The notes beneath the pieces were generated by a model, which saw nothing but the letters and a program-made list of their open reading frames with translations, had not been told where the DNA came from and searched no databases. From IMG/VR virus record IMGVR_UViG_3300028567_000401, positions 1 to 64,000 of that record: a stretch of DNA of 64,000 nt; one strand, given 5' to 3'. Positions 1 to 64,000 of the stretch are shown piece by piece (the stretch's first letter is position 1; every line of letters starts with the position of its first letter). A program made the position numbers and the translations under genes. The DNA comes from a virus (Duplodnaviria > Caudoviricetes).

Positions 1-3000
1 CATCTTGTGAAAAACCATATGAGACTATACCACTCGCACGATACGTTATTGAATTCGTTGTTGTTAAATCATGCCCATTTTCTGTACTATCATAAAATGT
101 GCCACTAGCCTCTTCAAAATCCCAACATGCAACTAATCCACTAGTAAATGGATTGTGAATTGGTGATGGTGTTATAGATGACGTTCTCGATATTGATATA
201 CTTGGTGTACTGGATACTGATAATGATGGTGTTATAGTATTAGATACAGATAAACTGGGCGTATTTGATACAGATAAACTTGGTGTATTAGATACAGATA
301 AGCTTGGAGTATTTGATATAGATAAACTAGGCGTATTTGATACTGATAATGATGGTGTTATAGTATTAGATACAGATAAACTGGGCGTATTTGATACAGA
401 TAAACTTGGCGTTCTAGTATTAGATACAGATAAACTGGGCGTATTTGATACAGATAAACTTGGCGTGTTAGAAACTGATAAACTTGGAGTGTTTGATACA
501 GATAAGCTTGGAGTATTTGATATAGATAAACTAGGCGTATTTGATACTGATAATGATGGTGTTATAGTATTAGATACAGATAAACTGAGCGTATTTGATA
601 CAGATAAACTTGGTGTATTTGATACAGATAAACTTGGCGTGTTAGAAACTGATAAACTTGGAGTGTTTGATACAGATAAGCTTGGCGTGTTAGAAACTGA
701 TAAACTAGGCGTATTTGATACTGATAATGATGGTGTTATAGTATTAGATACAGATAAACTTGGAGTATTTGATACTGATAATGATGGTGTTATAGTATTA
801 GATACAGATAAGCTTGGAGTATTTGATATAGATAAACTAGGCGTATTTGATACAGATAAACTTGGCGTTCTAGTATTAGATACAGATAAACTGGGCGTAT
901 TTGATACTGATAATGATGGTGTTATAGTATTAGATACAGATAAACTGGGCGTATTTGATACAGATAAACTTGGTGTGTTAGAAACTGATAAACTAGGCGT
1001 ATTTGATACAGATAAACTTGGCGTTCTAGTATTAGATACAGATAAACTGGGCGTATTTGATACTGATAAACTTGGTGTTCTAGATATAGATATTGATGGT
1101 GTTGTTGTTGGTGTTGTTGTTGGCGTTATTGATGGTGTTACAGTTGGGCTTGTTGATGGTGTTGGCGTTGGTGATGCTGGCATACATGTAATGCCATTTC
1201 CATTATTATATAAATAAGTTATATCGGTTTGATTTAATTCTCTAGAAAATATCGCAAACGCATCTACATATCCATATAAGCTATGAATTAAGTCCAAATC
1301 ATTTCCAATCATTGTATATGTTGTATATGATCCGGTATATGATGGCGCATTACTAAAACTTAGAGTGTCAATATAATATCCATCGCCATAAAATTTTAAT
1401 TCATAATTATTATTAAAAGTAATGACTATATGATGCCATAATTGATCCATTACAATATTTATGGCTTTTTGATCTAATACTCCATCATTTATTATACTAA
1501 AATATATACTACCTTCAAGTTCATTATTAAGAACTAAAAACATATAAAAACCACCAGACATATCTTCTTTTATACGACCATATAGTAATCTTATACCTGT
1601 TGAACCAGTCACAACTCTTAACCAAAGAGATATTGAAAACTCTTGTAAGTCAAGGCTATCACCTATAGTTCCGGCATTTCCAATAACAGAATTATTACTA
1701 AGGAAACCAATGGAATAATTATCAACTATTCCAGACGCCTGATAAGTAACATTTATTGAAGCATCTAAATCATTATGATAAGCTGTAGAATCATAAAGTG
1801 TTCCACTTGCTTCTTCACAATTCCAACAAGCTATTAATCCACCTAAATATGGATTAGTGGGTATCGATGGCGTTATCGATGGTGTTCTTGAAATTGACAA
1901 ACTAGGTGTATTTGATATCGACAAACTAGGCGTATTTGATATCGATAAACTAGGTGTATTTGATACAGATAAACTAGGTGTCTGAGTATTGGATACAGAT
2001 AAACTAGGTGTATTTGATACTGATAAACTAGGTGTCTGAGTAATGGATATAGATAAACTAGGTGTATTAGATATTGATTCACTTGGTGTATTAGATATTG
2101 ATAAACTAGGTGTGTTTGATATTGATATACTGGGCGTTTGAGTATTGGATACAGATAAACTAGGCGTATTAGATATTGATAAACTAGGCGTATTTGATAC
2201 AGATAAACTTGGTGTATTAGATACAGATAAACTTGGAGTATTTGATATAGATAAACTTGGCGTATTTGATATTGACAAACTAGGCGTCTGAGTATTAGAT
2301 ACAGATAAACTTGGCGTATTTGATACAGATAAACTTGGTGTATTAGATACAGATAAACTTGGTGTATTAGATATAGATACTGATGGTGTTTGAGTGTTAG
2401 ATACGGATAAACTTGGCGTTTGAGTATTGGATACAGACAAACTTGGTGTATTAGATATAGATACTGATGGTGTTTGAGTGTTAGATACGGATAAACTTGG
2501 TGTGTTAGATACAGATAAGCTAGGCGTATTTGATATTGATATGCTTGGTGTTATCGAACTAGATACAGATAACGATGGTGTTATAGTTGGTGTTGGTGTC
2601 AATGATAACCCAGGTGTCTCAGACATCGATATCGATGGTGTCATAGTACTAGATATTGATAAACTTGGTGTATTAGAAATTGATAAACTAGGTGTCTGAG
2701 TATTGGATACAGATAAACTTGGTGTGTTCGATATTGATTCACTTGGCGTTTGAGTATTAGATACAGATAAACTGGGTGTATTAGATATTGATAAACTAGG
2801 TGTGTTTGATACAGATTCACTAGGCGTTGAAGTATTAGATACAGATAAACTAGGTGTATTTGATATCGACAAACTAGGTGTATTTGATATTGATACACTA
2901 GGCGTGCTTGATATTGATGAAGATGGTGTCTGAGTACTAGAAACAGATAAACTTGGTGTACTAGTAGGTGATACCGATCTTGTTCTAATTGGAGTAAATG

Positions 3001-4204
3001 ATGGTGATGGTGTATTAGAACTCGAAATCGATATTGATGGAGTAGCCGTTTGAGTTGGAGACATAGATGGTGTTGTAGTTGGCGTCTTTGTTCTCGTTGG
3101 TGTTTGTGTTCTCGTTGGTGTTCGTGTTGATGATCTTGATGGTGTATGTGTTATTGTTGGTGTTACTGTTGGAGATACCGAAGGTGTTGGTGGACGCCTT
3201 GATGTCGATGGTGATATACCAGTACTTGGCGTTGTTGTTCTCGATACTGATGGTGTTTGTGAAATAGATGATGATACAGATAATGATGGTGTTCTTGTTC
3301 TTGATGGTGATGGTGTTATTGATGGTGTTCTCTGTGGTGTATGTGATGTTGATGGTGTTACTGAACGTGACGGGAATGATGGTCGATAAAGTGTACTTTC
3401 CGCAACATTTGATGCATAAAATCTAACAGGAGAATCACTACATCCAATTCTAGTATTACTATTATCTTCATAAATAGTATATGTATAATTAGTTTTATCT
3501 ATTACTACTTTATGATACATGTCATTTTCTTCATTAAATGACTGTACATAAGATTTATTGGAATTCAAAAAACTCATTGTACTGCCGTCTAATGCATTAA
3601 AAAACCTAGCAGTCATGTAAAATGTGTTTCCTGAAATAGATGTACCATCAAGAACAGTATCATCCTGAAACCAATATATATACATGTTTTCTTTGTTTCT
3701 ATAATTTGAACCCATGAAAACCGGTACATATACATATTCACCTATTGGTGTATAAAAAATTTTTTCACCAAAAGGTATTGGTAAATGTTTTGTAAAAACT
3801 AATTTTCTATTAATACTACTTGGTTTTTCCCCATCAGGAACTTTATAAAATTCTAATCTAAAAAAACTTGTATTTTCACTTCTCAAAAGTTTTGAATTTG
3901 CTTCTGGTGACAATCCTACATATTCATAATCTAGAGAATATTGTGGTAAATAATTTCCATCAAAAAAGTAAAAATAAAACCAAACATCACATTGTATAAT
4001 TTCTTCACCATTTGTAGTAATAACACAATTATTATGACTATATCTAACAGTTTCAAAATTTACGGCAGGATTTATTATTGACTTGAGAGTTTCGATCTCA
4101 AATTGTTGCATAGATTCTTCCCATCCTACATCTAATCCAAATTTTGTTTCTTGATTTATAAGAATGGTACTATTAGTATTTGTTGTTTGTTGACGAACTC
4201 TCAT
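1..4204 (-). CDS. Large virion-associated protein, 3'-truncated by the window edge (>1400 aa): N-terminal structural domain, long Ser/Thr/Pro repeat stalks and two LamG/ConA-like jelly-roll domains
   Basis: Manual translation from ATG at 4204 (MRVRQQTTNTNSTILINQETKFGLDVGWEESMQQFE...) stayed in one frame in every segment read, down to position 2. It is absent from the ORF track because no stop lies in the window. LamG-like motifs at about 1210-1860 (GLIACWNCEEASG, FSISLWLR, WHHIVITF, AIFSRELNQTDITYLYNNG); a second copy starts at about 165 (GLVACWDFEEASG). Confidence 0.85.
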   Translation of the reverse strand, partial: MRVRQQTTNTNSTILINQETKFGLDVGWEESMQQFEIETLKSIINPAVNFETVRYSHNNCVITTNGEEIIQCDVWFYFYFFDGNYLPQYSLDYEYVGLSPEANSKLLRSENTSFFRLEFYKVPDGEKPSSINRKLVFTKHLPIPFGEKIFYTPIGEYVYVPVFMGSNYRNKENMYIYWFQDDTVLDGTSISGNTFYMTARFFNALDGSTMSFLNSNKSYVQSFNEENDMYHKVVIDKTNYTYTIYEDNSNTRIGCSDSPVRFYASNVAESTLYRPSFPSRSVTPSTSHTPQRTPSITPSPSRTRTPSLSVSSSISQTPSVSRTTTPSTGISPSTSRRPPTPSVSPTVTPTITHTPSRSSTRTPTRTQTPTRTKTPTTTPSMSPTQTATPSISISSSNTPSPSFTPIRTRSVSPTSTPSLSVSSTQTPSSSISSTPSVSISNTPSLSISNTPSLSVSNTSTPSESVSNTPSLSISNTPSLSVSNTQTPSESISNTPSLSVSNTQTPSLSISNTPSLSISSTMTPSISMSETPGLSLTPTPTITPSLSVSSSITPSISISNTPSLSVSNTPSLSVSNTQTPSVSISNTPSLSVSNTQTPSLSVSNTQTPSVSISNTPSLSVSNTPSLSVSNTPSLSVSNTQTPSLSISNTPSLSISNTPSLSVSNTPSLSVSNTPSLSISNTPSLSVSNTQTPSISISNTPSLSISNTPSESISNTPSLSISITQTPSLSVSNTPSLSVSNTQTPSLSVSNTPSLSISNTPSLSISNTPSLSISRTPSITPSIPTNPYLGGLIACWNCEEASGTLYDSTAYHNDLDASINVTYQASGIVDNYSIGFLSNNSVIGNAGTIGDSLDLQEFSISLWLRVVTGSTGIRLLYGRIKEDMSGGFYMFLVLNNELEGSIYFSIINDGVLDQKAINIVMDQLWHHIVITFNNNYELKFYGDGYYIDTLSFSNAPSYTGSYTTYTMIGNDLDLIHSLYGYVDAFAIFSRELNQTDITYLYNNGNGITCMPASPTPTPSTSPTVTPSITPTTTPTTTPSISISRTPSLSVSNTPSLSVSNTRTPSLSVSNTPSLSVSNTPSLSVSNTPSLSVSNTITPSLSVSNTPSLSVSNTRTPSLSVSNTPSLSISNTPSLSVSNTITPSLSVSNTPSLSVSNTITPSLSVSNTPSLSVSNTPSLSVSNTPSLSVSNTPSLSVSNTPSLSVSNTLSLSVSNTITPSLSVSNTPSLSISNTPSLSVSNTPSLSVSNTPSLSVSNTPSLSVSNTRTPSLSVSNTPSLSVSNTITPSLSVSNTPSLSISNTPSLSVSNTPSLSVSNTPSLSVSNTITPSLSVSSTPSISISRTSSITPSPIHNPFTSGLVACWDFEEASGTFYDSTENGHDLTTTNSITYRASGIVSYGFSQD
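170..1190 (-). repeat. Coding tandem repeat array A: 24-bp TPSLSVS(N/K) units with 30-bp variants carrying an extra TI or TR dipeptide
   Basis: Near-identical DNA units such as gatacagataaacttgg and gatactgataatgatggtgttatagtatta recur dozens of times on the + strand. Confidence 0.95.
1865..3400 (-). repeat. Coding tandem repeat array B: TPSLS(V/I)SN units with TQ inserts, grading into a degenerate T/P/S/R linker
   Basis: Recurrent gatacagataaactaggtg and tgagtattggatacagat units at about 1880-2990; low-complexity TPS/RTP sequence to about 3400. Confidence 0.95.
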
Positions 4205-4227
4205 TATAATTTATCCGTTTCTTATAA

Positions 4228-7200
4228 TTATAATCTTTCTGCAATTTTAGTAAACATCCACCAAGCCGCATATGCTTTCATATTAGCATTAAGTGGCTGT
4301 GAATGTGATGAAGCACAATTATACCAATCCACATTTACTGTATGTGAATTCTGCCAATTTATGGCCCAGTTTCCACCATCGTAATTACACCCATCATCTG
4401 CACCAAGATTTAAATAATCAACGCCATTAGGATCATACCTTTCAATATCAGCGAAATCAAATAAAATCCGATTGTTTGTTGCACAATGTGCTCTAATTTG
4501 TTCATTTCTTTGATGTAAATTACCTGATGAACCAGTACCATCAAGATGTCCTGTCATATATACAAATTTAACAGGACGACTAGCATATTCATTTTCAAGA
4601 CTAGCCATTAAACTTAAATAATTTGACATAACAACAGAAGATGATAAATAACTTAATTGCCCACACCATGACCACATTACAACATTGCAATTAGGATGAG
4701 AATTAAGATATGCCCGCGTTTGATTATAAAACGCAGTATAATCGCCACCACCACCTAAATCTGCTCCGCCTCCACCATAAATTCCATGATCATGAATAGA
4801 TAATCTATTTGCACTATGTATATCAGAATTTATAAAATCAAATTTAGGCGAGCCACCCATCACACTATTCATAAGTCCAGTCATACCTTGAATAATTTGT
4901 TCACCATGAGATGTATGTTCATATGCGATTAGTAATTTAGATTTTGCATTAGATATAGACACATCACTAAGGGTATTTAACACAATATATCGCGAAATTG
5001 TGTGATTCGCAATAATTGAACCACCAACAATAGTTGGAGGACTTTGTGTTGGTGTTCTAGATAACGATATTGATGGTGTCCTAGATAATGACATTATTGG
5101 TGTTCTACTTTTCGACGGTGCTGGCTGTGATGCCGATGGTGTTCGTGAATTTGATGGTGTACTCGGTGGCGATACACCTGGTGCTAATGTTTCATATGCT
5201 CCTATATCTGGTGCCCCAAAAATACTTCTACCTTCAATATCATTACTGAATCCAAGATATGCTCCAGCGTTAATTGCTGGTGAACCAGATTGTAAATGAA
5301 AATCATTACCAGAAACAAAAAGAGGATCTGCACTTATTGAATTTATATCTTGTGTTGGATATTTTGCTCTCCATTGTGCAAAAGTAGTATATGTTCCATC
5401 ATCTGTATATGCTAGAATAGCTACATTATATAAATTATTATCAAATGTAAACTTAGGTGTCATATGTGATGGATTGCCATATCTTATTGCTGGATTTGAA
5501 CATGTTTTAAAAATATTATTTTTTATTTCACAGTTAATGATATTTCCGCGATCTACCCATATCATAACATGACGAGCATTAGATGAATCCGGTCTTTGAT
5601 TTACACTCCATGAAGTCGCGTTAACACAAGTATTATTATAAAAATTCACATTTTTCATTGTTACACTTGAATCTTCTGCCCATGTTTCATATTCATAATA
5701 ACAATTCCATATTCTATTATATGACATTTTCACATTGCTCTGGGTAAAGTTTACACCGCCTTGTGGCGAAATACCAGCATCATAACAATCATGTATATTA
5801 TTATATCTTATTTTAAGATCATTTACTCGTTGCCACATTTGAACACCATTACCCATTCTATACGATGGATCACTTGGCACCCACATACCCCCAATCCAAG
5901 AAATATCACAATATTCAACAATTCCATGACTACATCCATTAATGAATATAATTCCGTTATTACCGCTATATCTCACATCTAAATTACGGAGAATAATAAA
6001 ATCAGAATTTGAAACTCGTATAACTTCTTCAGTTGAATATCCATCAGCACAAATATATGCTCCACCTATTTCAATATGTGAATAATACGATCCCGGATTT
6101 GATGTTGAATATAAATAAACAAATCTATCTATTGGACTTATATACCATTGACCCTGTCCTACGCATCCACTTAATGTGGTTCTTTTAATACCACAACTTG
6201 CTTCATTATTAAAAATTAAATTTGCAACATCACTATATGTTGTAACTTGAGTAGTTGTTCGCCAAATATTTCCGCTATACACAGTCCATTGACTTGTAGA
6301 ACTATAATCTTTAGACCCCCATATTCTTGGCTTATTTCCTGTACCATATGCATCAAAAGTTATTGGTTTTGGATTGAATGGCCAGAAATCAACTGCTGCT
6401 AAAATACCATTAGTCAATCGTTGTCGTCCAGAATCAGTAAAACGTAACCCGTCAGTTGTGTCTTCAGCACGCATACTATATGGACTTGTTGGATTTTTCA
6501 TTATAGTATATCCATCTACTACATAATCAACATTTATCGCATTATTTTTAATCCAGTTATTTACATTTTCAAGATTTGTTTGACGTGCTAATGTCCACCA
6601 ACTTGCACTACCGAATGGCGTCAATGTAACAGCTATTACCTTTGCTCCACTATTGCGAGCATTATTATACATTGTTTGTAAATTATTTTGTATTGTTGAT
6701 ACGCTCGTTCCTGCTGATATATCACTTATACCGCCAAATATTATTACGTAATGATGATCACTATTATTAATAACATCAGCACTAAATCTTGATACCATTT
6801 GACTAGTTGTATTATCATTAACTCCCTTATCATATACACGATAAATTGATGTTAATTCAGTTTGTAATTGACTTGGAAATCCACCAGATGTTAAACTATC
6901 ACCTATACAATATATTCCTGTTGTTGGCCCGGCATTTCCACTATTTTTGATATATAAATGTCCTCTAAATGTGTCACCTCTTCTAAAATAAACAGTTGAT
7001 CCTGCAGGAATATTCATTGAATTTATTTTACTTAATGTTCTCCATGGAGAATTAATTGTACCATTTCCACTAATATCATCACCATCCGCTGAAACATAAT
7101 AAGCATTTTCTGGTGATTGTTCTCTTCTACTAGAACTAGGAGTTCGTGATGGGGTTGGTGTTCGACTTGGCGGTTCCGGAGCAACAGTAACAAATTCATA

Positions 7201-10200
7201 TGCTCCAATTGCTGGTGGCGTATTCCATCTATTTCCTGCTCCATCATACGTTAAACCAACATTTACACCTGCACGTAAAAGTTTTGATGATGATGAGGGT
7301 TTTAAAAAATCTAGAACCGGTAATGCCCCATTTACCCTAGGTGCATCCATACCAACTGAAGAAAGAGATTTGAAATCTGAATTCGATAAACTAAGTGGAA
7401 TATCCCATGAATTATGATCGTGAACTATGCCGCTTGAACGAAACGCATCTGGTCTAGCATTATTATAAGAAACATTATTGCGGAATGTTACTGTTCCACT
7501 TCTATAAGTAAAATTAAATAAAAATCCTTGTGAACCATTTCCGTATGATGTATTGTTATACATATTTACATCAACAAATGCACCGTCATCCATAGATTCA
7601 TCAAATCCAATTAATCTATTTTCAAAACATAAACAATTTATGACAGTTCTTTGGATACCAGATTCTCTACCAAACACTTTTCCAAGTTTAATTCCTGATC
7701 CATTTCCATTACCGCCAGGGCCCCATCCATTTTTAAATGCCCAACAAGTATCAAGTGTGATATATCCTCCTCTATAAGAGCCATCTGATGCAAAGAAATC
7801 AAATCCATCATCACTATTTCCCCATGCTCGACATCTAGTTAATGTTAAATGACAAGGCGCACCTGCTTGATAAGATGTTAATGTGAATCCATTTGCATAT
7901 CCTCCAGCATCAGTATAATCATAACAATTATATGCGTCGCAATCAATATAATGATTATAATCACTAAGTCCACTAGAAGAAAAACCATCCCCACAATCAT
8001 GAACAACCATTCGTTCTATTATAAAATGACTTGATCTAAACAATCTAACACCAACAGCAATAGGGCAATTTCTTACTTTGCCATATTCTGTAAAGTTTCG
8101 TATTGTTAATCCTTTTAAATGATAATATGAACAATCTTCAAAATTCAATCCATAATGCCTTGCATTTCCAACAACATCTCTACCATCAAGTATTGGCGTT
8201 TGACCCGGATATGCCCATATTTTTATATAATTCGATGCTGTTCCGCTTCTATTTAATCTCACCGCACCATTATATGCACCACTTATTAATCTATTAGCAG
8301 GATAATAAACACCACCCATTATATATACTGTATCGCCAGCAGTCGCAACATCTAAAGCATGTTGCCATGTTGCCCATGGTTGACTAAAAGTACCGGGATT
8401 CGAATCATTACCATTTGTTGCAACATAATATGCATTAGGAACAACGGTTTCTTCAGGAGGACGTGGATATGTCGAAATAGAAAGTGATATTGTTGGCGTT
8501 CTAGATAAACTTCTACTTGGTGTTGGAGTTGGGCTAGCAACAGTAGTATATTCATATATACCAATACTTGGGGGGTTTCTCCATGCTCTACCATCATAAT
8601 CATTTAATAATCCAACATACACTCCCTGATATATAGCCGGTGATCCTGCTAACAAATGATAATCAGTTCCCATTGAAGCAAATAATGGATTACTCTTAAT
8701 TGTTCTAGCATATGTATAGTTTGATAATGAATTTACAAAATTTATATTAAAAACTGGATCATTATTATTACCATTACCAAACATTATATTATTTCTGATA
8801 AAAATTACATCAGCTAATTGTCGACTATCTTCGCCAAGAATTGCTCCACGATAAAAATTAAGAATAATATTATTATCTATATAAAAGTGAATCATACGAT
8901 TGACTTTTGGAATAACAATTCCATATGCTGATCGTAAATTTGTATTTGGTATGGTTGTTCCTAAACTATGAATAATATTATTTTGTATTTTTACATTTTC
9001 CAATGTTCCTTCATTAGACATTATATCAGAACATTCAATACCCCATGTTTGTAAATCAGTGCCAGATTGGCCTAAATTACTCATTAAATTAGTGTTAATA
9101 TTAATATTATATAATCTATCTATTCCACCAGTATTGTTTCGTAAAAAATATATGGCTTTTGCTACATGATGTATATTATTTTTATATATTTGAAGATATT
9201 CACAAGTTCCTTCTAATAAAATACCTCTCTCCAATGTCATTGGAGTTGTATTCCTACCTATATTATTATTATATATTCTTATCGAATATCCTACTGAATA
9301 ATAATCAACAGCATTATTAATATCAATATCACCCTTTATTCTATTATTATAAATTTCATCACCACCTAAACTAAACCAAGATTCTATAGCACAATCAAAA
9401 GGATACGTATCTGTTTCAATATCATTATGATGAATTTTTGAATTTTTATTATATCCAAGATCCCAATATTTTAATCCAACACCATGACGTTCCTTACAAT
9501 CAATATTATTATTATATATTTCAAATCCATCTTGAGTTCCCCAATAAACAGATCCATATGATCCTCCAGGATATGACGCTGAACAATTAAGTACAAGATT
9601 ATTATAAAATTTATTACCTGTACACCATCCATTATTATCTGGCATTAATGAATGAACACTTTCTTGACTAACAACATAAGGATTATCTAATGTAAATGAA
9701 TCACTTAACTGACCACTAAAATATGCAGCGCCTTGATTAAAGTTAATAAATTCACAATCATATATATGAACATTACATCTAAAACTAACTCCAATAGCAA
9801 TTAATCCAGTTCTATCTCCATCAAATCGTATACCTGATATTGATTGATTCCCATATACTGATCTACATGGGTCGCTAGATTCTAATTTAATACATGGATA
9901 ATCAGAATCATATGTTAATTTTAATGTAACTAAATTTTTACCCGCACCCATAATACTTACACTATGTGTCAATAACATTTGTCCAGTTTCTATGTAATTC
10001 CCCGGATTCAAATAAATTGTTGTACCACCTTGTGTTACTTGAGTAGTGGCATAATGTAATGTTCTCCACGGATTATTAATTGTTCCTGTTCCTGTAACAT
10101 CATTTCCATTAGGATCGACATAATAATATTCTGCTGTAGATGCTCTTGGAGACGGCGTTCTCGATGGCGTTGGTGAAGGACTTGGGCTTAGTATTTCAAC

Positions 10201-13200
10201 ATATTCATACGGTCCCATTGATGGTGGATCATTCCATGGTACACCAAGAGCATCTGTTGGTAATCCCGTTCGTATTCCCGCACCAATTAAATTACTTGTT
10301 GGACGCAACTTTAAGAAATTTAATACAGGAAGATTACCATTACTATCTCTTGCCCCATCAATTCCAGCTGAATTAACGCTAATAAATTCTAGATTTCCAA
10401 CTATTACTGGTGAATCCCAAGTATTATGATCAACATTTGTTGTATTACCAAGTTCAGCATTAGTTGAAGAATTATCAAATGCTATATTATTTTTTATATA
10501 ATATCTCATATTTGGATCCATATTAAAATGAAATCCACCCTCCCATGTTGGATCATTTCCACCATTTTTATATGAGCAATTATTATATAGAACCGCATTA
10601 CAACGTATTCCATCATCTATAAATCCCCATCTTCTATTTTCAAATGCTATATTATTATAAAAATATCTACGAACATCCGTAGTTGATTGCATCGTTCTTC
10701 CTAGTTTAAATCCATTACCATCTCCTGCGGGTTCAAAATTATCTGGCTTATATCCATTCCAAAATGACCAACAATTTTCAACAGTAACAGACCCCTCTTC
10801 TTCCCAAAGATCTATTCCATCATCACTATTCTTCCAAAATCTACAACCTCTTACAGTATTATGTCTGGTAGTAGAATCTCCATTAATACTAAATCCATCA
10901 GCATTTCCATATGGATCGTTTGATGTTAATGGATCTGCATTGTGATGAAAATCAGAATTCAAAACAAGGCAATCATCACAATTAGTTATTTTCATACCAC
11001 CCCCATTATGGTGAATATTTAATAACTCAAAAGTACAATGATTACAATAATATGCTCTAAACGCTTCCCATACCTCTGATGATAACTGTGTATAATATGA
11101 TATTTCTAAACCTTTAACATCAATATAATTACCACTCAAAAAAACCGCAGTAAACGGCCAACTATTTGGATTTATATGATTAGGTCCTCTTGTTATAACA
11201 GGTATTTCTCCAGGATATGCGTAAATTCTTATTCTATTACCGTCTGAACCACTTTTTCCATCTAACCATTGTCTTTCTCTATATTGATATGTCCCACCTC
11301 TCATGTATATTAAATTACCTGCCCTGACACTTTGCCATGCACGATTTAATGTAAACCATGGTCTCTCTATAGAGCCATCTCCATTATTATCATCACCATC
11401 TGGTGATAAGTAAATGTCTGCATCCTCAATAACAATTGGCGTTGGAGTAACAACAGGCGTAGTAATATCTGGTGGAAAAGTGATATCTGGCGGAAAAGTT
11501 ACATCAGGTGGTTCAATAGGTGGTGGCGGTAATGCCCCTTTCATATATGATAATGTATGAGTATCGCACGCGTCTAATTCTTTAGCTTTATAGAAATTAA
11601 CAATTTCATCTTTTTTATTAATATATGTTTTTTCATTTCTTAAATAAAAATTAATATTTTTATGTATATAATGCGTGTTATTTAAATATGGATAATCTGT
11701 TCCATAACCATCAGGATCAATATATCCATGATCATATAAATCTCTCCATCTCCATATTTTTTCTTTTGAAAAATATTCAGCATTTTCAGGTAAATTTTCA
11801 ACTGGAGTATTAATATCTGTTGTTTCTATATATGGTGACAATTCTCGTATTTTAAATCTATAATGTGGTTGATAAAAAATACCAAATGGATTTGTTGGCG
11901 ATGATCCTTCATAAAATTCACTTGAAGTTTGTGCATGGTTAAATACTTCAATATTAGCAACAATTTTATGAAAAGCTTCAGAAATTATTCTTTCTTTAAG
12001 TTCTTTATGATTATATTCAACAAATGCACCATATAATTCTGTACCTTCTGGTATTATATTTCCACTATTGAAAGAAATTCCATCTCTATTAAATGTTGTA
12101 TATGTTAATCCCGTTTCGAATACATTATTACTATCATCAAAATGTTCATCAATCCAAGTATTATGCATATGGAAAGAATATCCAACTTTCGGTGGATAAT
12201 TAAAATATCCATTACCATTCCTAAAAATAATAGAAATATATAATTCTGTTGGTGTATATCCTAAGTTATTAGTTATTCCGCTTAATATAAATGGTTCTTT
12301 AAAATCAAATAAAACCGATTCCATTCTATTTCTTACAACAAGAACATCATTTTCTCCAGCTGCGTTTTCATATAATATTTTTTGTTCATCTTCCCATATT
12401 GGAGACTCAAATCCAACTTTATCAAGAATATAATCATTAACTGATGTTACTATTTTGTGTTTATGTACATAATATTCTGAAGTTGTGTTTTCAATATCTT
12501 TTATATCCGTACATCTTTTACCTGTAACTAATGTATCTATAGTATTATTTACTTGTGACTTTAAAATATTAACAACATATTCTTCAGATCTATAAATCTC
12601 ATTACCTACAGAATTAATATAATAATAATTATTATTTATACAAATATATTCACCTTGATTCATTCCATGTTTTACTGGACTTGTAAGAATATACTTATAT
12701 TCATCTTCTGTTACTCTAAAAGGAATCCCATCACGACTTAAAAAAGATAAAACAGGTACAGTATCTCCACTTAATGTATATTTCATCGGAAAATTAAGAT
12801 CACGACCAGAAATATATGAAAGATAAATATTCCAATTAAATTGTGGAGCGATAAGCGCAGTAATTGTTTGATGTTCTGTCGAACCACTAATAACAAAATT
12901 AAAATTTGTAAATCCACTTAACTCATTAACCGATTGTTCTTCAGTTGTCTCATAAAATATATCATCTCTTATAAAAGCAAACTCATTATAAGGTAAAAAT
13001 CCACAAAAATTGTAATCTGAACCATCACTAACCAATGCTAATCTATTTCTCAAATATCTATATGGCGATGCTCCGGCATATATATTTCTGAAAACCATTT
13101 TTAATTTTCCATATAATTTATATCTTAATGATTCAGATCTTTCGGTAGCAAACTGTTCTGTTAAATCTATAACAATATTACGATCATCGATTCTTAGTAA

Positions 13201-13296
13201 AGATTTATCTTCATCAAATCCAATACGTATTTGACTATCAAGTTCAGGCGCTCCTTCATATCTCAGCTTTGGTAATATAATTTGTTTCTTTTTCAC
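4228..13296 (-). CDS. 3022-aa multidomain virion protein and putative polysaccharide depolymerase: structural N-terminus, four right-handed beta-helix domains (two PL9 pectate-lyase-like), an inserted SGNH-fold domain and a C-terminal domain of unknown function
   Basis: GTG start. Four YY(V/L)xxxGxD beta-helix openers, each ending in a (I/M)GxYE motif, separated by P/T/S linkers. PL9-type motifs NSDDGID...GNGFKLG and NSDDGFD...GSGIKLG. IGDSLT SGNH block I. Confidence 0.8.
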   Translation of the reverse strand: MKKKQIILPKLRYEGAPELDSQIRIGFDEDKSLLRIDDRNIVIDLTEQFATERSESLRYKLYGKLKMVFRNIYAGASPYRYLRNRLALVSDGSDYNFCGFLPYNEFAFIRDDIFYETTEEQSVNELSGFTNFNFVISGSTEHQTITALIAPQFNWNIYLSYISGRDLNFPMKYTLSGDTVPVLSFLSRDGIPFRVTEDEYKYILTSPVKHGMNQGEYICINNNYYYINSVGNEIYRSEEYVVNILKSQVNNTIDTLVTGKRCTDIKDIENTTSEYYVHKHKIVTSVNDYILDKVGFESPIWEDEQKILYENAAGENDVLVVRNRMESVLFDFKEPFILSGITNNLGYTPTELYISIIFRNGNGYFNYPPKVGYSFHMHNTWIDEHFDDSNNVFETGLTYTTFNRDGISFNSGNIIPEGTELYGAFVEYNHKELKERIISEAFHKIVANIEVFNHAQTSSEFYEGSSPTNPFGIFYQPHYRFKIRELSPYIETTDINTPVENLPENAEYFSKEKIWRWRDLYDHGYIDPDGYGTDYPYLNNTHYIHKNINFYLRNEKTYINKKDEIVNFYKAKELDACDTHTLSYMKGALPPPPIEPPDVTFPPDITFPPDITTPVVTPTPIVIEDADIYLSPDGDDNNGDGSIERPWFTLNRAWQSVRAGNLIYMRGGTYQYRERQWLDGKSGSDGNRIRIYAYPGEIPVITRGPNHINPNSWPFTAVFLSGNYIDVKGLEISYYTQLSSEVWEAFRAYYCNHCTFELLNIHHNGGGMKITNCDDCLVLNSDFHHNADPLTSNDPYGNADGFSINGDSTTRHNTVRGCRFWKNSDDGIDLWEEEGSVTVENCWSFWNGYKPDNFEPAGDGNGFKLGRTMQSTTDVRRYFYNNIAFENRRWGFIDDGIRCNAVLYNNCSYKNGGNDPTWEGGFHFNMDPNMRYYIKNNIAFDNSSTNAELGNTTNVDHNTWDSPVIVGNLEFISVNSAGIDGARDSNGNLPVLNFLKLRPTSNLIGAGIRTGLPTDALGVPWNDPPSMGPYEYVEILSPSPSPTPSRTPSPRASTAEYYYVDPNGNDVTGTGTINNPWRTLHYATTQVTQGGTTIYLNPGNYIETGQMLLTHSVSIMGAGKNLVTLKLTYDSDYPCIKLESSDPCRSVYGNQSISGIRFDGDRTGLIAIGVSFRCNVHIYDCEFINFNQGAAYFSGQLSDSFTLDNPYVVSQESVHSLMPDNNGWCTGNKFYNNLVLNCSASYPGGSYGSVYWGTQDGFEIYNNNIDCKERHGVGLKYWDLGYNKNSKIHHNDIETDTYPFDCAIESWFSLGGDEIYNNRIKGDIDINNAVDYYSVGYSIRIYNNNIGRNTTPMTLERGILLEGTCEYLQIYKNNIHHVAKAIYFLRNNTGGIDRLYNININTNLMSNLGQSGTDLQTWGIECSDIMSNEGTLENVKIQNNIIHSLGTTIPNTNLRSAYGIVIPKVNRMIHFYIDNNIILNFYRGAILGEDSRQLADVIFIRNNIMFGNGNNNDPVFNINFVNSLSNYTYARTIKSNPLFASMGTDYHLLAGSPAIYQGVYVGLLNDYDGRAWRNPPSIGIYEYTTVASPTPTPSRSLSRTPTISLSISTYPRPPEETVVPNAYYVATNGNDSNPGTFSQPWATWQHALDVATAGDTVYIMGGVYYPANRLISGAYNGAVRLNRSGTASNYIKIWAYPGQTPILDGRDVVGNARHYGLNFEDCSYYHLKGLTIRNFTEYGKVRNCPIAVGVRLFRSSHFIIERMVVHDCGDGFSSSGLSDYNHYIDCDAYNCYDYTDAGGYANGFTLTSYQAGAPCHLTLTRCRAWGNSDDGFDFFASDGSYRGGYITLDTCWAFKNGWGPGGNGNGSGIKLGKVFGRESGIQRTVINCLCFENRLIGFDESMDDGAFVDVNMYNNTSYGNGSQGFLFNFTYRSGTVTFRNNVSYNNARPDAFRSSGIVHDHNSWDIPLSLSNSDFKSLSSVGMDAPRVNGALPVLDFLKPSSSSKLLRAGVNVGLTYDGAGNRWNTPPAIGAYEFVTVAPEPPSRTPTPSRTPSSSRREQSPENAYYVSADGDDISGNGTINSPWRTLSKINSMNIPAGSTVYFRRGDTFRGHLYIKNSGNAGPTTGIYCIGDSLTSGGFPSQLQTELTSIYRVYDKGVNDNTTSQMVSRFSADVINNSDHHYVIIFGGISDISAGTSVSTIQNNLQTMYNNARNSGAKVIAVTLTPFGSASWWTLARQTNLENVNNWIKNNAINVDYVVDGYTIMKNPTSPYSMRAEDTTDGLRFTDSGRQRLTNGILAAVDFWPFNPKPITFDAYGTGNKPRIWGSKDYSSTSQWTVYSGNIWRTTTQVTTYSDVANLIFNNEASCGIKRTTLSGCVGQGQWYISPIDRFVYLYSTSNPGSYYSHIEIGGAYICADGYSTEEVIRVSNSDFIILRNLDVRYSGNNGIIFINGCSHGIVEYCDISWIGGMWVPSDPSYRMGNGVQMWQRVNDLKIRYNNIHDCYDAGISPQGGVNFTQSNVKMSYNRIWNCYYEYETWAEDSSVTMKNVNFYNNTCVNATSWSVNQRPDSSNARHVMIWVDRGNIINCEIKNNIFKTCSNPAIRYGNPSHMTPKFTFDNNLYNVAILAYTDDGTYTTFAQWRAKYPTQDINSISADPLFVSGNDFHLQSGSPAINAGAYLGFSNDIEGRSIFGAPDIGAYETLAPGVSPPSTPSNSRTPSASQPAPSKSRTPIMSLSRTPSISLSRTPTQSPPTIVGGSIIANHTISRYIVLNTLSDVSISNAKSKLLIAYEHTSHGEQIIQGMTGLMNSVMGGSPKFDFINSDIHSANRLSIHDHGIYGGGGADLGGGGDYTAFYNQTRAYLNSHPNCNVVMWSWCGQLSYLSSSVVMSNYLSLMASLENEYASRPVKFVYMTGHLDGTGSSGNLHQRNEQIRAHCATNNRILFDFADIERYDPNGVDYLNLGADDGCNYDGGNWAINWQNSHTVNVDWYNCASSHSQPLNANMKAYAAWWMFTKIAERL

Positions 13297-13317
13297 TTAT
13301 AAAATATCTTTTATATA

Positions 13318-16300
13318 TTATTCAAATATTCTTGCTCCTATTTGCCAAGTGCCACTTTGATTTCTTAAGGCAGGCCTGCTTCCAACAACCCAAGTTGCCG
13401 TGGTTTGTAATCCTTCTCTAAATTCTGCTCCTAAATTAACGCCTCTTTGAATTATTGCTTTTGAACCCGGAACAAATCCTGTCATATTATTCATATGATT
13501 AAATGTTGGATTCATAACTACAGAATTTTGATCATATCCAAGTTCATTCCTCCATCGATCCCATGTATATGTTGTAGAACCCACCCTAAATATTGGTGTG
13601 TGATCACCATCTTCGCACCAATATATGTTATAATCACATTCAAAATCTGTTAAATTGTCAGCTTGATCAAAACCTATCATAGGAACTTCTCTATATCTAT
13701 TATAAAATATATTATTTTTCACTTTTGTGCGGCGAGCTACTGATATTATTCCTTGGCTTTCGCGATCTCTATTATCGTAAATATAAAGAACCGGTCTCCA
13801 TGTTCGGCCAGCCCCAGTTCCAGCAAGTCTATCCTGATAAAATGTATTATTATACCAACGAGTACCGCTTACACCTTTTACATTACCACCGACAGTAAAA
13901 CTATTCAATATATTATAACTAATTACACCTTCTGTATCGAGCATATTAGTAAAAGATTTTCTAATAATGCCCATTGGAACATGATGTAAATAGTTATATT
14001 TAATAATTGCATTATTTTCATGTCCTACAAAAACTCCATGTGTTATTACTGATGAGTCACCCGCTCCTTGCCATATAAACTGATTACCTAATATTACCAA
14101 ACGATCCAAACTATAATTGCTTTGTAAATTTTCCTCATAACCGGCTTTAAGCATATAGTTAATGGTATTTTGTGATGTTATATTATTATATAAGAATGAA
14201 ATTCTTGGATGATCAGAATTAAAATAAATAGTAATATCTACACCACCCCATGAACTTGAACTGTTAGTATATGTTTGTGATTGTAATATATACCCATCAT
14301 CGACAGTAACACATGTAGACCAGTCAGTTATTTGTCCTGGTTGATACATTCCTATATATACTGTATGAGAAACTATTGGTGATGAATTATCAAATTGAAT
14401 TCCCCATTGAAGTCCGGCTGGCGTAAAATGTTGTTGCCAACTTTGATCTTTATATACGATATATTGACCCAAGCCATTTTGTTCAGGAAATGGAATCACT
14501 TCATCTGTTTCTATATATCCAACTTCACGACGTTCAGCCATATTAACATGTTTACCACATGTACTAGTTGCGGGATTAGCTAAATCACTATCATTTCTAA
14601 CAAGATAAACTCTAGTCCATACTGGTAATGGTAATGGTGGCTCTATTGGAAGGCCATCACAATCTCGACAACCGCCATATATAGAATATATAACACTACC
14701 AACATTTGTACATCCAGCGTTAATTAATTCACTTTCATTTAAAGTTTCATCTAAAACTTCATATGCAACATTAATATCACATTCTTCACCGGCCCAAACA
14801 CCATCTCCTCGATATAAATGCCTACCTGTTGCACTTTTACCATAATAATTTCGAGATGTCTGCGAAAAACCTTCAATACATTTACGTAATCGATAAAAAT
14901 AAAGATTCTCTGGCGTTGGTGTAACCGGTCCTGGTGCTGTTACTGTTGGCGTAACTAGAATTGTTGGCGTAACCGTTGGAAATACTGTTACTGATGGTAT
15001 TCTTATATCTGAAACCGCGCATTCTTCATCTTCACCAAGATTAAATATATCTTTCGGTCCATAATATTTTATTAATAAATCCAATGACGTTCTTCCCGGC
15101 TTTAATCCAAAATAAAATAAAAATGGTGTAGATAAAACTTGTTTAGCATTTCCTAATTCGCCCCAATAATTATTCAATGTCTGTGGAACAAATGCTTCTC
15201 TAACATTATAATCAAGAGCCAATCGTTCATCTTCTGGCATTGTAGAACTTACATATAAATCTGGTTGTCGTACCCAGACCTTATTAACAACAACAAATAT
15301 ATATCCCATCCACGGATCTTTAAAATATACTCTCTCATCGTCAGTTCCACGTGAATCCGGAATTACCTGTAACCATAAATCACCTTCAACAAATCTTGTG
15401 GCATTTGGATAATCATCTGGTGCATATGGTTCAATTGTAATAACATCAAATCTTTCAAGTGAATCTTCTGTATCTCCGTTAAAACTAAAAGTACGATGAC
15501 TCATTGTCATTGGCTTTAAAATATATTCTTCTTCACCATCCGCCATCAAATAATTTGTTCTACCCATTCTATTATAGACAGGATCAAATATTTTTGTCTC
15601 AGTTACTCCACTAACAGAAAATATTCTTTGTAGCGGCATTGATACAATTTTGGTTTTATCCCATCCTTGATCATCTGAACGCGATCCAAATCTACCAAAT
15701 CCAAATCCTTCTTTCTCCCATAAATAAAAAGGAACTTCTTGCGTATAATCACCTAATCTATAATTTAAGCATAATCTCATATATGCTCCATTATTATCTA
15801 GTTTTAAATCAATCGGCGTTGGACCATATAAATTCGCAAATTTAAAATAATCATCAAAATATTCATCTTCAGGATCCATTAATTCACCATTATACATATA
15901 ATAATGAGGACCATCTATGTCAAATGCTTCAATACCAACTTCACAATTAATTGATATTAATTGAGTTATATCCCCATCAAATACTTTTGTGTTTGTTCCA
16001 AGAAGAGATTTGCTAAAGAAATCATCAACTTGAAATTTGGAGTTTGTTGTGTCAAGTCGATAATTTATTGCATATTCTACAATATTGGCAGGATCTTGAT
16101 AAGATGTATTAGTAATATCTCTTACAACTGAACATGATGGGTCTGTTCTTAAATCAGTACATATATCACCTAAGAATTCATCTCTTATACCTAAATCATA
16201 AAATGTTGTTGGATGAAGAATTTCAATATTACCATTATAAGATTGACCTGTATATTGATAGTTCAAATAATGAACAGGTGTACATCTATAATAAAAATTC

Positions 16301-19300
16301 TTATCTAAAATATTAAAAAATATAAGTTCTTTTGGAAATTTAGATCCTCTTTGATTTAAATCATAATTATCTTCTGTATCCCATCTAATTCTTTTATCAA
16401 ATTTAAAGAAATATAATATACCGTGCAACCAGTTATCAATAAATGAATAATTTACAATGCCACCGCAAAATGAAATTCCAATTCGTTTTCTTCTATACCA
16501 TTCTTGTAATGCTTTTAAACTATATGATTTACCATTTATAACTGGTATAATTGTAAATAACCCATCACGAAATTCAGATAATCCCGATTTTGTTTTCCTA
16601 TCATAACGTTTTAAACCAATTCCACGTCTAAATAATCCCCTGCGGTAAAAATCCACTTCACGTGGCATTCTCTTAGTTGATCCGCTACCAATAGTTGAAC
16701 ACATTAAATATGGATGTGTTGCTCTTCTTTCATTTATTTCGAGTTCAGCAAAATTTGGATCATCTATATATTCACCTATCTGCGGATCAAGTGGTGTTCT
16801 TCTATTATAATCAAATGATGGTGTTCTTGACCAAATATAAGATCTTGTTATACTCTCATTATATAATTTATCATATTTTTCACATCCTGTTTCAATTACA
16901 GGAAGTTCACTTGTTGAATCCGATTCGTCATTAATATATGTATCATATAACCTCATAACAACCATTTTATTTGGATTTGCTTCATCATATATTAATGATA
17001 ATTCTTCAGGAACTCTTAAATTTACGCCAGTTAATTCTAACCATAAATTAAAACTGATAAACATTTCATATCTTGTGCCATTGCGTTGAAAATAAAAACT
17101 ATAATCCGGCACATCTTGTATAAATTGTGTGAAAGAATCAAAACCTTGCGTAGTACCAGAAAAAAATACCTCAGCAACAAATCTTGGCGTACCATTAGGT
17201 AATATATTAGTAGGTAGATGTAAGGTATCAAGTGTATTATACGAAATTGGTGGCACATCTTCACAATTATCATCACTTTCTCTTGCTGATTCACCAGGAT
17301 ACATAAAATTTAATAATGATGATCCCGGTGCCGTTGAATATGTATAATTACCAGAAAAAAGACCGCCACCGCCAGATTCACTATCGTCAATCCAAAGACG
17401 TACATACATGGGTCCAATACCATATGGATCTATTACACCAATATGTAACGCAATTTCACAACATCTACAATAGTCATCAATATTTATTCCTGCAGTTGTA
17501 TATGATTCATCATCTGATGTACATTCATCACAATCAGGATATATTGTTAATGGAAGTTCTTTAACAAATCTCTCTTGCAATCTATATGTAAAATCTTCAA
17601 ATTTTTGTCCAATTCTTCGTAATATTTTAATACCTTGTAAATCACGTCCAATTTCAAATATTATATGGCCAATTATTTCAACACCTCTTATTAATACAAC
17701 AGTAAAAATATATTGAAGAAATAATAACACATGTGATAATATAATATTAAATTTAACTCTATTTTTAAAAGCAAAATTCGTTGGAAAATAATTAGTACTT
17801 GATGCACAATCTGATTCAATATTTGGTCTAATTTCTTTAATACCTAAAAATGAATCTCTAACTTGGGACAATTTTCTTGCAATTGCCCCACCCAACGGTC
17901 CTCCAGTAAGTATATTTCCAATAACACCTATTAATTTACTAGATGGTGATTCAACATGGGTTCCTTGAAATGACGATACAGTATAAACTTTACCATAAAC
18001 GAATCTATAAAAATAATCTTGAGGTGATACGCCATTTAATATTAAATTCTTTTTATATTCTTTTGCGTCTTCGCCATAATATAATGAACTAAATTCAACT
18101 TGATCACTAGGTGGCGTTATTCTAATATAATCTTCAAAAACATCCGAAAATTGATATGTAGTGAGCATTCCTTCACTATATTCAAGTCCGTAACGTAATG
18201 GTTGATCTGATGCACCACCATATGATCCATATATATTCGGATTAAATTCTCTAAGATTAGGTACAAGATATTTTGCGGTGGCAATTTTATTTGACTGGAA
18301 CTCTAAACTAAACCTAAATCTAGCAATTGCACTAGTTGGTATTCCTTTATTATGTTCATTAGTTACTTCTTGTTCTCCTAGTTCATTTGTAAAAATATAA
18401 TCTATATTCATAGGAAAAGCAATCATCGCCACTCCATCTTCATTAATAGTTTCATTTGGATTATAATATTCTAATTCGGGGTATTCTGTAACGCCATCAG
18501 AACCTAAAACTGATTTTCCTGTAAATCGAACACATTCAATTTTCCCTTCAGATGTTTGTAAATTACATTTATATCCACTATTTCTTCTAATTACGCCATT
18601 CTTTTTAATAGAATGACTATTATCATCTGTTATAGAAGATAATAGAATAATAGCAACCGGTTCAATTTTAATATTTCTTTCAGATAAATCAAAATCTGTT
18701 CTTGTAATTCCAATTTCACAAAGTTCTTCGTTTCCCCAAAATGGAAATACTTCTATTGTTTTATCAAATGATACTATTTGTGGCAATGAATCAATGTCAC
18801 TACTTGACTTAAATTTAAAAAATGATTCAAATTGATCAACACCATATCCTTTATTAAGAAAATCGTTTGGTCTTAACGAATAACATCCTATATCAGACAA
18901 ATCAATATCGATATGTATGGTTTGTTGACCAATTGGTACACCCCATATCATAAAATCGCCAGCATTGTTAGTTTTAACAGTATATGTATAATATTTTTCA
19001 AAAACTTCAAGAACTTCCTCTCTTGTTAAAATATCTTTCTGGTCAAAAAATGTTCCTGTTGGATTATGTCCACCATGCTGTTGTCTACTAGGTAAAAGGT
19101 TATATCTATAGTTATCTTCATTTCTATCTGTAACAGTTTTATATGGATATAATGCATGAATGACCGGATCATCTTCATCAAGATCATCTTCGGGAATAAA
19201 AATTGAAACACGAGCATTGGGAATACCATATCCTTCATTAGCAGATATACGCCCAACCACCACGCCATATTCAGAACACCTTCCAGATGAAAATATATCC

Positions 19301-19410
19301 TTTTGAGTAAATTTTAATGAAAGGATTTCCATTAAATCCCAGCTCTGTTGTATTTCAACATTAATTTTTTGATCTCGCCCAATATTTGTATAAATCCTAT
19401 GCTTCTGCAT
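13318..19410 (-). CDS. 2030-aa virion/baseplate-associated protein with a T/P linker and a C-terminal beta-helix-like extension
   Basis: Long ORF directly downstream of the baseplate wedge genes. PTVTPTILVTPTVTAPGPVTPTP linker, then Cys-rich segments and a C-terminal domain with YNNTFY and CDYNIYW beta-helix-like motifs. Confidence 0.6.
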   Translation of the reverse strand: MQKHRIYTNIGRDQKINVEIQQSWDLMEILSLKFTQKDIFSSGRCSEYGVVVGRISANEGYGIPNARVSIFIPEDDLDEDDPVIHALYPYKTVTDRNEDNYRYNLLPSRQQHGGHNPTGTFFDQKDILTREEVLEVFEKYYTYTVKTNNAGDFMIWGVPIGQQTIHIDIDLSDIGCYSLRPNDFLNKGYGVDQFESFFKFKSSSDIDSLPQIVSFDKTIEVFPFWGNEELCEIGITRTDFDLSERNIKIEPVAIILLSSITDDNSHSIKKNGVIRRNSGYKCNLQTSEGKIECVRFTGKSVLGSDGVTEYPELEYYNPNETINEDGVAMIAFPMNIDYIFTNELGEQEVTNEHNKGIPTSAIARFRFSLEFQSNKIATAKYLVPNLREFNPNIYGSYGGASDQPLRYGLEYSEGMLTTYQFSDVFEDYIRITPPSDQVEFSSLYYGEDAKEYKKNLILNGVSPQDYFYRFVYGKVYTVSSFQGTHVESPSSKLIGVIGNILTGGPLGGAIARKLSQVRDSFLGIKEIRPNIESDCASSTNYFPTNFAFKNRVKFNIILSHVLLFLQYIFTVVLIRGVEIIGHIIFEIGRDLQGIKILRRIGQKFEDFTYRLQERFVKELPLTIYPDCDECTSDDESYTTAGINIDDYCRCCEIALHIGVIDPYGIGPMYVRLWIDDSESGGGGLFSGNYTYSTAPGSSLLNFMYPGESARESDDNCEDVPPISYNTLDTLHLPTNILPNGTPRFVAEVFFSGTTQGFDSFTQFIQDVPDYSFYFQRNGTRYEMFISFNLWLELTGVNLRVPEELSLIYDEANPNKMVVMRLYDTYINDESDSTSELPVIETGCEKYDKLYNESITRSYIWSRTPSFDYNRRTPLDPQIGEYIDDPNFAELEINERRATHPYLMCSTIGSGSTKRMPREVDFYRRGLFRRGIGLKRYDRKTKSGLSEFRDGLFTIIPVINGKSYSLKALQEWYRRKRIGISFCGGIVNYSFIDNWLHGILYFFKFDKRIRWDTEDNYDLNQRGSKFPKELIFFNILDKNFYYRCTPVHYLNYQYTGQSYNGNIEILHPTTFYDLGIRDEFLGDICTDLRTDPSCSVVRDITNTSYQDPANIVEYAINYRLDTTNSKFQVDDFFSKSLLGTNTKVFDGDITQLISINCEVGIEAFDIDGPHYYMYNGELMDPEDEYFDDYFKFANLYGPTPIDLKLDNNGAYMRLCLNYRLGDYTQEVPFYLWEKEGFGFGRFGSRSDDQGWDKTKIVSMPLQRIFSVSGVTETKIFDPVYNRMGRTNYLMADGEEEYILKPMTMSHRTFSFNGDTEDSLERFDVITIEPYAPDDYPNATRFVEGDLWLQVIPDSRGTDDERVYFKDPWMGYIFVVVNKVWVRQPDLYVSSTMPEDERLALDYNVREAFVPQTLNNYWGELGNAKQVLSTPFLFYFGLKPGRTSLDLLIKYYGPKDIFNLGEDEECAVSDIRIPSVTVFPTVTPTILVTPTVTAPGPVTPTPENLYFYRLRKCIEGFSQTSRNYYGKSATGRHLYRGDGVWAGEECDINVAYEVLDETLNESELINAGCTNVGSVIYSIYGGCRDCDGLPIEPPLPLPVWTRVYLVRNDSDLANPATSTCGKHVNMAERREVGYIETDEVIPFPEQNGLGQYIVYKDQSWQQHFTPAGLQWGIQFDNSSPIVSHTVYIGMYQPGQITDWSTCVTVDDGYILQSQTYTNSSSSWGGVDITIYFNSDHPRISFLYNNITSQNTINYMLKAGYEENLQSNYSLDRLVILGNQFIWQGAGDSSVITHGVFVGHENNAIIKYNYLHHVPMGIIRKSFTNMLDTEGVISYNILNSFTVGGNVKGVSGTRWYNNTFYQDRLAGTGAGRTWRPVLYIYDNRDRESQGIISVARRTKVKNNIFYNRYREVPMIGFDQADNLTDFECDYNIYWCEDGDHTPIFRVGSTTYTWDRWRNELGYDQNSVVMNPTFNHMNNMTGFVPGSKAIIQRGVNLGAEFREGLQTTATWVVGSRPALRNQSGTWQIGARIFE

Positions 19411-19489
19411 TATCTAAGCTTAATTTATCTCTCATAACCCCATTTACGGTTTTATATCTATATACTTATTAAGATAAGTAAAAAGAATG

Positions 19490-21322
19490 TTAATATGTAG
19501 CTGAAGTAAGATTTTTTGTGCGAATTTTTATATCCGAATTTGGAAATCTTATTTGAAAAATCTGATTTGACTTCATATAAATTGTATTATCAGATTGTCT
19601 GATTTCTTTTGTAAAATCATCCACATATGACTGTGCGACTTCCGAAGATGAGTAACTACCGCCTATTTTATTAAAAACTCGAATATCGACTACATTAATA
19701 ACACCAATAACATTACCTATCTCTCTACTCAAATCACCAACCAATAATGGTTCTCCCATTTTTCTTTTACTAATAGCGAAAAAATCTATAATTTTTTGAA
19801 TAACAGATCTAACTACATCAACTTGATTATCGTTCTTATTAATTACTAAATCAACTTCCAAACCTAAATCGATAACTTCCCCACTTTGAATATCTATATA
19901 ATCATTTAACATTCTATAATTGGAAAGATAATTCAAAACATTATTTTTTAATGTATTCGAAACAGTATCTATTAATGCACCATTTTCATCATAAGATAAA
20001 AGTTTAATTTTAACTTTATTATCTTCTTCCATTACATTAACTTTCGCTGGCGCGCCATATGCTGCCGGCATAGTTTCAATTATAGATTTATAATCATTAA
20101 GTGTTACAGCTCTGTTTTGGGCCGAAAAATTATATGCTATCATATTTCTAATTTCTTCAATCGTAGGTATATCTGCACCGCCAACAGCTGGAGTTACATT
20201 TGTTACTCGTATTGATTGTGATACTTGAGAATTTATACTTGAATTGGGTCCATTTACAACATATTCGTAAGCATCCATTGTTGATATAACATTTATACCA
20301 ATATTTGAATCTTTGCCGCCACCAATACGATATTTAATAAATAATGTGGTATTTGTTTTAAGAATTTCACCTAAAGCTATATTATTCAAATACGATGTCA
20401 AATTAACTTGCATATTACCATTCATGTAATTATCAATATTTTCCATCAGATTTATATTACCTGAACCAAATGTTAATGAAAAATAGCCTTCTGGTGTATA
20501 TTCAGTTACAAATTTTTTAGTTACACTCACCCAATTTCCTGCTTTAAAATTATGACTATCTGATGCGGCTGTTGGATCCTCAATAAAAACTTTATCATCC
20601 ATTAATGTTTTTACTTCATACCATTTATTAATCGTAGATCTAAATTCATCAGATGTTGGATTTGAACCATAACTAGTTCCTTCTTTATGTATAACTGACG
20701 TTACTCCTAAGACATTTCTTTCAGGTAAATAAATTTTCAAAAACGGTTTTTGATCTAATTCATTAATAACTTTTCTATATATTCTTGATACTCCACTAAC
20801 TACGGGTTCTCTTTTCGTTATAGTATATGATATTAATTTATTATTTGCATCAAAATTTGGTATTTTTAATCTATTTGAATCTCCTCTACTATTAAATGGA
20901 CTAGAAAAATCAATATCTTCTACAGTTTCAAAAATTTGTCCGCCGCCCGATACTTGAGAACCCGCTCTTAATATACCTTCATATCTCTCATCATCTTTAT
21001 CTCCCCTGACAGGAACATTTATACTAAAATCGCATAAAGCAACAGATGGCCTATATCCTGGTAATCTAAGTCCATATGTTTTTGCAATATGAAATAAAGA
21101 CTGTCTCTGTTGAGCAAAATCTAACATTGTTTCTTGCCATACTCTATCAATATGAAAATGTAAATTATCGGCAATAGCAGCATTTATATCCAGTAAAACC
21201 GAATAAATTGATGCGTCATTAAAATTAGATATTAAATCTGGATAATATTGTTTAGTTAATTTTACCAGTTCTTCTCTTAAACTAGCAAAATCTCTTACTG
21301 CATATGAAATTTTTTTTGACAT
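19490..21322 (-). CDS. Baseplate wedge subunit (T4 gp6 / baseplate J-like)
   Basis: N-terminal RDFASLREEL, YRIGGG and AQNRAVTLNDY motifs typical of gp6-like wedge proteins; adjacent to a gp25-like gene. Confidence 0.8.
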   Translation of the reverse strand: MSKKISYAVRDFASLREELVKLTKQYYPDLISNFNDASIYSVLLDINAAIADNLHFHIDRVWQETMLDFAQQRQSLFHIAKTYGLRLPGYRPSVALCDFSINVPVRGDKDDERYEGILRAGSQVSGGGQIFETVEDIDFSSPFNSRGDSNRLKIPNFDANNKLISYTITKREPVVSGVSRIYRKVINELDQKPFLKIYLPERNVLGVTSVIHKEGTSYGSNPTSDEFRSTINKWYEVKTLMDDKVFIEDPTAASDSHNFKAGNWVSVTKKFVTEYTPEGYFSLTFGSGNINLMENIDNYMNGNMQVNLTSYLNNIALGEILKTNTTLFIKYRIGGGKDSNIGINVISTMDAYEYVVNGPNSSINSQVSQSIRVTNVTPAVGGADIPTIEEIRNMIAYNFSAQNRAVTLNDYKSIIETMPAAYGAPAKVNVMEEDNKVKIKLLSYDENGALIDTVSNTLKNNVLNYLSNYRMLNDYIDIQSGEVIDLGLEVDLVINKNDNQVDVVRSVIQKIIDFFAISKRKMGEPLLVGDLSREIGNVIGVINVVDIRVFNKIGGSYSSSEVAQSYVDDFTKEIRQSDNTIYMKSNQIFQIRFPNSDIKIRTKNLTSATY

Positions 21323-21340
21323 ATATTTTATTTTTTTCCA

Positions 21341-21793
21341 TTATATGTTTATAATTACAAAATCTGAAGTTGAAAATGTTCCATTATTAACTGTATAGCT
21401 TAATTTAACTCGTGCTGTATATGGTTTTGTTGTTCCATCACCAATTCTAAATAATCTTGAATCTTCTTCTTCACTAGGTGTTGGAGGAGTTTCAGGATCG
21501 TTTTCTGCCGACATTATTTCTATAGAATTTATATCCAAATTTGGAATATATTTTCTTACGCCTTCTCGTATTTCATCTTCTATATGATTATGTGAAACTG
21601 CATCATTCATTTCAAAAATATATTCATATAATCTAGTTCCAAAATCTGGTAAAAAATATCTACTACCCTTTCTACATAATAATAAATGTATAAGATCAGC
21701 TCTTACTTCTCTTTCGGGTGTTGCAGTCATTCTTAAATAATTTCCAATTGCACTATCCCTAAATGGATAATCTATACCATATGTTATACTCAT
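21341..21793 (-). CDS. Baseplate wedge protein, GPW/gp25-like
   Basis: GIDYPF...LIHLLLCRKGSRYFLPDFGTRLYEYIFE matches the gp25/GPW pattern. Confidence 0.85.
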   Translation of the reverse strand: MSITYGIDYPFRDSAIGNYLRMTATPEREVRADLIHLLLCRKGSRYFLPDFGTRLYEYIFEMNDAVSHNHIEDEIREGVRKYIPNLDINSIEIMSAENDPETPPTPSEEEDSRLFRIGDGTTKPYTARVKLSYTVNNGTFSTSDFVIINI

Positions 21794-21837
21794 TTCTTAT
21801 ATAATAGATATATTGTATAAATATTATAGAATAAAAA

Positions 21838-21863
21838 AATCGCAATAATTACTTATTGTGATT
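21838..21863 (-). terminator. Possible intrinsic terminator upstream of the gp25-like gene
   Basis: 11-bp imperfect inverted repeat (AATCGCAATAA / TTATTGTGATT) followed by a U-tract on the - strand. Confidence 0.45.
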
Positions 21864-21937
21864 CAATTTTATAAATGAAGTGCCGTAAAACCGTTCATAA
21901 AAATCTACAAAAAATATTTCGTTTTACAAAAATGTTC

Positions 21938-21968
21938 TTGTTTTTGTAAATAATTATATGTATATTTG
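21938..21968 (+). promoter_or_regulatory. Bacteroidota primary-sigma-type promoter (TTG, 20-nt spacer, TATATTTG) overlapping an inverted repeat
   Basis: TATATTTG at 21961-21968 fits the TAnnTTTG -7 consensus. Inverted repeat TTACAAAAA (21924-21932) / TTTTTGTAA (21941-21949). Confidence 0.55.
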
Positions 21969-22017
21969 CACTGTAAAAATTGACAAATTATAAATAGGTA
22001 GTTCACACTTAGAAATC

Positions 22018-22272
22018 ATGAAATATTTTACTTGGCAAGAAGAAGAAGCGTGGAATGACGGTTATAACGACAGGAAACGTGGAAGAAGACGCGATTATTC
22101 TCGCGACTGGTATTCTGATGAAGATGTTGACCAAGCATATCTTGACGGTTATCGCCAAGCCGATCGGGAAGAGCGTAGAAGACAAGAATGGGAGGAATTA
22201 GAACGATACGAGGAGGAAAGGGAGGAGCGAAGAAGGTATGTTCAGCAAAATGAACAAGAGGAATGTTTTTAA
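22018..22272 (+). CDS. Small highly charged hypothetical protein (84 aa)
   Basis: ATG start, own promoter-like motif, visibly higher GC and purine-rich coding bias; rich in E, R and D. Confidence 0.65.
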   Translation: MKYFTWQEEEAWNDGYNDRKRGRRRDYSRDWYSDEDVDQAYLDGYRQADREERRRQEWEELERYEEEREERRRYVQQNEQEECF

Positions 22273-22281
22273 ACAAATGTT

Positions 22282-22491
22282 TTAGATTAATGTTATTATG
22301 CCTGTAATTATAAAATATATTACCACCACTATAATTAATCCAATAGCCAATCTAATAGCCCCATCTTTAGCTATTTCTTTTACATTTGTAAATGGACTAA
22401 ATTTATATATTGCACTATTTTTAACTATAATTGTATAAATATATACGCCAATACAGTATAGTAATAAAAAAATTAAAATATGAATTGCCAT
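22282..22491 (-). CDS. Small membrane protein with two hydrophobic segments (69 aa)
   Basis: Two long hydrophobic runs flank a short charged loop; ATG start. Confidence 0.6.
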   Translation of the reverse strand: MAIHILIFLLLYCIGVYIYTIIVKNSAIYKFSPFTNVKEIAKDGAIRLAIGLIIVVVIYFIITGIITLI

Positions 22492-22556
22492 TTTATTATA
22501 ATTTAATTAATATAATATACTAAAAAAAAATTAAAAAACAAAATATTTATCAACAT

Positions 22557-25136
22557 TTAACCGCATTTAGAATTACCACAAGACATGCAAGTTAAGCACC
22601 CCTCTTTAAATTCTAAATGTTCACCACCACATTCAGGACATGTACCTTTACCTTTTTCACCGTCCTTAATGTATTTTTTAATAACACGAGCAACACCATT
22701 TTTCCATGTATTTATATGATCTTCTCTAAAACTTAATGAATTAACTAAATGATACACATAAGTCAACGGCATGCGTTGTCTTAAAACACCCGACACAAGT
22801 TTAGCATAATTCCAAAATTCAGGATTAAATGCCTGATTTAAACCAGTATGAACTTGTCTATCACCATTACTATCCACATATTCAATATCATATCGTTTTT
22901 TTCGGACTTTTATAAGTTTATTATTACTATCATATTCTTCTATTTCAAAAGTGTTTTTAACGACATCACATTCTTTAATTGAACTTGGTAAATATGCAAG
23001 CCCATTTTCAAGTTTACCTGTAAAAATTTCATAAGGTCTATTGTCTCGTAAACCCACAACGGCAATCCACTTTTCAAGATTATTCTGAAAACGATGCACA
23101 TCAGCTTTCAATCTTTTAGGTCGTTTTGGCACATGTATTTCACCTTGCGTATTATCTTTCTTTTCTGCTGTTATTAAAACACCGCTTCGTGAACCGTCTC
23201 GATATACTGTACATCCTTTGCATCCACTTTCCCACGCTGTTTCATAAACTTTTGCAACCAATTCTTCTGTAATATCAGTTGGAAGATTAACGGTCACCGA
23301 AATCGAATGATCAACATGTTTCTGTATGCGACCCTGCATTTCAACTTTCTTAACCCAATCCACATCATTAGCGGTTGCTTTATAATATGGTGATGTCATA
23401 ATAATTTTATTTAATTCTTCATCTGACATCGTTTTGATATGTTCTATATCATATCCATTTATTTCGAGCCAATTTTCAAACTTGTGATGAAAAACTAGAT
23501 ATTCAGTCCATGCCAGACCCTCATCGTCAACGAAATCAATACGAACATCCTTTTCTTGTGGATTAATTTTACGCCTACGTTTGTAGAAAACTTCAAATGC
23601 TGGCTCAATACCTGATGTTGTCTGAGTCATAATAGAAACACTGCCCGTTGGCGCAATGGTAAGAAGAGCAATATTTCTACGGCCATTTCTTTTCATTGCT
23701 TCGTATAAAGTCGAGTTCTTTTCTTTAATTCTTAAAATGAATGGATTATTTTCTTCACGTTTCCAATCATATATTGGGAAAGAACCGCGTTCTTTTGCCA
23801 TTATCGTTGAAGATTCATAGGCACACATTTTTAGTGTTTCATGAACCATTTCACTAAACTTTGTTGCTTCTTCAGTACCATAAATTAAGTTTAACGCAGC
23901 CAACATATCACCTTCACCAGTAACACCCAGTCCCGTTCTTCGTCCCATTCGTGTTTTTTCTTTAATTCTTTCCCATAGGCGACGCTCACATATTTTAAGA
24001 AAATCATCTTCAGGGTCAGAATCTATTTTTTCCAATATTGCATCAATTTTTTCAAGCTCAAGATCTATGATATCATCCATATATCTTTGAGCTTTCATAA
24101 CATCACTTTTAAATAAATCCCAATCAAAATATGCGTCTTCGACAAATGAATTGTTTTTATAAAACGGATTTACTACATATCCATATAGATTAAGTGCAAG
24201 CAATCTACAGCTATCATCGGCACAAAGAGGGATTTCACCGCACGGGTTGGTTGATATTGTCTCGAAACCCAAATCATCATAACAATCAGGTACACTTTCA
24301 CGAATTATATGATCCCAAAACAATATTCCTGGTTCTGCTGACTTCCATGCGTTGTGAATAATTTTTTTCCAAAGTTTTTGTGCATCAACTTCTTTTGTAT
24401 ATTTTGCTTCACCTTTTATTGGAAATTGTTGTTTGTACATTTTTCCATTCATTGCCGATTCCATAAAATCGTCATGGAGTTTAACAGAAATATTTGCACC
24501 TGTTACTTTTCCTTGTGATAATTTCGCATCAATAAAACTTTCAGAATCTGGATGTCGTATTGATATACTTTCCATTAATGCTCCTCGTCTTCCATCTTGA
24601 GCAACTTCTTTCGTAGTTGACGAAAATCTTTCCATAAATGGAACAACTCCCGTTGATGTTATTGCACTATTTTTTACAGGGCTACCTGCTGGGCGAATAA
24701 ATGATAAATCAACACCCACTCCACCCCTACGTTTTTCCAGTTGGGCAATTTCTTGATCAAGTTTTAAAATTCCGCCATAACTGTCAGAGTCGCCTTCATT
24801 TCCGATTACAAAGCAATTACTGAGTGATACAACTTGAAATTCATTACCAATGCCTGACATTGGAGATCCTTGTGGTACAATCCTATTAAATCCTTTTAAT
24901 GTTTCATATATTTCTTCTTCCGTTAAAGGATTTGGATAATTTGATTCAATTCTAGCTAGTTCTTTAGCTATTCTACGATGCATATCATCTGGCGTTAATT
25001 CATAATAATCTTGATTATCCTTTAAACAATATTTTTTAATCCATACATCAGTTGCTAATTTATCATTATTAAAATAAGTTAATGTTGATTTATATACATC
25101 TTCTTTAGTATATTTTGTGTAATTTTCTGTTTCCAT
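22557..25136 (-). CDS. nrdJ: Adenosylcobalamin-dependent (class II) ribonucleotide reductase
   Basis: SLSNCFV and TNPCGEIPL catalytic motifs, RRTGLG, IAPTGSVS and a C-terminal CPECG...CMSCG zinc ribbon. No nrdB-like gene in the window. Confidence 0.85.
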   Translation of the reverse strand: METENYTKYTKEDVYKSTLTYFNNDKLATDVWIKKYCLKDNQDYYELTPDDMHRRIAKELARIESNYPNPLTEEEIYETLKGFNRIVPQGSPMSGIGNEFQVVSLSNCFVIGNEGDSDSYGGILKLDQEIAQLEKRRGGVGVDLSFIRPAGSPVKNSAITSTGVVPFMERFSSTTKEVAQDGRRGALMESISIRHPDSESFIDAKLSQGKVTGANISVKLHDDFMESAMNGKMYKQQFPIKGEAKYTKEVDAQKLWKKIIHNAWKSAEPGILFWDHIIRESVPDCYDDLGFETISTNPCGEIPLCADDSCRLLALNLYGYVVNPFYKNNSFVEDAYFDWDLFKSDVMKAQRYMDDIIDLELEKIDAILEKIDSDPEDDFLKICERRLWERIKEKTRMGRRTGLGVTGEGDMLAALNLIYGTEEATKFSEMVHETLKMCAYESSTIMAKERGSFPIYDWKREENNPFILRIKEKNSTLYEAMKRNGRRNIALLTIAPTGSVSIMTQTTSGIEPAFEVFYKRRRKINPQEKDVRIDFVDDEGLAWTEYLVFHHKFENWLEINGYDIEHIKTMSDEELNKIIMTSPYYKATANDVDWVKKVEMQGRIQKHVDHSISVTVNLPTDITEELVAKVYETAWESGCKGCTVYRDGSRSGVLITAEKKDNTQGEIHVPKRPKRLKADVHRFQNNLEKWIAVVGLRDNRPYEIFTGKLENGLAYLPSSIKECDVVKNTFEIEEYDSNNKLIKVRKKRYDIEYVDSNGDRQVHTGLNQAFNPEFWNYAKLVSGVLRQRMPLTYVYHLVNSLSFREDHINTWKNGVARVIKKYIKDGEKGKGTCPECGGEHLEFKEGCLTCMSCGNSKCG

Positions 25137-25157
25137 ATATTATTTGTTTTAATAATA

Positions 25158-27833
25158 TTATGCATTTTTAGATGCTTGAACTTTTTGTTTTCTCATTTTA
25201 TATACTTCTGAAGCCCTATTAATGCTAGTTGCGTTTTTAGATGTTAAAATGATATTATCGTTTTTTATATCTATAGTTTCTAAATTAATATTTGAAATGC
25301 TTTGATTAGTTTGCTCTAAATTTTGAAGTTGATTTAATGTTTCTTCTTTTTCTGTTATTGTCTTGCATATAGCAGCTTCTATTTCTAATTGTGTGTCTTT
25401 ATGTTCTTCTTTTTTAGATTTAATTTCATTTCTTATCTTACTTTCTCTTTCTAATCTTTCTCTATAAACATCAGCTGCATGTTGTTTTCTATATAAAGAT
25501 CTTTCTTCTTCATGCCCTAATAACGTATTTTGTGATTCTGTATCAAATTTAAGATATTCATTATCAAATATACAATTCTGAAATACTACTCCATCTTTTC
25601 CAATACGGCTCTTAAGTAATGTAATATTTGCCAAATTATTTTCTTTTTGAGATAAACTTTTTGCAATTGAAATAACAACATGCCCCACTTGTGCCTTTTT
25701 AATTGATCCACCCATTTGATCCGTTGTTACTATATCAGAATTTATACTCTCACGATTACCTTGAGTAGCTGTCCATACTGCTATATTAAATTCATCACCC
25801 ATACCTTCCAGACTTCTCATAATTGTGCCCTCACCTTTCCATTCTTCACCTTCAATTGTTCTTTCCATAGAAATACAATCAACGTAATCTAATACCAACA
25901 TATCAATTTTTACATTTTGTGATTCTAGTTTTCTTAACCTATTTCTTATATCTGAAATTGAAACTCCAAAAGGTGGTAATTTTAATATTAAAAGACGATT
26001 TTTACGATCTTTTGTAATTTTTTCTACTAATGATATAACATCATCTTGTTTAGACAATTGATCATCACTTGAAATTTCCGTCCATATCGTATAATGTTTT
26101 TTGCGAATTTCTTTTATATTGTCTTCAAACACTACATGTAAAACTGTAGCACCATAATTATATGCCGAATTAGCAAATTTTGTTAGTATTGTTGTATTAT
26201 GAGTTAAAACATAATCTCTAGTAACATAAAGCTGGTCTTCATTTGAAACTTTTATACATAGTGCCTCTTCATCATGTGAGTATTTTATTGATTTAACATA
26301 TTTTTGCTTAAAATATCTAGCCTTTGTTCGATAACTATTAATTTTATTTAATAATCTAAATGGTATTATATTATTATCAAATGAAAATGTTAAAATATAT
26401 GATAATTTTCTGTTTTTCTGAGTTTTAGTATTTATTTTTATTATTCCTCCTAATGATAAAACTATTTCACGAATATTTTCAGATAAATCTTTTGATATTG
26501 TGGAAATTTGAAGAGTTCCATTTTTATTTATATGACCATCAATATCCATTAATCCTTGCAATACTGATAATCTAACATCAATTGAATTGTATATATATTC
26601 TTTTGGTATAAATTTATTATTCGATATTTTATCTAATAAATTATATATTTTTAATTTTTCTATTATGGATTTTAACGATAATTTATGTGTTATTTGAACA
26701 TCACTTTTATAATGTTGATTAAAAGATATTTGTTCGTCTAAATGTTTTATATTTTCAAATATTTCATCATCTTTTATCGATACATTTATGTCTGAACTAT
26801 ATGATAAACACTTATTACTCAATATTATACCAAGAAGATAAGGATCAATTAGCACCATATGATTTTCAAATTGTATTGGCTTAACAATAGGTAATTTATA
26901 ATTATATCGGCTGCCCTTCTTAATATCTGACATCATATCAGATGTGCTAACTATTTTATAACTATAATTTGGATTTTTATCATTAGTATTATTTACTCTC
27001 CTATTCAATGTGCTAACAACCCAAAGATGATCTAACCCGCAATTAACAAATGTTTTATCAGTGAATTCAACTTTATATATTGGTTTAACTCCTTGTGGAT
27101 AAACACCAAGAACATATTGTTTTTTTCCATCAGAACCAATAATTTCATCACCTATTTTTAGCTCACCATTTTTTACCCATCCTTTTGGAGTAAGTACCGG
27201 CTCAGATATTGGTAACTCTTTTCCAATGCCTGTTGGTGCCAATACTATACCTAATTCACCTTTACTAATACCACCTTTAAGAAGAGCATCAAGACCATCA
27301 ATTCCTGTTGGATATGGTATTCTAGCCTCTTTTTGTAAAGATTCTAAAATATTATCAGTAATGTCTTCTATATCTTCTGTTGATATTCCGGTTTGTAATG
27401 CCTTAGTTATGATATTTTCAATCCTATCATATTCTTCAAATGCACCATTACGAATAATTTCTTCTGATTCTTTTAGAGCCTTTTTAACAACCTGTTGTCT
27501 ACAAAACTTAAGTGATGTATCTTTAATATATTTATCATCTTCTAAATAATACTCTTTAATAGATTTTAATGTATCCAGATGAACTTTAAGATTAACACTA
27601 TCAGTATTTTCTACAAGTATTTTTTGCTGTAATGTATCATAATTTGGAATTACTTTATATAAATCATATAATTCCTTAATATTTGTCATGAGATACCTAA
27701 AATATGGACCATCAAAATATTTACTATCTATGACATCAATAATTGTTATTGCAAATTTTTTATCTTCTATAATGGTTTTTAGTAATCCTTGTTGAAATGA
27801 AATACCTAATTGGCCAAAATTTTTATCACTCAT
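25158..27833 (-). CDS. dnaB: Replicative DnaB-like helicase interrupted by an intein in Walker A (about 550 aa after splicing)
   Basis: LKGGISKGELGIVLAPTGIGK|TT P-loop, LVLDYVD, VWTATQGNR and KSRIGKDG motifs. Confidence 0.9.
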   Translation of the reverse strand: MSDKNFGQLGISFQQGLLKTIIEDKKFAITIIDVIDSKYFDGPYFRYLMTNIKELYDLYKVIPNYDTLQQKILVENTDSVNLKVHLDTLKSIKEYYLEDDKYIKDTSLKFCRQQVVKKALKESEEIIRNGAFEEYDRIENIITKALQTGISTEDIEDITDNILESLQKEARIPYPTGIDGLDALLKGGISKGELGIVLAPTGIGKELPISEPVLTPKGWVKNGELKIGDEIIGSDGKKQYVLGVYPQGVKPIYKVEFTDKTFVNCGLDHLWVVSTLNRRVNNTNDKNPNYSYKIVSTSDMMSDIKKGSRYNYKLPIVKPIQFENHMVLIDPYLLGIILSNKCLSYSSDINVSIKDDEIFENIKHLDEQISFNQHYKSDVQITHKLSLKSIIEKLKIYNLLDKISNNKFIPKEYIYNSIDVRLSVLQGLMDIDGHINKNGTLQISTISKDLSENIREIVLSLGGIIKINTKTQKNRKLSYILTFSFDNNIIPFRLLNKINSYRTKARYFKQKYVKSIKYSHDEEALCIKVSNEDQLYVTRDYVLTHNTTILTKFANSAYNYGATVLHVVFEDNIKEIRKKHYTIWTEISSDDQLSKQDDVISLVEKITKDRKNRLLILKLPPFGVSISDIRNRLRKLESQNVKIDMLVLDYVDCISMERTIEGEEWKGEGTIMRSLEGMGDEFNIAVWTATQGNRESINSDIVTTDQMGGSIKKAQVGHVVISIAKSLSQKENNLANITLLKSRIGKDGVVFQNCIFDNEYLKFDTESQNTLLGHEEERSLYRKQHAADVYRERLERESKIRNEIKSKKEEHKDTQLEIEAAICKTITEKEETLNQLQNLEQTNQSISNINLETIDIKNDNIILTSKNATSINRASEVYKMRKQKVQASKNA
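26196..27218 (-). mobile_element. 341-aa class 3 (WCT-motif) intein with a LAGLIDADG-type endonuclease region
   Basis: Begins ELPISEPVLTP directly after the P-loop GK and ends YVLTHN before Thr+1. Block B DHLW, block F ALCIKV, block G THN. LQGLMDIDG LAGLIDADG motif. Confidence 0.9.
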
Positions 27834-27858
27834 ACCTACCTATTCCTTCAATTTTAAT

Positions 27859-28305
27859 TTATCCTAGTTCATATTCTAGATATGTTTTGGTTAAATTTTT
27901 AGCAGAAAGTACATCACTCAATTCTGCTAAAATTTTTCTTACTTTAGGTCTAATGTCTACCGCATATCTCACTTTTGGATGAAATATGTGTGCTGGAAAT
28001 ATTCTAGAAATAAATACTTCTTCATTATGTTTTATTTGTAATAAAAAATACTCTTCTTTAATTTCAATTGATTCATTTTCGTCAAATAAATCAAAGTAAT
28101 AGTCCTCATTTTCACACATATATTCAATTGTCTTTGTCTTTAATTCTTTTGAAATTTCATCACATATATTTGTTACACAATAATATAAATCTAAAGAATT
28201 TTTCGACTCTGGATTATAATTCATTACGTTAAAAAATCTTTGTATAACAATATTTTTTTCTAACGTTAATATAAATTCGAATTTAGTGATTTCTTGATTT
28301 TGCAT
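27859..28305 (-). CDS. Hypothetical protein in the replication cluster
   Basis: 148-aa ATG ORF tightly packed between the exonuclease and helicase genes. Confidence 0.75.
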   Translation of the reverse strand: MQNQEITKFEFILTLEKNIVIQRFFNVMNYNPESKNSLDLYYCVTNICDEISKELKTKTIEYMCENEDYYFDLFDENESIEIKEEYFLLQIKHNEEVFISRIFPAHIFHPKVRYAVDIRPKVRKILAELSDVLSAKNLTKTYLEYELG

Positions 28306-28310
28306 AATTA

Positions 28311-29324
28311 TTATTTTTTAAAGTTTATATATCGTCTATTTTTTTCTTTTCGAGTTAATCTAAGAAATGGATTTAAAAATTTTATCCAAGCATCATCTGA
28401 TTTCGGAAGTACATTAAATATACCATCATCTATCATCATTTTCATGGTATTTTTATATGATCTTCCTTCAGGATCTAATGTTTCATTTATCAATTTAATT
28501 ATATCTTCCTTAGCCTCTTCAGTTAAAATTGGATTTTCTAGATTTACTATTTTATTATTAATTTCATAAAATTCTTCACCAAAAACACCGTACCTTGTTA
28601 CTCCTGTTAATAAGTTTTGTATAAGTTTATTATCTTTATCTTGTTCAAAAAGAAAATTGGCTTTATGTTTAATGTAATCAAGAGTAAGTGGTTGTGTTAA
28701 TATTTCAGGAAAAAGAACCTTAAGTTTTTTAACACCTAAATTTCGTATTCCTGCTATATCATCTGAATGATCACCACACAACATTTTAACTAATTTGATA
28801 TTTTCAATAAGAAATTCTTCATAATTATACAAAAAAACATCTTTTGGCTTATAAAGTTTTTTGTGTGAAGGATTATATAAATGTGTATCTTTAGAAACAA
28901 GTTGCGTTAAATCACCATCTGATGAAAATATAATCTTTTTTTCATTTGGAGAATTTTGTACATAATATGCTATACAATCATCAGTTTCACAATACATATA
29001 TTCTCCTTGCCTGACATATACTTCTTCAAGATATTGTTTTATTCTATTTCTTTGGTAATTATATGAACTAATTTCTGATTCGGTCTTTAATCTCGATTTT
29101 CTATTTTCTTTATAACGACTATATATTTTTTTTCTTAATAATGATCCGTCTTCACCATCCCAAAATACACAAATTTTATCAAGATGATAATTTTCAAACA
29201 ATATTCGAAGTGCATTTAAAAAATGGTATATACCACCAATATGCTCACCTTTATAAAAATAATTTTTTACACCATAAAACCCAATAGTGAGCAAATTATC
29301 ACCATCAACAACCAAAGTTGTCAT
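28311..29324 (-). CDS. 5'-3' exonuclease / flap endonuclease (T4 RNase H, PolA N-terminal-like)
   Basis: VVDGDNLL, ETDDCIA, SSDGDLTQL and GDHSDDIAGIRNLG acidic metal-binding and H3TH motifs. Confidence 0.9.
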   Translation of the reverse strand: MTTLVVDGDNLLTIGFYGVKNYFYKGEHIGGIYHFLNALRILFENYHLDKICVFWDGEDGSLLRKKIYSRYKENRKSRLKTESEISSYNYQRNRIKQYLEEVYVRQGEYMYCETDDCIAYYVQNSPNEKKIIFSSDGDLTQLVSKDTHLYNPSHKKLYKPKDVFLYNYEEFLIENIKLVKMLCGDHSDDIAGIRNLGVKKLKVLFPEILTQPLTLDYIKHKANFLFEQDKDNKLIQNLLTGVTRYGVFGEEFYEINNKIVNLENPILTEEAKEDIIKLINETLDPEGRSYKNTMKMMIDDGIFNVLPKSDDAWIKFLNPFLRLTRKEKNRRYINFKK

Positions 29325-29343
29325 TATATCCCAATTTTTATTA

Positions 29344-30363
29344 TTACAATTCTTCTAGGATTTCTTTGCCAATTTCGGCATCGGCTATTTCATCTACAGA
29401 CACACCTAATCCAGCACTAATATATTGAGCATATTTTTTCTTATATTCATCTAATGAAGATTTTTTATCAGCATCTGTTCTACATTTCATAAAATCATGT
29501 GCAGTAATCATAATTTTACCATCTGCGTATCCTAATCCATTTATATGATTTTTAAGCACACTAACTTTTGTAATTGTCGCTATTTTTATAGTTCTTCCAT
29601 TCTTAGTTATTGGAACTTTATAAATTCCGGCATTTTTTTCATTACCAAATAAGTAAACCAAGGTTGAATTTAACCAAATGGCTTCACCACCTTTAGCCTT
29701 AATTTTTGGCTGTCCATATATATTTTCTGGTAATTCTACCCAAGGTTGATTACATATAATCAATGTATTAGTATACTTTTCTTCTGATCTTCTAGATCCT
29801 GTAATTCTTTGATTTAATCCCATTCCTATTTTATCGGCTAAGACCGCGGCATTATGTTGCTTCCCACCCTTACCATCATATGTCATTTTACAAGGTATTG
29901 ATCCAACAGAATCCCAGAAAAAACATATATCTTTATTTATTTCTCCCTTTATTTGTATATCTAATAATTCATTAATAAAATCAGTAACTTGTTCAATCCA
30001 TTTAAAATCATTATTAAAAATAAAATTACCATAATAACTTATATTTCCGGTTGTTGAATCTATTTCTTCCTCATATTCTAATCCCATTAATTTTGCATGA
30101 GAAAAATCCCATTTTTGTTCTGTAACTATAAAAACCGGTAAAATATCTTTTCTTAAACAATCTATTGCTGTTTTAATTAATGCTGTTGTTTTTCCTGTAT
30201 CTGAATGTCCAAGAAACATATTTATATGTCCCATAGCGGGTCCTGGAAGTCCCGTAGCATCTAAAAATGCATCACCCAAATCAAAAAATCTTTGAGGTTT
30301 ATATGATGCAGTTGATGAATATTTTTTTAAAACTGCCGAAAAATCATTTTTCTTTATTGCCAT
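29344..30363 (-). CDS. recA: RecA/UvsX-like recombinase
   Basis: Walker A GHSDTGKTT, Walker B FFWDSVG, ICNQ and KAKGGEA motifs. Confidence 0.85.
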   Translation of the reverse strand: MAIKKNDFSAVLKKYSSTASYKPQRFFDLGDAFLDATGLPGPAMGHINMFLGHSDTGKTTALIKTAIDCLRKDILPVFIVTEQKWDFSHAKLMGLEYEEEIDSTTGNISYYGNFIFNNDFKWIEQVTDFINELLDIQIKGEINKDICFFWDSVGSIPCKMTYDGKGGKQHNAAVLADKIGMGLNQRITGSRRSEEKYTNTLIICNQPWVELPENIYGQPKIKAKGGEAIWLNSTLVYLFGNEKNAGIYKVPITKNGRTIKIATITKVSVLKNHINGLGYADGKIMITAHDFMKCRTDADKKSSLDEYKKKYAQYISAGLGVSVDEIADAEIGKEILEEL

Positions 30364-30516
30364 TTTATATATTTTATCTTTTATTCCACAAAATTAAACA
30401 AGTTCCAAATTCTTGAAAAACATCACAAAAGAGGCAGGATCGAGATCAATAGTACCTATCACTTTTCTTGATGCATCTACAAATTGATATACCTATCATA
30501 ATAAAATTTTTAAAAT

Positions 30517-30545
30517 GCCCGTGTCTTTTGGACACGGGCTTATTT
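30517..30545 (-). terminator. Intrinsic terminator after the SSB gene
   Basis: Perfect 9-bp GC-rich stem GCCCGTGTC / GACACGGGC flanked by A/T tracts. Confidence 0.85.
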
Positions 30546-30549
30546 TATC

Positions 30550-31392
30550 TTAGAATGGAAGATCCTCATCAGAATCTTCTTCTTCTTGTGGGTCTTCTGA
30601 TATATATTCAGATTGTTGCGCAACATCATCCATGGCTTCTATTTGCGAACTTGATATCCATTTATTAGTATTTTGATCCCATTTCGGTGTTTCTCCATTA
30701 GCAACAATATCTAAATAATCATCTGACTTTTTTGAATAAACATCGGACCATACTAACGAATCATCGATCCAACTTTTTAGTCGTTCTTCATTAGTAGATA
30801 AAGGACTCGGATCTTCAGGAATAATTGAACTAATCGTTGTATACTCTTTACCACTACCCGATTTAATAATACTTAACGAAAGTGTTAAATCTCTACCATT
30901 AATGATATCAGTAATATCTCCTCTACTTTTAAATATGGGAAATATTTTGTCTAATACTCCATCACTTTTTGAATTATGTTTAAATCTCCAGAATTTAGGA
31001 CCATCATCCTCATGTTCTCTATCTATAACTTTTACAATATAATACTTACGAGCACGATAATTTTTTGCTAATTCTTTATCGGACTCAATACCTGTATCCA
31101 ATAAACTTTGATAAACTTCATTTAATGGTGATCTTTTACCCTCCTGTTTTGGATCATAAAGTTTCATCCATTTTCCATCTACTTGTATTTCATGGAAATA
31201 AACCTCAACAAAAGGTGACGAACCATCTTTAGTCGGTAAAATACGAATTCTTCTTGTTTGATCTGTAACACCTTTTGGTAAAACTGTTGTAAAATACTTC
31301 TTCATGCGCTCATCTTGTGATGCAAATTTGTTGCCGCTTGCGGCTTTTTTGTTTCTTTCGTACTGTTCTTGTACTGATTCAAATATACCCAT
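30550..31392 (-). CDS. Single-stranded DNA-binding protein (T4 gp32-like)
   Basis: RIRILP, PFVEVYFH, KVIDREHEDDGPKFWRF, GDITDIINGRDL and an acidic tail ending DEDLPF. Confidence 0.8.
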   Translation of the reverse strand: MGIFESVQEQYERNKKAASGNKFASQDERMKKYFTTVLPKGVTDQTRRIRILPTKDGSSPFVEVYFHEIQVDGKWMKLYDPKQEGKRSPLNEVYQSLLDTGIESDKELAKNYRARKYYIVKVIDREHEDDGPKFWRFKHNSKSDGVLDKIFPIFKSRGDITDIINGRDLTLSLSIIKSGSGKEYTTISSIIPEDPSPLSTNEERLKSWIDDSLVWSDVYSKKSDDYLDIVANGETPKWDQNTNKWISSSQIEAMDDVAQQSEYISEDPQEEEDSDEDLPF

Positions 31393-31440
31393 AATTGTAA
31401 AATTTTAATAAAAATGTTAATTAACAATCAAAATATACAT

Positions 31441-31468
31441 AAAAAAAGCCTGATTACCAAACCAGGCT
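31441..31468 (-). terminator. Probable intrinsic terminator after the 31507-32154 gene
   Basis: AGCCTG / CAGGCT stem with a 10-nt loop, followed by a U-tract on the - strand. Confidence 0.55.
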
Positions 31469-31506
31469 CTCCTTTTTTTATAATTTTTCAAAATTATTTA
31501 TCACAA

Positions 31507-32154
31507 TTAAAAGTTATAATCATTCTCAAAGGCTTTTGGATTAAAAGATTTCATAATTTCATACTTACCATAATTTTCAATATCATTTTTAGTTAATATA
31601 TATTCATTTTTACCAGAAGCTCTCATTTCTTCCTGTTTATTATTAAAAAATTCACTTGGATTTTGACTAAATGGATACGAATCTAATGACCTCAATTCTA
31701 GTTTTTCTACTGGCGTTTTTGGCCTAGTTTTTTCAATTTCACTACTTAATTGATCTATTTTTGCTATAACATTATCCATTTCCCCTAATTTTGTTTCTAA
31801 TTCTCCTAACTTATTAAAAACATTATCCATTTTTTCAATTACGTCCACTTCTGCTTTTGGTTGAGTATCAAGTTGTTTTTTAATACTTTTAGTCATATTA
31901 ACTAAATCTGTGATATCTATTTCTTCAGTAGTATCATCTAATTCGGCCGCAGAACCAGTTGCAACTTCAGGAGGAGTTTCAGTATCTCCCGTCATTTTGG
32001 GCATATTCATAGATCCACCTTCTGGAGATAAGTTAGAAATATCTCCTCCGGGTAGCGGTGGAATCGGAGCTTCTTGTTCAATTATATATTTTTCGGCATA
32101 TCTGTTTATTGCCCAAAAACGTTTTACTTCTTCATTAATATTTTTCATTTTCAT
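31507..32154 (-). CDS. Hypothetical protein with a Pro-rich linker and coiled coil
   Basis: 215-aa ATG ORF with a heptad-like central region. Confidence 0.75.
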   Translation of the reverse strand: MKMKNINEEVKRFWAINRYAEKYIIEQEAPIPPLPGGDISNLSPEGGSMNMPKMTGDTETPPEVATGSAAELDDTTEEIDITDLVNMTKSIKKQLDTQPKAEVDVIEKMDNVFNKLGELETKLGEMDNVIAKIDQLSSEIEKTRPKTPVEKLELRSLDSYPFSQNPSEFFNNKQEEMRASGKNEYILTKNDIENYGKYEIMKSFNPKAFENDYNF

Positions 32155-32167
32155 AATTAAAAATTTA

Positions 32168-32395
32168 TTAATCTTGTAATAATAATCTACCGTCTTCGGT
32201 TATATATTTTTTATTAACTCTTTCAATCAATCCATCCATTAACCTCAGGATATGACATTCACCTGTTTCAAGGTCACATATAGTTTCTTCCATACCATCA
32301 TCTGAAATTTTCTTAATAACGGTACTCTTTTTTAAAAAGTCTTCTACGGTACTCTTTTTTAAAAAGTCTTCTAATGTTTTACTTATATTATCCAT
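32168..32395 (-). CDS. Hypothetical protein (75 aa) with a 9-aa tandem duplication
   Basis: EDFLKKSTV occurs twice; upstream TATTTATA motif. Confidence 0.7.
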   Translation of the reverse strand: MDNISKTLEDFLKKSTVEDFLKKSTVIKKISDDGMEETICDLETGECHILRLMDGLIERVNKKYITEDGRLLLQD

Positions 32396-32421
32396 CTTTA
32401 CATTTTTATATAAATATCATA

Positions 32422-35400
32422 TTATTTAGTTAAATTAAAATATACAATATCATCATTAAATAAATCTAATTTTTTCATTAAAGATTTTGATAAAGCAATA
32501 CCATATCCTTCAATACTCGGACCAACATTAACTGGTCCAACATATGTTTTTGATGGACCATTTAAAAAATTTACCATTCTAAAATACTTATTATTTTTAG
32601 GATTTAAAAATTCTGTATTTATATAACCCGCAGAATCTGTTAATATAATAAAACCATCTTTACTACGAGGTATTTTATTTAAATCAAATTTAGTTTCATA
32701 TATATAATTAGATTTTAATGAATCATATATATCAGACCATTTTACGTTTCCAGATAATCTAGTTCCAGATGCAATACTCATACTACGATCTGGAGGAATT
32801 TTATATTTAGGCGAATCCATTTCAACAACTCTTGCCCTTAACCAAGTTTTTTTATTATACTCTATTTTCGTAATTTCAGGTTGGTTGCCCGCACCATTAA
32901 ATGGTATTCCATATGGCTCATATCCTCCATGTTTTTCAACCATAGTTTCACCAGGAAGAAGTTTACCATGTAAATCATACGTATTAACACCATTATTTGT
33001 TATTGTTTGTTGCGTTTTAGTTGTTTCAGTAAGATTATGACCCTCTTTTACTATTCTTACTGCTTCTTTTATCACTTTATCAAATAATGGTCTATAACTA
33101 GCCATAAATGAATCTTCTGGTTTAGGTAATGCCAATTGAGGTATTCTTGTACCTTTAAACATTGTTTCGATGCCTGTTGACCTAATATTATGAGTTACTT
33201 CAGTAATCCAATATGAACCTCTAAACATCGGAACATTTTTTAAATAAAAATACATAGTTGGCTGTATCATAACATTTCCCATAGATGTTACAGTACATTG
33301 ATATGATGCTTGCCTATATATATTCCACAATCCAATGTCTACTTGAGCAGTACTTGTTCCACCTTCACTGCGTCCTAATTGCTCATACACATAGAATGAT
33401 TCTGAAGTATTTCTTATTGTAGATTGATCTAATTCTAATCCTTTAAAAATTGATTGATTTTGATCACCAAAACTTACTTCAAAAGCAACTACTTTATTTG
33501 ATTTTGTAAAATCTGTAGATGCAAAAATATCGTCAGAAACAATAATGGGGTTATTATTAGTATCACCAATATCAAACCCATCATTATTAAACAAATAATT
33601 TTTATTTTTATTTATAATATCTGACATTTCAGGATGTTTAGATGTTGGCCCAATATATTGTAATATTATTTTTGGTGTAGCTTCTTGATAATCCACATCT
33701 AAAAATGAACCAAACATACTTCTAGCAATATCTCTAGATGGTGTAATTCGTAGAGCACTAGTAGCACTAGTTCCATAAAAATTAACATATGCAGGTAATG
33801 CTCTAATATCAAACCCAGTATCTTGAATTAATAAACTAATTGCGCTATATAAATTAATGCCAGCATTCTCACTTAATCCTAGTCTTATAAATTTAGATAA
33901 ATCAATAAAAACTTTTTGTCCAATATCTTTATTAGCCCTATCCAAAAAAAGAAACTCTTCTATTAATAATCGTTGTCCAATAGAATTACCTGCTATCCAT
34001 TTATCATTAAAAGATTTGAAATAATTATATGTTTCTAATTTTAATGTTTGTTCATCATTGTGTCCTCTTAATATTGATGAACTTCGTTCTTCTATTACAT
34101 CACCATTAAGATTATGTTGAATTTTATGTATAAGATATGTTAAATAATTATTTAATCTTTGTGCTGGCGGTTTTACTCCTAGTGTTGATGGTGGATTTAT
34201 TATATTATTATTAACATAATTAATAAATTCATCATGTGATGGATTTTCTCCTTCAGCTCTTAATCCCGCATACATATATATTAATGGTCTAAACTGTTTA
34301 ATATTTTCTTCATTTAATTCAATATTATTAACTCTAAAAAAATCTTGATAATATCCATCCATATCTTCACCTAAATAAAGTTCAATATTACCAAGATTTG
34401 TTAGAATTTGCCCTATATTATATGAATTCAATGAAAAATGTTTAACATTAACACCAGTAAATCCTCCAAATAAATAATCATCATGTTCTCTCGGATTTGA
34501 AATTGAAAGCTTAATTAGATTATCTTTCATCTGAAGTTGAGCTGTAATATCTGACAATTTATTTAATTGTTTAATTTTTAAACTTTTAAGTAATTCTACA
34601 TTATTTGTTTCATCTGTATTCTCTTTTTTTACTGATACTATAGCATTTAATAAATCTTGAAATCTTGTATATGAAACTTTGTATGGTGTATATGAAATAT
34701 TTTCATTTAATTTCTCACTACAAAAATTTAAAAATGCAGATTCAAATACATCTAATATATCTGGTTTAAATGTTGCAATTAAATCAATAATTTTTTTATA
34801 ATTTGACGAAATAGAAAATTCATTTTTTATTGTTCTAATATATTCTTTATAATTGGGAAATGAATAACGAGTATAATCAATATTTGTATCACCAATAACA
34901 AAATCTGTTCCCACACCCCATATAACTCTAAAATTTTCCTGTTCTGCTAATATAAAATCAGTTGCATCCACAGGATTCATTCCATTAGTCGGTAACAAAA
35001 CATATCTTTGATCATTACTATCAAATTTAGATTCATCTATAACCGTTGACCATGTATTTGCTCCAACAGCAACTCCACTACAAGATCTAATCGTACCGTT
35101 TGATACCGCATTAGAATAACTATTATCTGGTAAATCAATATTGTAAAAACCATATCCATTTACTATTTGATGAAAAATAGTTTCATAATATGGATGAAAC
35201 CCTATATCAGATGTAGTAGATTCACTTATAGATTTACCACCATATAATCCAGTAAATGTAACTCCTTGTTTATTATCAAAAAATAAATTTGATTCAATTC
35301 TATTTATTATACCATTAATAATATCAACGCCATCATTTATATATTTTTTATATCGATGATAAATTGAACCCCATTTTAATATTAAATAATATGGAATAAA

Positions 35401-38157
35401 ATGTGTCGAGCCTAGTTCTCTAAACATTGTCGACATGACTGTTGGTGTACCGGGATTTGATTGCCAAGTTTCACTTTTATACACGATAGTATCGTCAAGA
35501 TCTTTATATGGTAATGAATTTAAAAGTAAATAAGCTGATCCAGCATATTTTCCTGTAGATTCTAATTTAATAAAATCATTATATAATTGCCAATGAAAAT
35601 ATGGTGTATTTAATATATGTTTTTTATGTCCATCAATATCAATTGTATTCATAAACATATTTGATGTAAATCCATCTTTAATCCACATTGCCGAATCTAT
35701 TGGAGATGAAATAAATGCAAATGGAGTATTAACTTGTATCATACCATTTAAATTCAAATCATTCTTATTATAACTTTTATATATTGGCGAATTAAATGGA
35801 TATAATTTATTTCTATATTGTTCGGCTTTATAATTTTTTAAAAAGTTATTTACTTTTGTATAATCGCCATTACTACTTTTTGTATTTAAATCAGTCCTAA
35901 AAGATTCCATACTAAAATCATTTGTAAGACCATTTTGTATGTAGCCTGTTGACGGTAATTGATCTAAATAATATTGATATTTATTTGTTATAGTAGACAT
36001 TTGTTTAATCAAATCATCATAATTAGAAACTTGTTTTTTTAATGTATTAATAACATCAACATCCCACATAATTTGATTTTCTAAATTAGAATATTCAACA
36101 TCGGCTAATTCATGTATTGCATCTGTACTAAATGGGCTTAACATTGTCGTTACCTTTGCCCTCTCATACATTTCATATAATATATTACTAATTGACTTAT
36201 CAGTATATGGTATTGTATTTAAAACATTACTAAATACACTTGTATCTTTAACAATTATATCAATATCTTCTGAACCATAAACAAAATGAACATTATCTGG
36301 AGTACCTTCTTTACCCGCAAGATTGTCTTTTATTTTTGTTGATACCATATAAAAATTTTCAACAAATTCTACTTCTGGCCATAAATTACTATCCCATGAT
36401 TTTAATTTCATTTCCATTTGTTTACTTCCCGGATAAATGACAACATTTTCTCTGTCGCCATGTGTTCCTAACTTTATTTCAGGCCATGGATAAATGGTAT
36501 CACCACCATCAGTTATAATTGATTGTTCATCCAATATCTTTTTTCTTTGTCTTGCATTTTCAAATGCTCTTTCATGAACATCTTTCATTAATCTAATATA
36601 TGTTTCAGCATTTGCAAGAACAATTGCAATAACGTTTCTAATTGTTGGTTTAAATCCAAGTCCTGTGTCCTTAGATCCTTTAATAATTTCATTCATCAAT
36701 GTTTCAATATCAGTTTCTAATTTGTTTCTTTGTTCAATGAAATTTACCAACATTTTATTTATTTCATCTATTATAAAGTGTGTATTAACACCTATTTTCC
36801 CATCTTGTTCTATATAAAAATCTTTTACATTTTTTACACTTGCACAAGATATTGTTTGAGTTTTATATTTTTTATTTTCTTTATTATTAGACGAGGCATC
36901 AATACCAAATGCAAAATTATTTTCTAACCTTTTTGTATATTCCTTCAAAATTTTCCCAAGAGAATCTAATTGATCTTTTTGATTCGATGAACTTGCCAAG
37001 AAATATTTCCATCGTATTAATTCTTCTTCATTTAAAATAGGATCTAATCTCGTTGCGGGAATCACATTCATAAAAGACGTTTGTGATAAATTACTAATAT
37101 CCCATGCATTAATTTTCTTTATAAATTCTATAATATCATTTTCATATTCTTTTACTGCCGCTAATGTTCTATAATCAACAAATTCGTCAAATAACTTTTT
37201 TTCCATTATCTTATTAAGTCGTCCAGCCAAAACAATAATTTCTCTAAGTGTTTTTATTGGAAAATCTTTTGGTAGATAACCTTTACTAATATATTCTTGA
37301 TATACCGATTTTAATACTCGATATCCTTTTGTTGTTCTTTTTATTTCTTTCTCATATAATCCAGTAAGTTCATTATATTTTATATCTTCACTTGTTTCAG
37401 AAAAATAAAAATAAGGGGCATTTAATATTGTTTGTAATCCAATATCTGCTAAATATGCATATGTAGATCCCACAAAATTACAATCAATTTCAAAATTACC
37501 ATTTATAGAATCATACCTAGAATTAAATTTAATCAAATGTAATCTATATTTAATTGCTTTACCATAATATCCTTTTACTGTTAAATAAAATATTGGCCAA
37601 GGTATATGAAAAAATGCGGCATATGGAGAATCTTGTGGTGTTTCAAATAATGTTTTTCCTCTAACATCAATAAATCTAATATCAACTCTTGGTATAAAAT
37701 TGGCACCCATAACTTTTATTGATATATTATCAATTCCAAAAGTTTGTGCTGTTGGATCAATACCTTTACCTTCTTTAACTTCCGGAAAATATGTATTAAT
37801 ACGACCATAAGTGGCTTCTGGCCCTCCAATATTAGTCAATGTCGTTGTTCGTTGATTATTACTAATAAATGATTCTGTCCATCTTGTGTCATAATCGCTA
37901 CCGTCAGCATTTTTCATAAAATTAATGGTGCCACTAGCTATTGATCTAATAGTACTTTTAAGATCATTTGCTATAAGTGTTGTTCGGGGAATTAAATCCG
38001 CTTCTAAATTAACATACATGACAAGATTCTCTAGCTCAACCATTCGTGGTTTAAGCACACCATTATCTATAACAGTATTTGGATCAATATAAATAAGATT
38101 ATTATGATCAACTTTAATTAATAACTCGTTTGTTGATTTTATATCACTATTCCCCAT
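32422..38157 (-). CDS. 1911-aa virion structural protein, probably baseplate/hub-associated
   Basis: Very long ORF in the tail operon after the tape measure and LysM-like genes; function inferred from context only. Confidence 0.55.
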   Translation of the reverse strand: MGNSDIKSTNELLIKVDHNNLIYIDPNTVIDNGVLKPRMVELENLVMYVNLEADLIPRTTLIANDLKSTIRSIASGTINFMKNADGSDYDTRWTESFISNNQRTTTLTNIGGPEATYGRINTYFPEVKEGKGIDPTAQTFGIDNISIKVMGANFIPRVDIRFIDVRGKTLFETPQDSPYAAFFHIPWPIFYLTVKGYYGKAIKYRLHLIKFNSRYDSINGNFEIDCNFVGSTYAYLADIGLQTILNAPYFYFSETSEDIKYNELTGLYEKEIKRTTKGYRVLKSVYQEYISKGYLPKDFPIKTLREIIVLAGRLNKIMEKKLFDEFVDYRTLAAVKEYENDIIEFIKKINAWDISNLSQTSFMNVIPATRLDPILNEEELIRWKYFLASSSNQKDQLDSLGKILKEYTKRLENNFAFGIDASSNNKENKKYKTQTISCASVKNVKDFYIEQDGKIGVNTHFIIDEINKMLVNFIEQRNKLETDIETLMNEIIKGSKDTGLGFKPTIRNVIAIVLANAETYIRLMKDVHERAFENARQRKKILDEQSIITDGGDTIYPWPEIKLGTHGDRENVVIYPGSKQMEMKLKSWDSNLWPEVEFVENFYMVSTKIKDNLAGKEGTPDNVHFVYGSEDIDIIVKDTSVFSNVLNTIPYTDKSISNILYEMYERAKVTTMLSPFSTDAIHELADVEYSNLENQIMWDVDVINTLKKQVSNYDDLIKQMSTITNKYQYYLDQLPSTGYIQNGLTNDFSMESFRTDLNTKSSNGDYTKVNNFLKNYKAEQYRNKLYPFNSPIYKSYNKNDLNLNGMIQVNTPFAFISSPIDSAMWIKDGFTSNMFMNTIDIDGHKKHILNTPYFHWQLYNDFIKLESTGKYAGSAYLLLNSLPYKDLDDTIVYKSETWQSNPGTPTVMSTMFRELGSTHFIPYYLILKWGSIYHRYKKYINDGVDIINGIINRIESNLFFDNKQGVTFTGLYGGKSISESTTSDIGFHPYYETIFHQIVNGYGFYNIDLPDNSYSNAVSNGTIRSCSGVAVGANTWSTVIDESKFDSNDQRYVLLPTNGMNPVDATDFILAEQENFRVIWGVGTDFVIGDTNIDYTRYSFPNYKEYIRTIKNEFSISSNYKKIIDLIATFKPDILDVFESAFLNFCSEKLNENISYTPYKVSYTRFQDLLNAIVSVKKENTDETNNVELLKSLKIKQLNKLSDITAQLQMKDNLIKLSISNPREHDDYLFGGFTGVNVKHFSLNSYNIGQILTNLGNIELYLGEDMDGYYQDFFRVNNIELNEENIKQFRPLIYMYAGLRAEGENPSHDEFINYVNNNIINPPSTLGVKPPAQRLNNYLTYLIHKIQHNLNGDVIEERSSSILRGHNDEQTLKLETYNYFKSFNDKWIAGNSIGQRLLIEEFLFLDRANKDIGQKVFIDLSKFIRLGLSENAGINLYSAISLLIQDTGFDIRALPAYVNFYGTSATSALRITPSRDIARSMFGSFLDVDYQEATPKIILQYIGPTSKHPEMSDIINKNKNYLFNNDGFDIGDTNNNPIIVSDDIFASTDFTKSNKVVAFEVSFGDQNQSIFKGLELDQSTIRNTSESFYVYEQLGRSEGGTSTAQVDIGLWNIYRQASYQCTVTSMGNVMIQPTMYFYLKNVPMFRGSYWITEVTHNIRSTGIETMFKGTRIPQLALPKPEDSFMASYRPLFDKVIKEAVRIVKEGHNLTETTKTQQTITNNGVNTYDLHGKLLPGETMVEKHGGYEPYGIPFNGAGNQPEITKIEYNKKTWLRARVVEMDSPKYKIPPDRSMSIASGTRLSGNVKWSDIYDSLKSNYIYETKFDLNKIPRSKDGFIILTDSAGYINTEFLNPKNNKYFRMVNFLNGPSKTYVGPVNVGPSIEGYGIALSKSLMKKLDLFNDDIVYFNLTK

Positions 38158-38470
38158 AATATAATTTATACAATTCTATACTTTTTTTATAATCTTGTAA
38201 AGATGAAATAAGAGGAAACGGTATTCTAAGTAAATAATGGTCTGGCATCATAAATTCGATACCACCAATCGCTGGATTCGCTTGTAATATTAACCAGCCA
38301 AACAATGGTGAATTATAATATTCTTGTGATAACTTATCCAATCTATCTTTATTACGTCTAAATTGAATATACTTATCAGTAGATTTAATTGGAATTTCAA
38401 TACCAGGAACAATCCTAAACGTTCCTTCACTTTCAAAAAATTGATATCTGTCAAAATATTGATTATTCAT
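38147..38470 (-). CDS. Small baseplate protein with a LysM-like fold (gp53/tail X-like)
   Basis: DRLDKLSQEYYNSPLFGWLILQANP...LRIP pattern typical of LysM/gp53-like wedge proteins. Confidence 0.65.
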   Translation of the reverse strand: MNNQYFDRYQFFESEGTFRIVPGIEIPIKSTDKYIQFRRNKDRLDKLSQEYYNSPLFGWLILQANPAIGGIEFMMPDHYLLRIPFPLISSLQDYKKSIELYKLYYGE

Positions 38471-41400
38471 TACCTAGCAAAATTTAATGTCATTATTGGA
38501 TTATACATACTTGTTCTTTTTGTCTTTATTAAATCTTGAATTTCATCAGAATCTGTAATAGTATATTCATTTACTTGAAATTGAATACTATTATTATTTG
38601 ATTTTGATGGATAGTGGTTTATACTAAAATTTTTATTTGACGGTGATGACGCTAAAAACGCATCTAATCGTTTGTCCATATTTTTTATCACTTTATCACT
38701 AAAAATATCTTTTTTTGAATTTCTAAACAAATTCAATATTTTTTCTTTATCAGTTCTTAAAAGAACAGATAAAAACTGTGATAAATCATCAGTTGACATT
38801 GTAGACGAAAAGAAATTATATGTATTATCTAAATCATTATAAAATTTTGGCTGATTTGTTTTAATAAAAGATATTAAATCTCCATATACAAATAATTTAT
38901 CTTTAGAATAACCAGATAAATTACATCCAATATACTCTTGAGTTTTTGATATTATTTTTCCATCATGACCATATTGCATTACATAATTTAATTTATCAAA
39001 ATCCTCAATGACTTTATTTCTTTTCTGTTCAATATTATTCATATATGCTGTCTCAGTTGTAATATTATTAATTTTTTCTTCAATCATTTTTTTAATATTA
39101 GGTTTCAAAATCTCCTCACAATTAACCGCAACATTTGTCGGCATATCTTTATTTAATTTCATTAAAGTTGTAATATTTTCAGACATTATTTTATTCGAAA
39201 TTACATCTTTAAATTGTTGTGATATTGGGCCAATTTCAATATTTTTCTCGTAATTACCTAATAATTCTATAGTATCTATTCCTGATGGCGTTTGAACTAT
39301 GTATTCATTTATTGATCTATAATCAGGATGTAAAATTATACTTGACAATTTATGACCATATAACATTATAGTTGAATTATATGCAGATATTAAACTTTCA
39401 AAATAATTTGCAGTATCAGAATAAAGTTTATCTATTATTGGATGATATTGAATCATATATGTATCTCCAGTCATTTCAAGTTGTCCGCCATATATTTCTT
39501 CTTCATATTTATTATCAGCTGTTACACTATCAGAATAATTCGGCTTAACCGAATTTTTTGTTCTATTACTTAAGTTTTCTAAAAATTCTTTTGAAAATGT
39601 TTTTTCATAAAATTTACTTCTATCTTCTGTTGATGTTGATCTTGGATCATATACTTCAGTATTTGCATAAAAATTAGATGAAAGAGCATTTTGTAATCTT
39701 TCAACAGGTCTTTCTAACCCTTGACCGCCGATAAAAGTAATATCCAACTGTACGTCAGCAATCATAGGTTGAACTCCAATTCCTTCAGGATTCAAATCCC
39801 AGATACTATTATCATATGTTATATTAACATTTCTAATAATAACTTTCGAATGATAAAAATCGCCTATTCTTAATACACATATTGGCGGTGGCCCAAATGT
39901 TGTATTCCTAGCATTCATATCACTTCTATCAGATGATCCTTTAATTGGTAATGTATCACCCGGTCTAACACATTGATTCAAAAATGTTAGTCTCGCATTT
40001 AATCCTTCAGGTGTCATTGAATGAAATGATGGATGAAAATATTTTAATTTTTCTTTTAAAGATGAAAATTGTAATGGTGAATCTTCTTCAAGTTGTCTAA
40101 AATAATAACATTCTGTTAATGTTTTCATTATAATTTCTTTCATCTTATCAATTGATGGAGTAATTTTATTTACTGTTGGTGAATCATCGTTAATTTCAAC
40201 TAAATTTCGTACATTTGGTGACGATTCTTCATCTTTCACTACATCTTCCGTATCTGTTTCAGCATCGGTTAATTCATATTTTACACCTATTTGTGTTTTT
40301 CTACAATAAAATGTTGTAGGTGCTACACCATTAAAAATATTTACTATTCTTCCATTCCTAGATAATCTCGTTTGATACGCTACCTTATCTGAGCACGACA
40401 TATTTGTTATATCAATACTTTTCTTAGGCTCAAAAGTCTCACCAACATTTTTCACAGATATGGATAAATTTCCATCTTGCGGATATCCTAAATTTCTCAA
40501 TGGAATTATGATAGGTGGTTCATCTGCACTCTCATCTGAATTTGTAATAGGTACTTTCCATTTAAGAAATGTATTAACAACATCATTATATTGACTAAGA
40601 TCTCCACTAAAATAATTAGGAATAATTGCTTCAGGATCTTGATTATAATTTTTACATAATCTAAAAATTAAATCAATTAAAACACTGTAGGTTCTACGAT
40701 AAGATAATTTTAAATTATTATTAGCCGAATCTGGCGAGCTCGTACTTGATCCCATACGAATAATAATATTTTTTACTTTTCCCTTATCTAAATTATCTTT
40801 TAATTTTGAAATACCCTTTAAATATTTTTGATATTCAGATTCTAATGCGTCAAAACCATTTCTAAGCTGCGTCGACGTTGATATTTTAAGTATATCAAAA
40901 TCATCATTACTTGGTTTTTTAATTGAATTAACACCACTTAAAAGCAGATAATCATTTATATGTGAATCGTCCCATGTTGTTGAATTTTTTAATAATGTCT
41001 CTATTCCATAAGATAATTCATTTATTTGTTCTTCTTTAGAATTAATATGTGTTTCATATTGTTTACCATATGGTTGATTAGTAATTAATGGATTACCAAA
41101 TTCAATTTCAGGTGTGTCATTTTTAAAATATAAATTAGCCATAAATGCCGGATCTTCTACCTTATTTTTTGGCTTTGGTGTACTTTTAACTGATTCCACT
41201 AAATATAATTTATTCTGAGCTATAGGTTGAGGTTCTCCATTACCATTTAAATAAGCCATAACAGCCTTAACCTCATCGGGTGATAACGTTACATATTTTC
41301 TTACCAAACTATAAAAGTCAATATCTTCACAACCAGCAAAAAATGCATTAATGTAATTATCGGCTTCTTGATCAGATATACCTTCAAAATGTTTTCGAAC

Positions 41401-43359
41401 AAGAAGATTTAAAATACTTGGATGATCAACAATAACTTTAAATGATACTTGTCCTGTCCTAGTAGTGTTAGTATATGTAAATACGGGCTCAGGTCTACCT
41501 AAAAAATCATTGTCTTTCCATGAAGCATTATTTTGTTCAGATATTTTTAAATCATATGGAGGAAACCACATTATTCTACCACCGTTTGGTCCTCTTTCAC
41601 AAACAGGTAAATCCGTATATGTAAAACCAGGTATATTAGATGTTTTCCACGCTAAATTTTCAATTGAAAACATATATTTTTTAGCAAACCATCCTTGACC
41701 GCTTGAAGACATATTTGATGAGCTTGTTCCAAATTCTCCCCTTGCATTTGAATTTGGATATATGTTTAAATTCCATGGTTTTGTTAAAACACTACTTTCA
41801 AATTTACGATAATTACCTGATTTTTTCATAGTATCAGAATAATTTATATAAGATCTATCTTTTGTCCATACTCTACAATATTCTATACCATTTTCTTGTT
41901 TAGTATATTTATCAAAATATTTAATAGATGAACCTCTAGATAATATAACATCACCTTCTCGAAAAATTCTACTAGTCTGATCTATAACATTAGCAACATG
42001 TGAACGAGCAGCACCGCCATCATCTGGCATTGATTCAAGAATTTCCTGAGTTTTTCCTAAAATTGATTTATCTTCAAAATTATAATTTGTTGATACTGAT
42101 TCTATATATTGTCCTTGACTTTGTGTTCGTTTATAACTTGTAGTATATCTTCCTTTATCTGATTCCAATCCAACCAATGTTTGTGATCCCGGTAATGGAT
42201 TTTTAGACTTTGTGCTTATCCATGTTAATTTACCAGCAACTCCACCACCATCAATTATATTTTTTTGTCTTTGAAATAAAGTTGCTTGTATTGGATCAAA
42301 CATTTGAACTAAATAATAATTGCTTCGTACTGGCCTGTCATTAAAATCATTCATTGCATAATAAACATCCTCGCCTCTATCATCACCAATATAAGCAACA
42401 CTATTTGGAGCTTCAATACCTAATATATTCTTAACACTCTGTGCTGTTTGATCAATAAAATTAAATATTTTTGATGTATTTTGTGATCTTGCTGTTGTTG
42501 TATAATTCGGAGCATATTTTGAATATGACAAGTTGTCAAACAAAAATGATCTTTGTCTTTGTCCCATATATTCAATAAACAAATCAGATGGTTTTTGCGT
42601 TCTTGATCGTCTTCTAATTCCTATTAATGAGCCTAATGCACCAGTAGTATCCTGAACAGTCTTTTTAAATTCACTTATAGTTTTTTCTTCAGATTGTTTA
42701 GTAATTATAGGATTACGTGGGTTTGATAAATAATCGCCCGGTATTTCTACCCATGGAAATTCTACTCCGGTAATTGTTTGTAAAAAATCAATGCCTTTAC
42801 CGGGTAATGTAGATGCAACAGTAATTTTGGTATTAGTTTCTATTAATGGTTCTCTACCTGTTAATATATTAATTGCCGTTGTTGTATTTCCACCCAATGC
42901 ATCTACTAATCTCAATCTACCTACAGTAGACGAAATTAAATTTTGTGTTACTCTAGCAAAAAAAGGTCCCTGTGGATTAGTATTTATATTCCACGCAGCA
43001 AACTTCATTAATTCAGATTCGTCATCATATTCTTTAGAACTCATTATACCAATTAAATTATGAATTCTACCCACAAAATACGGATAAAGATTTAAATTTG
43101 CTCTTCTTGTGAATACATTTAAATTTTCATTTATAAAATACTCTGTTGGTTTAAAAGTATTTACATTTTGTGATTGTGTTAATTCAAATTCTCTGGTGTC
43201 TTCAACAGTTCCAGGATCTATATTTGGAAATACATTTAAATTATGAACACTATAATTAGACGCATTAAATGTTTGAGGTCCATTTGGAACTGTTAAAGTT
43301 TTTGATATAACAAAATCTCTAAAACGTTTACTTGCATTAAAATCTACATAACTTGGCAT
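38470..43359 (-). CDS. 1629-aa virion structural protein containing an OmpA-C-like segment
   Basis: Located directly after the tape measure gene; LYFKND.P and NLKLSYRRTYSV resemble OmpA-family signatures. Confidence 0.6.
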   Translation of the reverse strand: MPSYVDFNASKRFRDFVISKTLTVPNGPQTFNASNYSVHNLNVFPNIDPGTVEDTREFELTQSQNVNTFKPTEYFINENLNVFTRRANLNLYPYFVGRIHNLIGIMSSKEYDDESELMKFAAWNINTNPQGPFFARVTQNLISSTVGRLRLVDALGGNTTTAINILTGREPLIETNTKITVASTLPGKGIDFLQTITGVEFPWVEIPGDYLSNPRNPIITKQSEEKTISEFKKTVQDTTGALGSLIGIRRRSRTQKPSDLFIEYMGQRQRSFLFDNLSYSKYAPNYTTTARSQNTSKIFNFIDQTAQSVKNILGIEAPNSVAYIGDDRGEDVYYAMNDFNDRPVRSNYYLVQMFDPIQATLFQRQKNIIDGGGVAGKLTWISTKSKNPLPGSQTLVGLESDKGRYTTSYKRTQSQGQYIESVSTNYNFEDKSILGKTQEILESMPDDGGAARSHVANVIDQTSRIFREGDVILSRGSSIKYFDKYTKQENGIEYCRVWTKDRSYINYSDTMKKSGNYRKFESSVLTKPWNLNIYPNSNARGEFGTSSSNMSSSGQGWFAKKYMFSIENLAWKTSNIPGFTYTDLPVCERGPNGGRIMWFPPYDLKISEQNNASWKDNDFLGRPEPVFTYTNTTRTGQVSFKVIVDHPSILNLLVRKHFEGISDQEADNYINAFFAGCEDIDFYSLVRKYVTLSPDEVKAVMAYLNGNGEPQPIAQNKLYLVESVKSTPKPKNKVEDPAFMANLYFKNDTPEIEFGNPLITNQPYGKQYETHINSKEEQINELSYGIETLLKNSTTWDDSHINDYLLLSGVNSIKKPSNDDFDILKISTSTQLRNGFDALESEYQKYLKGISKLKDNLDKGKVKNIIIRMGSSTSSPDSANNNLKLSYRRTYSVLIDLIFRLCKNYNQDPEAIIPNYFSGDLSQYNDVVNTFLKWKVPITNSDESADEPPIIIPLRNLGYPQDGNLSISVKNVGETFEPKKSIDITNMSCSDKVAYQTRLSRNGRIVNIFNGVAPTTFYCRKTQIGVKYELTDAETDTEDVVKDEESSPNVRNLVEINDDSPTVNKITPSIDKMKEIIMKTLTECYYFRQLEEDSPLQFSSLKEKLKYFHPSFHSMTPEGLNARLTFLNQCVRPGDTLPIKGSSDRSDMNARNTTFGPPPICVLRIGDFYHSKVIIRNVNITYDNSIWDLNPEGIGVQPMIADVQLDITFIGGQGLERPVERLQNALSSNFYANTEVYDPRSTSTEDRSKFYEKTFSKEFLENLSNRTKNSVKPNYSDSVTADNKYEEEIYGGQLEMTGDTYMIQYHPIIDKLYSDTANYFESLISAYNSTIMLYGHKLSSIILHPDYRSINEYIVQTPSGIDTIELLGNYEKNIEIGPISQQFKDVISNKIMSENITTLMKLNKDMPTNVAVNCEEILKPNIKKMIEEKINNITTETAYMNNIEQKRNKVIEDFDKLNYVMQYGHDGKIISKTQEYIGCNLSGYSKDKLFVYGDLISFIKTNQPKFYNDLDNTYNFFSSTMSTDDLSQFLSVLLRTDKEKILNLFRNSKKDIFSDKVIKNMDKRLDAFLASSPSNKNFSINHYPSKSNNNSIQFQVNEYTITDSDEIQDLIKTKRTSMYNPIMTLNFAR

Positions 43360-43402
43360 TATATTGTTTTAATAATAAATACAAGCCACTTAAAAATCTA
43401 TA

Positions 43403-45391
43403 TTAATTTGAATTTGGATTTAAAAAACTATTTGCCCATTCCTCAGCAAATCTTTTATCTGCCATGAATATTTGTGCAATTTTATCTGTAGTAGAATCCA
43501 TAGGATTTATGTTAACATTATGTGTAACAATTATCCTTTGTTCTGGTAATGTTTGTGGTGAATTTAAAGATTCATTTCTTCTTGCTGCAACTTCTAAATT
43601 TCTTGCTTCTGTTTCTATATTTGCAGCTTGTTTTGTTTTATTAGAATTTATAATATCGTTTGTTAAATCTCGAATATTATTAACAAAAGAACCACCAAAA
43701 CTATTTTTAATATTTATAAGCCCATCCCAATCTCTTATAGCATTTTGCATAAATTTATCCATTTTATCAATACCAGCAGAGCCTAAATCAGCAATAGCAT
43801 CAGATAGATTACCTATAAATTCACTATCTAACCCTAACGCTTTTTCAATTAAATCTGATGCATTTTTTCCTATTGATACCCTTAACGCTCCTCGAATAAA
43901 TGAAACGTCTCTTTCAACATTTTCAAGTGCCATAACTTGTCGTCTAGCAACATCTTCAGGTCTCATCTCTTCAAGTAATTGCCTCTGTTTAATAAGGGTT
44001 TCAATATTTTGTTCACTTAAATCTGATAAAGCAATAGATGTTTCTGTTGGTAACATTTGTAATTGTTGTCTCAAATCTACCGGAATATCAATAATCATTT
44101 GGCCACCTTCCATTCGAGCTAGATTGATTATAAATTCTCTATCTTTTTCATTTATATTCAATCCTTTTCCTGCCATATCCATTGCTGCCTGTTGCCTTTC
44201 CATAGATGCTATAGCACTTCTAGCTAATTCATTATATTCCATACCTAATATTCTAGCAGCTTCTTTAGCTCTTCTAAGATTAACACCGGTTATTTCAAAT
44301 CTTCCCTGTTCATTATTAAATGTTGCAAAAGCTTTTGTAGATTCAATTAAGGCATCTTGTAATCCTTCAAGATCGTTAGTTGCCATATACATTAATTTTA
44401 ATGGATCATTTAATGCTCCAACAGCTCCTCCAATTACTTGTAAATTTGCAACTAATTCTAATGCTTTATCTGGTTCCCATACTTGTTCAGCGAGTTTAAA
44501 TACTTCAGACATATTAGTTCTAAATTCTATGGACTTTTGGGCCATTCTTTCTAATGATAAAATACCATTTCTAAAACCATACGCATTTATATTTCTTAAA
44601 TTTTCATCTACTATTTTAAGTGTTTCCCTAGCATTTAATCCTATCGATTGTGATCTAATTTGTGAATTCTGAACATAAGTTGACATATCTCGAAGACCTA
44701 GACCTATAAATTCAAAATTTCTACCCATATCGCTAAGTCTTTCCATGCCTCCAATAAATTTACTGGCAAGCGCCATCTCTTTTAATGTATCATCATTAAT
44801 TAATTTAAATTTTCCTGAGTTTGATACTAAATTACCAACACTTTCAGCTAATTCGTTAAATCCTATACCAAGTTTTATAGCCCATGGCGAAGCATTCATT
44901 ATTTCTGTTCTAAATGCTTCAGCCAATTCTCCTGTCATTGCTGATTTTACATTTATTTCATTATAAAGTTTATTTATGTTGGTTAAATATAAAATAACTT
45001 CATTTTGAACTAGTCCTTTAATTGTATTTAATGTTTGTAATGGTTGTTTAAATACATGAAATAAAGATTCGATTCCTTCTCTAGTTTTTTCAAGAGTACC
45101 AAACTCATCTAATTTTGCGGTTCTAAAATCGTATTGAGCTTCCATAACTCGGCCTAAAAATGTTTGACCACCCATCCGACTACCTCTCACAACATCACTA
45201 TAATATGTTCTTTCTTGTTCCGCGGCCTTTAATAAGTCATAATCTTTACTAGCCTGCGCAAACGCATCATCATAGTCATTTCCGCCAGTATTATTAAATC
45301 CCAAATCTGAAAGGCGTTGAAGTATAAAATCTATTTTTTTACCTTCTCTAGATCTTATAATCGCCATTGCCGCTTCACTAAATAATGCCAT
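43403..45391 (-). CDS. Tail tape measure protein (probable)
   Basis: Ala/Glu/Leu-rich helical 662-aa protein in the canonical position after tube and chaperone genes. Confidence 0.65.
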   Translation of the reverse strand: MALFSEAAMAIIRSREGKKIDFILQRLSDLGFNNTGGNDYDDAFAQASKDYDLLKAAEQERTYYSDVVRGSRMGGQTFLGRVMEAQYDFRTAKLDEFGTLEKTREGIESLFHVFKQPLQTLNTIKGLVQNEVILYLTNINKLYNEINVKSAMTGELAEAFRTEIMNASPWAIKLGIGFNELAESVGNLVSNSGKFKLINDDTLKEMALASKFIGGMERLSDMGRNFEFIGLGLRDMSTYVQNSQIRSQSIGLNARETLKIVDENLRNINAYGFRNGILSLERMAQKSIEFRTNMSEVFKLAEQVWEPDKALELVANLQVIGGAVGALNDPLKLMYMATNDLEGLQDALIESTKAFATFNNEQGRFEITGVNLRRAKEAARILGMEYNELARSAIASMERQQAAMDMAGKGLNINEKDREFIINLARMEGGQMIIDIPVDLRQQLQMLPTETSIALSDLSEQNIETLIKQRQLLEEMRPEDVARRQVMALENVERDVSFIRGALRVSIGKNASDLIEKALGLDSEFIGNLSDAIADLGSAGIDKMDKFMQNAIRDWDGLINIKNSFGGSFVNNIRDLTNDIINSNKTKQAANIETEARNLEVAARRNESLNSPQTLPEQRIIVTHNVNINPMDSTTDKIAQIFMADKRFAEEWANSFLNPNSN

Positions 45392-45412
45392 ATTATATAA
45401 ATAGATATATTA

Positions 45413-45595
45413 TTATTTTTTATTATTTTCTTGTTCCAATATATATGTAATATAATATTTTCTTATATAAATAGGCATAGACAAAATATCGCCATATGAA
45501 AATCCGCGATTAATTAAAAACAAAATCTCTTTTAATTGACCTTCTTTATACTCCGTAGAAAGGACGAAAAAATTCAACCCCAAATCCAATTTCAA
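45413..45595 (-). CDS. Downstream (+1) frame of the tail assembly chaperone, probably expressed by frameshifting
   Basis: Overlaps the end of the upstream gene by 50 nt, has only a TTG start, and is protein-like (LKEILFLINRGFSYGDILSMPIYIRKYY). Confidence 0.6.
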   Translation of the reverse strand: MKLDLGLNFFVLSTEYKEGQLKEILFLINRGFSYGDILSMPIYIRKYYITYILEQENNKK

Positions 45596-46301
45596 CTTGG
45601 ATTTCTTCTCCTGATGGGGTCATTATTTTTTGTGTTAAATCAATTCCAGGTTTATTTTCTATAACATATTTTCGAAAATTTTGTGAATCTACGATTGGCA
45701 TTTCATGTTCCACAAAATTGTATATTTCCATTGGATCTCTATTACCATTAATTGATTTAATTAACATTTCAAGTCTTTTTGTAACAATAGGCGCTGTTCC
45801 AATTCCATTCCAACTATCTCTAATTTTAAGAAGTTCCTCTTCTTGTTTTTGAGTTAAAAAATTAAATGTTATATTAATTTGACTTTTCTTTAAAAAATAT
45901 GGATACTCACCATTATTATCAGCGACTAATTTAAAATCTTTTATTTTAAGACGAGATAAATCAACCACAGCATTAAATTTTTCATTTGTTCTAGGATCAG
46001 TTAATGTTAAATTATATTCAGAACCAAAAGCGGTATTCCTTAAAAAAATTAATATCGCTTGTTTATCTTCTTCTAATATATCTTCAACTTTTAAATCTTT
46101 ATCTAGAATTTTTCTTTTTAAAATTTCTTCAATAATTTTACCATTTGTTGTTATATTTGGCGATGCTAAAATGTTTTCATCAGCTGCCGTTAAATATGCA
46201 ACTCTAAGAGAACTTTTTTTATTAGGATACATAATGCCTCTAGTGGGTAACTCAACTACATCATATGCAATTGTTGAATTAATTTTAAATTCTTCTAACA
46301 T
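45546..46301 (-). CDS. Tail/baseplate assembly chaperone (T4 gp26-like position and size)
   Basis: Lies between tube and tape measure; VELPTRG...YLTAADENIL and C-terminal GVEFFRP. Confidence 0.65.
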   Translation of the reverse strand: MLEEFKINSTIAYDVVELPTRGIMYPNKKSSLRVAYLTAADENILASPNITTNGKIIEEILKRKILDKDLKVEDILEEDKQAILIFLRNTAFGSEYNLTLTDPRTNEKFNAVVDLSRLKIKDFKLVADNNGEYPYFLKKSQINITFNFLTQKQEEELLKIRDSWNGIGTAPIVTKRLEMLIKSINGNRDPMEIYNFVEHEMPIVDSQNFRKYVIENKPGIDLTQKIMTPSGEEIQVEIGFGVEFFRPFYGV

Positions 46302-46371
46302 GTCTTTTTATTTTAGGATGACAAAATTATTTTAAAATATTTTTTTATAAATCCTTAATATTTAATAAATA

Positions 46372-46860
46372 TTAATATAGCTGAATACAACGATCCATTC
46401 GTAATGTTACATCAATTGTCGCTAAATCATCTCTTGAATAATCTAAGTCTCCAAAATTAAGCCCTGTCATAAATGTACCTTGTAAAAGCCATTTTTCAAC
46501 CACAACGCCAGTCGGATCTAACATTTCAAGTTCAACATCTTTTTTATATCCAGCGGCATATCCCATTCTTCCTGTAACAGATTCGGCATGTAAACGCATC
46601 CATTCCATAAGTGCTTGTGATGCTGATGGGCCGATAGGATCTTTAAATTGAACTCTTAATTCTTCCCAAACAAATCGACCAGCAACATATGTTGATGTAT
46701 TTAAAAATGGAATTTCAGTAGAACCAATTTTAGCAATTGGCCTCGATGCTGAATAAACATACCATTCATTTATACCTAATGTTGATGGAAATCTTAAAAG
46801 AAATCTATTTTTTCGTTTTGGCTCGTAAGGTACGGGCATTTTCATTAATAAATCTGCCAT
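46372..46860 (-). CDS. Tail tube protein (T4 gp19-like)
   Basis: EPKRKNRF, YVAGRFVWE, GYAAGYKKD, VVEKW and DLDYS motifs; 162 aa; downstream of the sheath. Confidence 0.85.
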   Translation of the reverse strand: MADLLMKMPVPYEPKRKNRFLLRFPSTLGINEWYVYSASRPIAKIGSTEIPFLNTSTYVAGRFVWEELRVQFKDPIGPSASQALMEWMRLHAESVTGRMGYAAGYKKDVELEMLDPTGVVVEKWLLQGTFMTGLNFGDLDYSRDDLATIDVTLRMDRCIQLY

Positions 46861-47064
46861 GTCATATTTATATTTAATTCATTTATTACTTTCTTATAAA
46901 TATATCAAAATTAAAAAAATATTTTTTTTTAAATTTTCGTGAAAAATTACCAGTAAATATTGACCCAATAATTAATATTTCAATAAATACTAGTTGTTAA
47001 AAAAAAATATTATATTATATTGACTTTTTCATTTTTTTATTATATTTTGGTACACAGTACCGGC

Positions 47065-47173
47065 CCAGAAATATTGGACCAGAAATATTGGACCAGAAAT
47101 ATTGGACCAGAAATATTGGACCAGAAATATTGGACCAGAAATATTGGACCAGAAATATTGGACCAGAAATATT
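47065..47173. repeat. Non-coding perfect tandem array of the 14-bp unit CCAGAAATATTGGA (7 full copies plus an 11-nt partial)
   Basis: Counted directly: units start at 47065, 47079, 47093, 47107, 47121, 47135, 47149 and 47163. Confidence 0.97.
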
Positions 47174-47184
47174 ATAAATAAAGC

Positions 47185-47370
47185 AAAATACTAGAATAAA
47201 AGATACTAGAATAAAAGATAATAGAATAAAAAATACTAGAATAAAAGATACTAGAACAAAAGATAATAGAATAAAAAATACTAGAATAAAAAATACTAGA
47301 ATAAAAGATACTATAATAAAAGATAATAGAATAAAAAATACTAGAATAAAAGATACTAGAATAAAAAATA
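47185..47370. repeat. Non-coding tandem array of a 15-bp unit, consensus ATA(C/A)TAGAATAAAA(G/A), 12 copies
   Basis: The (C/A)TAGAA core recurs every 15 bp from 47191 to 47356, with single-base variants. Confidence 0.95.
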
Positions 47371-47467
47371 GTTATATAGAAAAATGTTTTTCTAATCCAT
47401 TCTCATCGCTTCACAGACATTTACCATAAGTGGTTTTACTATGTCTCCACGACTGTTATTCAGGGCA

Positions 47468-47815
47468 TTAACTCCCAAAGCGGGTAATCCTATCCTTATG
47501 CTCAACGAGTATCTTAGCTATATTTTCGTCTGACAAAAGTTGAATCATCTTCTTTCTTTCGTCATTAAGCCCGCTACCACATTCTTCCACTACTTTTGAC
47601 ACAATCCACCCATTAGCAGAACAAAACTCCTGAACTCTTTTCGACTGTGAGATTAAATTCGACCTATTTTCAGATGACGATACTCTCGCATATACAGCTA
47701 CAACTTCTTTTTTTTGCGGTGTATCATCTGGAACAATTATAGTACCACTATTGAACATATTCCATGCAGTCCTATATGTAACTCCTAATTATTTTGTGTA
47801 TTTACTTAATTTCAT
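47468..47815 (-). pseudogene. tnpA: IS607-family TnpA (MerR-HTH plus serine recombinase) pseudogene
   Basis: MKLSKYTK*LGVTYRTAWNMF HTH with an in-frame TAA at 47789-47791; YARVSS catalytic motif, GSGLN and VEHKDRITRFG, then premature end. Confidence 0.85.
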
Positions 47816-47819
47816 AATG

Positions 47820-47827
47820 CAAAGATA
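47820..47827 (-). promoter_or_regulatory. Bacteroidota-type -7 promoter element TATCTTTG upstream of tnpA
   Basis: Exact TAnnTTTG match 4 nt upstream of the original tnpA ATG (47815). Confidence 0.55.
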
Positions 47828-47890
47828 GTATATTTTTCTATATAAGCAAATAATTTACTATAAATCTATATTATGTTTTGAATACTGGAC

Positions 47891-47921
47891 AAAAAAAAGG
47901 TAGGAATCCCTACCTTTTTTT
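47891..47921. terminator. Bidirectional intrinsic terminator after the tail sheath gene
   Basis: A8-GGTAGG-AATC-CCTACC-T7 perfect hairpin. Confidence 0.85.
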
Positions 47922-47935
47922 ATTTTCACTAAGTA

Positions 47936-50791
47936 TTAAATATTCTCAAATGATGCGCCAGTTGGTGTAATTATAAATTCGATATCAATAAATTCTAATG
48001 ATCTTGTTGGTTTAATATAAATTTTACCTCTAAGAGTATTTTGATCTATATCTTCTGGATCATTTGATACAACAAGACGGAAGTCATAAAGTCCTCTTTC
48101 TTTTTTAATATTTTCAAGTATTGGATTAACAAGTCTTGTAAATTCTGCTCGTACTTGTTCATCATTCTGTTCAAAAAGCAATCTCACAGCCACTGCGGCA
48201 ATAAGTTTTCTTGCTCTTAATAATAATCTTCTTACATTGATTCTATCAAGGGCACTTTCTTTTAGTTGGAGTGTTTTATTACCCCAAATAATTGGACCAG
48301 TATCAGCAAACGTCGCAATTGGATTAATCCTTTCTCTATATAAATCATCTCTTTCATCAAGTGTAAGTTTCTTATATGCCTTAATTGCATTAACAATACC
48401 TCTAGAATATCCAGCTACAGCAAACCAGGGATATGAAACATTATCTGTTAAAGCAATATTTCTTAAAACTTCTCCAGTTGGCGGAATATAAAGTTGTGTT
48501 GAATTTTCATTATCTCTAATTTGTATCCAGGGCCAATATGTGGCTGAATAGTTTGAATCAAGATTTACGGTATCGAGAAGTCCAATAATATCATCTACTG
48601 TAGTTGCATAACCCGGTGCTGATATTATATACAGTGAATCTGCTCGATCTTTTTCAACCATATCAATAGATTCTTCGGTTAATGATGAATGATCATAAAA
48701 ATTTATTCCGGGTGTTGCAAAAATATTAATGTCAACAGCTTCAGCATTAGCGAATGTTTGTATACCTGTTAAATATGCGTAATAATCTGAATTACCAACT
48801 GTGTCATTAAAACATCCGCCATTACTAAAATTATTATCATCATATGTAATTTTACCAAATTTATATTCATCACCAAATGTTCTAACATTTCGGTAAATAT
48901 CCCATCCATCAAACCCACCCGCTAGAGCAAGTGTGAATTTACGATAGATTTTATCTTTTAATTTATTGTTATCACCGCCAGTTTGTCCTTCTAAATCATA
49001 TGGTGTACAATCAAATTCAAATCCAGTAATTGTTGAGCCAGTTATAGTAGATGCTTGAGATGATAGATGAAATCCTGGTGTTGTTGTTAAAGATGCTAGT
49101 TGTTCAGGATCTCCTTTATATTTGAATAAACTTAAATCATATCCTGTTTGATTTGATAATCCTAACATAACTTTTCTAAGTTTATCTCCAGAAAAATCAA
49201 CAGGTGTTCCATCCCAATTATATCTAACTATATCTCCAGCATTATAATATTTTGTCTTATATTTAATTCCGCCTAATACTGCTCCACCATTAAGTGAACC
49301 AGCTGTAAATCCTCTAAATCCTGCAGGAATTGCATCAACAGGATGATCATTAGACATTTCAAGCATAATATATTTTGATCTAAGTTTATATTGTCCATCT
49401 GTAGTACCAATTCTTAATGCAACGTAGCCAGGTAAATCTGGATTCATTGAACATCTTGAGAATCTTTCAAGTGCAACAATATTATCATCAGTATCATAAA
49501 AATCACGTACTAAGATATCAAATTCAGCTGTTTCAAGATCGATATTTACTATACTTATTTTAATTTGTGTGTTCGATGCATCACCATCAGAAATAGATAT
49601 AACTCTGAATAAGTCAGCAACAATTCCGCCACGTACTTCAGAGACCACATATGGAGATGCTGATGTTTTCCATTCAGTTAAAAAGTCTTTATTAACATTA
49701 TGTACAACTGGTGTAAGACTTAATCCTCTTATTAATCCACGATCTTTTAATGATCGAACCAAATTTGGATATGATTCAAAGACATAAAGTGGATATTGTT
49801 CTTCATTTTTATCAAATACCCCGGTTCCTAATACCTTAGAAATATATTTAGTTGAAGAATCATTTAAAGAACATATAAATGAATGTGTTTGCCCGCTTTC
49901 ACCATCTGTTGTAACAGTAATTGTAAATTCGCCAAAAGGATTTGTTAAAATTGTTTCACTATTTAATGTTACTCCAGTTTGGGTAGTTATTTGTAAATTT
50001 AATTTCGAATGAACGTATGAACCTCGTGATCTAAGAGCAGCAACTGCAATTTTATCATATGTTTTTTCTGCAACATCATATGTAAATCTAGTTACGTTAA
50101 ATTCTCCTGAAGATTCGGAATATACGAACAAATATGAATAAATTTCATTGTCATTTTCATTATAAAAATTATTATACCAAGCAAAGTTAGTAACATCTCC
50201 AATTGGACCGGTAATTTTTAAAGATGCAGTTAATTCTGATGTGGCAGATGATGGAACAAATCCTATGGTAAACCATTCACCATTAGCATATGATTTTTTG
50301 ATTATATAATTAGTAACTGAAAAACCATCTACTGCAGTTTTACCTGATAATTCAGAATAAAAACTACTTTGTGTCATACCAGTTAATGTGGGTATAAAAG
50401 AATTATTATCTTCTATTCTATCAGGAACTGATGTTGAATCAAAAACAGGTGCACCTAATGTTACAATACCATAAGTTTTATCAGGTCTATATCCTGTTAA
50501 ACCAAGTATTCTTGTCACAAATAATTGATTAGATTCTTGTAAGTATGATTTGGCAAAATAAGGAAGTTCATATGATGGATTTCCATTACCATCTTTTTTC
50601 GGTGATGTTGATCCAAAATATGTACGAAACTCATTAAAATTTGTTATCAGAACAGGTTCAAATGCAGGACCCTTTAATGTTTCACCTACCATACCTAATG
50701 TTGTTACGCCAACACTTTGCGCTACGAATGTTAAATCTTTCTCAGATGTGTATACACCCGGAGAAACAAAAACTCTATTTGATGTTGCCAT
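47936..50791 (-). CDS. Contractile tail sheath protein (T4 gp18-like)
   Basis: N-terminal VSPGVYTSEKD; C-terminal WFAVAGYSRG, RINPI, WGNKTLQ, RINVRRL and KPTRSLEFIDIEF sheath motifs. Confidence 0.92.
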   Translation of the reverse strand: MATSNRVFVSPGVYTSEKDLTFVAQSVGVTTLGMVGETLKGPAFEPVLITNFNEFRTYFGSTSPKKDGNGNPSYELPYFAKSYLQESNQLFVTRILGLTGYRPDKTYGIVTLGAPVFDSTSVPDRIEDNNSFIPTLTGMTQSSFYSELSGKTAVDGFSVTNYIIKKSYANGEWFTIGFVPSSATSELTASLKITGPIGDVTNFAWYNNFYNENDNEIYSYLFVYSESSGEFNVTRFTYDVAEKTYDKIAVAALRSRGSYVHSKLNLQITTQTGVTLNSETILTNPFGEFTITVTTDGESGQTHSFICSLNDSSTKYISKVLGTGVFDKNEEQYPLYVFESYPNLVRSLKDRGLIRGLSLTPVVHNVNKDFLTEWKTSASPYVVSEVRGGIVADLFRVISISDGDASNTQIKISIVNIDLETAEFDILVRDFYDTDDNIVALERFSRCSMNPDLPGYVALRIGTTDGQYKLRSKYIMLEMSNDHPVDAIPAGFRGFTAGSLNGGAVLGGIKYKTKYYNAGDIVRYNWDGTPVDFSGDKLRKVMLGLSNQTGYDLSLFKYKGDPEQLASLTTTPGFHLSSQASTITGSTITGFEFDCTPYDLEGQTGGDNNKLKDKIYRKFTLALAGGFDGWDIYRNVRTFGDEYKFGKITYDDNNFSNGGCFNDTVGNSDYYAYLTGIQTFANAEAVDINIFATPGINFYDHSSLTEESIDMVEKDRADSLYIISAPGYATTVDDIIGLLDTVNLDSNYSATYWPWIQIRDNENSTQLYIPPTGEVLRNIALTDNVSYPWFAVAGYSRGIVNAIKAYKKLTLDERDDLYRERINPIATFADTGPIIWGNKTLQLKESALDRINVRRLLLRARKLIAAVAVRLLFEQNDEQVRAEFTRLVNPILENIKKERGLYDFRLVVSNDPEDIDQNTLRGKIYIKPTRSLEFIDIEFIITPTGASFENI

Positions 50792-50877
50792 TGATTATTA
50801 TTTAGTTAATTTTATTTATTATTGTTATTATCAATAAATATCTTTATTTTCATCAAAGATTTCCATTATAAAAAATT

Positions 50878-50916
50878 AAAAGATAATAATTTATCTTTTT
50901 TTATCTATATTTATCT
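50878..50916. promoter_or_regulatory. Candidate operator array in the divergent sheath / small regulator intergenic region
   Basis: AGATAA at 50881, then TTATCT at 50891, 50901 and 50911 (exact 10-bp phasing). The first two form a perfect 9-bp inverted repeat at 50878-50899. Confidence 0.55.
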
Positions 50917-50922
50917 TATGAA

Positions 50923-51108
50923 ATGACGAGGGATTGTAAAAATATTAAAATCAGTCAAAAACATCATGAAATTTTAAAAACCTATTGCGATAAAACCGGA
51001 ATGAGAATGTATCGCGTAATAGAAAAATGGATTGATGAGATTAATAAAGGGAAAAAAGATGATAATATTAAATCAAAGAAAAAAGATATCTATGGTGAAG
51101 ATACGTAA
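50923..51108 (+). CDS. Small ribbon-helix-helix-like DNA-binding protein
   Basis: KNIKISQKHHEILKTYCDKTGMRMYRVIEKWIDE fits an alternating beta-strand plus two helices RHH pattern; divergent from the sheath gene. Confidence 0.55.
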   Translation: MTRDCKNIKISQKHHEILKTYCDKTGMRMYRVIEKWIDEINKGKKDDNIKSKKKDIYGEDT

Positions 51109-51109
51109 A

Positions 51110-52360
51110 TTAAATTAAATAAACAATACCAATATTAGAACCCACTACTGGTTCATATTTATATGTCACATCTTTACCACTCCAAGTAAATCCATTATTT
51201 TCTTCTTCCACAAGCCCATTTGTTTCAACATATATAATATCTACAATATCATGTTCTACTGTAAAAGTTAATGATGAGCCATCATAAACAAAATATTCAT
51301 TTTTAATATGAAGTATTCGTCCATAAGAATCCTGAAAAACGCCACCTTTTCCTGCAAAATATAAAACTGTTATATTACTCCCTGGTGCGGGTGGTGTTAC
51401 AAACGTAATTCTAGATGTACCATTTATCCAATAATATCCAATATCTTTTTGTTCTACAAGACCATTAATAGCAACGAAAAATAAATAACTAATACTTTCT
51501 CCAACATTAAATGTTGTTTGTACGCCATTACCAACAAATGTAGCTGTTGTAATATCAATTGATTTACCAGCTATTTTTTTGGCAACATTTTTTTGTCCCA
51601 TAAATTCGTGCATTAATATCATTCTAGCTATTGCTGGTTTTACTTCAAATTCTTCAGAATCAATTAAGAATCCTAATAATGTGAAATCATATGTTTGTAA
51701 ATAAAATCTACGATTTTCTAAATTATCAATAGGTGAATTATCACTAATATTATTTAAAATAATTGGAATATAGTGTCCTTTTACAACAGTATAAGATTGT
51801 CTAGAAGCAAATTTTTGTAAAACAATTTTATTAAACTTATTAAGATCTCTAAATTTTTGACAAACAAATATAACTTCATATCCGATATCAATGGGAACTG
51901 GTTGTGGTATTTTATATACATCAGCACCATTCATATGACCATCCCAAGTTTTAACAGCAGCATAATGAAAATTTCGCCTATCAGGAATAGTTTTTTGTAT
52001 CATAGGGTGGGTACCAGGTTGAACATCTGGTTTTCTTACAACACCAATAAAGGGAACTTTCATATTGCCATCTTCATCTGAAAATGTCCATGTATTAGAA
52101 ATTTCTGACCATCGTTGTATTGTTAATATCTTAGGAATTACTGGAATTTTATTACCATCTGATACTACATTTAAATAAGTATTAACAAATTCTAACATTC
52201 CTTTATCCAAATCATCATGTAAAATATCATCTGGTAAATACGTATCAGATTTTATTATTTTATCAAGTAATTCCTGTCGTCTTTCTAATCCTTCTTTAGA
52301 CGATGGTTCAGTACCAACTTGTCTATAAACATTTATATTATTTTTTTTAGGTAATGACAT
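51110..52360 (-). CDS. Tail completion / sheath terminator-like structural protein with C-terminal small beta-domain repeats
   Basis: Lies between neck and sheath genes; FVGNGVQTTF...INGLVEQ...TFVTPP repeats resemble small virion beta domains. Confidence 0.5.
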   Translation of the reverse strand: MSLPKKNNINVYRQVGTEPSSKEGLERRQELLDKIIKSDTYLPDDILHDDLDKGMLEFVNTYLNVVSDGNKIPVIPKILTIQRWSEISNTWTFSDEDGNMKVPFIGVVRKPDVQPGTHPMIQKTIPDRRNFHYAAVKTWDGHMNGADVYKIPQPVPIDIGYEVIFVCQKFRDLNKFNKIVLQKFASRQSYTVVKGHYIPIILNNISDNSPIDNLENRRFYLQTYDFTLLGFLIDSEEFEVKPAIARMILMHEFMGQKNVAKKIAGKSIDITTATFVGNGVQTTFNVGESISYLFFVAINGLVEQKDIGYYWINGTSRITFVTPPAPGSNITVLYFAGKGGVFQDSYGRILHIKNEYFVYDGSSLTFTVEHDIVDIIYVETNGLVEEENNGFTWSGKDVTYKYEPVVGSNIGIVYLI

Positions 52361-52361
52361 A

Positions 52362-52877
52362 TTATATTCCTTTAAATTCGTTTTCTTGTACTGGTGAACA
52401 TATTATTGTTCTATATGATGGTTTGTATCCAAAATGATGATGTTTATTATCGGCATTAACTTTACCATCATTAATAACATTATAATATCTAATTCTTTTT
52501 TCACTATCAGCATATCCAATATAATCACCAAATTTTATATCTACTCCCAGATCTTCTAATGTTTTTGTGTAAACAGAAACAATCATATTTCCTGGTTCAA
52601 GGTATCTTAATAAGCCAGTTTTATATGATTTATTTTCAGCTAGAACAACATGTACAAGAGCATTAATTTCAATTGGCGGTTTAAATTTAATTTCATCTCT
52701 TCCAATTTCACCATATATATCATCAGTATCTGTTATAACCCTATCAACTTGATAAAGAACTATTTTCATATTCAGATCACCATGTAAATATTCCATACCC
52801 ATTTGTATATGTAAATTATAGTCATCTTCAGAAAAGAATTTTGATAATCTTGTTATAGGAAGTCGATTTTCCGCCAT
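52362..52877 (-). CDS. Head-tail connector / neck protein (gp14-like, putative)
   Basis: DDIYGE...KFKPPIEI and LGVDIKFGDYIG patterns; context next to tail genes. Confidence 0.5.
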   Translation of the reverse strand: MAENRLPITRLSKFFSEDDYNLHIQMGMEYLHGDLNMKIVLYQVDRVITDTDDIYGEIGRDEIKFKPPIEINALVHVVLAENKSYKTGLLRYLEPGNMIVSVYTKTLEDLGVDIKFGDYIGYADSEKRIRYYNVINDGKVNADNKHHHFGYKPSYRTIICSPVQENEFKGI

Positions 52878-52953
52878 TATAATATTTCATTATTATATAA
52901 TAAATACTTTATATTTCTTTTCTATTTATGTATATTATAAAATATTAATAAAC

Positions 52954-54699
52954 ATGGCAATACTCGAAATTGAAGCAAGAAACATTCTATCAGGATATAC
53001 CGGTGCCAATAATCAGTTGATAGAATGGAAAATGAAGCTTTTAACAACAAAAAATTTTAAATTAACTCGAACACAATCAGAATACGTTTTAAAATATTAT
53101 CAGACAATACCAAAAGTTGCTAGAAAATATATAAACATTGTTATTTCATTTGGTGAAAGACTTCAAGAAGAAAAATTATTACCAAAACCAGTTGAAAAAA
53201 TATGGTGTGAAAAACTTTTATGTGAAACTGATAAAGCATACCATATTTGGGGTAAATTTTTTGATTCCGAGAGGCTTCATGCATTTTGGTTACCTAAAGG
53301 GGCAATTTTAAGGCCAGAAAAGAAATTGGATTATATTATTGATTATTCCAAATATAATGTTCGGCCACCATTTCCACATCAAAAAGTTGCTATAGAAAAA
53401 CTTTTAGCAAATGACAGATTTATTTTAGCTGATGATATGGGATTAATGAAAACAGGTTCATCAATTATTGCATCGTTAGAAAGTGGTGCAAAGAAAATTC
53501 TTATTGTGTGCCCCGCATCACTTAAAAGAAATTGGAAAAGAGAAATAGAAATTTATACTAACAAAAGAGTATTAATAGTTGAAGGAAGAAAATGGGGTTC
53601 TACATTTGATTATTATATTATTAATTATGATATATTAAAAAATTATCATGTTATTGATAAAAAAAATGAAAGTTTAAATGATAATTTAATTAAAAATGAA
53701 AATTTTGACTTAGCAATAATTGATGAGTCTCATTATCTTAGTAATATTTCTGCAAATAGAACAAAACTCATGAATGATATTCTTAAAACCATACCCAAAG
53801 TTTGGTTATTAACTGGTACACCAATAACAAATCATCCAATTAATTATTATAATCTATTAAAAATTGTTGATTCACCTGTGGCTCTGAATTGGCAACATTA
53901 TGTAAAGAGATACTGTAGGGGATATAGAATGAAAATTGGTAATAGAACTATATGGAATACTAGTGGAGCATCTAATCTTGATGAGTTAAGAGAGAGGACA
54001 AAAGATATATTATTACGAAGATTAAAAACAGATATACTTGATTTACCAGAAAAAATCGTATCAACAATTCAATTAGAACTTCAAAGCACATATTACAATG
54101 AAGAACTAGATGAATTTATGAAAATTACCAAAGAACAGAAAGATCATGAAAGTATTACTATAACTATTAATAGACTTATGAAGGTGAGACAAGTAATCGC
54201 ATATGAAAAAATACCATATACTTGTGAATTAATAGATAAAGCATTAGAAATGGACAAAAAAGTTATTGTTTTCAGTAATTTTACAATGCCATTAGATACG
54301 TTATATGAAAAATATCCAAAAAAATCTGTAATTTTTGATGGTAGAATGAACTCAGAGAAAAAAAATCAAGCTGAAATTAAATTTCAGAACGATCCTAAAA
54401 TAAAAATAATGTTTGCAAATATTGTAGCCGGCGGATTAGGTTTAAATTTAACCGCTGCCGAAATTGTTATTATGAATGATTTATCTTTTGTACCATCACA
54501 CCATACCCAAGCTGAAGATCGTGCATATAGACATGGACAGATAAAAAATGTTATTGTTTATTATCCATTATTTGAAAATACAATTGAACAAATAGTTTAT
54601 AATATTCTTAATAGGAAGAAAAATAATATTGATCAAGTCATGGGTGATGGTGAATATTCTGAAACTTTTGCAAAAGAACTAATTAATCAATTGATTTAA
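52954..54699 (+). CDS. SNF2-family (SMARCAL1/HARP-like) helicase
   Basis: LADDMGLMKT, IVCPASL, IIDESH, LLTGTP, GGLGLNLTAA and QAEDRAYRHGQ motifs. Confidence 0.9.
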   Translation: MAILEIEARNILSGYTGANNQLIEWKMKLLTTKNFKLTRTQSEYVLKYYQTIPKVARKYINIVISFGERLQEEKLLPKPVEKIWCEKLLCETDKAYHIWGKFFDSERLHAFWLPKGAILRPEKKLDYIIDYSKYNVRPPFPHQKVAIEKLLANDRFILADDMGLMKTGSSIIASLESGAKKILIVCPASLKRNWKREIEIYTNKRVLIVEGRKWGSTFDYYIINYDILKNYHVIDKKNESLNDNLIKNENFDLAIIDESHYLSNISANRTKLMNDILKTIPKVWLLTGTPITNHPINYYNLLKIVDSPVALNWQHYVKRYCRGYRMKIGNRTIWNTSGASNLDELRERTKDILLRRLKTDILDLPEKIVSTIQLELQSTYYNEELDEFMKITKEQKDHESITITINRLMKVRQVIAYEKIPYTCELIDKALEMDKKVIVFSNFTMPLDTLYEKYPKKSVIFDGRMNSEKKNQAEIKFQNDPKIKIMFANIVAGGLGLNLTAAEIVIMNDLSFVPSHHTQAEDRAYRHGQIKNVIVYYPLFENTIEQIVYNILNRKKNNIDQVMGDGEYSETFAKELINQLI

Positions 54700-55687
54700 G
54701 TTCAGATAAAAATTCAGTTAAAATATTCAATAAATTCGGATCATCATATTCTATTAAAGTACATCTAACAATTTTTTCCCCATCATCATCTTCAAATCCA
54801 ATGTAATTTGTGGTGACACCTTCTTTAATTAGAAAATGGAATGGAATTCGTTTATTATAACAAATTTTATTAATCTCTATTAATGCGTTTGTTATTTCAA
54901 TATTCTCTATTTTCATTATTTTTATTTTAAATTTTTTATGAATTCTAAATTTATTATTAATTTGACGACATTCAGGATCATTTGAAATAGGTGAACATCG
55001 AAAAAAGTAAATATATTCGCCATCATCAATTGATATATATTTAACGTTATTTCTATAATGTTCGCTATAATACAAATTAAACCAAAAATAATCTCCATCT
55101 ATTTTTGGTTTGCTCAATTTATGTGATTTATGTTGAACGCCATAAATTTTATCTGATAATACAATAAAATCAATCCCCTTATCCATATCTAAAATATTGC
55201 CTCTATATAAATTGAATTGATATCTAGTTGATTTATTTTTTTGATTGGCATGTAAAGTAAATATTGTGGATAACATTGATATTACACCATAATTCCATGT
55301 AAACTGAGTTATATAAAACAATTCATTAAAAATGAATGAATTAGGATTAAGAATTTTGTCGCGAGAATTAATAAAATAATTTTCAAATAGTTTTTTAAAT
55401 TTATTTAGATTGGTTTTATATAAATCAAATGTCAATTTTTCTTGAAATTTATTATTAAAATAATTAATTAATAGGTTAATACATGAATAATTTGTATTTA
55501 TTGTGTTTAGCCAAGACCAAATCCATTGGTCTAAAATAAGTTGTAAAATGCCAATGTGACCATTTTTTTCATAATAATCAACGCGATATTTAGAGTTGTG
55601 ACCAAAATTATATGACAAAATAACATTTGTTATTATATCTTTTAATATCTTTTTATTTGTAATGATTTGAACTTCATTTATCGTCAT
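54683..55687 (-). CDS. Orphan protein with a putative PD-(D/E)XK nuclease motif
   Basis: 334-aa ATG ORF, very AT-rich; DMDKGIDFIV...GVQHKS resembles the D...QxK variant core. Confidence 0.5.
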   Translation of the reverse strand: MTINEVQIITNKKILKDIITNVILSYNFGHNSKYRVDYYEKNGHIGILQLILDQWIWSWLNTINTNYSCINLLINYFNNKFQEKLTFDLYKTNLNKFKKLFENYFINSRDKILNPNSFIFNELFYITQFTWNYGVISMLSTIFTLHANQKNKSTRYQFNLYRGNILDMDKGIDFIVLSDKIYGVQHKSHKLSKPKIDGDYFWFNLYYSEHYRNNVKYISIDDGEYIYFFRCSPISNDPECRQINNKFRIHKKFKIKIMKIENIEITNALIEINKICYNKRIPFHFLIKEGVTTNYIGFEDDDGEKIVRCTLIEYDDPNLLNILTEFLSELKSID

Positions 55688-55726
55688 AATAATAAAATAT
55701 ACGATATTTATTAATAAAAATCAAAT

Positions 55727-56851
55727 ATGTCTGTAACAGTAATAAGCGGAGAAGAACGAGAAAAACTATTTACACAAGTTTTACATCTATTAGGCTCTCC
55801 AGTTCGTGGAATTGAATTAACTGAAGAACAAATGGACTCACTTTTAGAACTTGCAATATCAGAGTATGAACAATATGTTAATGATTGGTTAATTGAATCG
55901 CAATGGACATCATTAGCAAATATTAATGTAGAAACACAATCTTTAGCAAGAGCATTTGTAACTAGGAATCTAGATTATATGACACAATATTCACACGCTT
56001 ATTCAAAAATAGTGGGATTACAAGCTGGAGGTACATCAGAATTAAAAAAGGATATGTTTTATTTAGTTCCGGGGCAACAAATGTATCAAATTCCTGCTGG
56101 TAGAGAAATAAATGAATTATTATGGTTTACTAGAGCAGAATTAACCGATTCAATTATAGATCCATTTCTTGGTGGATTTGGTGGGCTTGGTGGAGTTGGA
56201 TTTGGTGGCGTGGGTGGTTTTGCACAAGTTGGAGTATCAGGATCTTATTTTATGTTGCCGGCATATGATCTTTTATTAAGAATGCAAGATAGAAATCTAA
56301 AAAATAGATTAATTGGTGGTGAATTAACTTATAGAATCACACATGGTCCAAATGGAACCAAGTGGATACATTTATATAATACACCTGGCGGCAGATTTGA
56401 TTTCGGATCAATTAGAATGAACAATTATGCTGTATGGTACTGGTATTATGATACTGAAATTGTAGATTCTTGTTTAGATAAAAGCAAATATAGTGATATA
56501 GCTAAATTACCATCAGATATTGATACCGAAAAATTAACGTGGTCGACATTAAATGGACCTGCGCAGAATTGGGTAAGAAAATATTTTATATCATATTGTA
56601 AAGAAGCATTAGCAAGAATATGGGGTAAATTTTCGGGTGATTTACAAGTACCTGATAGTCAAATCAAATTAGATTATCAAACTTTATTAACAGAAGCGAA
56701 AGATGATAGAATAAAAATGGTTGAAGAATTAATAAATAGATTAGAAAGACTTCGACCGGATAAAATGCTTGAAAGAACCGCAAATGAAGCTAAATTTTTA
56801 AATGAAAGTATGAAATACAGACCAATGGTTTATCCAATTCAAGTTATTTAA
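55727..56851 (+). CDS. Neck / head-completion protein (T4 gp13-like, putative)
   Basis: LLGSPVRGIELTEEQ...AISEY and WVRKYFISYCKEALARIWGKF...LDYQTLLTEA resemble gp13-type adaptors. Confidence 0.6.
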   Translation: MSVTVISGEEREKLFTQVLHLLGSPVRGIELTEEQMDSLLELAISEYEQYVNDWLIESQWTSLANINVETQSLARAFVTRNLDYMTQYSHAYSKIVGLQAGGTSELKKDMFYLVPGQQMYQIPAGREINELLWFTRAELTDSIIDPFLGGFGGLGGVGFGGVGGFAQVGVSGSYFMLPAYDLLLRMQDRNLKNRLIGGELTYRITHGPNGTKWIHLYNTPGGRFDFGSIRMNNYAVWYWYYDTEIVDSCLDKSKYSDIAKLPSDIDTEKLTWSTLNGPAQNWVRKYFISYCKEALARIWGKFSGDLQVPDSQIKLDYQTLLTEAKDDRIKMVEELINRLERLRPDKMLERTANEAKFLNESMKYRPMVYPIQVI

Positions 56852-56973
56852 TAATGTCATATTAACATTAAAATTGAAAATTTGAGAAAATTATCACCAA
56901 AAGAATTTGATTCTATATTCTAAAAAACGCTTTCAAAATTTTTAATCACAAAAATTTTATTTATATTTTAGTA

Positions 56974-59874
56974 TTGAAAACTAATTACGGTTCATCTGTA
57001 AGTATAATATGTCATAAAATGGAAAAAAAACTTATTTCTCAAGAGATTATTGAATCTTTTCTTAATGGTGCAGACTCCGAAGAATTTATCGTTAATATTG
57101 AATATGATTATAGAAGAAACATAATCTATAAAATAATACAAGATCCTGTTAAAGGTAAAATTGTAAAACAGGATACTATTATTCCCTTTTTATGGGTAGG
57201 AGATCTAACTGAATTAAATTTTTATCAAAAAAATAAAACCCTTCAAAAAGATAAGATATTAGAGCACGGTATTATAATAGAACCACTTAAAACATATGGA
57301 AATCAAAGATTAGAAAGAGGTTTAAAATATCTTGTTAAAAGTGTGAAAGGATATACTAATCTGTTAAATTTTTTTAAGCAAGGAGGTATAGATCCATGGA
57401 GTGATAAATACAAGGAATATTTTCAAATTTTATCAATTACTGAACAATATCTTATTCAAAAGAAAAAACGTCTGTTTAAAGGTATTGAAGATTATTCAGA
57501 TATTCATAGATTTATGTTTGATATTGAAACCAGTGGTTTAAATCCTGAAGTTGATAAAATTATTCTTATTGGTGTAAAAGATAATCGTGGATTAAGGAAA
57601 TTAATTGATGCCATTGGAAAAGATGGCGAAAAAGGTTGTATTCAAGAATTTTTTAATATCATTAAAGAAACCAAACCTACAATTATTGGTGGGCATAATT
57701 CAGCATCATTTGACTGGCCATTTATTTTAAAACGTGCCGAGATATTAAAAATGAATATATACGAAATAACTCAAATTATATATCCTGAGCCAATTAAAGT
57801 TAAAGAAAGAATATTAAAACTCGCAAATGAAATTGAACCATATAATCAATATGTAATTTGGGGATTTAATATAATTGATACATCACATTCTGTTCGCAGA
57901 GCACAAGCAATTAATTCAGATATTAAGTCTTGGGGATTGAAATACATAGTAAAATACCTTGAAAAAGAAAAACCAAATCGAATATATATTGACGGTTCAA
58001 AAATTTCAAAAATATATATAGAAAATGAAAGTTATTATGTTAATCCAAAATCTGGCGGATGGCGTAAAATTGGAGATCCGGGGACAGAAAATCTTTTAGA
58101 AAGATTTCCCGGAAAATATGAAATTTGGTCGGGTAGAAAACTTGTTGAACAATATCTTGATGATGACCTTTACGAAACCATGATAGTAGATGATTCATTT
58201 TGTCAATCAACATTTTTACTATCAAAATTAGTTCCAACAGCATATGAAAGAATAACCACAATGGGAACGGCAACATTATGGAAATTAATAATGTTAGCTT
58301 GGTCATATGAATATAATCTAGCAATACCTGAGAAAGATGAAAGAAGACCAATTACAGGCGGATTATCTAGATTATTAAAAGTAGGTTACTCTAAAAATAT
58401 TGTAAAATTTGACTATACTTCTCTTTATCCATCAATACAATTGGCACATAATGTTTTTCCTGATTGTGATGTTATGGGAGCACAGAAAGCAATGTTAAAA
58501 TATTTTCGTAATCTTCGTATAAATTATAAAAGACTTAAAGAAGAAAATGAAAAAATAAATCCTGAATTATCTGAATATTATGATAGAAAACAACTTCCAC
58601 TTAAAATTTTTATTAATGCATATTTTGGATCTTGTTCCGCCCCAAAAGTTTTTCATTGGGGAGATATGAATATTGGTGAAACTATTACATGTACTGGCCG
58701 ACAATATCTTCGTATGACAATTATGTGGTTCATGAAAAAAGGATATGAACCAATTACAATGGATACTGATGGTATTTGTTTTGCGATTCCCAATGATGTT
58801 AATGAACATCAATATATTGGAAAAGGTAGTAATGAATTAGTTATTAAAGATAAAAAATATAATGGTGTTGAAGCTGATTGCGCAGAGTTTAATGATATAT
58901 TTTTGAGAAATGAAATGGGACTAGATATTGATTATATTGCGCAATCAATGGTTAATATTTCAAGAAAAAATTATATATTAAAAATAACTAAAAAGGGAAA
59001 AGAAAAAATAAAATTAACTGGCAACACTATTAAATCCAAAAAATTACCACAATATATTGTAGAATTTATGAATGATGGCTTTAATTTTTTATTAAATGGC
59101 GATGGTCAATCATTTATAAATTTATATTATTCATATATTGAAAAATTATATAATCATAAAATTCCTTTAGTAAAAATAGCAAATAAAGCTCGTGTAAAAC
59201 AAACAATTGAAGATTATAAAAAATATATTAAAAAAGTTACTAAATCAGGTTCACTTATGCCTAGACAAACTCATATGGAACTCATATGGAGAGATCAATA
59301 TCCAGCAACATTAGGAGAAACAATATATTATGTAAATAATGGCAATAAAAAATCATGTGGTGATGTAGAAAAAAACCGTAAAACTGGTGAAATTGATATT
59401 AATTGTTATATGATTAATGAATTTGATATTTTAAATAATCCTGATATGACTGGTGAATATAATGTTGAAAAATACATTGGAAATTTTAATAAACGTATTG
59501 AACCATTACTTGTTGTATTTAATCCAGAAATAAGAAATGATATTTTAGTTACAAATCCTGAAAATAGACAATATTTAACATCATTACAATGTGAACTTGA
59601 TCGCGGACATCCATTAAAATCTGATGGTCAAGATAAATTAGATGAAATTTTAACTCTTTCTGATATGGAAGTATTGTTTTGGAATCGAATAAATATAGAT
59701 CCATATTACATGTATGTGGAAGATACTCTTTCGCTTGTTGACCAAGATTGGGTTAATCACAATCGAAAAGTCATGAAAAAAGAAGATAAAGGTATTATCA
59801 ATAATAAAGAAGATGAAATAATTGATAATGATGGTAGAGATTTAGCATATATCACGATACTGAAATTTAAATAA
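56974..59874 (+). CDS. polB: Family B DNA polymerase (true start may be the ATG of MEKKLISQ)
   Basis: Exonuclease motifs FDIETSG, HNSASFDW and YLDDD; polymerase motifs DYTSLYPS, KIFINAYFG and MDTDG. Confidence 0.92.
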   Translation: MKTNYGSSVSIICHKMEKKLISQEIIESFLNGADSEEFIVNIEYDYRRNIIYKIIQDPVKGKIVKQDTIIPFLWVGDLTELNFYQKNKTLQKDKILEHGIIIEPLKTYGNQRLERGLKYLVKSVKGYTNLLNFFKQGGIDPWSDKYKEYFQILSITEQYLIQKKKRLFKGIEDYSDIHRFMFDIETSGLNPEVDKIILIGVKDNRGLRKLIDAIGKDGEKGCIQEFFNIIKETKPTIIGGHNSASFDWPFILKRAEILKMNIYEITQIIYPEPIKVKERILKLANEIEPYNQYVIWGFNIIDTSHSVRRAQAINSDIKSWGLKYIVKYLEKEKPNRIYIDGSKISKIYIENESYYVNPKSGGWRKIGDPGTENLLERFPGKYEIWSGRKLVEQYLDDDLYETMIVDDSFCQSTFLLSKLVPTAYERITTMGTATLWKLIMLAWSYEYNLAIPEKDERRPITGGLSRLLKVGYSKNIVKFDYTSLYPSIQLAHNVFPDCDVMGAQKAMLKYFRNLRINYKRLKEENEKINPELSEYYDRKQLPLKIFINAYFGSCSAPKVFHWGDMNIGETITCTGRQYLRMTIMWFMKKGYEPITMDTDGICFAIPNDVNEHQYIGKGSNELVIKDKKYNGVEADCAEFNDIFLRNEMGLDIDYIAQSMVNISRKNYILKITKKGKEKIKLTGNTIKSKKLPQYIVEFMNDGFNFLLNGDGQSFINLYYSYIEKLYNHKIPLVKIANKARVKQTIEDYKKYIKKVTKSGSLMPRQTHMELIWRDQYPATLGETIYYVNNGNKKSCGDVEKNRKTGEIDINCYMINEFDILNNPDMTGEYNVEKYIGNFNKRIEPLLVVFNPEIRNDILVTNPENRQYLTSLQCELDRGHPLKSDGQDKLDEILTLSDMEVLFWNRINIDPYYMYVEDTLSLVDQDWVNHNRKVMKKEDKGIINNKEDEIIDNDGRDLAYITILKFK

Positions 59875-60235
59875 TATGTATATATAGTTTTTCTCTTATT
59901 GGAACAATTAATTTACTTGTATTATTTCCAGACCCATCTTTAAATTGAATTATAAATTTACCTTCAAATTTTCCAGATTGCGATGTTTGTTCTTCGGTAA
60001 ATCTATATGTAATATAGTACTCATCGGTTGTCTGATTGTATTTTTTCATTCTTAATGTTAATGAGCATTTTCCACCAAGAATTATGGGAGATCCGGTTTT
60101 AATATCAGTCATTTCAAATGTAATATTTGAATTTTCCAATAAAGTATTATATGTGGATTTATCATTTTTTCCATCATCAATTAATCTCATTTTTAATATC
60201 GGGTCAGTTGCCCCTTGTCTAATATAAAAGTCCAT
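59867..60235 (-). CDS. BppU N-terminal-like Ig-fold virion protein
   Basis: FYIRQGATDP.LK.RL...Y.FT..QT...G.FEGKF.I...LIVP pattern. Confidence 0.55.
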   Translation of the reverse strand: MDFYIRQGATDPILKMRLIDDGKNDKSTYNTLLENSNITFEMTDIKTGSPIILGGKCSLTLRMKKYNQTTDEYYITYRFTEEQTSQSGKFEGKFIIQFKDGSGNNTSKLIVPIREKLYIHII

Positions 60236-60265
60236 ATCTTATAAGTTTTATATCATCATTATTAT

Positions 60266-62131
60266 TTATGTTATGGTATAAATTGATGCATTATTCCAAT
60301 CATTATCATATGCACAATATCCACATGATCCTGTTGACCATGTTGCATTATCACGTATTTCTAAAATAAAAGATTTATCTCGATATTGTGTTTCTATTAG
60401 ATTGCTAGAAACCCATTCTTGATTTCCAATACATATTGTTTTGTACTTCATGCCATTATTACCAATATAAATTCCTGTTTGTCCATTTAATAATGTTGTT
60501 GTATCTTTAATTAATCTTATTGATAATCCAAAATTAATTCTTTTAGTAGTTAATGAAAAAATTTCATCCAAGTTATTTAAAACCACAACGTAATAAGTAT
60601 TGTTTATACGAGATATAGAACATGTCCAAAAATATCCAAAATTACGAAAATCTAAAAAGTCACCATCTGTATTCCTTAATCCACCACCTCTCCCATTAAA
60701 TTTACTTAAATTTGTTGCATCTCTATTTGGCGCATTCCAATAAAATAAACCTATTTCTTTTGCCGATCCGCCAGAATTCCCATACATTGAAATAAGATTA
60801 TTAAATAAGATATTAAAATCATCAATTGTTGGTACATGGAATCCCGGTGCTGCGATATTTCTATGATTATCTATAACACAACCATTATATAGTAAACCAT
60901 ATACTACTGGGGGATCTAATCTAAGATTTGGGGTGCATATTTTTTCACATTCTGAAATATCATAATGTTTTTTTGTTCGTGTTAAATACCGATTATGAAG
61001 GTATACATAATCCATTACATCTTCAAAATATGCTGCATATTTAATGATATAACAAAATATTCCTGCGTGTTGTCCATTTGAACCATTTACGCCGCCGCCA
61101 ATAACATGAGTAAATGGTTGATATCCTCTATTCGATAAAATAACATCTTCCCAGTTTTTTATTTTATAGACTAATCTAGCATTATGATATATTTTTAATG
61201 TACCTAATCTTTTATATCGATTATTATTCCATTTGCTATTTAATTTTTCTGTCGTACCCGATATAATTAAATCACCCCATCCACCTTCATTAGATAAATC
61301 ACATTCATCATTATTATCATATATATTATTTTTTTCAAATGTAATTGTTATATTAAAGTCATTTATTGTACCATTAGTACATAAGGCATTTTCCGTTTTA
61401 CCAGAATCAACATAATACATAGCTGTATAGCCAGAAACCGAATTACAATATCCTGAATATCTATATGCTACCCATTGAATTTTTCCGTCTGTTGTAAATC
61501 GAAAAGACAATCCATTATCTGCAAAATTTTCTACATCATATTCATCTCTTACGCCTTTAAACCAAAATACGCTTTCAGACCAATTTTCGTCTCCGTTTTT
61601 ATTAAAAATAAAATCAAGAGTCCATCCTTTTAATACATTTCTAGCAAGAAAATCATCACAGTTATCAGAACCACCGCCTTCATTAGTGATAAGAACTATT
61701 GGTACTTTGTTACAAATTTTTTGCACCGGACAACAAATTTCTGTTAAATTACTTAATTGTTCAGCACAACGAATAATATTACTTGTAAATCCATCAATTA
61801 CTTCTTGTTCTGTTAATGGACTAAGTAAAGGATCAATAAATGGTATTATATCTTCATGATATTCAACAATTTGAAAATAATGCGTTTCACCAGTAATTCC
61901 CGTATAAATAAAAATATCATTATTTAAAATAACATTCGAATACATATGGTCTGATGTATCAAAATGTGAACAAAAATTGCTATAAATTAGGTGTAAAGTT
62001 AAACCAGAATATATATATTCAGTATCATTAATAATATTATTATACTCAATTAAATGAATGATATTATAATTACAAATATTATCAGTTATTCCTGTTAATT
62101 CATATATTGGTTCTGCGGTAAATGTTGACAT
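60266..62131 (-). CDS. Virion-associated protein with a C-terminal, circularly permuted FISUMP (Fib_succ_major) domain
   Basis: YGLLYN, GFHVPT, FNGRGGGLR, GYFWT and GLSIRLIKD are followed by YKTICIGNQEWVSSNL. Confidence 0.7.
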   Translation of the reverse strand: MSTFTAEPIYELTGITDNICNYNIIHLIEYNNIINDTEYIYSGLTLHLIYSNFCSHFDTSDHMYSNVILNNDIFIYTGITGETHYFQIVEYHEDIIPFIDPLLSPLTEQEVIDGFTSNIIRCAEQLSNLTEICCPVQKICNKVPIVLITNEGGGSDNCDDFLARNVLKGWTLDFIFNKNGDENWSESVFWFKGVRDEYDVENFADNGLSFRFTTDGKIQWVAYRYSGYCNSVSGYTAMYYVDSGKTENALCTNGTINDFNITITFEKNNIYDNNDECDLSNEGGWGDLIISGTTEKLNSKWNNNRYKRLGTLKIYHNARLVYKIKNWEDVILSNRGYQPFTHVIGGGVNGSNGQHAGIFCYIIKYAAYFEDVMDYVYLHNRYLTRTKKHYDISECEKICTPNLRLDPPVVYGLLYNGCVIDNHRNIAAPGFHVPTIDDFNILFNNLISMYGNSGGSAKEIGLFYWNAPNRDATNLSKFNGRGGGLRNTDGDFLDFRNFGYFWTCSISRINNTYYVVVLNNLDEIFSLTTKRINFGLSIRLIKDTTTLLNGQTGIYIGNNGMKYKTICIGNQEWVSSNLIETQYRDKSFILEIRDNATWSTGSCGYCAYDNDWNNASIYTIT

Positions 62132-62151
62132 AATTATAAATAGTTTTATTA

Positions 62152-62349
62152 TTATTTACCATTAGTATATTGTGGTACATAATCAATAGTATTATCACCT
62201 AAAGTATAATCATAATATTCAGAATAATCTAATATAATATCAATTTTACCTAAGATATTATCTACTAGTTCATAATCATAATATTCTGAGAAATCTAAGG
62301 TAATATCTAACTTTATTGTACCGTGTTTTAAAATATCCTGTGTATTCAT
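62152..62349 (-). CDS. Small hypothetical protein with an internal LD(F/Y)SEYYDY repeat (likely start at ATG 62349)
   Basis: LDITLDFSEYYDYEL and IDIILDYSEYYDYTL; upstream TATTTATT motif. Confidence 0.6.
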   Translation of the reverse strand: MNTQDILKHGTIKLDITLDFSEYYDYELVDNILGKIDIILDYSEYYDYTLGDNTIDYVPQYTNGK

Positions 62350-62410
62350 ATTTAATAAATATCTTATAATATCTTTCACATAATTGGATATTTATATAAA
62401 AACTATTATA

Positions 62411-63178
62411 ATGGATAATTTCGTTAAACAAGTTATTGAAGAAAAATTTGCATCTAAAAAACAACAAAGATATTTTTATGCAAAAGCAAATGATAAGTCT
62501 TTACCTAAAAAAGAAAGAAAAAAATGGAAAAAATGGTCAGAAGAATTTTCTGATAAAACAGATTTTACTAAATTGCCCGAAAAGGCTGAAGAACAATTAA
62601 ATCCAGAAAATGAAATTGAAGAAATTGTTGACTTTAATGGAAATATAAAATATGGCAACAAACCCGGTAATCTCAATGGATTTATCAGATCTAAAAAAAC
62701 ATCTGACGAAGTTGTATCTGCAACAATGGGGCAAATGGGAACTTTTGGTATTTTAGGCGGTCCCACAAATGCCAGTAAAACATTAAAATATTGGGCAGAA
62801 TCTGATATGAGTAAAGCACTTGGTGCTGATGAAACAATTGCAGATCCAGATACGAATTATAATGACGCTGTGGACACTTTTCAAGACAAATTAGATGTTC
62901 CTGAAGATGAGGCAAAAGAAAGAGCAAAACAAATGGGATATGATCCTCAATTACCTGATGGAAAAATAAGATTAATTGAAAATCCATTAAATTATATTAA
63001 TGAATATTTAACCAAAAAAACAAAAAGAAGTGAACTTGTAAAAAAAAGTAATAATAATATTGATAAAAAAACTATTAATCCAATAATTAGAAGACAGTTG
63101 AAATCAATAAAGCAAACATTAAAAAATAATAATTTAAGTCTTCAAGACATAACTGAATATTTAGAAGACGATGAATAG
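62411..63178 (+). CDS. Hypothetical protein (likely start at ATG 62411)
   Basis: Long ORF; FASKKQQRYFYAKA motif; upstream TATTTATA motif. Confidence 0.75.
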   Translation: MDNFVKQVIEEKFASKKQQRYFYAKANDKSLPKKERKKWKKWSEEFSDKTDFTKLPEKAEEQLNPENEIEEIVDFNGNIKYGNKPGNLNGFIRSKKTSDEVVSATMGQMGTFGILGGPTNASKTLKYWAESDMSKALGADETIADPDTNYNDAVDTFQDKLDVPEDEAKERAKQMGYDPQLPDGKIRLIENPLNYINEYLTKKTKRSELVKKSNNNIDKKTINPIIRRQLKSIKQTLKNNNLSLQDITEYLEDDE

Positions 63179-63668
63179 TGAATTAAAAGATAGAGTTTTT
63201 AATATTCGGCCCGATATTTTGGACTTTTTAAAAAAACAAAAAGAAATTCCTGGATTAAAAAGAAATAAAAATCTTCTTGAAAAAGGACAAGTAACGTATG
63301 GCCAATTAAAAAGAATATTACATGATTTAAAAAAAATAAATAAATTTAAAGATCTAGATAAATATAATTATTATGGTGGTGATTTAATGAAAAATTGGGG
63401 AATAATGATATTAACCAACGAACGAAATTTAATTCGAGATAGAAAAGAATCAGAAAAAATTGCAAATGATATTGCAGGACTAAATGGTATTAGAAAAAAT
63501 TCTTTTATTAGGCGACACTCAAAAAATACTTTATCACCGAGAATTTCAGTAAATAATATCGTTAAACCAAAATCTAATTCGGAAAAATTTACTAATTCTT
63601 CAATGTTTTCAGCTAAATCAATGAAATTATTTGAACAAATAAATAGAATTAAAAAATTAATGCTATAA
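63171..63668 (+). CDS. Basic hypothetical protein
   Basis: 165-aa ATG ORF translationally coupled to its neighbours. Confidence 0.75.
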   Translation: MNSELKDRVFNIRPDILDFLKKQKEIPGLKRNKNLLEKGQVTYGQLKRILHDLKKINKFKDLDKYNYYGGDLMKNWGIMILTNERNLIRDRKESEKIANDIAGLNGIRKNSFIRRHSKNTLSPRISVNNIVKPKSNSEKFTNSSMFSAKSMKLFEQINRIKKLML

Positions 63669-64000
63669 TGCCAACAATTTTAGAAACAATAGCAAATCAA
63701 CAAAGAACTGAGCATTTATCTCGTAATTATTATGATTATGATAATGAATATTCATCAAGTCATAAAAATGCACTTTCAACCGGCGATGAAAAAGGTAAGG
63801 GTCAAGTTGGTGATACCGGTCCAGTTGGTGGTTTAACAGATATTAATACAAGAACTGATAACTTAGGAAGAAATTATTATGATCCAAATAATCCATACGG
63901 GCCAACACACTCAAATGCACTTTCAACTGGCGATGAAAAAGGTAAGGGTCAAGTTGGTGATACCGGTCCAGTTGGTGGCTTAACTGATATTAATACAAGA
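63668..64000 (+). CDS. Hypothetical protein, 3'-truncated by the window edge, with a 49-aa internal repeat
   Basis: TAATG coupling at 63666-63670; MPTILETIANQQRTEHLSRNYYD... open to the window end; NALSTGDEKGKGQVGDTGPVGGLTDINTR at 63767 and 63914. Confidence 0.75.
   Translation, partial: MPTILETIANQQRTEHLSRNYYDYDNEYSSSHKNALSTGDEKGKGQVGDTGPVGGLTDINTRTDNLGRNYYDPNNPYGPTHSNALSTGDEKGKGQVGDTGPVGGLTDINTR

Follow-up and report, generated by a model that had tools for sequence, protein, structure and literature searches.

Three consecutive giant genes at the start of a contig from an uncultured freshwater jumbo phage, here termed P1, P2, and P3, probably encode conserved baseplate-region carriers that bear exchangeable strings of glycan-directed modules serving host recognition. 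The window, the whole stretch of 64,000 nucleotides analysed here, begins at base 1 of an 82,994-bp record, a viral contig that is 27% complete and in which genes for gp25-like, gp6-like, sheath, and hub proteins, UvsX, a gp32-like SSB, and RNR are present. P1, P2, and P3 lie directly downstream of the gp25-like and gp6-like genes, all on the minus strand, and share one layout in which a non-repetitive N-terminal part is followed by Pro/Thr/Ser linkers and modules. An initial annotation had described such a trio of giant genes with an anchor–linker–module design, and the reading frames, the Pfam and PHROG matches, and the linker positions confirm it. A chance origin of the reading frames was set aside because they remain open over 6-9 kb in DNA of 30% GC, and because fused architectures of this kind were recovered independently in relatives. 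The features are as follows.

21341..21793 (-), gp25-like baseplate wedge protein, 150 aa (GPW_gp25, PF04965, E 3.5e-11; phrog_261, phrog_43)
19490..21322 (-), gp6/Baseplate_J-like wedge protein, 610 aa (PF04865; phrog_6, E 1.8e-19)
13318-19410 (-), P1 open reading frame, 2030 aa
15043..19410 (-), P1 residues 1-1456, conserved core, carrier 1 (homologues, synteny after gp6)
14908..14997 (-), P1 residues 1472-1501, Pro/Thr/Val linker (P+T+S >=60% in 20-aa windows)
14176..14907 (-), P1 residues 1502-1745, cargo module(s) of ~245 aa between the linker and the C-terminal beta-helix-like module
13321..14175 (-), P1 residues 1746-2030, C-terminal beta-helix-like module of ~285 aa (repeated N-N-x-F/I ladders)
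4228-13296 (-), P2 open reading frame, 3022 aa
11530..13296 (-), P2 residues 1-589, conserved anchor, carrier 2 (homologues, synteny after P1)
10195..11433 (-), P2 residues 622-1034, module 1, PL9 lyase-type beta-helix (PF22842, E 1.6e-24; PDB 1ru4)
8548..10134 (-), P2 residues 1055-1583, module 2 (BH2), beta-helix-like (phrog_4577 tail protein, E 1.8e-8; end motifs)
7189..8445 (-), P2 residues 1618-2036, module 3, second PL9-type beta-helix (PF22842, E 1.3e-9; 1ru4, E 9.5e-22)
5188..7107 (-), P2 residues 2064-2703, module 4 (BH4), beta-helix-like with an embedded SGNH domain (PF13472, choice-of-anchor Q, motifs)
6406-6915 (-), P2 residues ~2128-2297, SGNH domain inside module 4 (PF13472, E 7.8e-15 over residues 2130-2292, above the cut-off; PDB 3p94, E 5.6e-10)
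4231..5025 (-), P2 residues 2758-3022, C-terminal domain of 265 aa (unnamed bacterial family)
2-4204 (-), P3 open reading frame, >1401 aa (1401 aa present), open at the contig end and incomplete
3404..4204 (-), P3 residues 1-267, conserved N-terminal part, carrier 3 (stand-alone in most related loci)
1844..3403 (-), P3 residues 268-787, stalk array B, 54 units, mostly T-P-S-[L]-S-[I/V]-S-N 8-mers and 10-mers
1205..1843 (-), P3 residues 788-1000, LamG/concanavalin-like domain 1 (PF13385)
137..1204 (-), P3 residues 1001-1356, stalk array A, 39 units, each an 8-mer or 10-mer as in array B
2..136 (-), P3 residues 1357-1401, start of a second LamG domain, which repeats the opening segment of the first and ends with the contig

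The N-terminal parts are conserved both in sequence and in position. Relatives of P1 are encoded on at least 593 IMG/VR contigs, and the gene order gp25-gp6-P1-P2-P3 is kept in all 80 fetched loci long enough to show it, with P1 always after gp6, P2 always after P1, and P3 always after P2; identity of the gp6-like protein across these loci is 65-84%. A search with the P1 core found 757 homologues (E <= 0.001). The best 120 share 47-64% identity with it, and 81 of these 120 stop within 30 aa of the end of the core, lacking any C-terminal extension. For the P2 anchor, 308 representative homologues were found at the same threshold, and the full-length ones among the best 150 are nearly all stand-alone proteins of 530-630 aa. 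Bare forms predominate throughout (P1 ~1250-1450 aa, P2 ~585 aa, P3 ~270 aa): P2 measures ~580-615 aa in about 40 of the 44 complete copies in the fetched loci, and P3 is a protein of 252-283 aa in most of them. Long versions of P2 are rare: in a set of 5.8 billion proteins, only two further clusters have the anchor in a protein of more than 1662 aa.

None of the three carriers matched a known baseplate family in Pfam, in PHROGs, in profile comparison with T4 gp7 and gp10, or, for P2 and P3, in a fold search. The P1 core had no match in Pfam, PHROG, or PDB, and hhalign comparisons of A1 with T4 gp7 and of A2 with T4 gp10 returned probabilities of at most 0.12%. Structure prediction, which the initial annotation had suggested as a check, gave AF2 models of two of the anchors with no convincing match to a solved fold. 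The P2 anchor is modelled as beta-rich (pLDDT 80.6, pTM 0.79), with a best Z of 7.5, reached over a 70-residue barrel; the model of the P3 N-terminal part (pLDDT 73, pTM 0.68) shows one helix and a beta-sandwich, with a best Z of 5.3. No T4 baseplate chain was among the fold matches of either. It is the synteny with gp25 and gp6 that suggests a location of P1-P3 in the virion. Their place after gp6 in the gene order, and their putative role as large peripheral holders of host-binding parts, recall the periphery of the T4 baseplate (gp7, gp10, gp11, and gp12), although T4 makes its binding fibre, gp12, as a protein of its own.

P2 carries the longest string of cargo, with linkers at residues ~590-621, 1035-1054, 1584-1617, 2037-2063, and 2704-2757. 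The annotation had counted four beta-helices, an SGNH fold, and an extra domain, of which the two PL9 modules and the SGNH domain were verified by profile. The PF22842 modules gave full-length alignment to PDB 1ru4 and 5olq. Module 1 aligns to residues 17-381 of the 400 in 1ru4 (Pel9A; E 4.4e-33), keeps the motifs A-D-G-F, N-S-D-D-G-x-D, and G-F-K-L-G, and conserves all four Ca-binding Asp residues and the catalytic Lys of Pel9A, their positions being confirmed in the alignment. Module 3, aligned to residues 137-390 of 1ru4, retains S-D-D-G-F-D and G-I-K-L-G and four of the five PL9 site residues, the first Ca ligand being Asn (A-N-G-F) instead of Asp. All four modules share an x-Y-Y-V-x-P/x-x-G-x-D start cap and a G-x-Y-E end. 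For BH2 and BH4, the beta-helix fold is a motif-based assignment, drawn from these shared cap and end motifs; BH2 matched DUF1565 and a pectate-lyase N-cap only weakly, and the C-terminal end of BH4 matched the NCBIfam choice-of-anchor Q model (29 bits against a cut-off of 25).

The SGNH domain within BH4 has the block I motif G-D-S at residues 2132-2134. Blocks III and V, equated by their position in the Pfam match, read G-I-S-D and D-G-L-R-F and lack the usual Asn and His. Because of these substitutions and of the Asn at a Ca ligand in module 3, some modules may bind glycans rather than cut them. The C-terminal domain of P2 had no match in Pfam, NCBIfam, or PHROG; its ESM Atlas matches, at a score of 0.97, are unnamed families of bacterial proteins 260-270 aa long, and it recurs at 48-54% identity, in varying positions, in the relatives P0394, P0395, and P0124.

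In P3, for which two or more LamG domains had been proposed, one full PF13385 domain is present (residues 850-995; E 8.7e-14 when the whole protein is scanned and 1.2e-14 for the module by itself; 52-55 bits, above the cut-off of 27.6), whereas the second has only just started at residues 1357-1401 when the contig ends. The DNA of the stalks that precede these domains contains 24-bp tandem repeats, at 1881-2964 in array B and at 237-1092 in array A. Extended P3 homologues all follow a course from anchor through PT linker to a small, varied domain. P1 had been credited with one further beta-helix. Its C-terminal ladders are indeed present, but the ~245-aa module that precedes them had been overlooked. 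The C-terminal module had no Pfam or PDB match, and the N-N-x-F/I ladders, the motifs from which it was called, suggest a beta-helix. The module at residues 1502-1745, which had no match in Pfam, NCBIfam, or PHROG, is shared by a minority of the P1 homologues (28-59% identity).

In most relatives the cargo is missing or different. P2 of the window proceeds from the anchor through PL9, beta-helix 2, a second PL9, and beta-helix 4 with SGNH to the C-terminal domain. The order in P0395 is anchor, PL9, C-terminal domain, beta-helix-like module, and P1-type module; in P0394, anchor, beta-helix-like module, and C-terminal domain; and in P0124, anchor and C-terminal domain. A cargo cassette has been exchanged between loci L008 and L086, in which gp25 and gp6 are 100% identical, P1 is 99.9% identical, and the next two genes are again 100% identical. 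At the DNA level they agree to 98.6-100% as far as about P2 residue 606 and once more from ~70 nt into P3; between these flanks the P2 cargo differs, giving proteins of 1668 and 2569 aa, each assembled in several independent datasets (JGI, ENA, NCBI, and Logan). Modules also occur on different carriers: one that P1 bears in this phage is borne by P2 in another. The family of the P1 C-terminal module comprises six sequences at 53-55% identity; it occupies the C-terminus of P1 in L002 and that of P2 in L086, and in L088-L091 multi-module proteins carry it close to their N-terminus. The proposal of a conserved anchor with swappable cargo therefore holds, given N-terminal parts that are conserved, syntenic, and alone in most relatives, and the opposite case of a full-length architecture conserved without swapping was not observed, bare forms being the rule.

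The same annotation had asked whether the cargo is closest to secreted Bacteroidota proteins, and for the PL9 module this was borne out. Stand-alone homologues of P2 module 1 share 40-51% identity with it, and the named ones belong to Bacteroidales, Prolixibacteraceae, and Chitinophagaceae; about 42 of the 120 homologues listed carry PF18962, the T9SS sorting domain. Judged by sequence similarity, Bacteroidota proteins, many of them bearing this sorting domain, are the nearest cellular homologues of the module. In P1-P3 themselves, neither a T9SS sorting domain nor a signal peptide was seen. The lineage, large and uncultured, would consist of aquatic jumbo myophages whose hosts are probably Bacteroidota.

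Several other explanations of these proteins deserve consideration. The proteins could be rigid trimeric fibres or spikes arranged end to end, in which each beta-helix trimerises as in classical tailspikes and the whole forms a long, stiff fibre, not a string of independent enzymes. The Ser-x-Ser-x-Ser repeats would then be structured trimeric beta-helical shafts with an 8-residue period, like T4 gp5C, and not flexible tethers. Known phage fibres and spikes are trimers; unlike plain T-P-T-P linkers, the stalks repeat a strict 8-mer, T-P-S-[L]-S-[V/I]-S-N, in which two alternating positions are hydrophobic; and Pfam Gp5_trimer_C matched the P3 array in the whole protein at E 8e-12. However, no Gp5_trimer_C stretch passes alone, and the region is compositionally biased. 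About one quarter of the stalk units are 10-mers, which would upset a regular register, and plain T-P-T-P linkers stand at equivalent junctions in relatives. In addition, the homology of the PL9 modules to bacterial PL9 enzymes extends along their whole length, and Pel9A is a monomer. A rigid fibre is thus unlikely, and it is more doubtful still that the modules are mostly inactive enzyme relics that act only in lectin-like receptor binding, without multi-enzyme processing. The deviating SGNH blocks III and V, the Asp-to-Asn change in PL9 module 3, the binding nature of LamG, and the several modules that belong to no recognisable catalytic family would fit such relics; but PL9 module 1 retains all Ca ligands and the catalytic Lys, Ca ligation is still possible with Asn, and depolymerase activity is common among beta-helix tail proteins (PMC5380687, PMC6966330).

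It is highly improbable that the extended proteins lie outside the virion, as enzymes freed at lysis or intracellular ones whose N-terminal parts have another role. Such a role would agree with the failure of all three N-terminal parts to match a known structural family, but it is at odds with the strict synteny directly downstream of gp25 and gp6 in the loci fetched from the at least 593 related contigs, with the large, compact, beta-rich nature of the conserved parts, and with cargo of the type found on tail proteins. The chance that the giant reading frames are assembly chimeras, in which repeats have joined unrelated contigs, appears negligible, even though the exact 3022-aa product is absent from the protein collection and the contig ends within the repeat-bearing P3. 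The frames are unbroken over 6-9 kb; the anchor-linker-PL9 junction occurs independently in L002 (76% and 46% identity); both relatives, of 1668 and 2569 aa, were recovered in several datasets; and a 2004-aa form of P1, 100% identical, represents seven member sequences on six contigs.

In the favored reading of exchangeable modules on conserved carriers, P1-P3 would be outer baseplate-region proteins of the lineage whose C-termini appear to be permissive and to point outward. Each C-terminus would have been lengthened in this sub-lineage through Pro/Thr/Ser linkers, with modules drawn from the carbohydrate-active proteins that bacteria secrete: PL9-type lyases, further beta-helix-like modules, a possibly inactive SGNH domain, the 265-aa domain, and LamG lectin-like domains on stalks. 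Such virion-borne strings may bind and cut or strip the host capsule or exopolysaccharide, giving the baseplate access to the cell surface. The cargo region would behave as a recombination cassette that is swapped as one block between genomes identical elsewhere and whose modules move between carriers, and its exchange may retarget the phage to hosts with other surface glycans, so that the cargo would help to set host range. Since near-identical relatives carry different module sets, the arrangement resembles a host-recognition kit, exchangeable and unusually elaborate, and not a machine of a wholly new kind.

A more general reading is conceivable, though we hold it only tentatively: P1, P2, and P3 together might form a baseplate display scaffold onto which standard linkers could attach any module from the secreted glycan-active repertoire of the host phylum, with modules shifting from one carrier to another, a virus-borne multi-enzyme array in which stalks set the reach of the lectins. 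Were this so, each virion would carry dozens of copies of each of five or more enzymes or lectins that jointly attack a complex capsule, and repeat stalks of variable length, perhaps glycosylated, would determine how far the lectins extend.

The cellulosome-like label given earlier describes a resemblance and not membership. As in secreted T9SS enzymes of Bacteroidota and in cellulosomes, catalytic and binding modules follow one another, joined by Pro/Thr-rich linkers, and many glycan-active modules are gathered on one scaffold. Pfam scans of the whole proteins and of single modules (E <= 0.01 or <= 1) found no cohesin or dockerin, and the modules, unlike those of cellulosomes, are fused covalently in one open frame, not assembled non-covalently; the scaffold would be the virus particle. 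Another parallel is offered by lactococcal and streptococcal siphophages, in which carbohydrate-binding modules are grafted onto evolved Dit, Tal, and neck passage structure proteins (PMC6669499, PMC7533335). There too, core tail or baseplate proteins carry optional glycan-binding modules whose presence varies among relatives. The siphophage grafts consist of one small binding module each, either inserted or appended, and the phages infect Gram-positive hosts, whereas the cargo here amounts to thousands of residues, including enzyme-type modules, in a contractile-tailed jumbo phage.

The initial annotation had also regarded the proteins as a candidate for an undescribed system. The textbook phage receptor-binding protein, however, already pairs a conserved N-terminal anchor with an exchangeable C-terminal enzyme; the novelty lies in the scale, in the stringing of modules in series, and in three core baseplate-region proteins serving as carriers. 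In the depolymerase receptor-binding proteins of Klebsiella, Acinetobacter, and E. coli phages, a conserved N-terminal anchor holds an exchangeable beta-helix enzyme, and multi-spike sets are known from PhiK64-1 and PhiKp24 (PMC5380687, PMC6966330, PMC9700779). P1-P3 share with them a conserved N-terminal attachment part and a C-terminal beta-helix of glycan-degrading type that is swapped horizontally, cassette replacement among close relatives, and the occurrence of SGNH and pectate-lyase-type domains. Two defining traits of such proteins are found here, the conserved N-terminal and exchanged C-terminal parts among the relatives and between L008 and L086, and the right-handed parallel beta-helix enzyme domain in the two PF22842 matches and their counterparts 1ru4 and 5olq. 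Depolymerase receptor-binding proteins carry one enzyme per protein and gain breadth through several separate or branched spikes, whereas here one polypeptide strings together up to five or six modules by means of Pro/Thr/Ser linkers. Unlike them, the modules studied here are borne by three baseplate-region carriers that are cargo-free and stand-alone in most relatives, and the PL9 modules resemble secreted bacterial lyases over their full length.

Downstream of the gp25-like and gp6-like wedge genes, three giant minus-strand ORFs (P1, P2, and P3) are each laid out as an N-terminal part followed by a linker and modules, as the initial annotation had proposed for this trio of virion genes. By their Pro/Thr/Ser-rich windows, P1 has a single linker and P2 has five, and P3 contains two very long arrays.

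Wedge genes, giant ORFs, and their parts (window positions unless residues are given)
21341-21793, minus: gp25-like gene (PF04965)
19490-21322, minus: gp6/Baseplate_J-like gene (PF04865, phrog_6)
13318-19410, minus: P1, ORF of 2030 aa
P1 residues 1-1456, minus: core; conservation stops at about residue 1456
P1 residues 1472-1501, minus: Pro/Thr/Ser-rich linker
P1 between linker and C-terminal module, minus: 245-aa module
P1 C-terminus, minus: module of ~285 aa with N-N-x-F/I ladders
4228-13296, minus: P2, ORF of 3022 aa
P2 residues 1-589, minus: anchor
P2 residues 622-1034, minus: module 1, PL9-type lyase beta-helix (PF22842, E 1.6e-24)
P2 residues 1055-1583, minus: module 2, beta-helix-like; weak DUF1565, pectate-lyase, and phrog_4577 matches only
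P2 residues 1618-2036, minus: module 3, second PL9-type module (1ru4, E 9.5e-22)
P2 residues 2064-2703, minus: module 4, beta-helix-like with enclosed SGNH domain (PF13472, E 7.8e-15)
4231-5025, minus: P2 C-terminal domain, 265 aa, unnamed family (ESM Atlas)
2-4204, minus: P3, ORF of >1401 aa, open at the contig end
P3 N-terminal part, minus: 267 aa, then a 520-aa array
P3 between the 520-aa and 356-aa arrays, minus: LamG domain (PF13385, E 8.7e-14)
P3 after the 356-aa array, at the contig end, minus: first 45 residues only of a second LamG domain

The window covers positions 1 to 64,000 of an IMG/VR record of 82,994 bp; the record's CheckV completeness of 27% extrapolates to a full genome of roughly 300 kb. 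The window has a GC content of ~30% and encodes a tail sheath, a baseplate hub, a UvsX-like recombinase, a gp32-like SSB, ribonucleotide reductase, and an intein-bearing DnaB-like helicase, a gene content of the T4-like or jumbo myophage type. Moraphages are aquatic phages of up to 307 kb with predicted Bacteroidota hosts and with gp25 and gp6 in their core, and the window lineage is plausibly among them (PMC12619734).

The N-terminal parts, referred to here as carriers, are conserved stand-alone proteins. An IMG/VR locus scan, seeded with the P1 alignment (that of the P2 anchor was too divergent), identified at least 593 contigs with a P1 relative. The gene order was the same in every one of the 80 fetched loci that reached far enough: gp25 (~150 aa), gp6 (610 aa, 65-84% identity), P1 (1220-1530 aa), P2 (~580-615 aa), and P3 (252-283 aa). 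An exhaustive profile-free search yielded 308 representative homologues of the P2 anchor, and among the best 150, nearly all full-length proteins measure 530-630 aa. Because the synteny with gp25 and gp6 is invariant and conservation is strong, the carriers would be placed in the baseplate.

The cultured-phage collection has no relative of P1 or the P2 anchor, and the gp6-like protein found only 25-28% matches (Flavobacterium phage immuto, Microcystis phage Mel-JY01, and a 484-kb uncultured phage). Sequence and profile searches of Pfam, PHROGs (also with sub-segments, at E ≤ 1), NCBIfam, and the PDB matched none of the three carriers (P1 core, P2 anchor, P3 N-terminal part); comparison of P1 and P2-anchor profiles with T4 gp7 and gp10 by hhalign detected no similarity, and ESM Atlas comparison of the P1 core gave nothing informative. 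The P2 anchor was modeled with confidence as a beta-rich, multi-domain body (pLDDT 80.6, pTM 0.79) and the P3 N-terminal part as a beta-sandwich with a single helix (pLDDT 73, pTM 0.68). Neither model had a convincing solved-structure match (Foldseek PDB, VIA wide, BFVD): for the anchor, the sole returns were a small beta-barrel match spanning residues 169-269 (Z about 7) and, in BFVD, the anchor's own uncharacterised family, and the best Z for the P3 model was 5.3.

Two further features lie inside the P1 core. Residues 556-574 (window 17689-17745, minus) form a 19-residue, strongly hydrophobic stretch (mean Kyte-Doolittle 2.4) that is retained in the family consensus and could be either buried core or a membrane-active segment. 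Residues ~640-930 (window ~16621-17493, minus) are poorly conserved; BLAST alignments to most homologues are interrupted near residue 630-660, and the core varies between 1220 and 1530 aa among relatives. The stretch may be a second variable region beside the C-terminus, possibly exposed.

The cargo of P2 had been described as four beta-helices, an SGNH fold, and an unknown domain, an assignment supported by PF22842 and 1ru4 matches for two of the helices and by motifs for the others. Module 1 aligns with residues 17-381 of Pel9A (1ru4; E 4.4e-33) and conserves all four calcium-site aspartates and the catalytic lysine; module 3 has an asparagine at one calcium-ligand position. All four modules begin with an x-Y-Y-V-x-x-x-G-x-D cap and end with G-x-Y-E, and module 4 terminates with the NCBIfam choice-of-anchor Q motif. 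The SGNH domain retains G-D-S and may be inactive, because G-I-S-D and D-G-L-R-F stand at its block III and block V positions. The C-terminal domain scores 0.97 in the ESM Atlas against unnamed bacterial proteins of 260-270 aa. It belongs to a stand-alone bacterial family (0.94-0.97), with Planctomycetota, Thermodesulfobacteriota, and Spirochaetota as the commonest phyla of the clusters, and any link to DUF4886 or SGNH is faint (0.77).

A kinship of the cargo to secreted Bacteroidota proteins, which the initial annotation had put forward for checking, is seen for PL9 module 1. Stand-alone homologues match it at 40-48% identity along its full length; of the 120 listed, about 42 have a T9SS sorting domain (PF18962), and the named homologues come from Bacteroidales, Prolixibacteraceae, Chitinophagaceae, and Ignavibacteriae. 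In species-representative genomes, the best large-contig match was from Prolixibacteraceae (51%), with other Bacteroidota next at 43-45%; genes of actinomycetes and myxobacteria lie near 35%. Short contigs of 9-42 kb (L093-L096 and L099), assigned to MAGs of Myxococcota, Woesearchaeota, Methanosarcinales, and Nomurabacteria, carry PL9 modules with 43-49% identity to module 1, equal to or above most Bacteroidota genes, and may be mis-binned phage contigs.

Comparison of relatives revealed that cargo is variable or absent on shared anchors, as had been predicted. At E ≤ 0.001 there are 757 homologues of the P1 core; the best 120 have lengths of 1250-2004 aa and identities of 47-64%. Of these 120, 81 stop within 30 residues of position ~1456, and the other 39 bear extensions of 117-570 aa, of several kinds. 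The ~285-aa C-terminal module of window P1 had no Pfam or PDB match, and its profile found no solved relative. Extended P3 homologues (517-673 aa) are scattered over the lineage and share one plan of an anchor, a T-P-T-P linker, and a small unrelated domain. The N-terminal half of the P1 245-aa module looked similar by eye to these small domains (Y-F-x-L-R-x-C starts), but phmmer gave no support and the idea was rejected.

Among the fetched loci, P2 extensions are confined to the nearest kin of the window: L002 (anchor plus PL9, at least 907 aa, open at the contig end), L005 (753 aa), and L008 and L004 (1668 aa each). A search of 5.8 billion proteins placed the anchor in proteins of >1662 aa in just two other clusters. 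Module orders differ between the anchor homologues P0394 (anchor, beta-helix-like module, C-terminal domain), P0395 (anchor, PL9, C-terminal domain, beta-helix-like module, P1-type C-terminal module), and P0124 (anchor, C-terminal domain). The last module of P0395 is 51% identical to the C-terminal module of window P1.

The exchange is most direct between loci L008 and L086, whose gp25 and gp6 proteins are 100% identical, as are those of the two genes after P3, and whose P1 proteins are 99.9% identical. At the DNA level the two match at 98.6-100% as far as about residue 606 of P2, and this match resumes ~70 nt into P3; between these points lie differing P2 cargoes, in proteins of 1668 and 2569 aa. 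Identity already declines in the last third of the anchor, to 92%, 91%, and 75% per 100 residues. Each P2 variant was assembled in several independent datasets.

The proposed model would have P1, P2, and P3 build the outer baseplate with their C-termini outward, bearing, in the sub-lineage of the window, linker-joined strings of glycan-active modules. LamG domains on long stalks would make first contact with the host, the PL9 lyases and other modules would cut or strip an acidic capsule or exopolysaccharide, and recombination would exchange the cassette, tracking changes in host glycans. P3 carries at least two LamG domains, as had been noted: one complete and the opening of another. Tandem repeats of 24 bp encode its arrays, which total 93 units, mainly copies of an 8-mer (T-P-S-[L]-S-[V/I]-S-N) or of a variant with 10 residues. 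Alternatively, the Ser-x-Ser-x-Ser repeats would form trimeric beta-helical shafts, making the whole protein a stiff composite fibre. This main rival is favored by the strict 8-residue period, by hydrophobic residues at two alternating positions, and by a Gp5_trimer_C signal, though a compositionally biased one, but 10-mers are frequent among the units and relatives carry plain T-P-T-P linkers. GC skew is +0.19 to +0.31 at window 1-4000 and negative across the remaining minus-strand gene block; the positive skew likely stems from the repetitive Ser/Thr/Pro codon usage of the arrays, not from a strand switch. Outside the window, a Glycos_transf_2 match below cut-off (21.8 bits; G000:C1:71971-72201, plus) lies in a 262-aa frame and is possibly relevant if the Ser/Thr-rich stalks are glycosylated.

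The cellulosome label does not hold: in contrast to cellulosomes, which use cohesin and dockerin, neither was found in P1, P2, or P3, and their modules are fused covalently. Nor is the reading as an undescribed system supported, since the pairing of a conserved anchor and a C-terminal enzyme that can be exchanged is a known rule of phage receptor-binding proteins (PMC5380687, PMC6966330), one shared by P1, P2, and P3, which also resemble structural tail proteins with optional glycan-binding modules (PMC6669499). They differ from known receptor-binding proteins in that the carriers are three core proteins, a single chain bears up to five or six modules in series, the linkers are like those of bacterial secreted enzymes, and modules transfer between carriers. 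Phages with many separate depolymerase proteins are described in the literature, where no account of such serial strings was found. Current ideas on phage host recognition are extended, not overturned.

If the proposed model is correct, modular host-recognition logic would reach an extreme on three conserved baseplate-region carriers, with >4,000 cargo residues in one phage, several enzyme types in series along a single polypeptide, and a clean swap of cassettes as the difference between two otherwise near-identical genomes. The natural carrier/linker/module junctions could serve to study cargo tolerance on a contractile-tail baseplate, and the locus could mark host switching in lake metagenome time series. 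The 265-aa, ~285-aa, and 245-aa modules are uncharacterised candidates for glycan activity against Bacteroidota surface polysaccharides.

In another phage group (L088-L091), the P1-type C-terminal module lies near the N-terminus of multi-module proteins of 1568-1685 aa (L088:9929-14635, L090:9926-14983, L091:6042-10781), and therefore serial enzyme strings are not limited to the window lineage. A search of the two records containing L088 and L090, on contigs of up to 260 kb, did not find the P2 anchor. The L088, L090, and L091 proteins combine a short N-terminus with the P1-type ~285-aa module and a pair of PL9-type modules, and are immediately preceded by a 632-aa beta-helix-like protein. Relatives of the window phage, whose own counterpart region lies past the contig end, carry a further giant ORF three genes after P3, dissimilar to the window modules in both L006:18847-24180 (at least 1778 aa) and L086:20626-27708 (at least 2360 aa).
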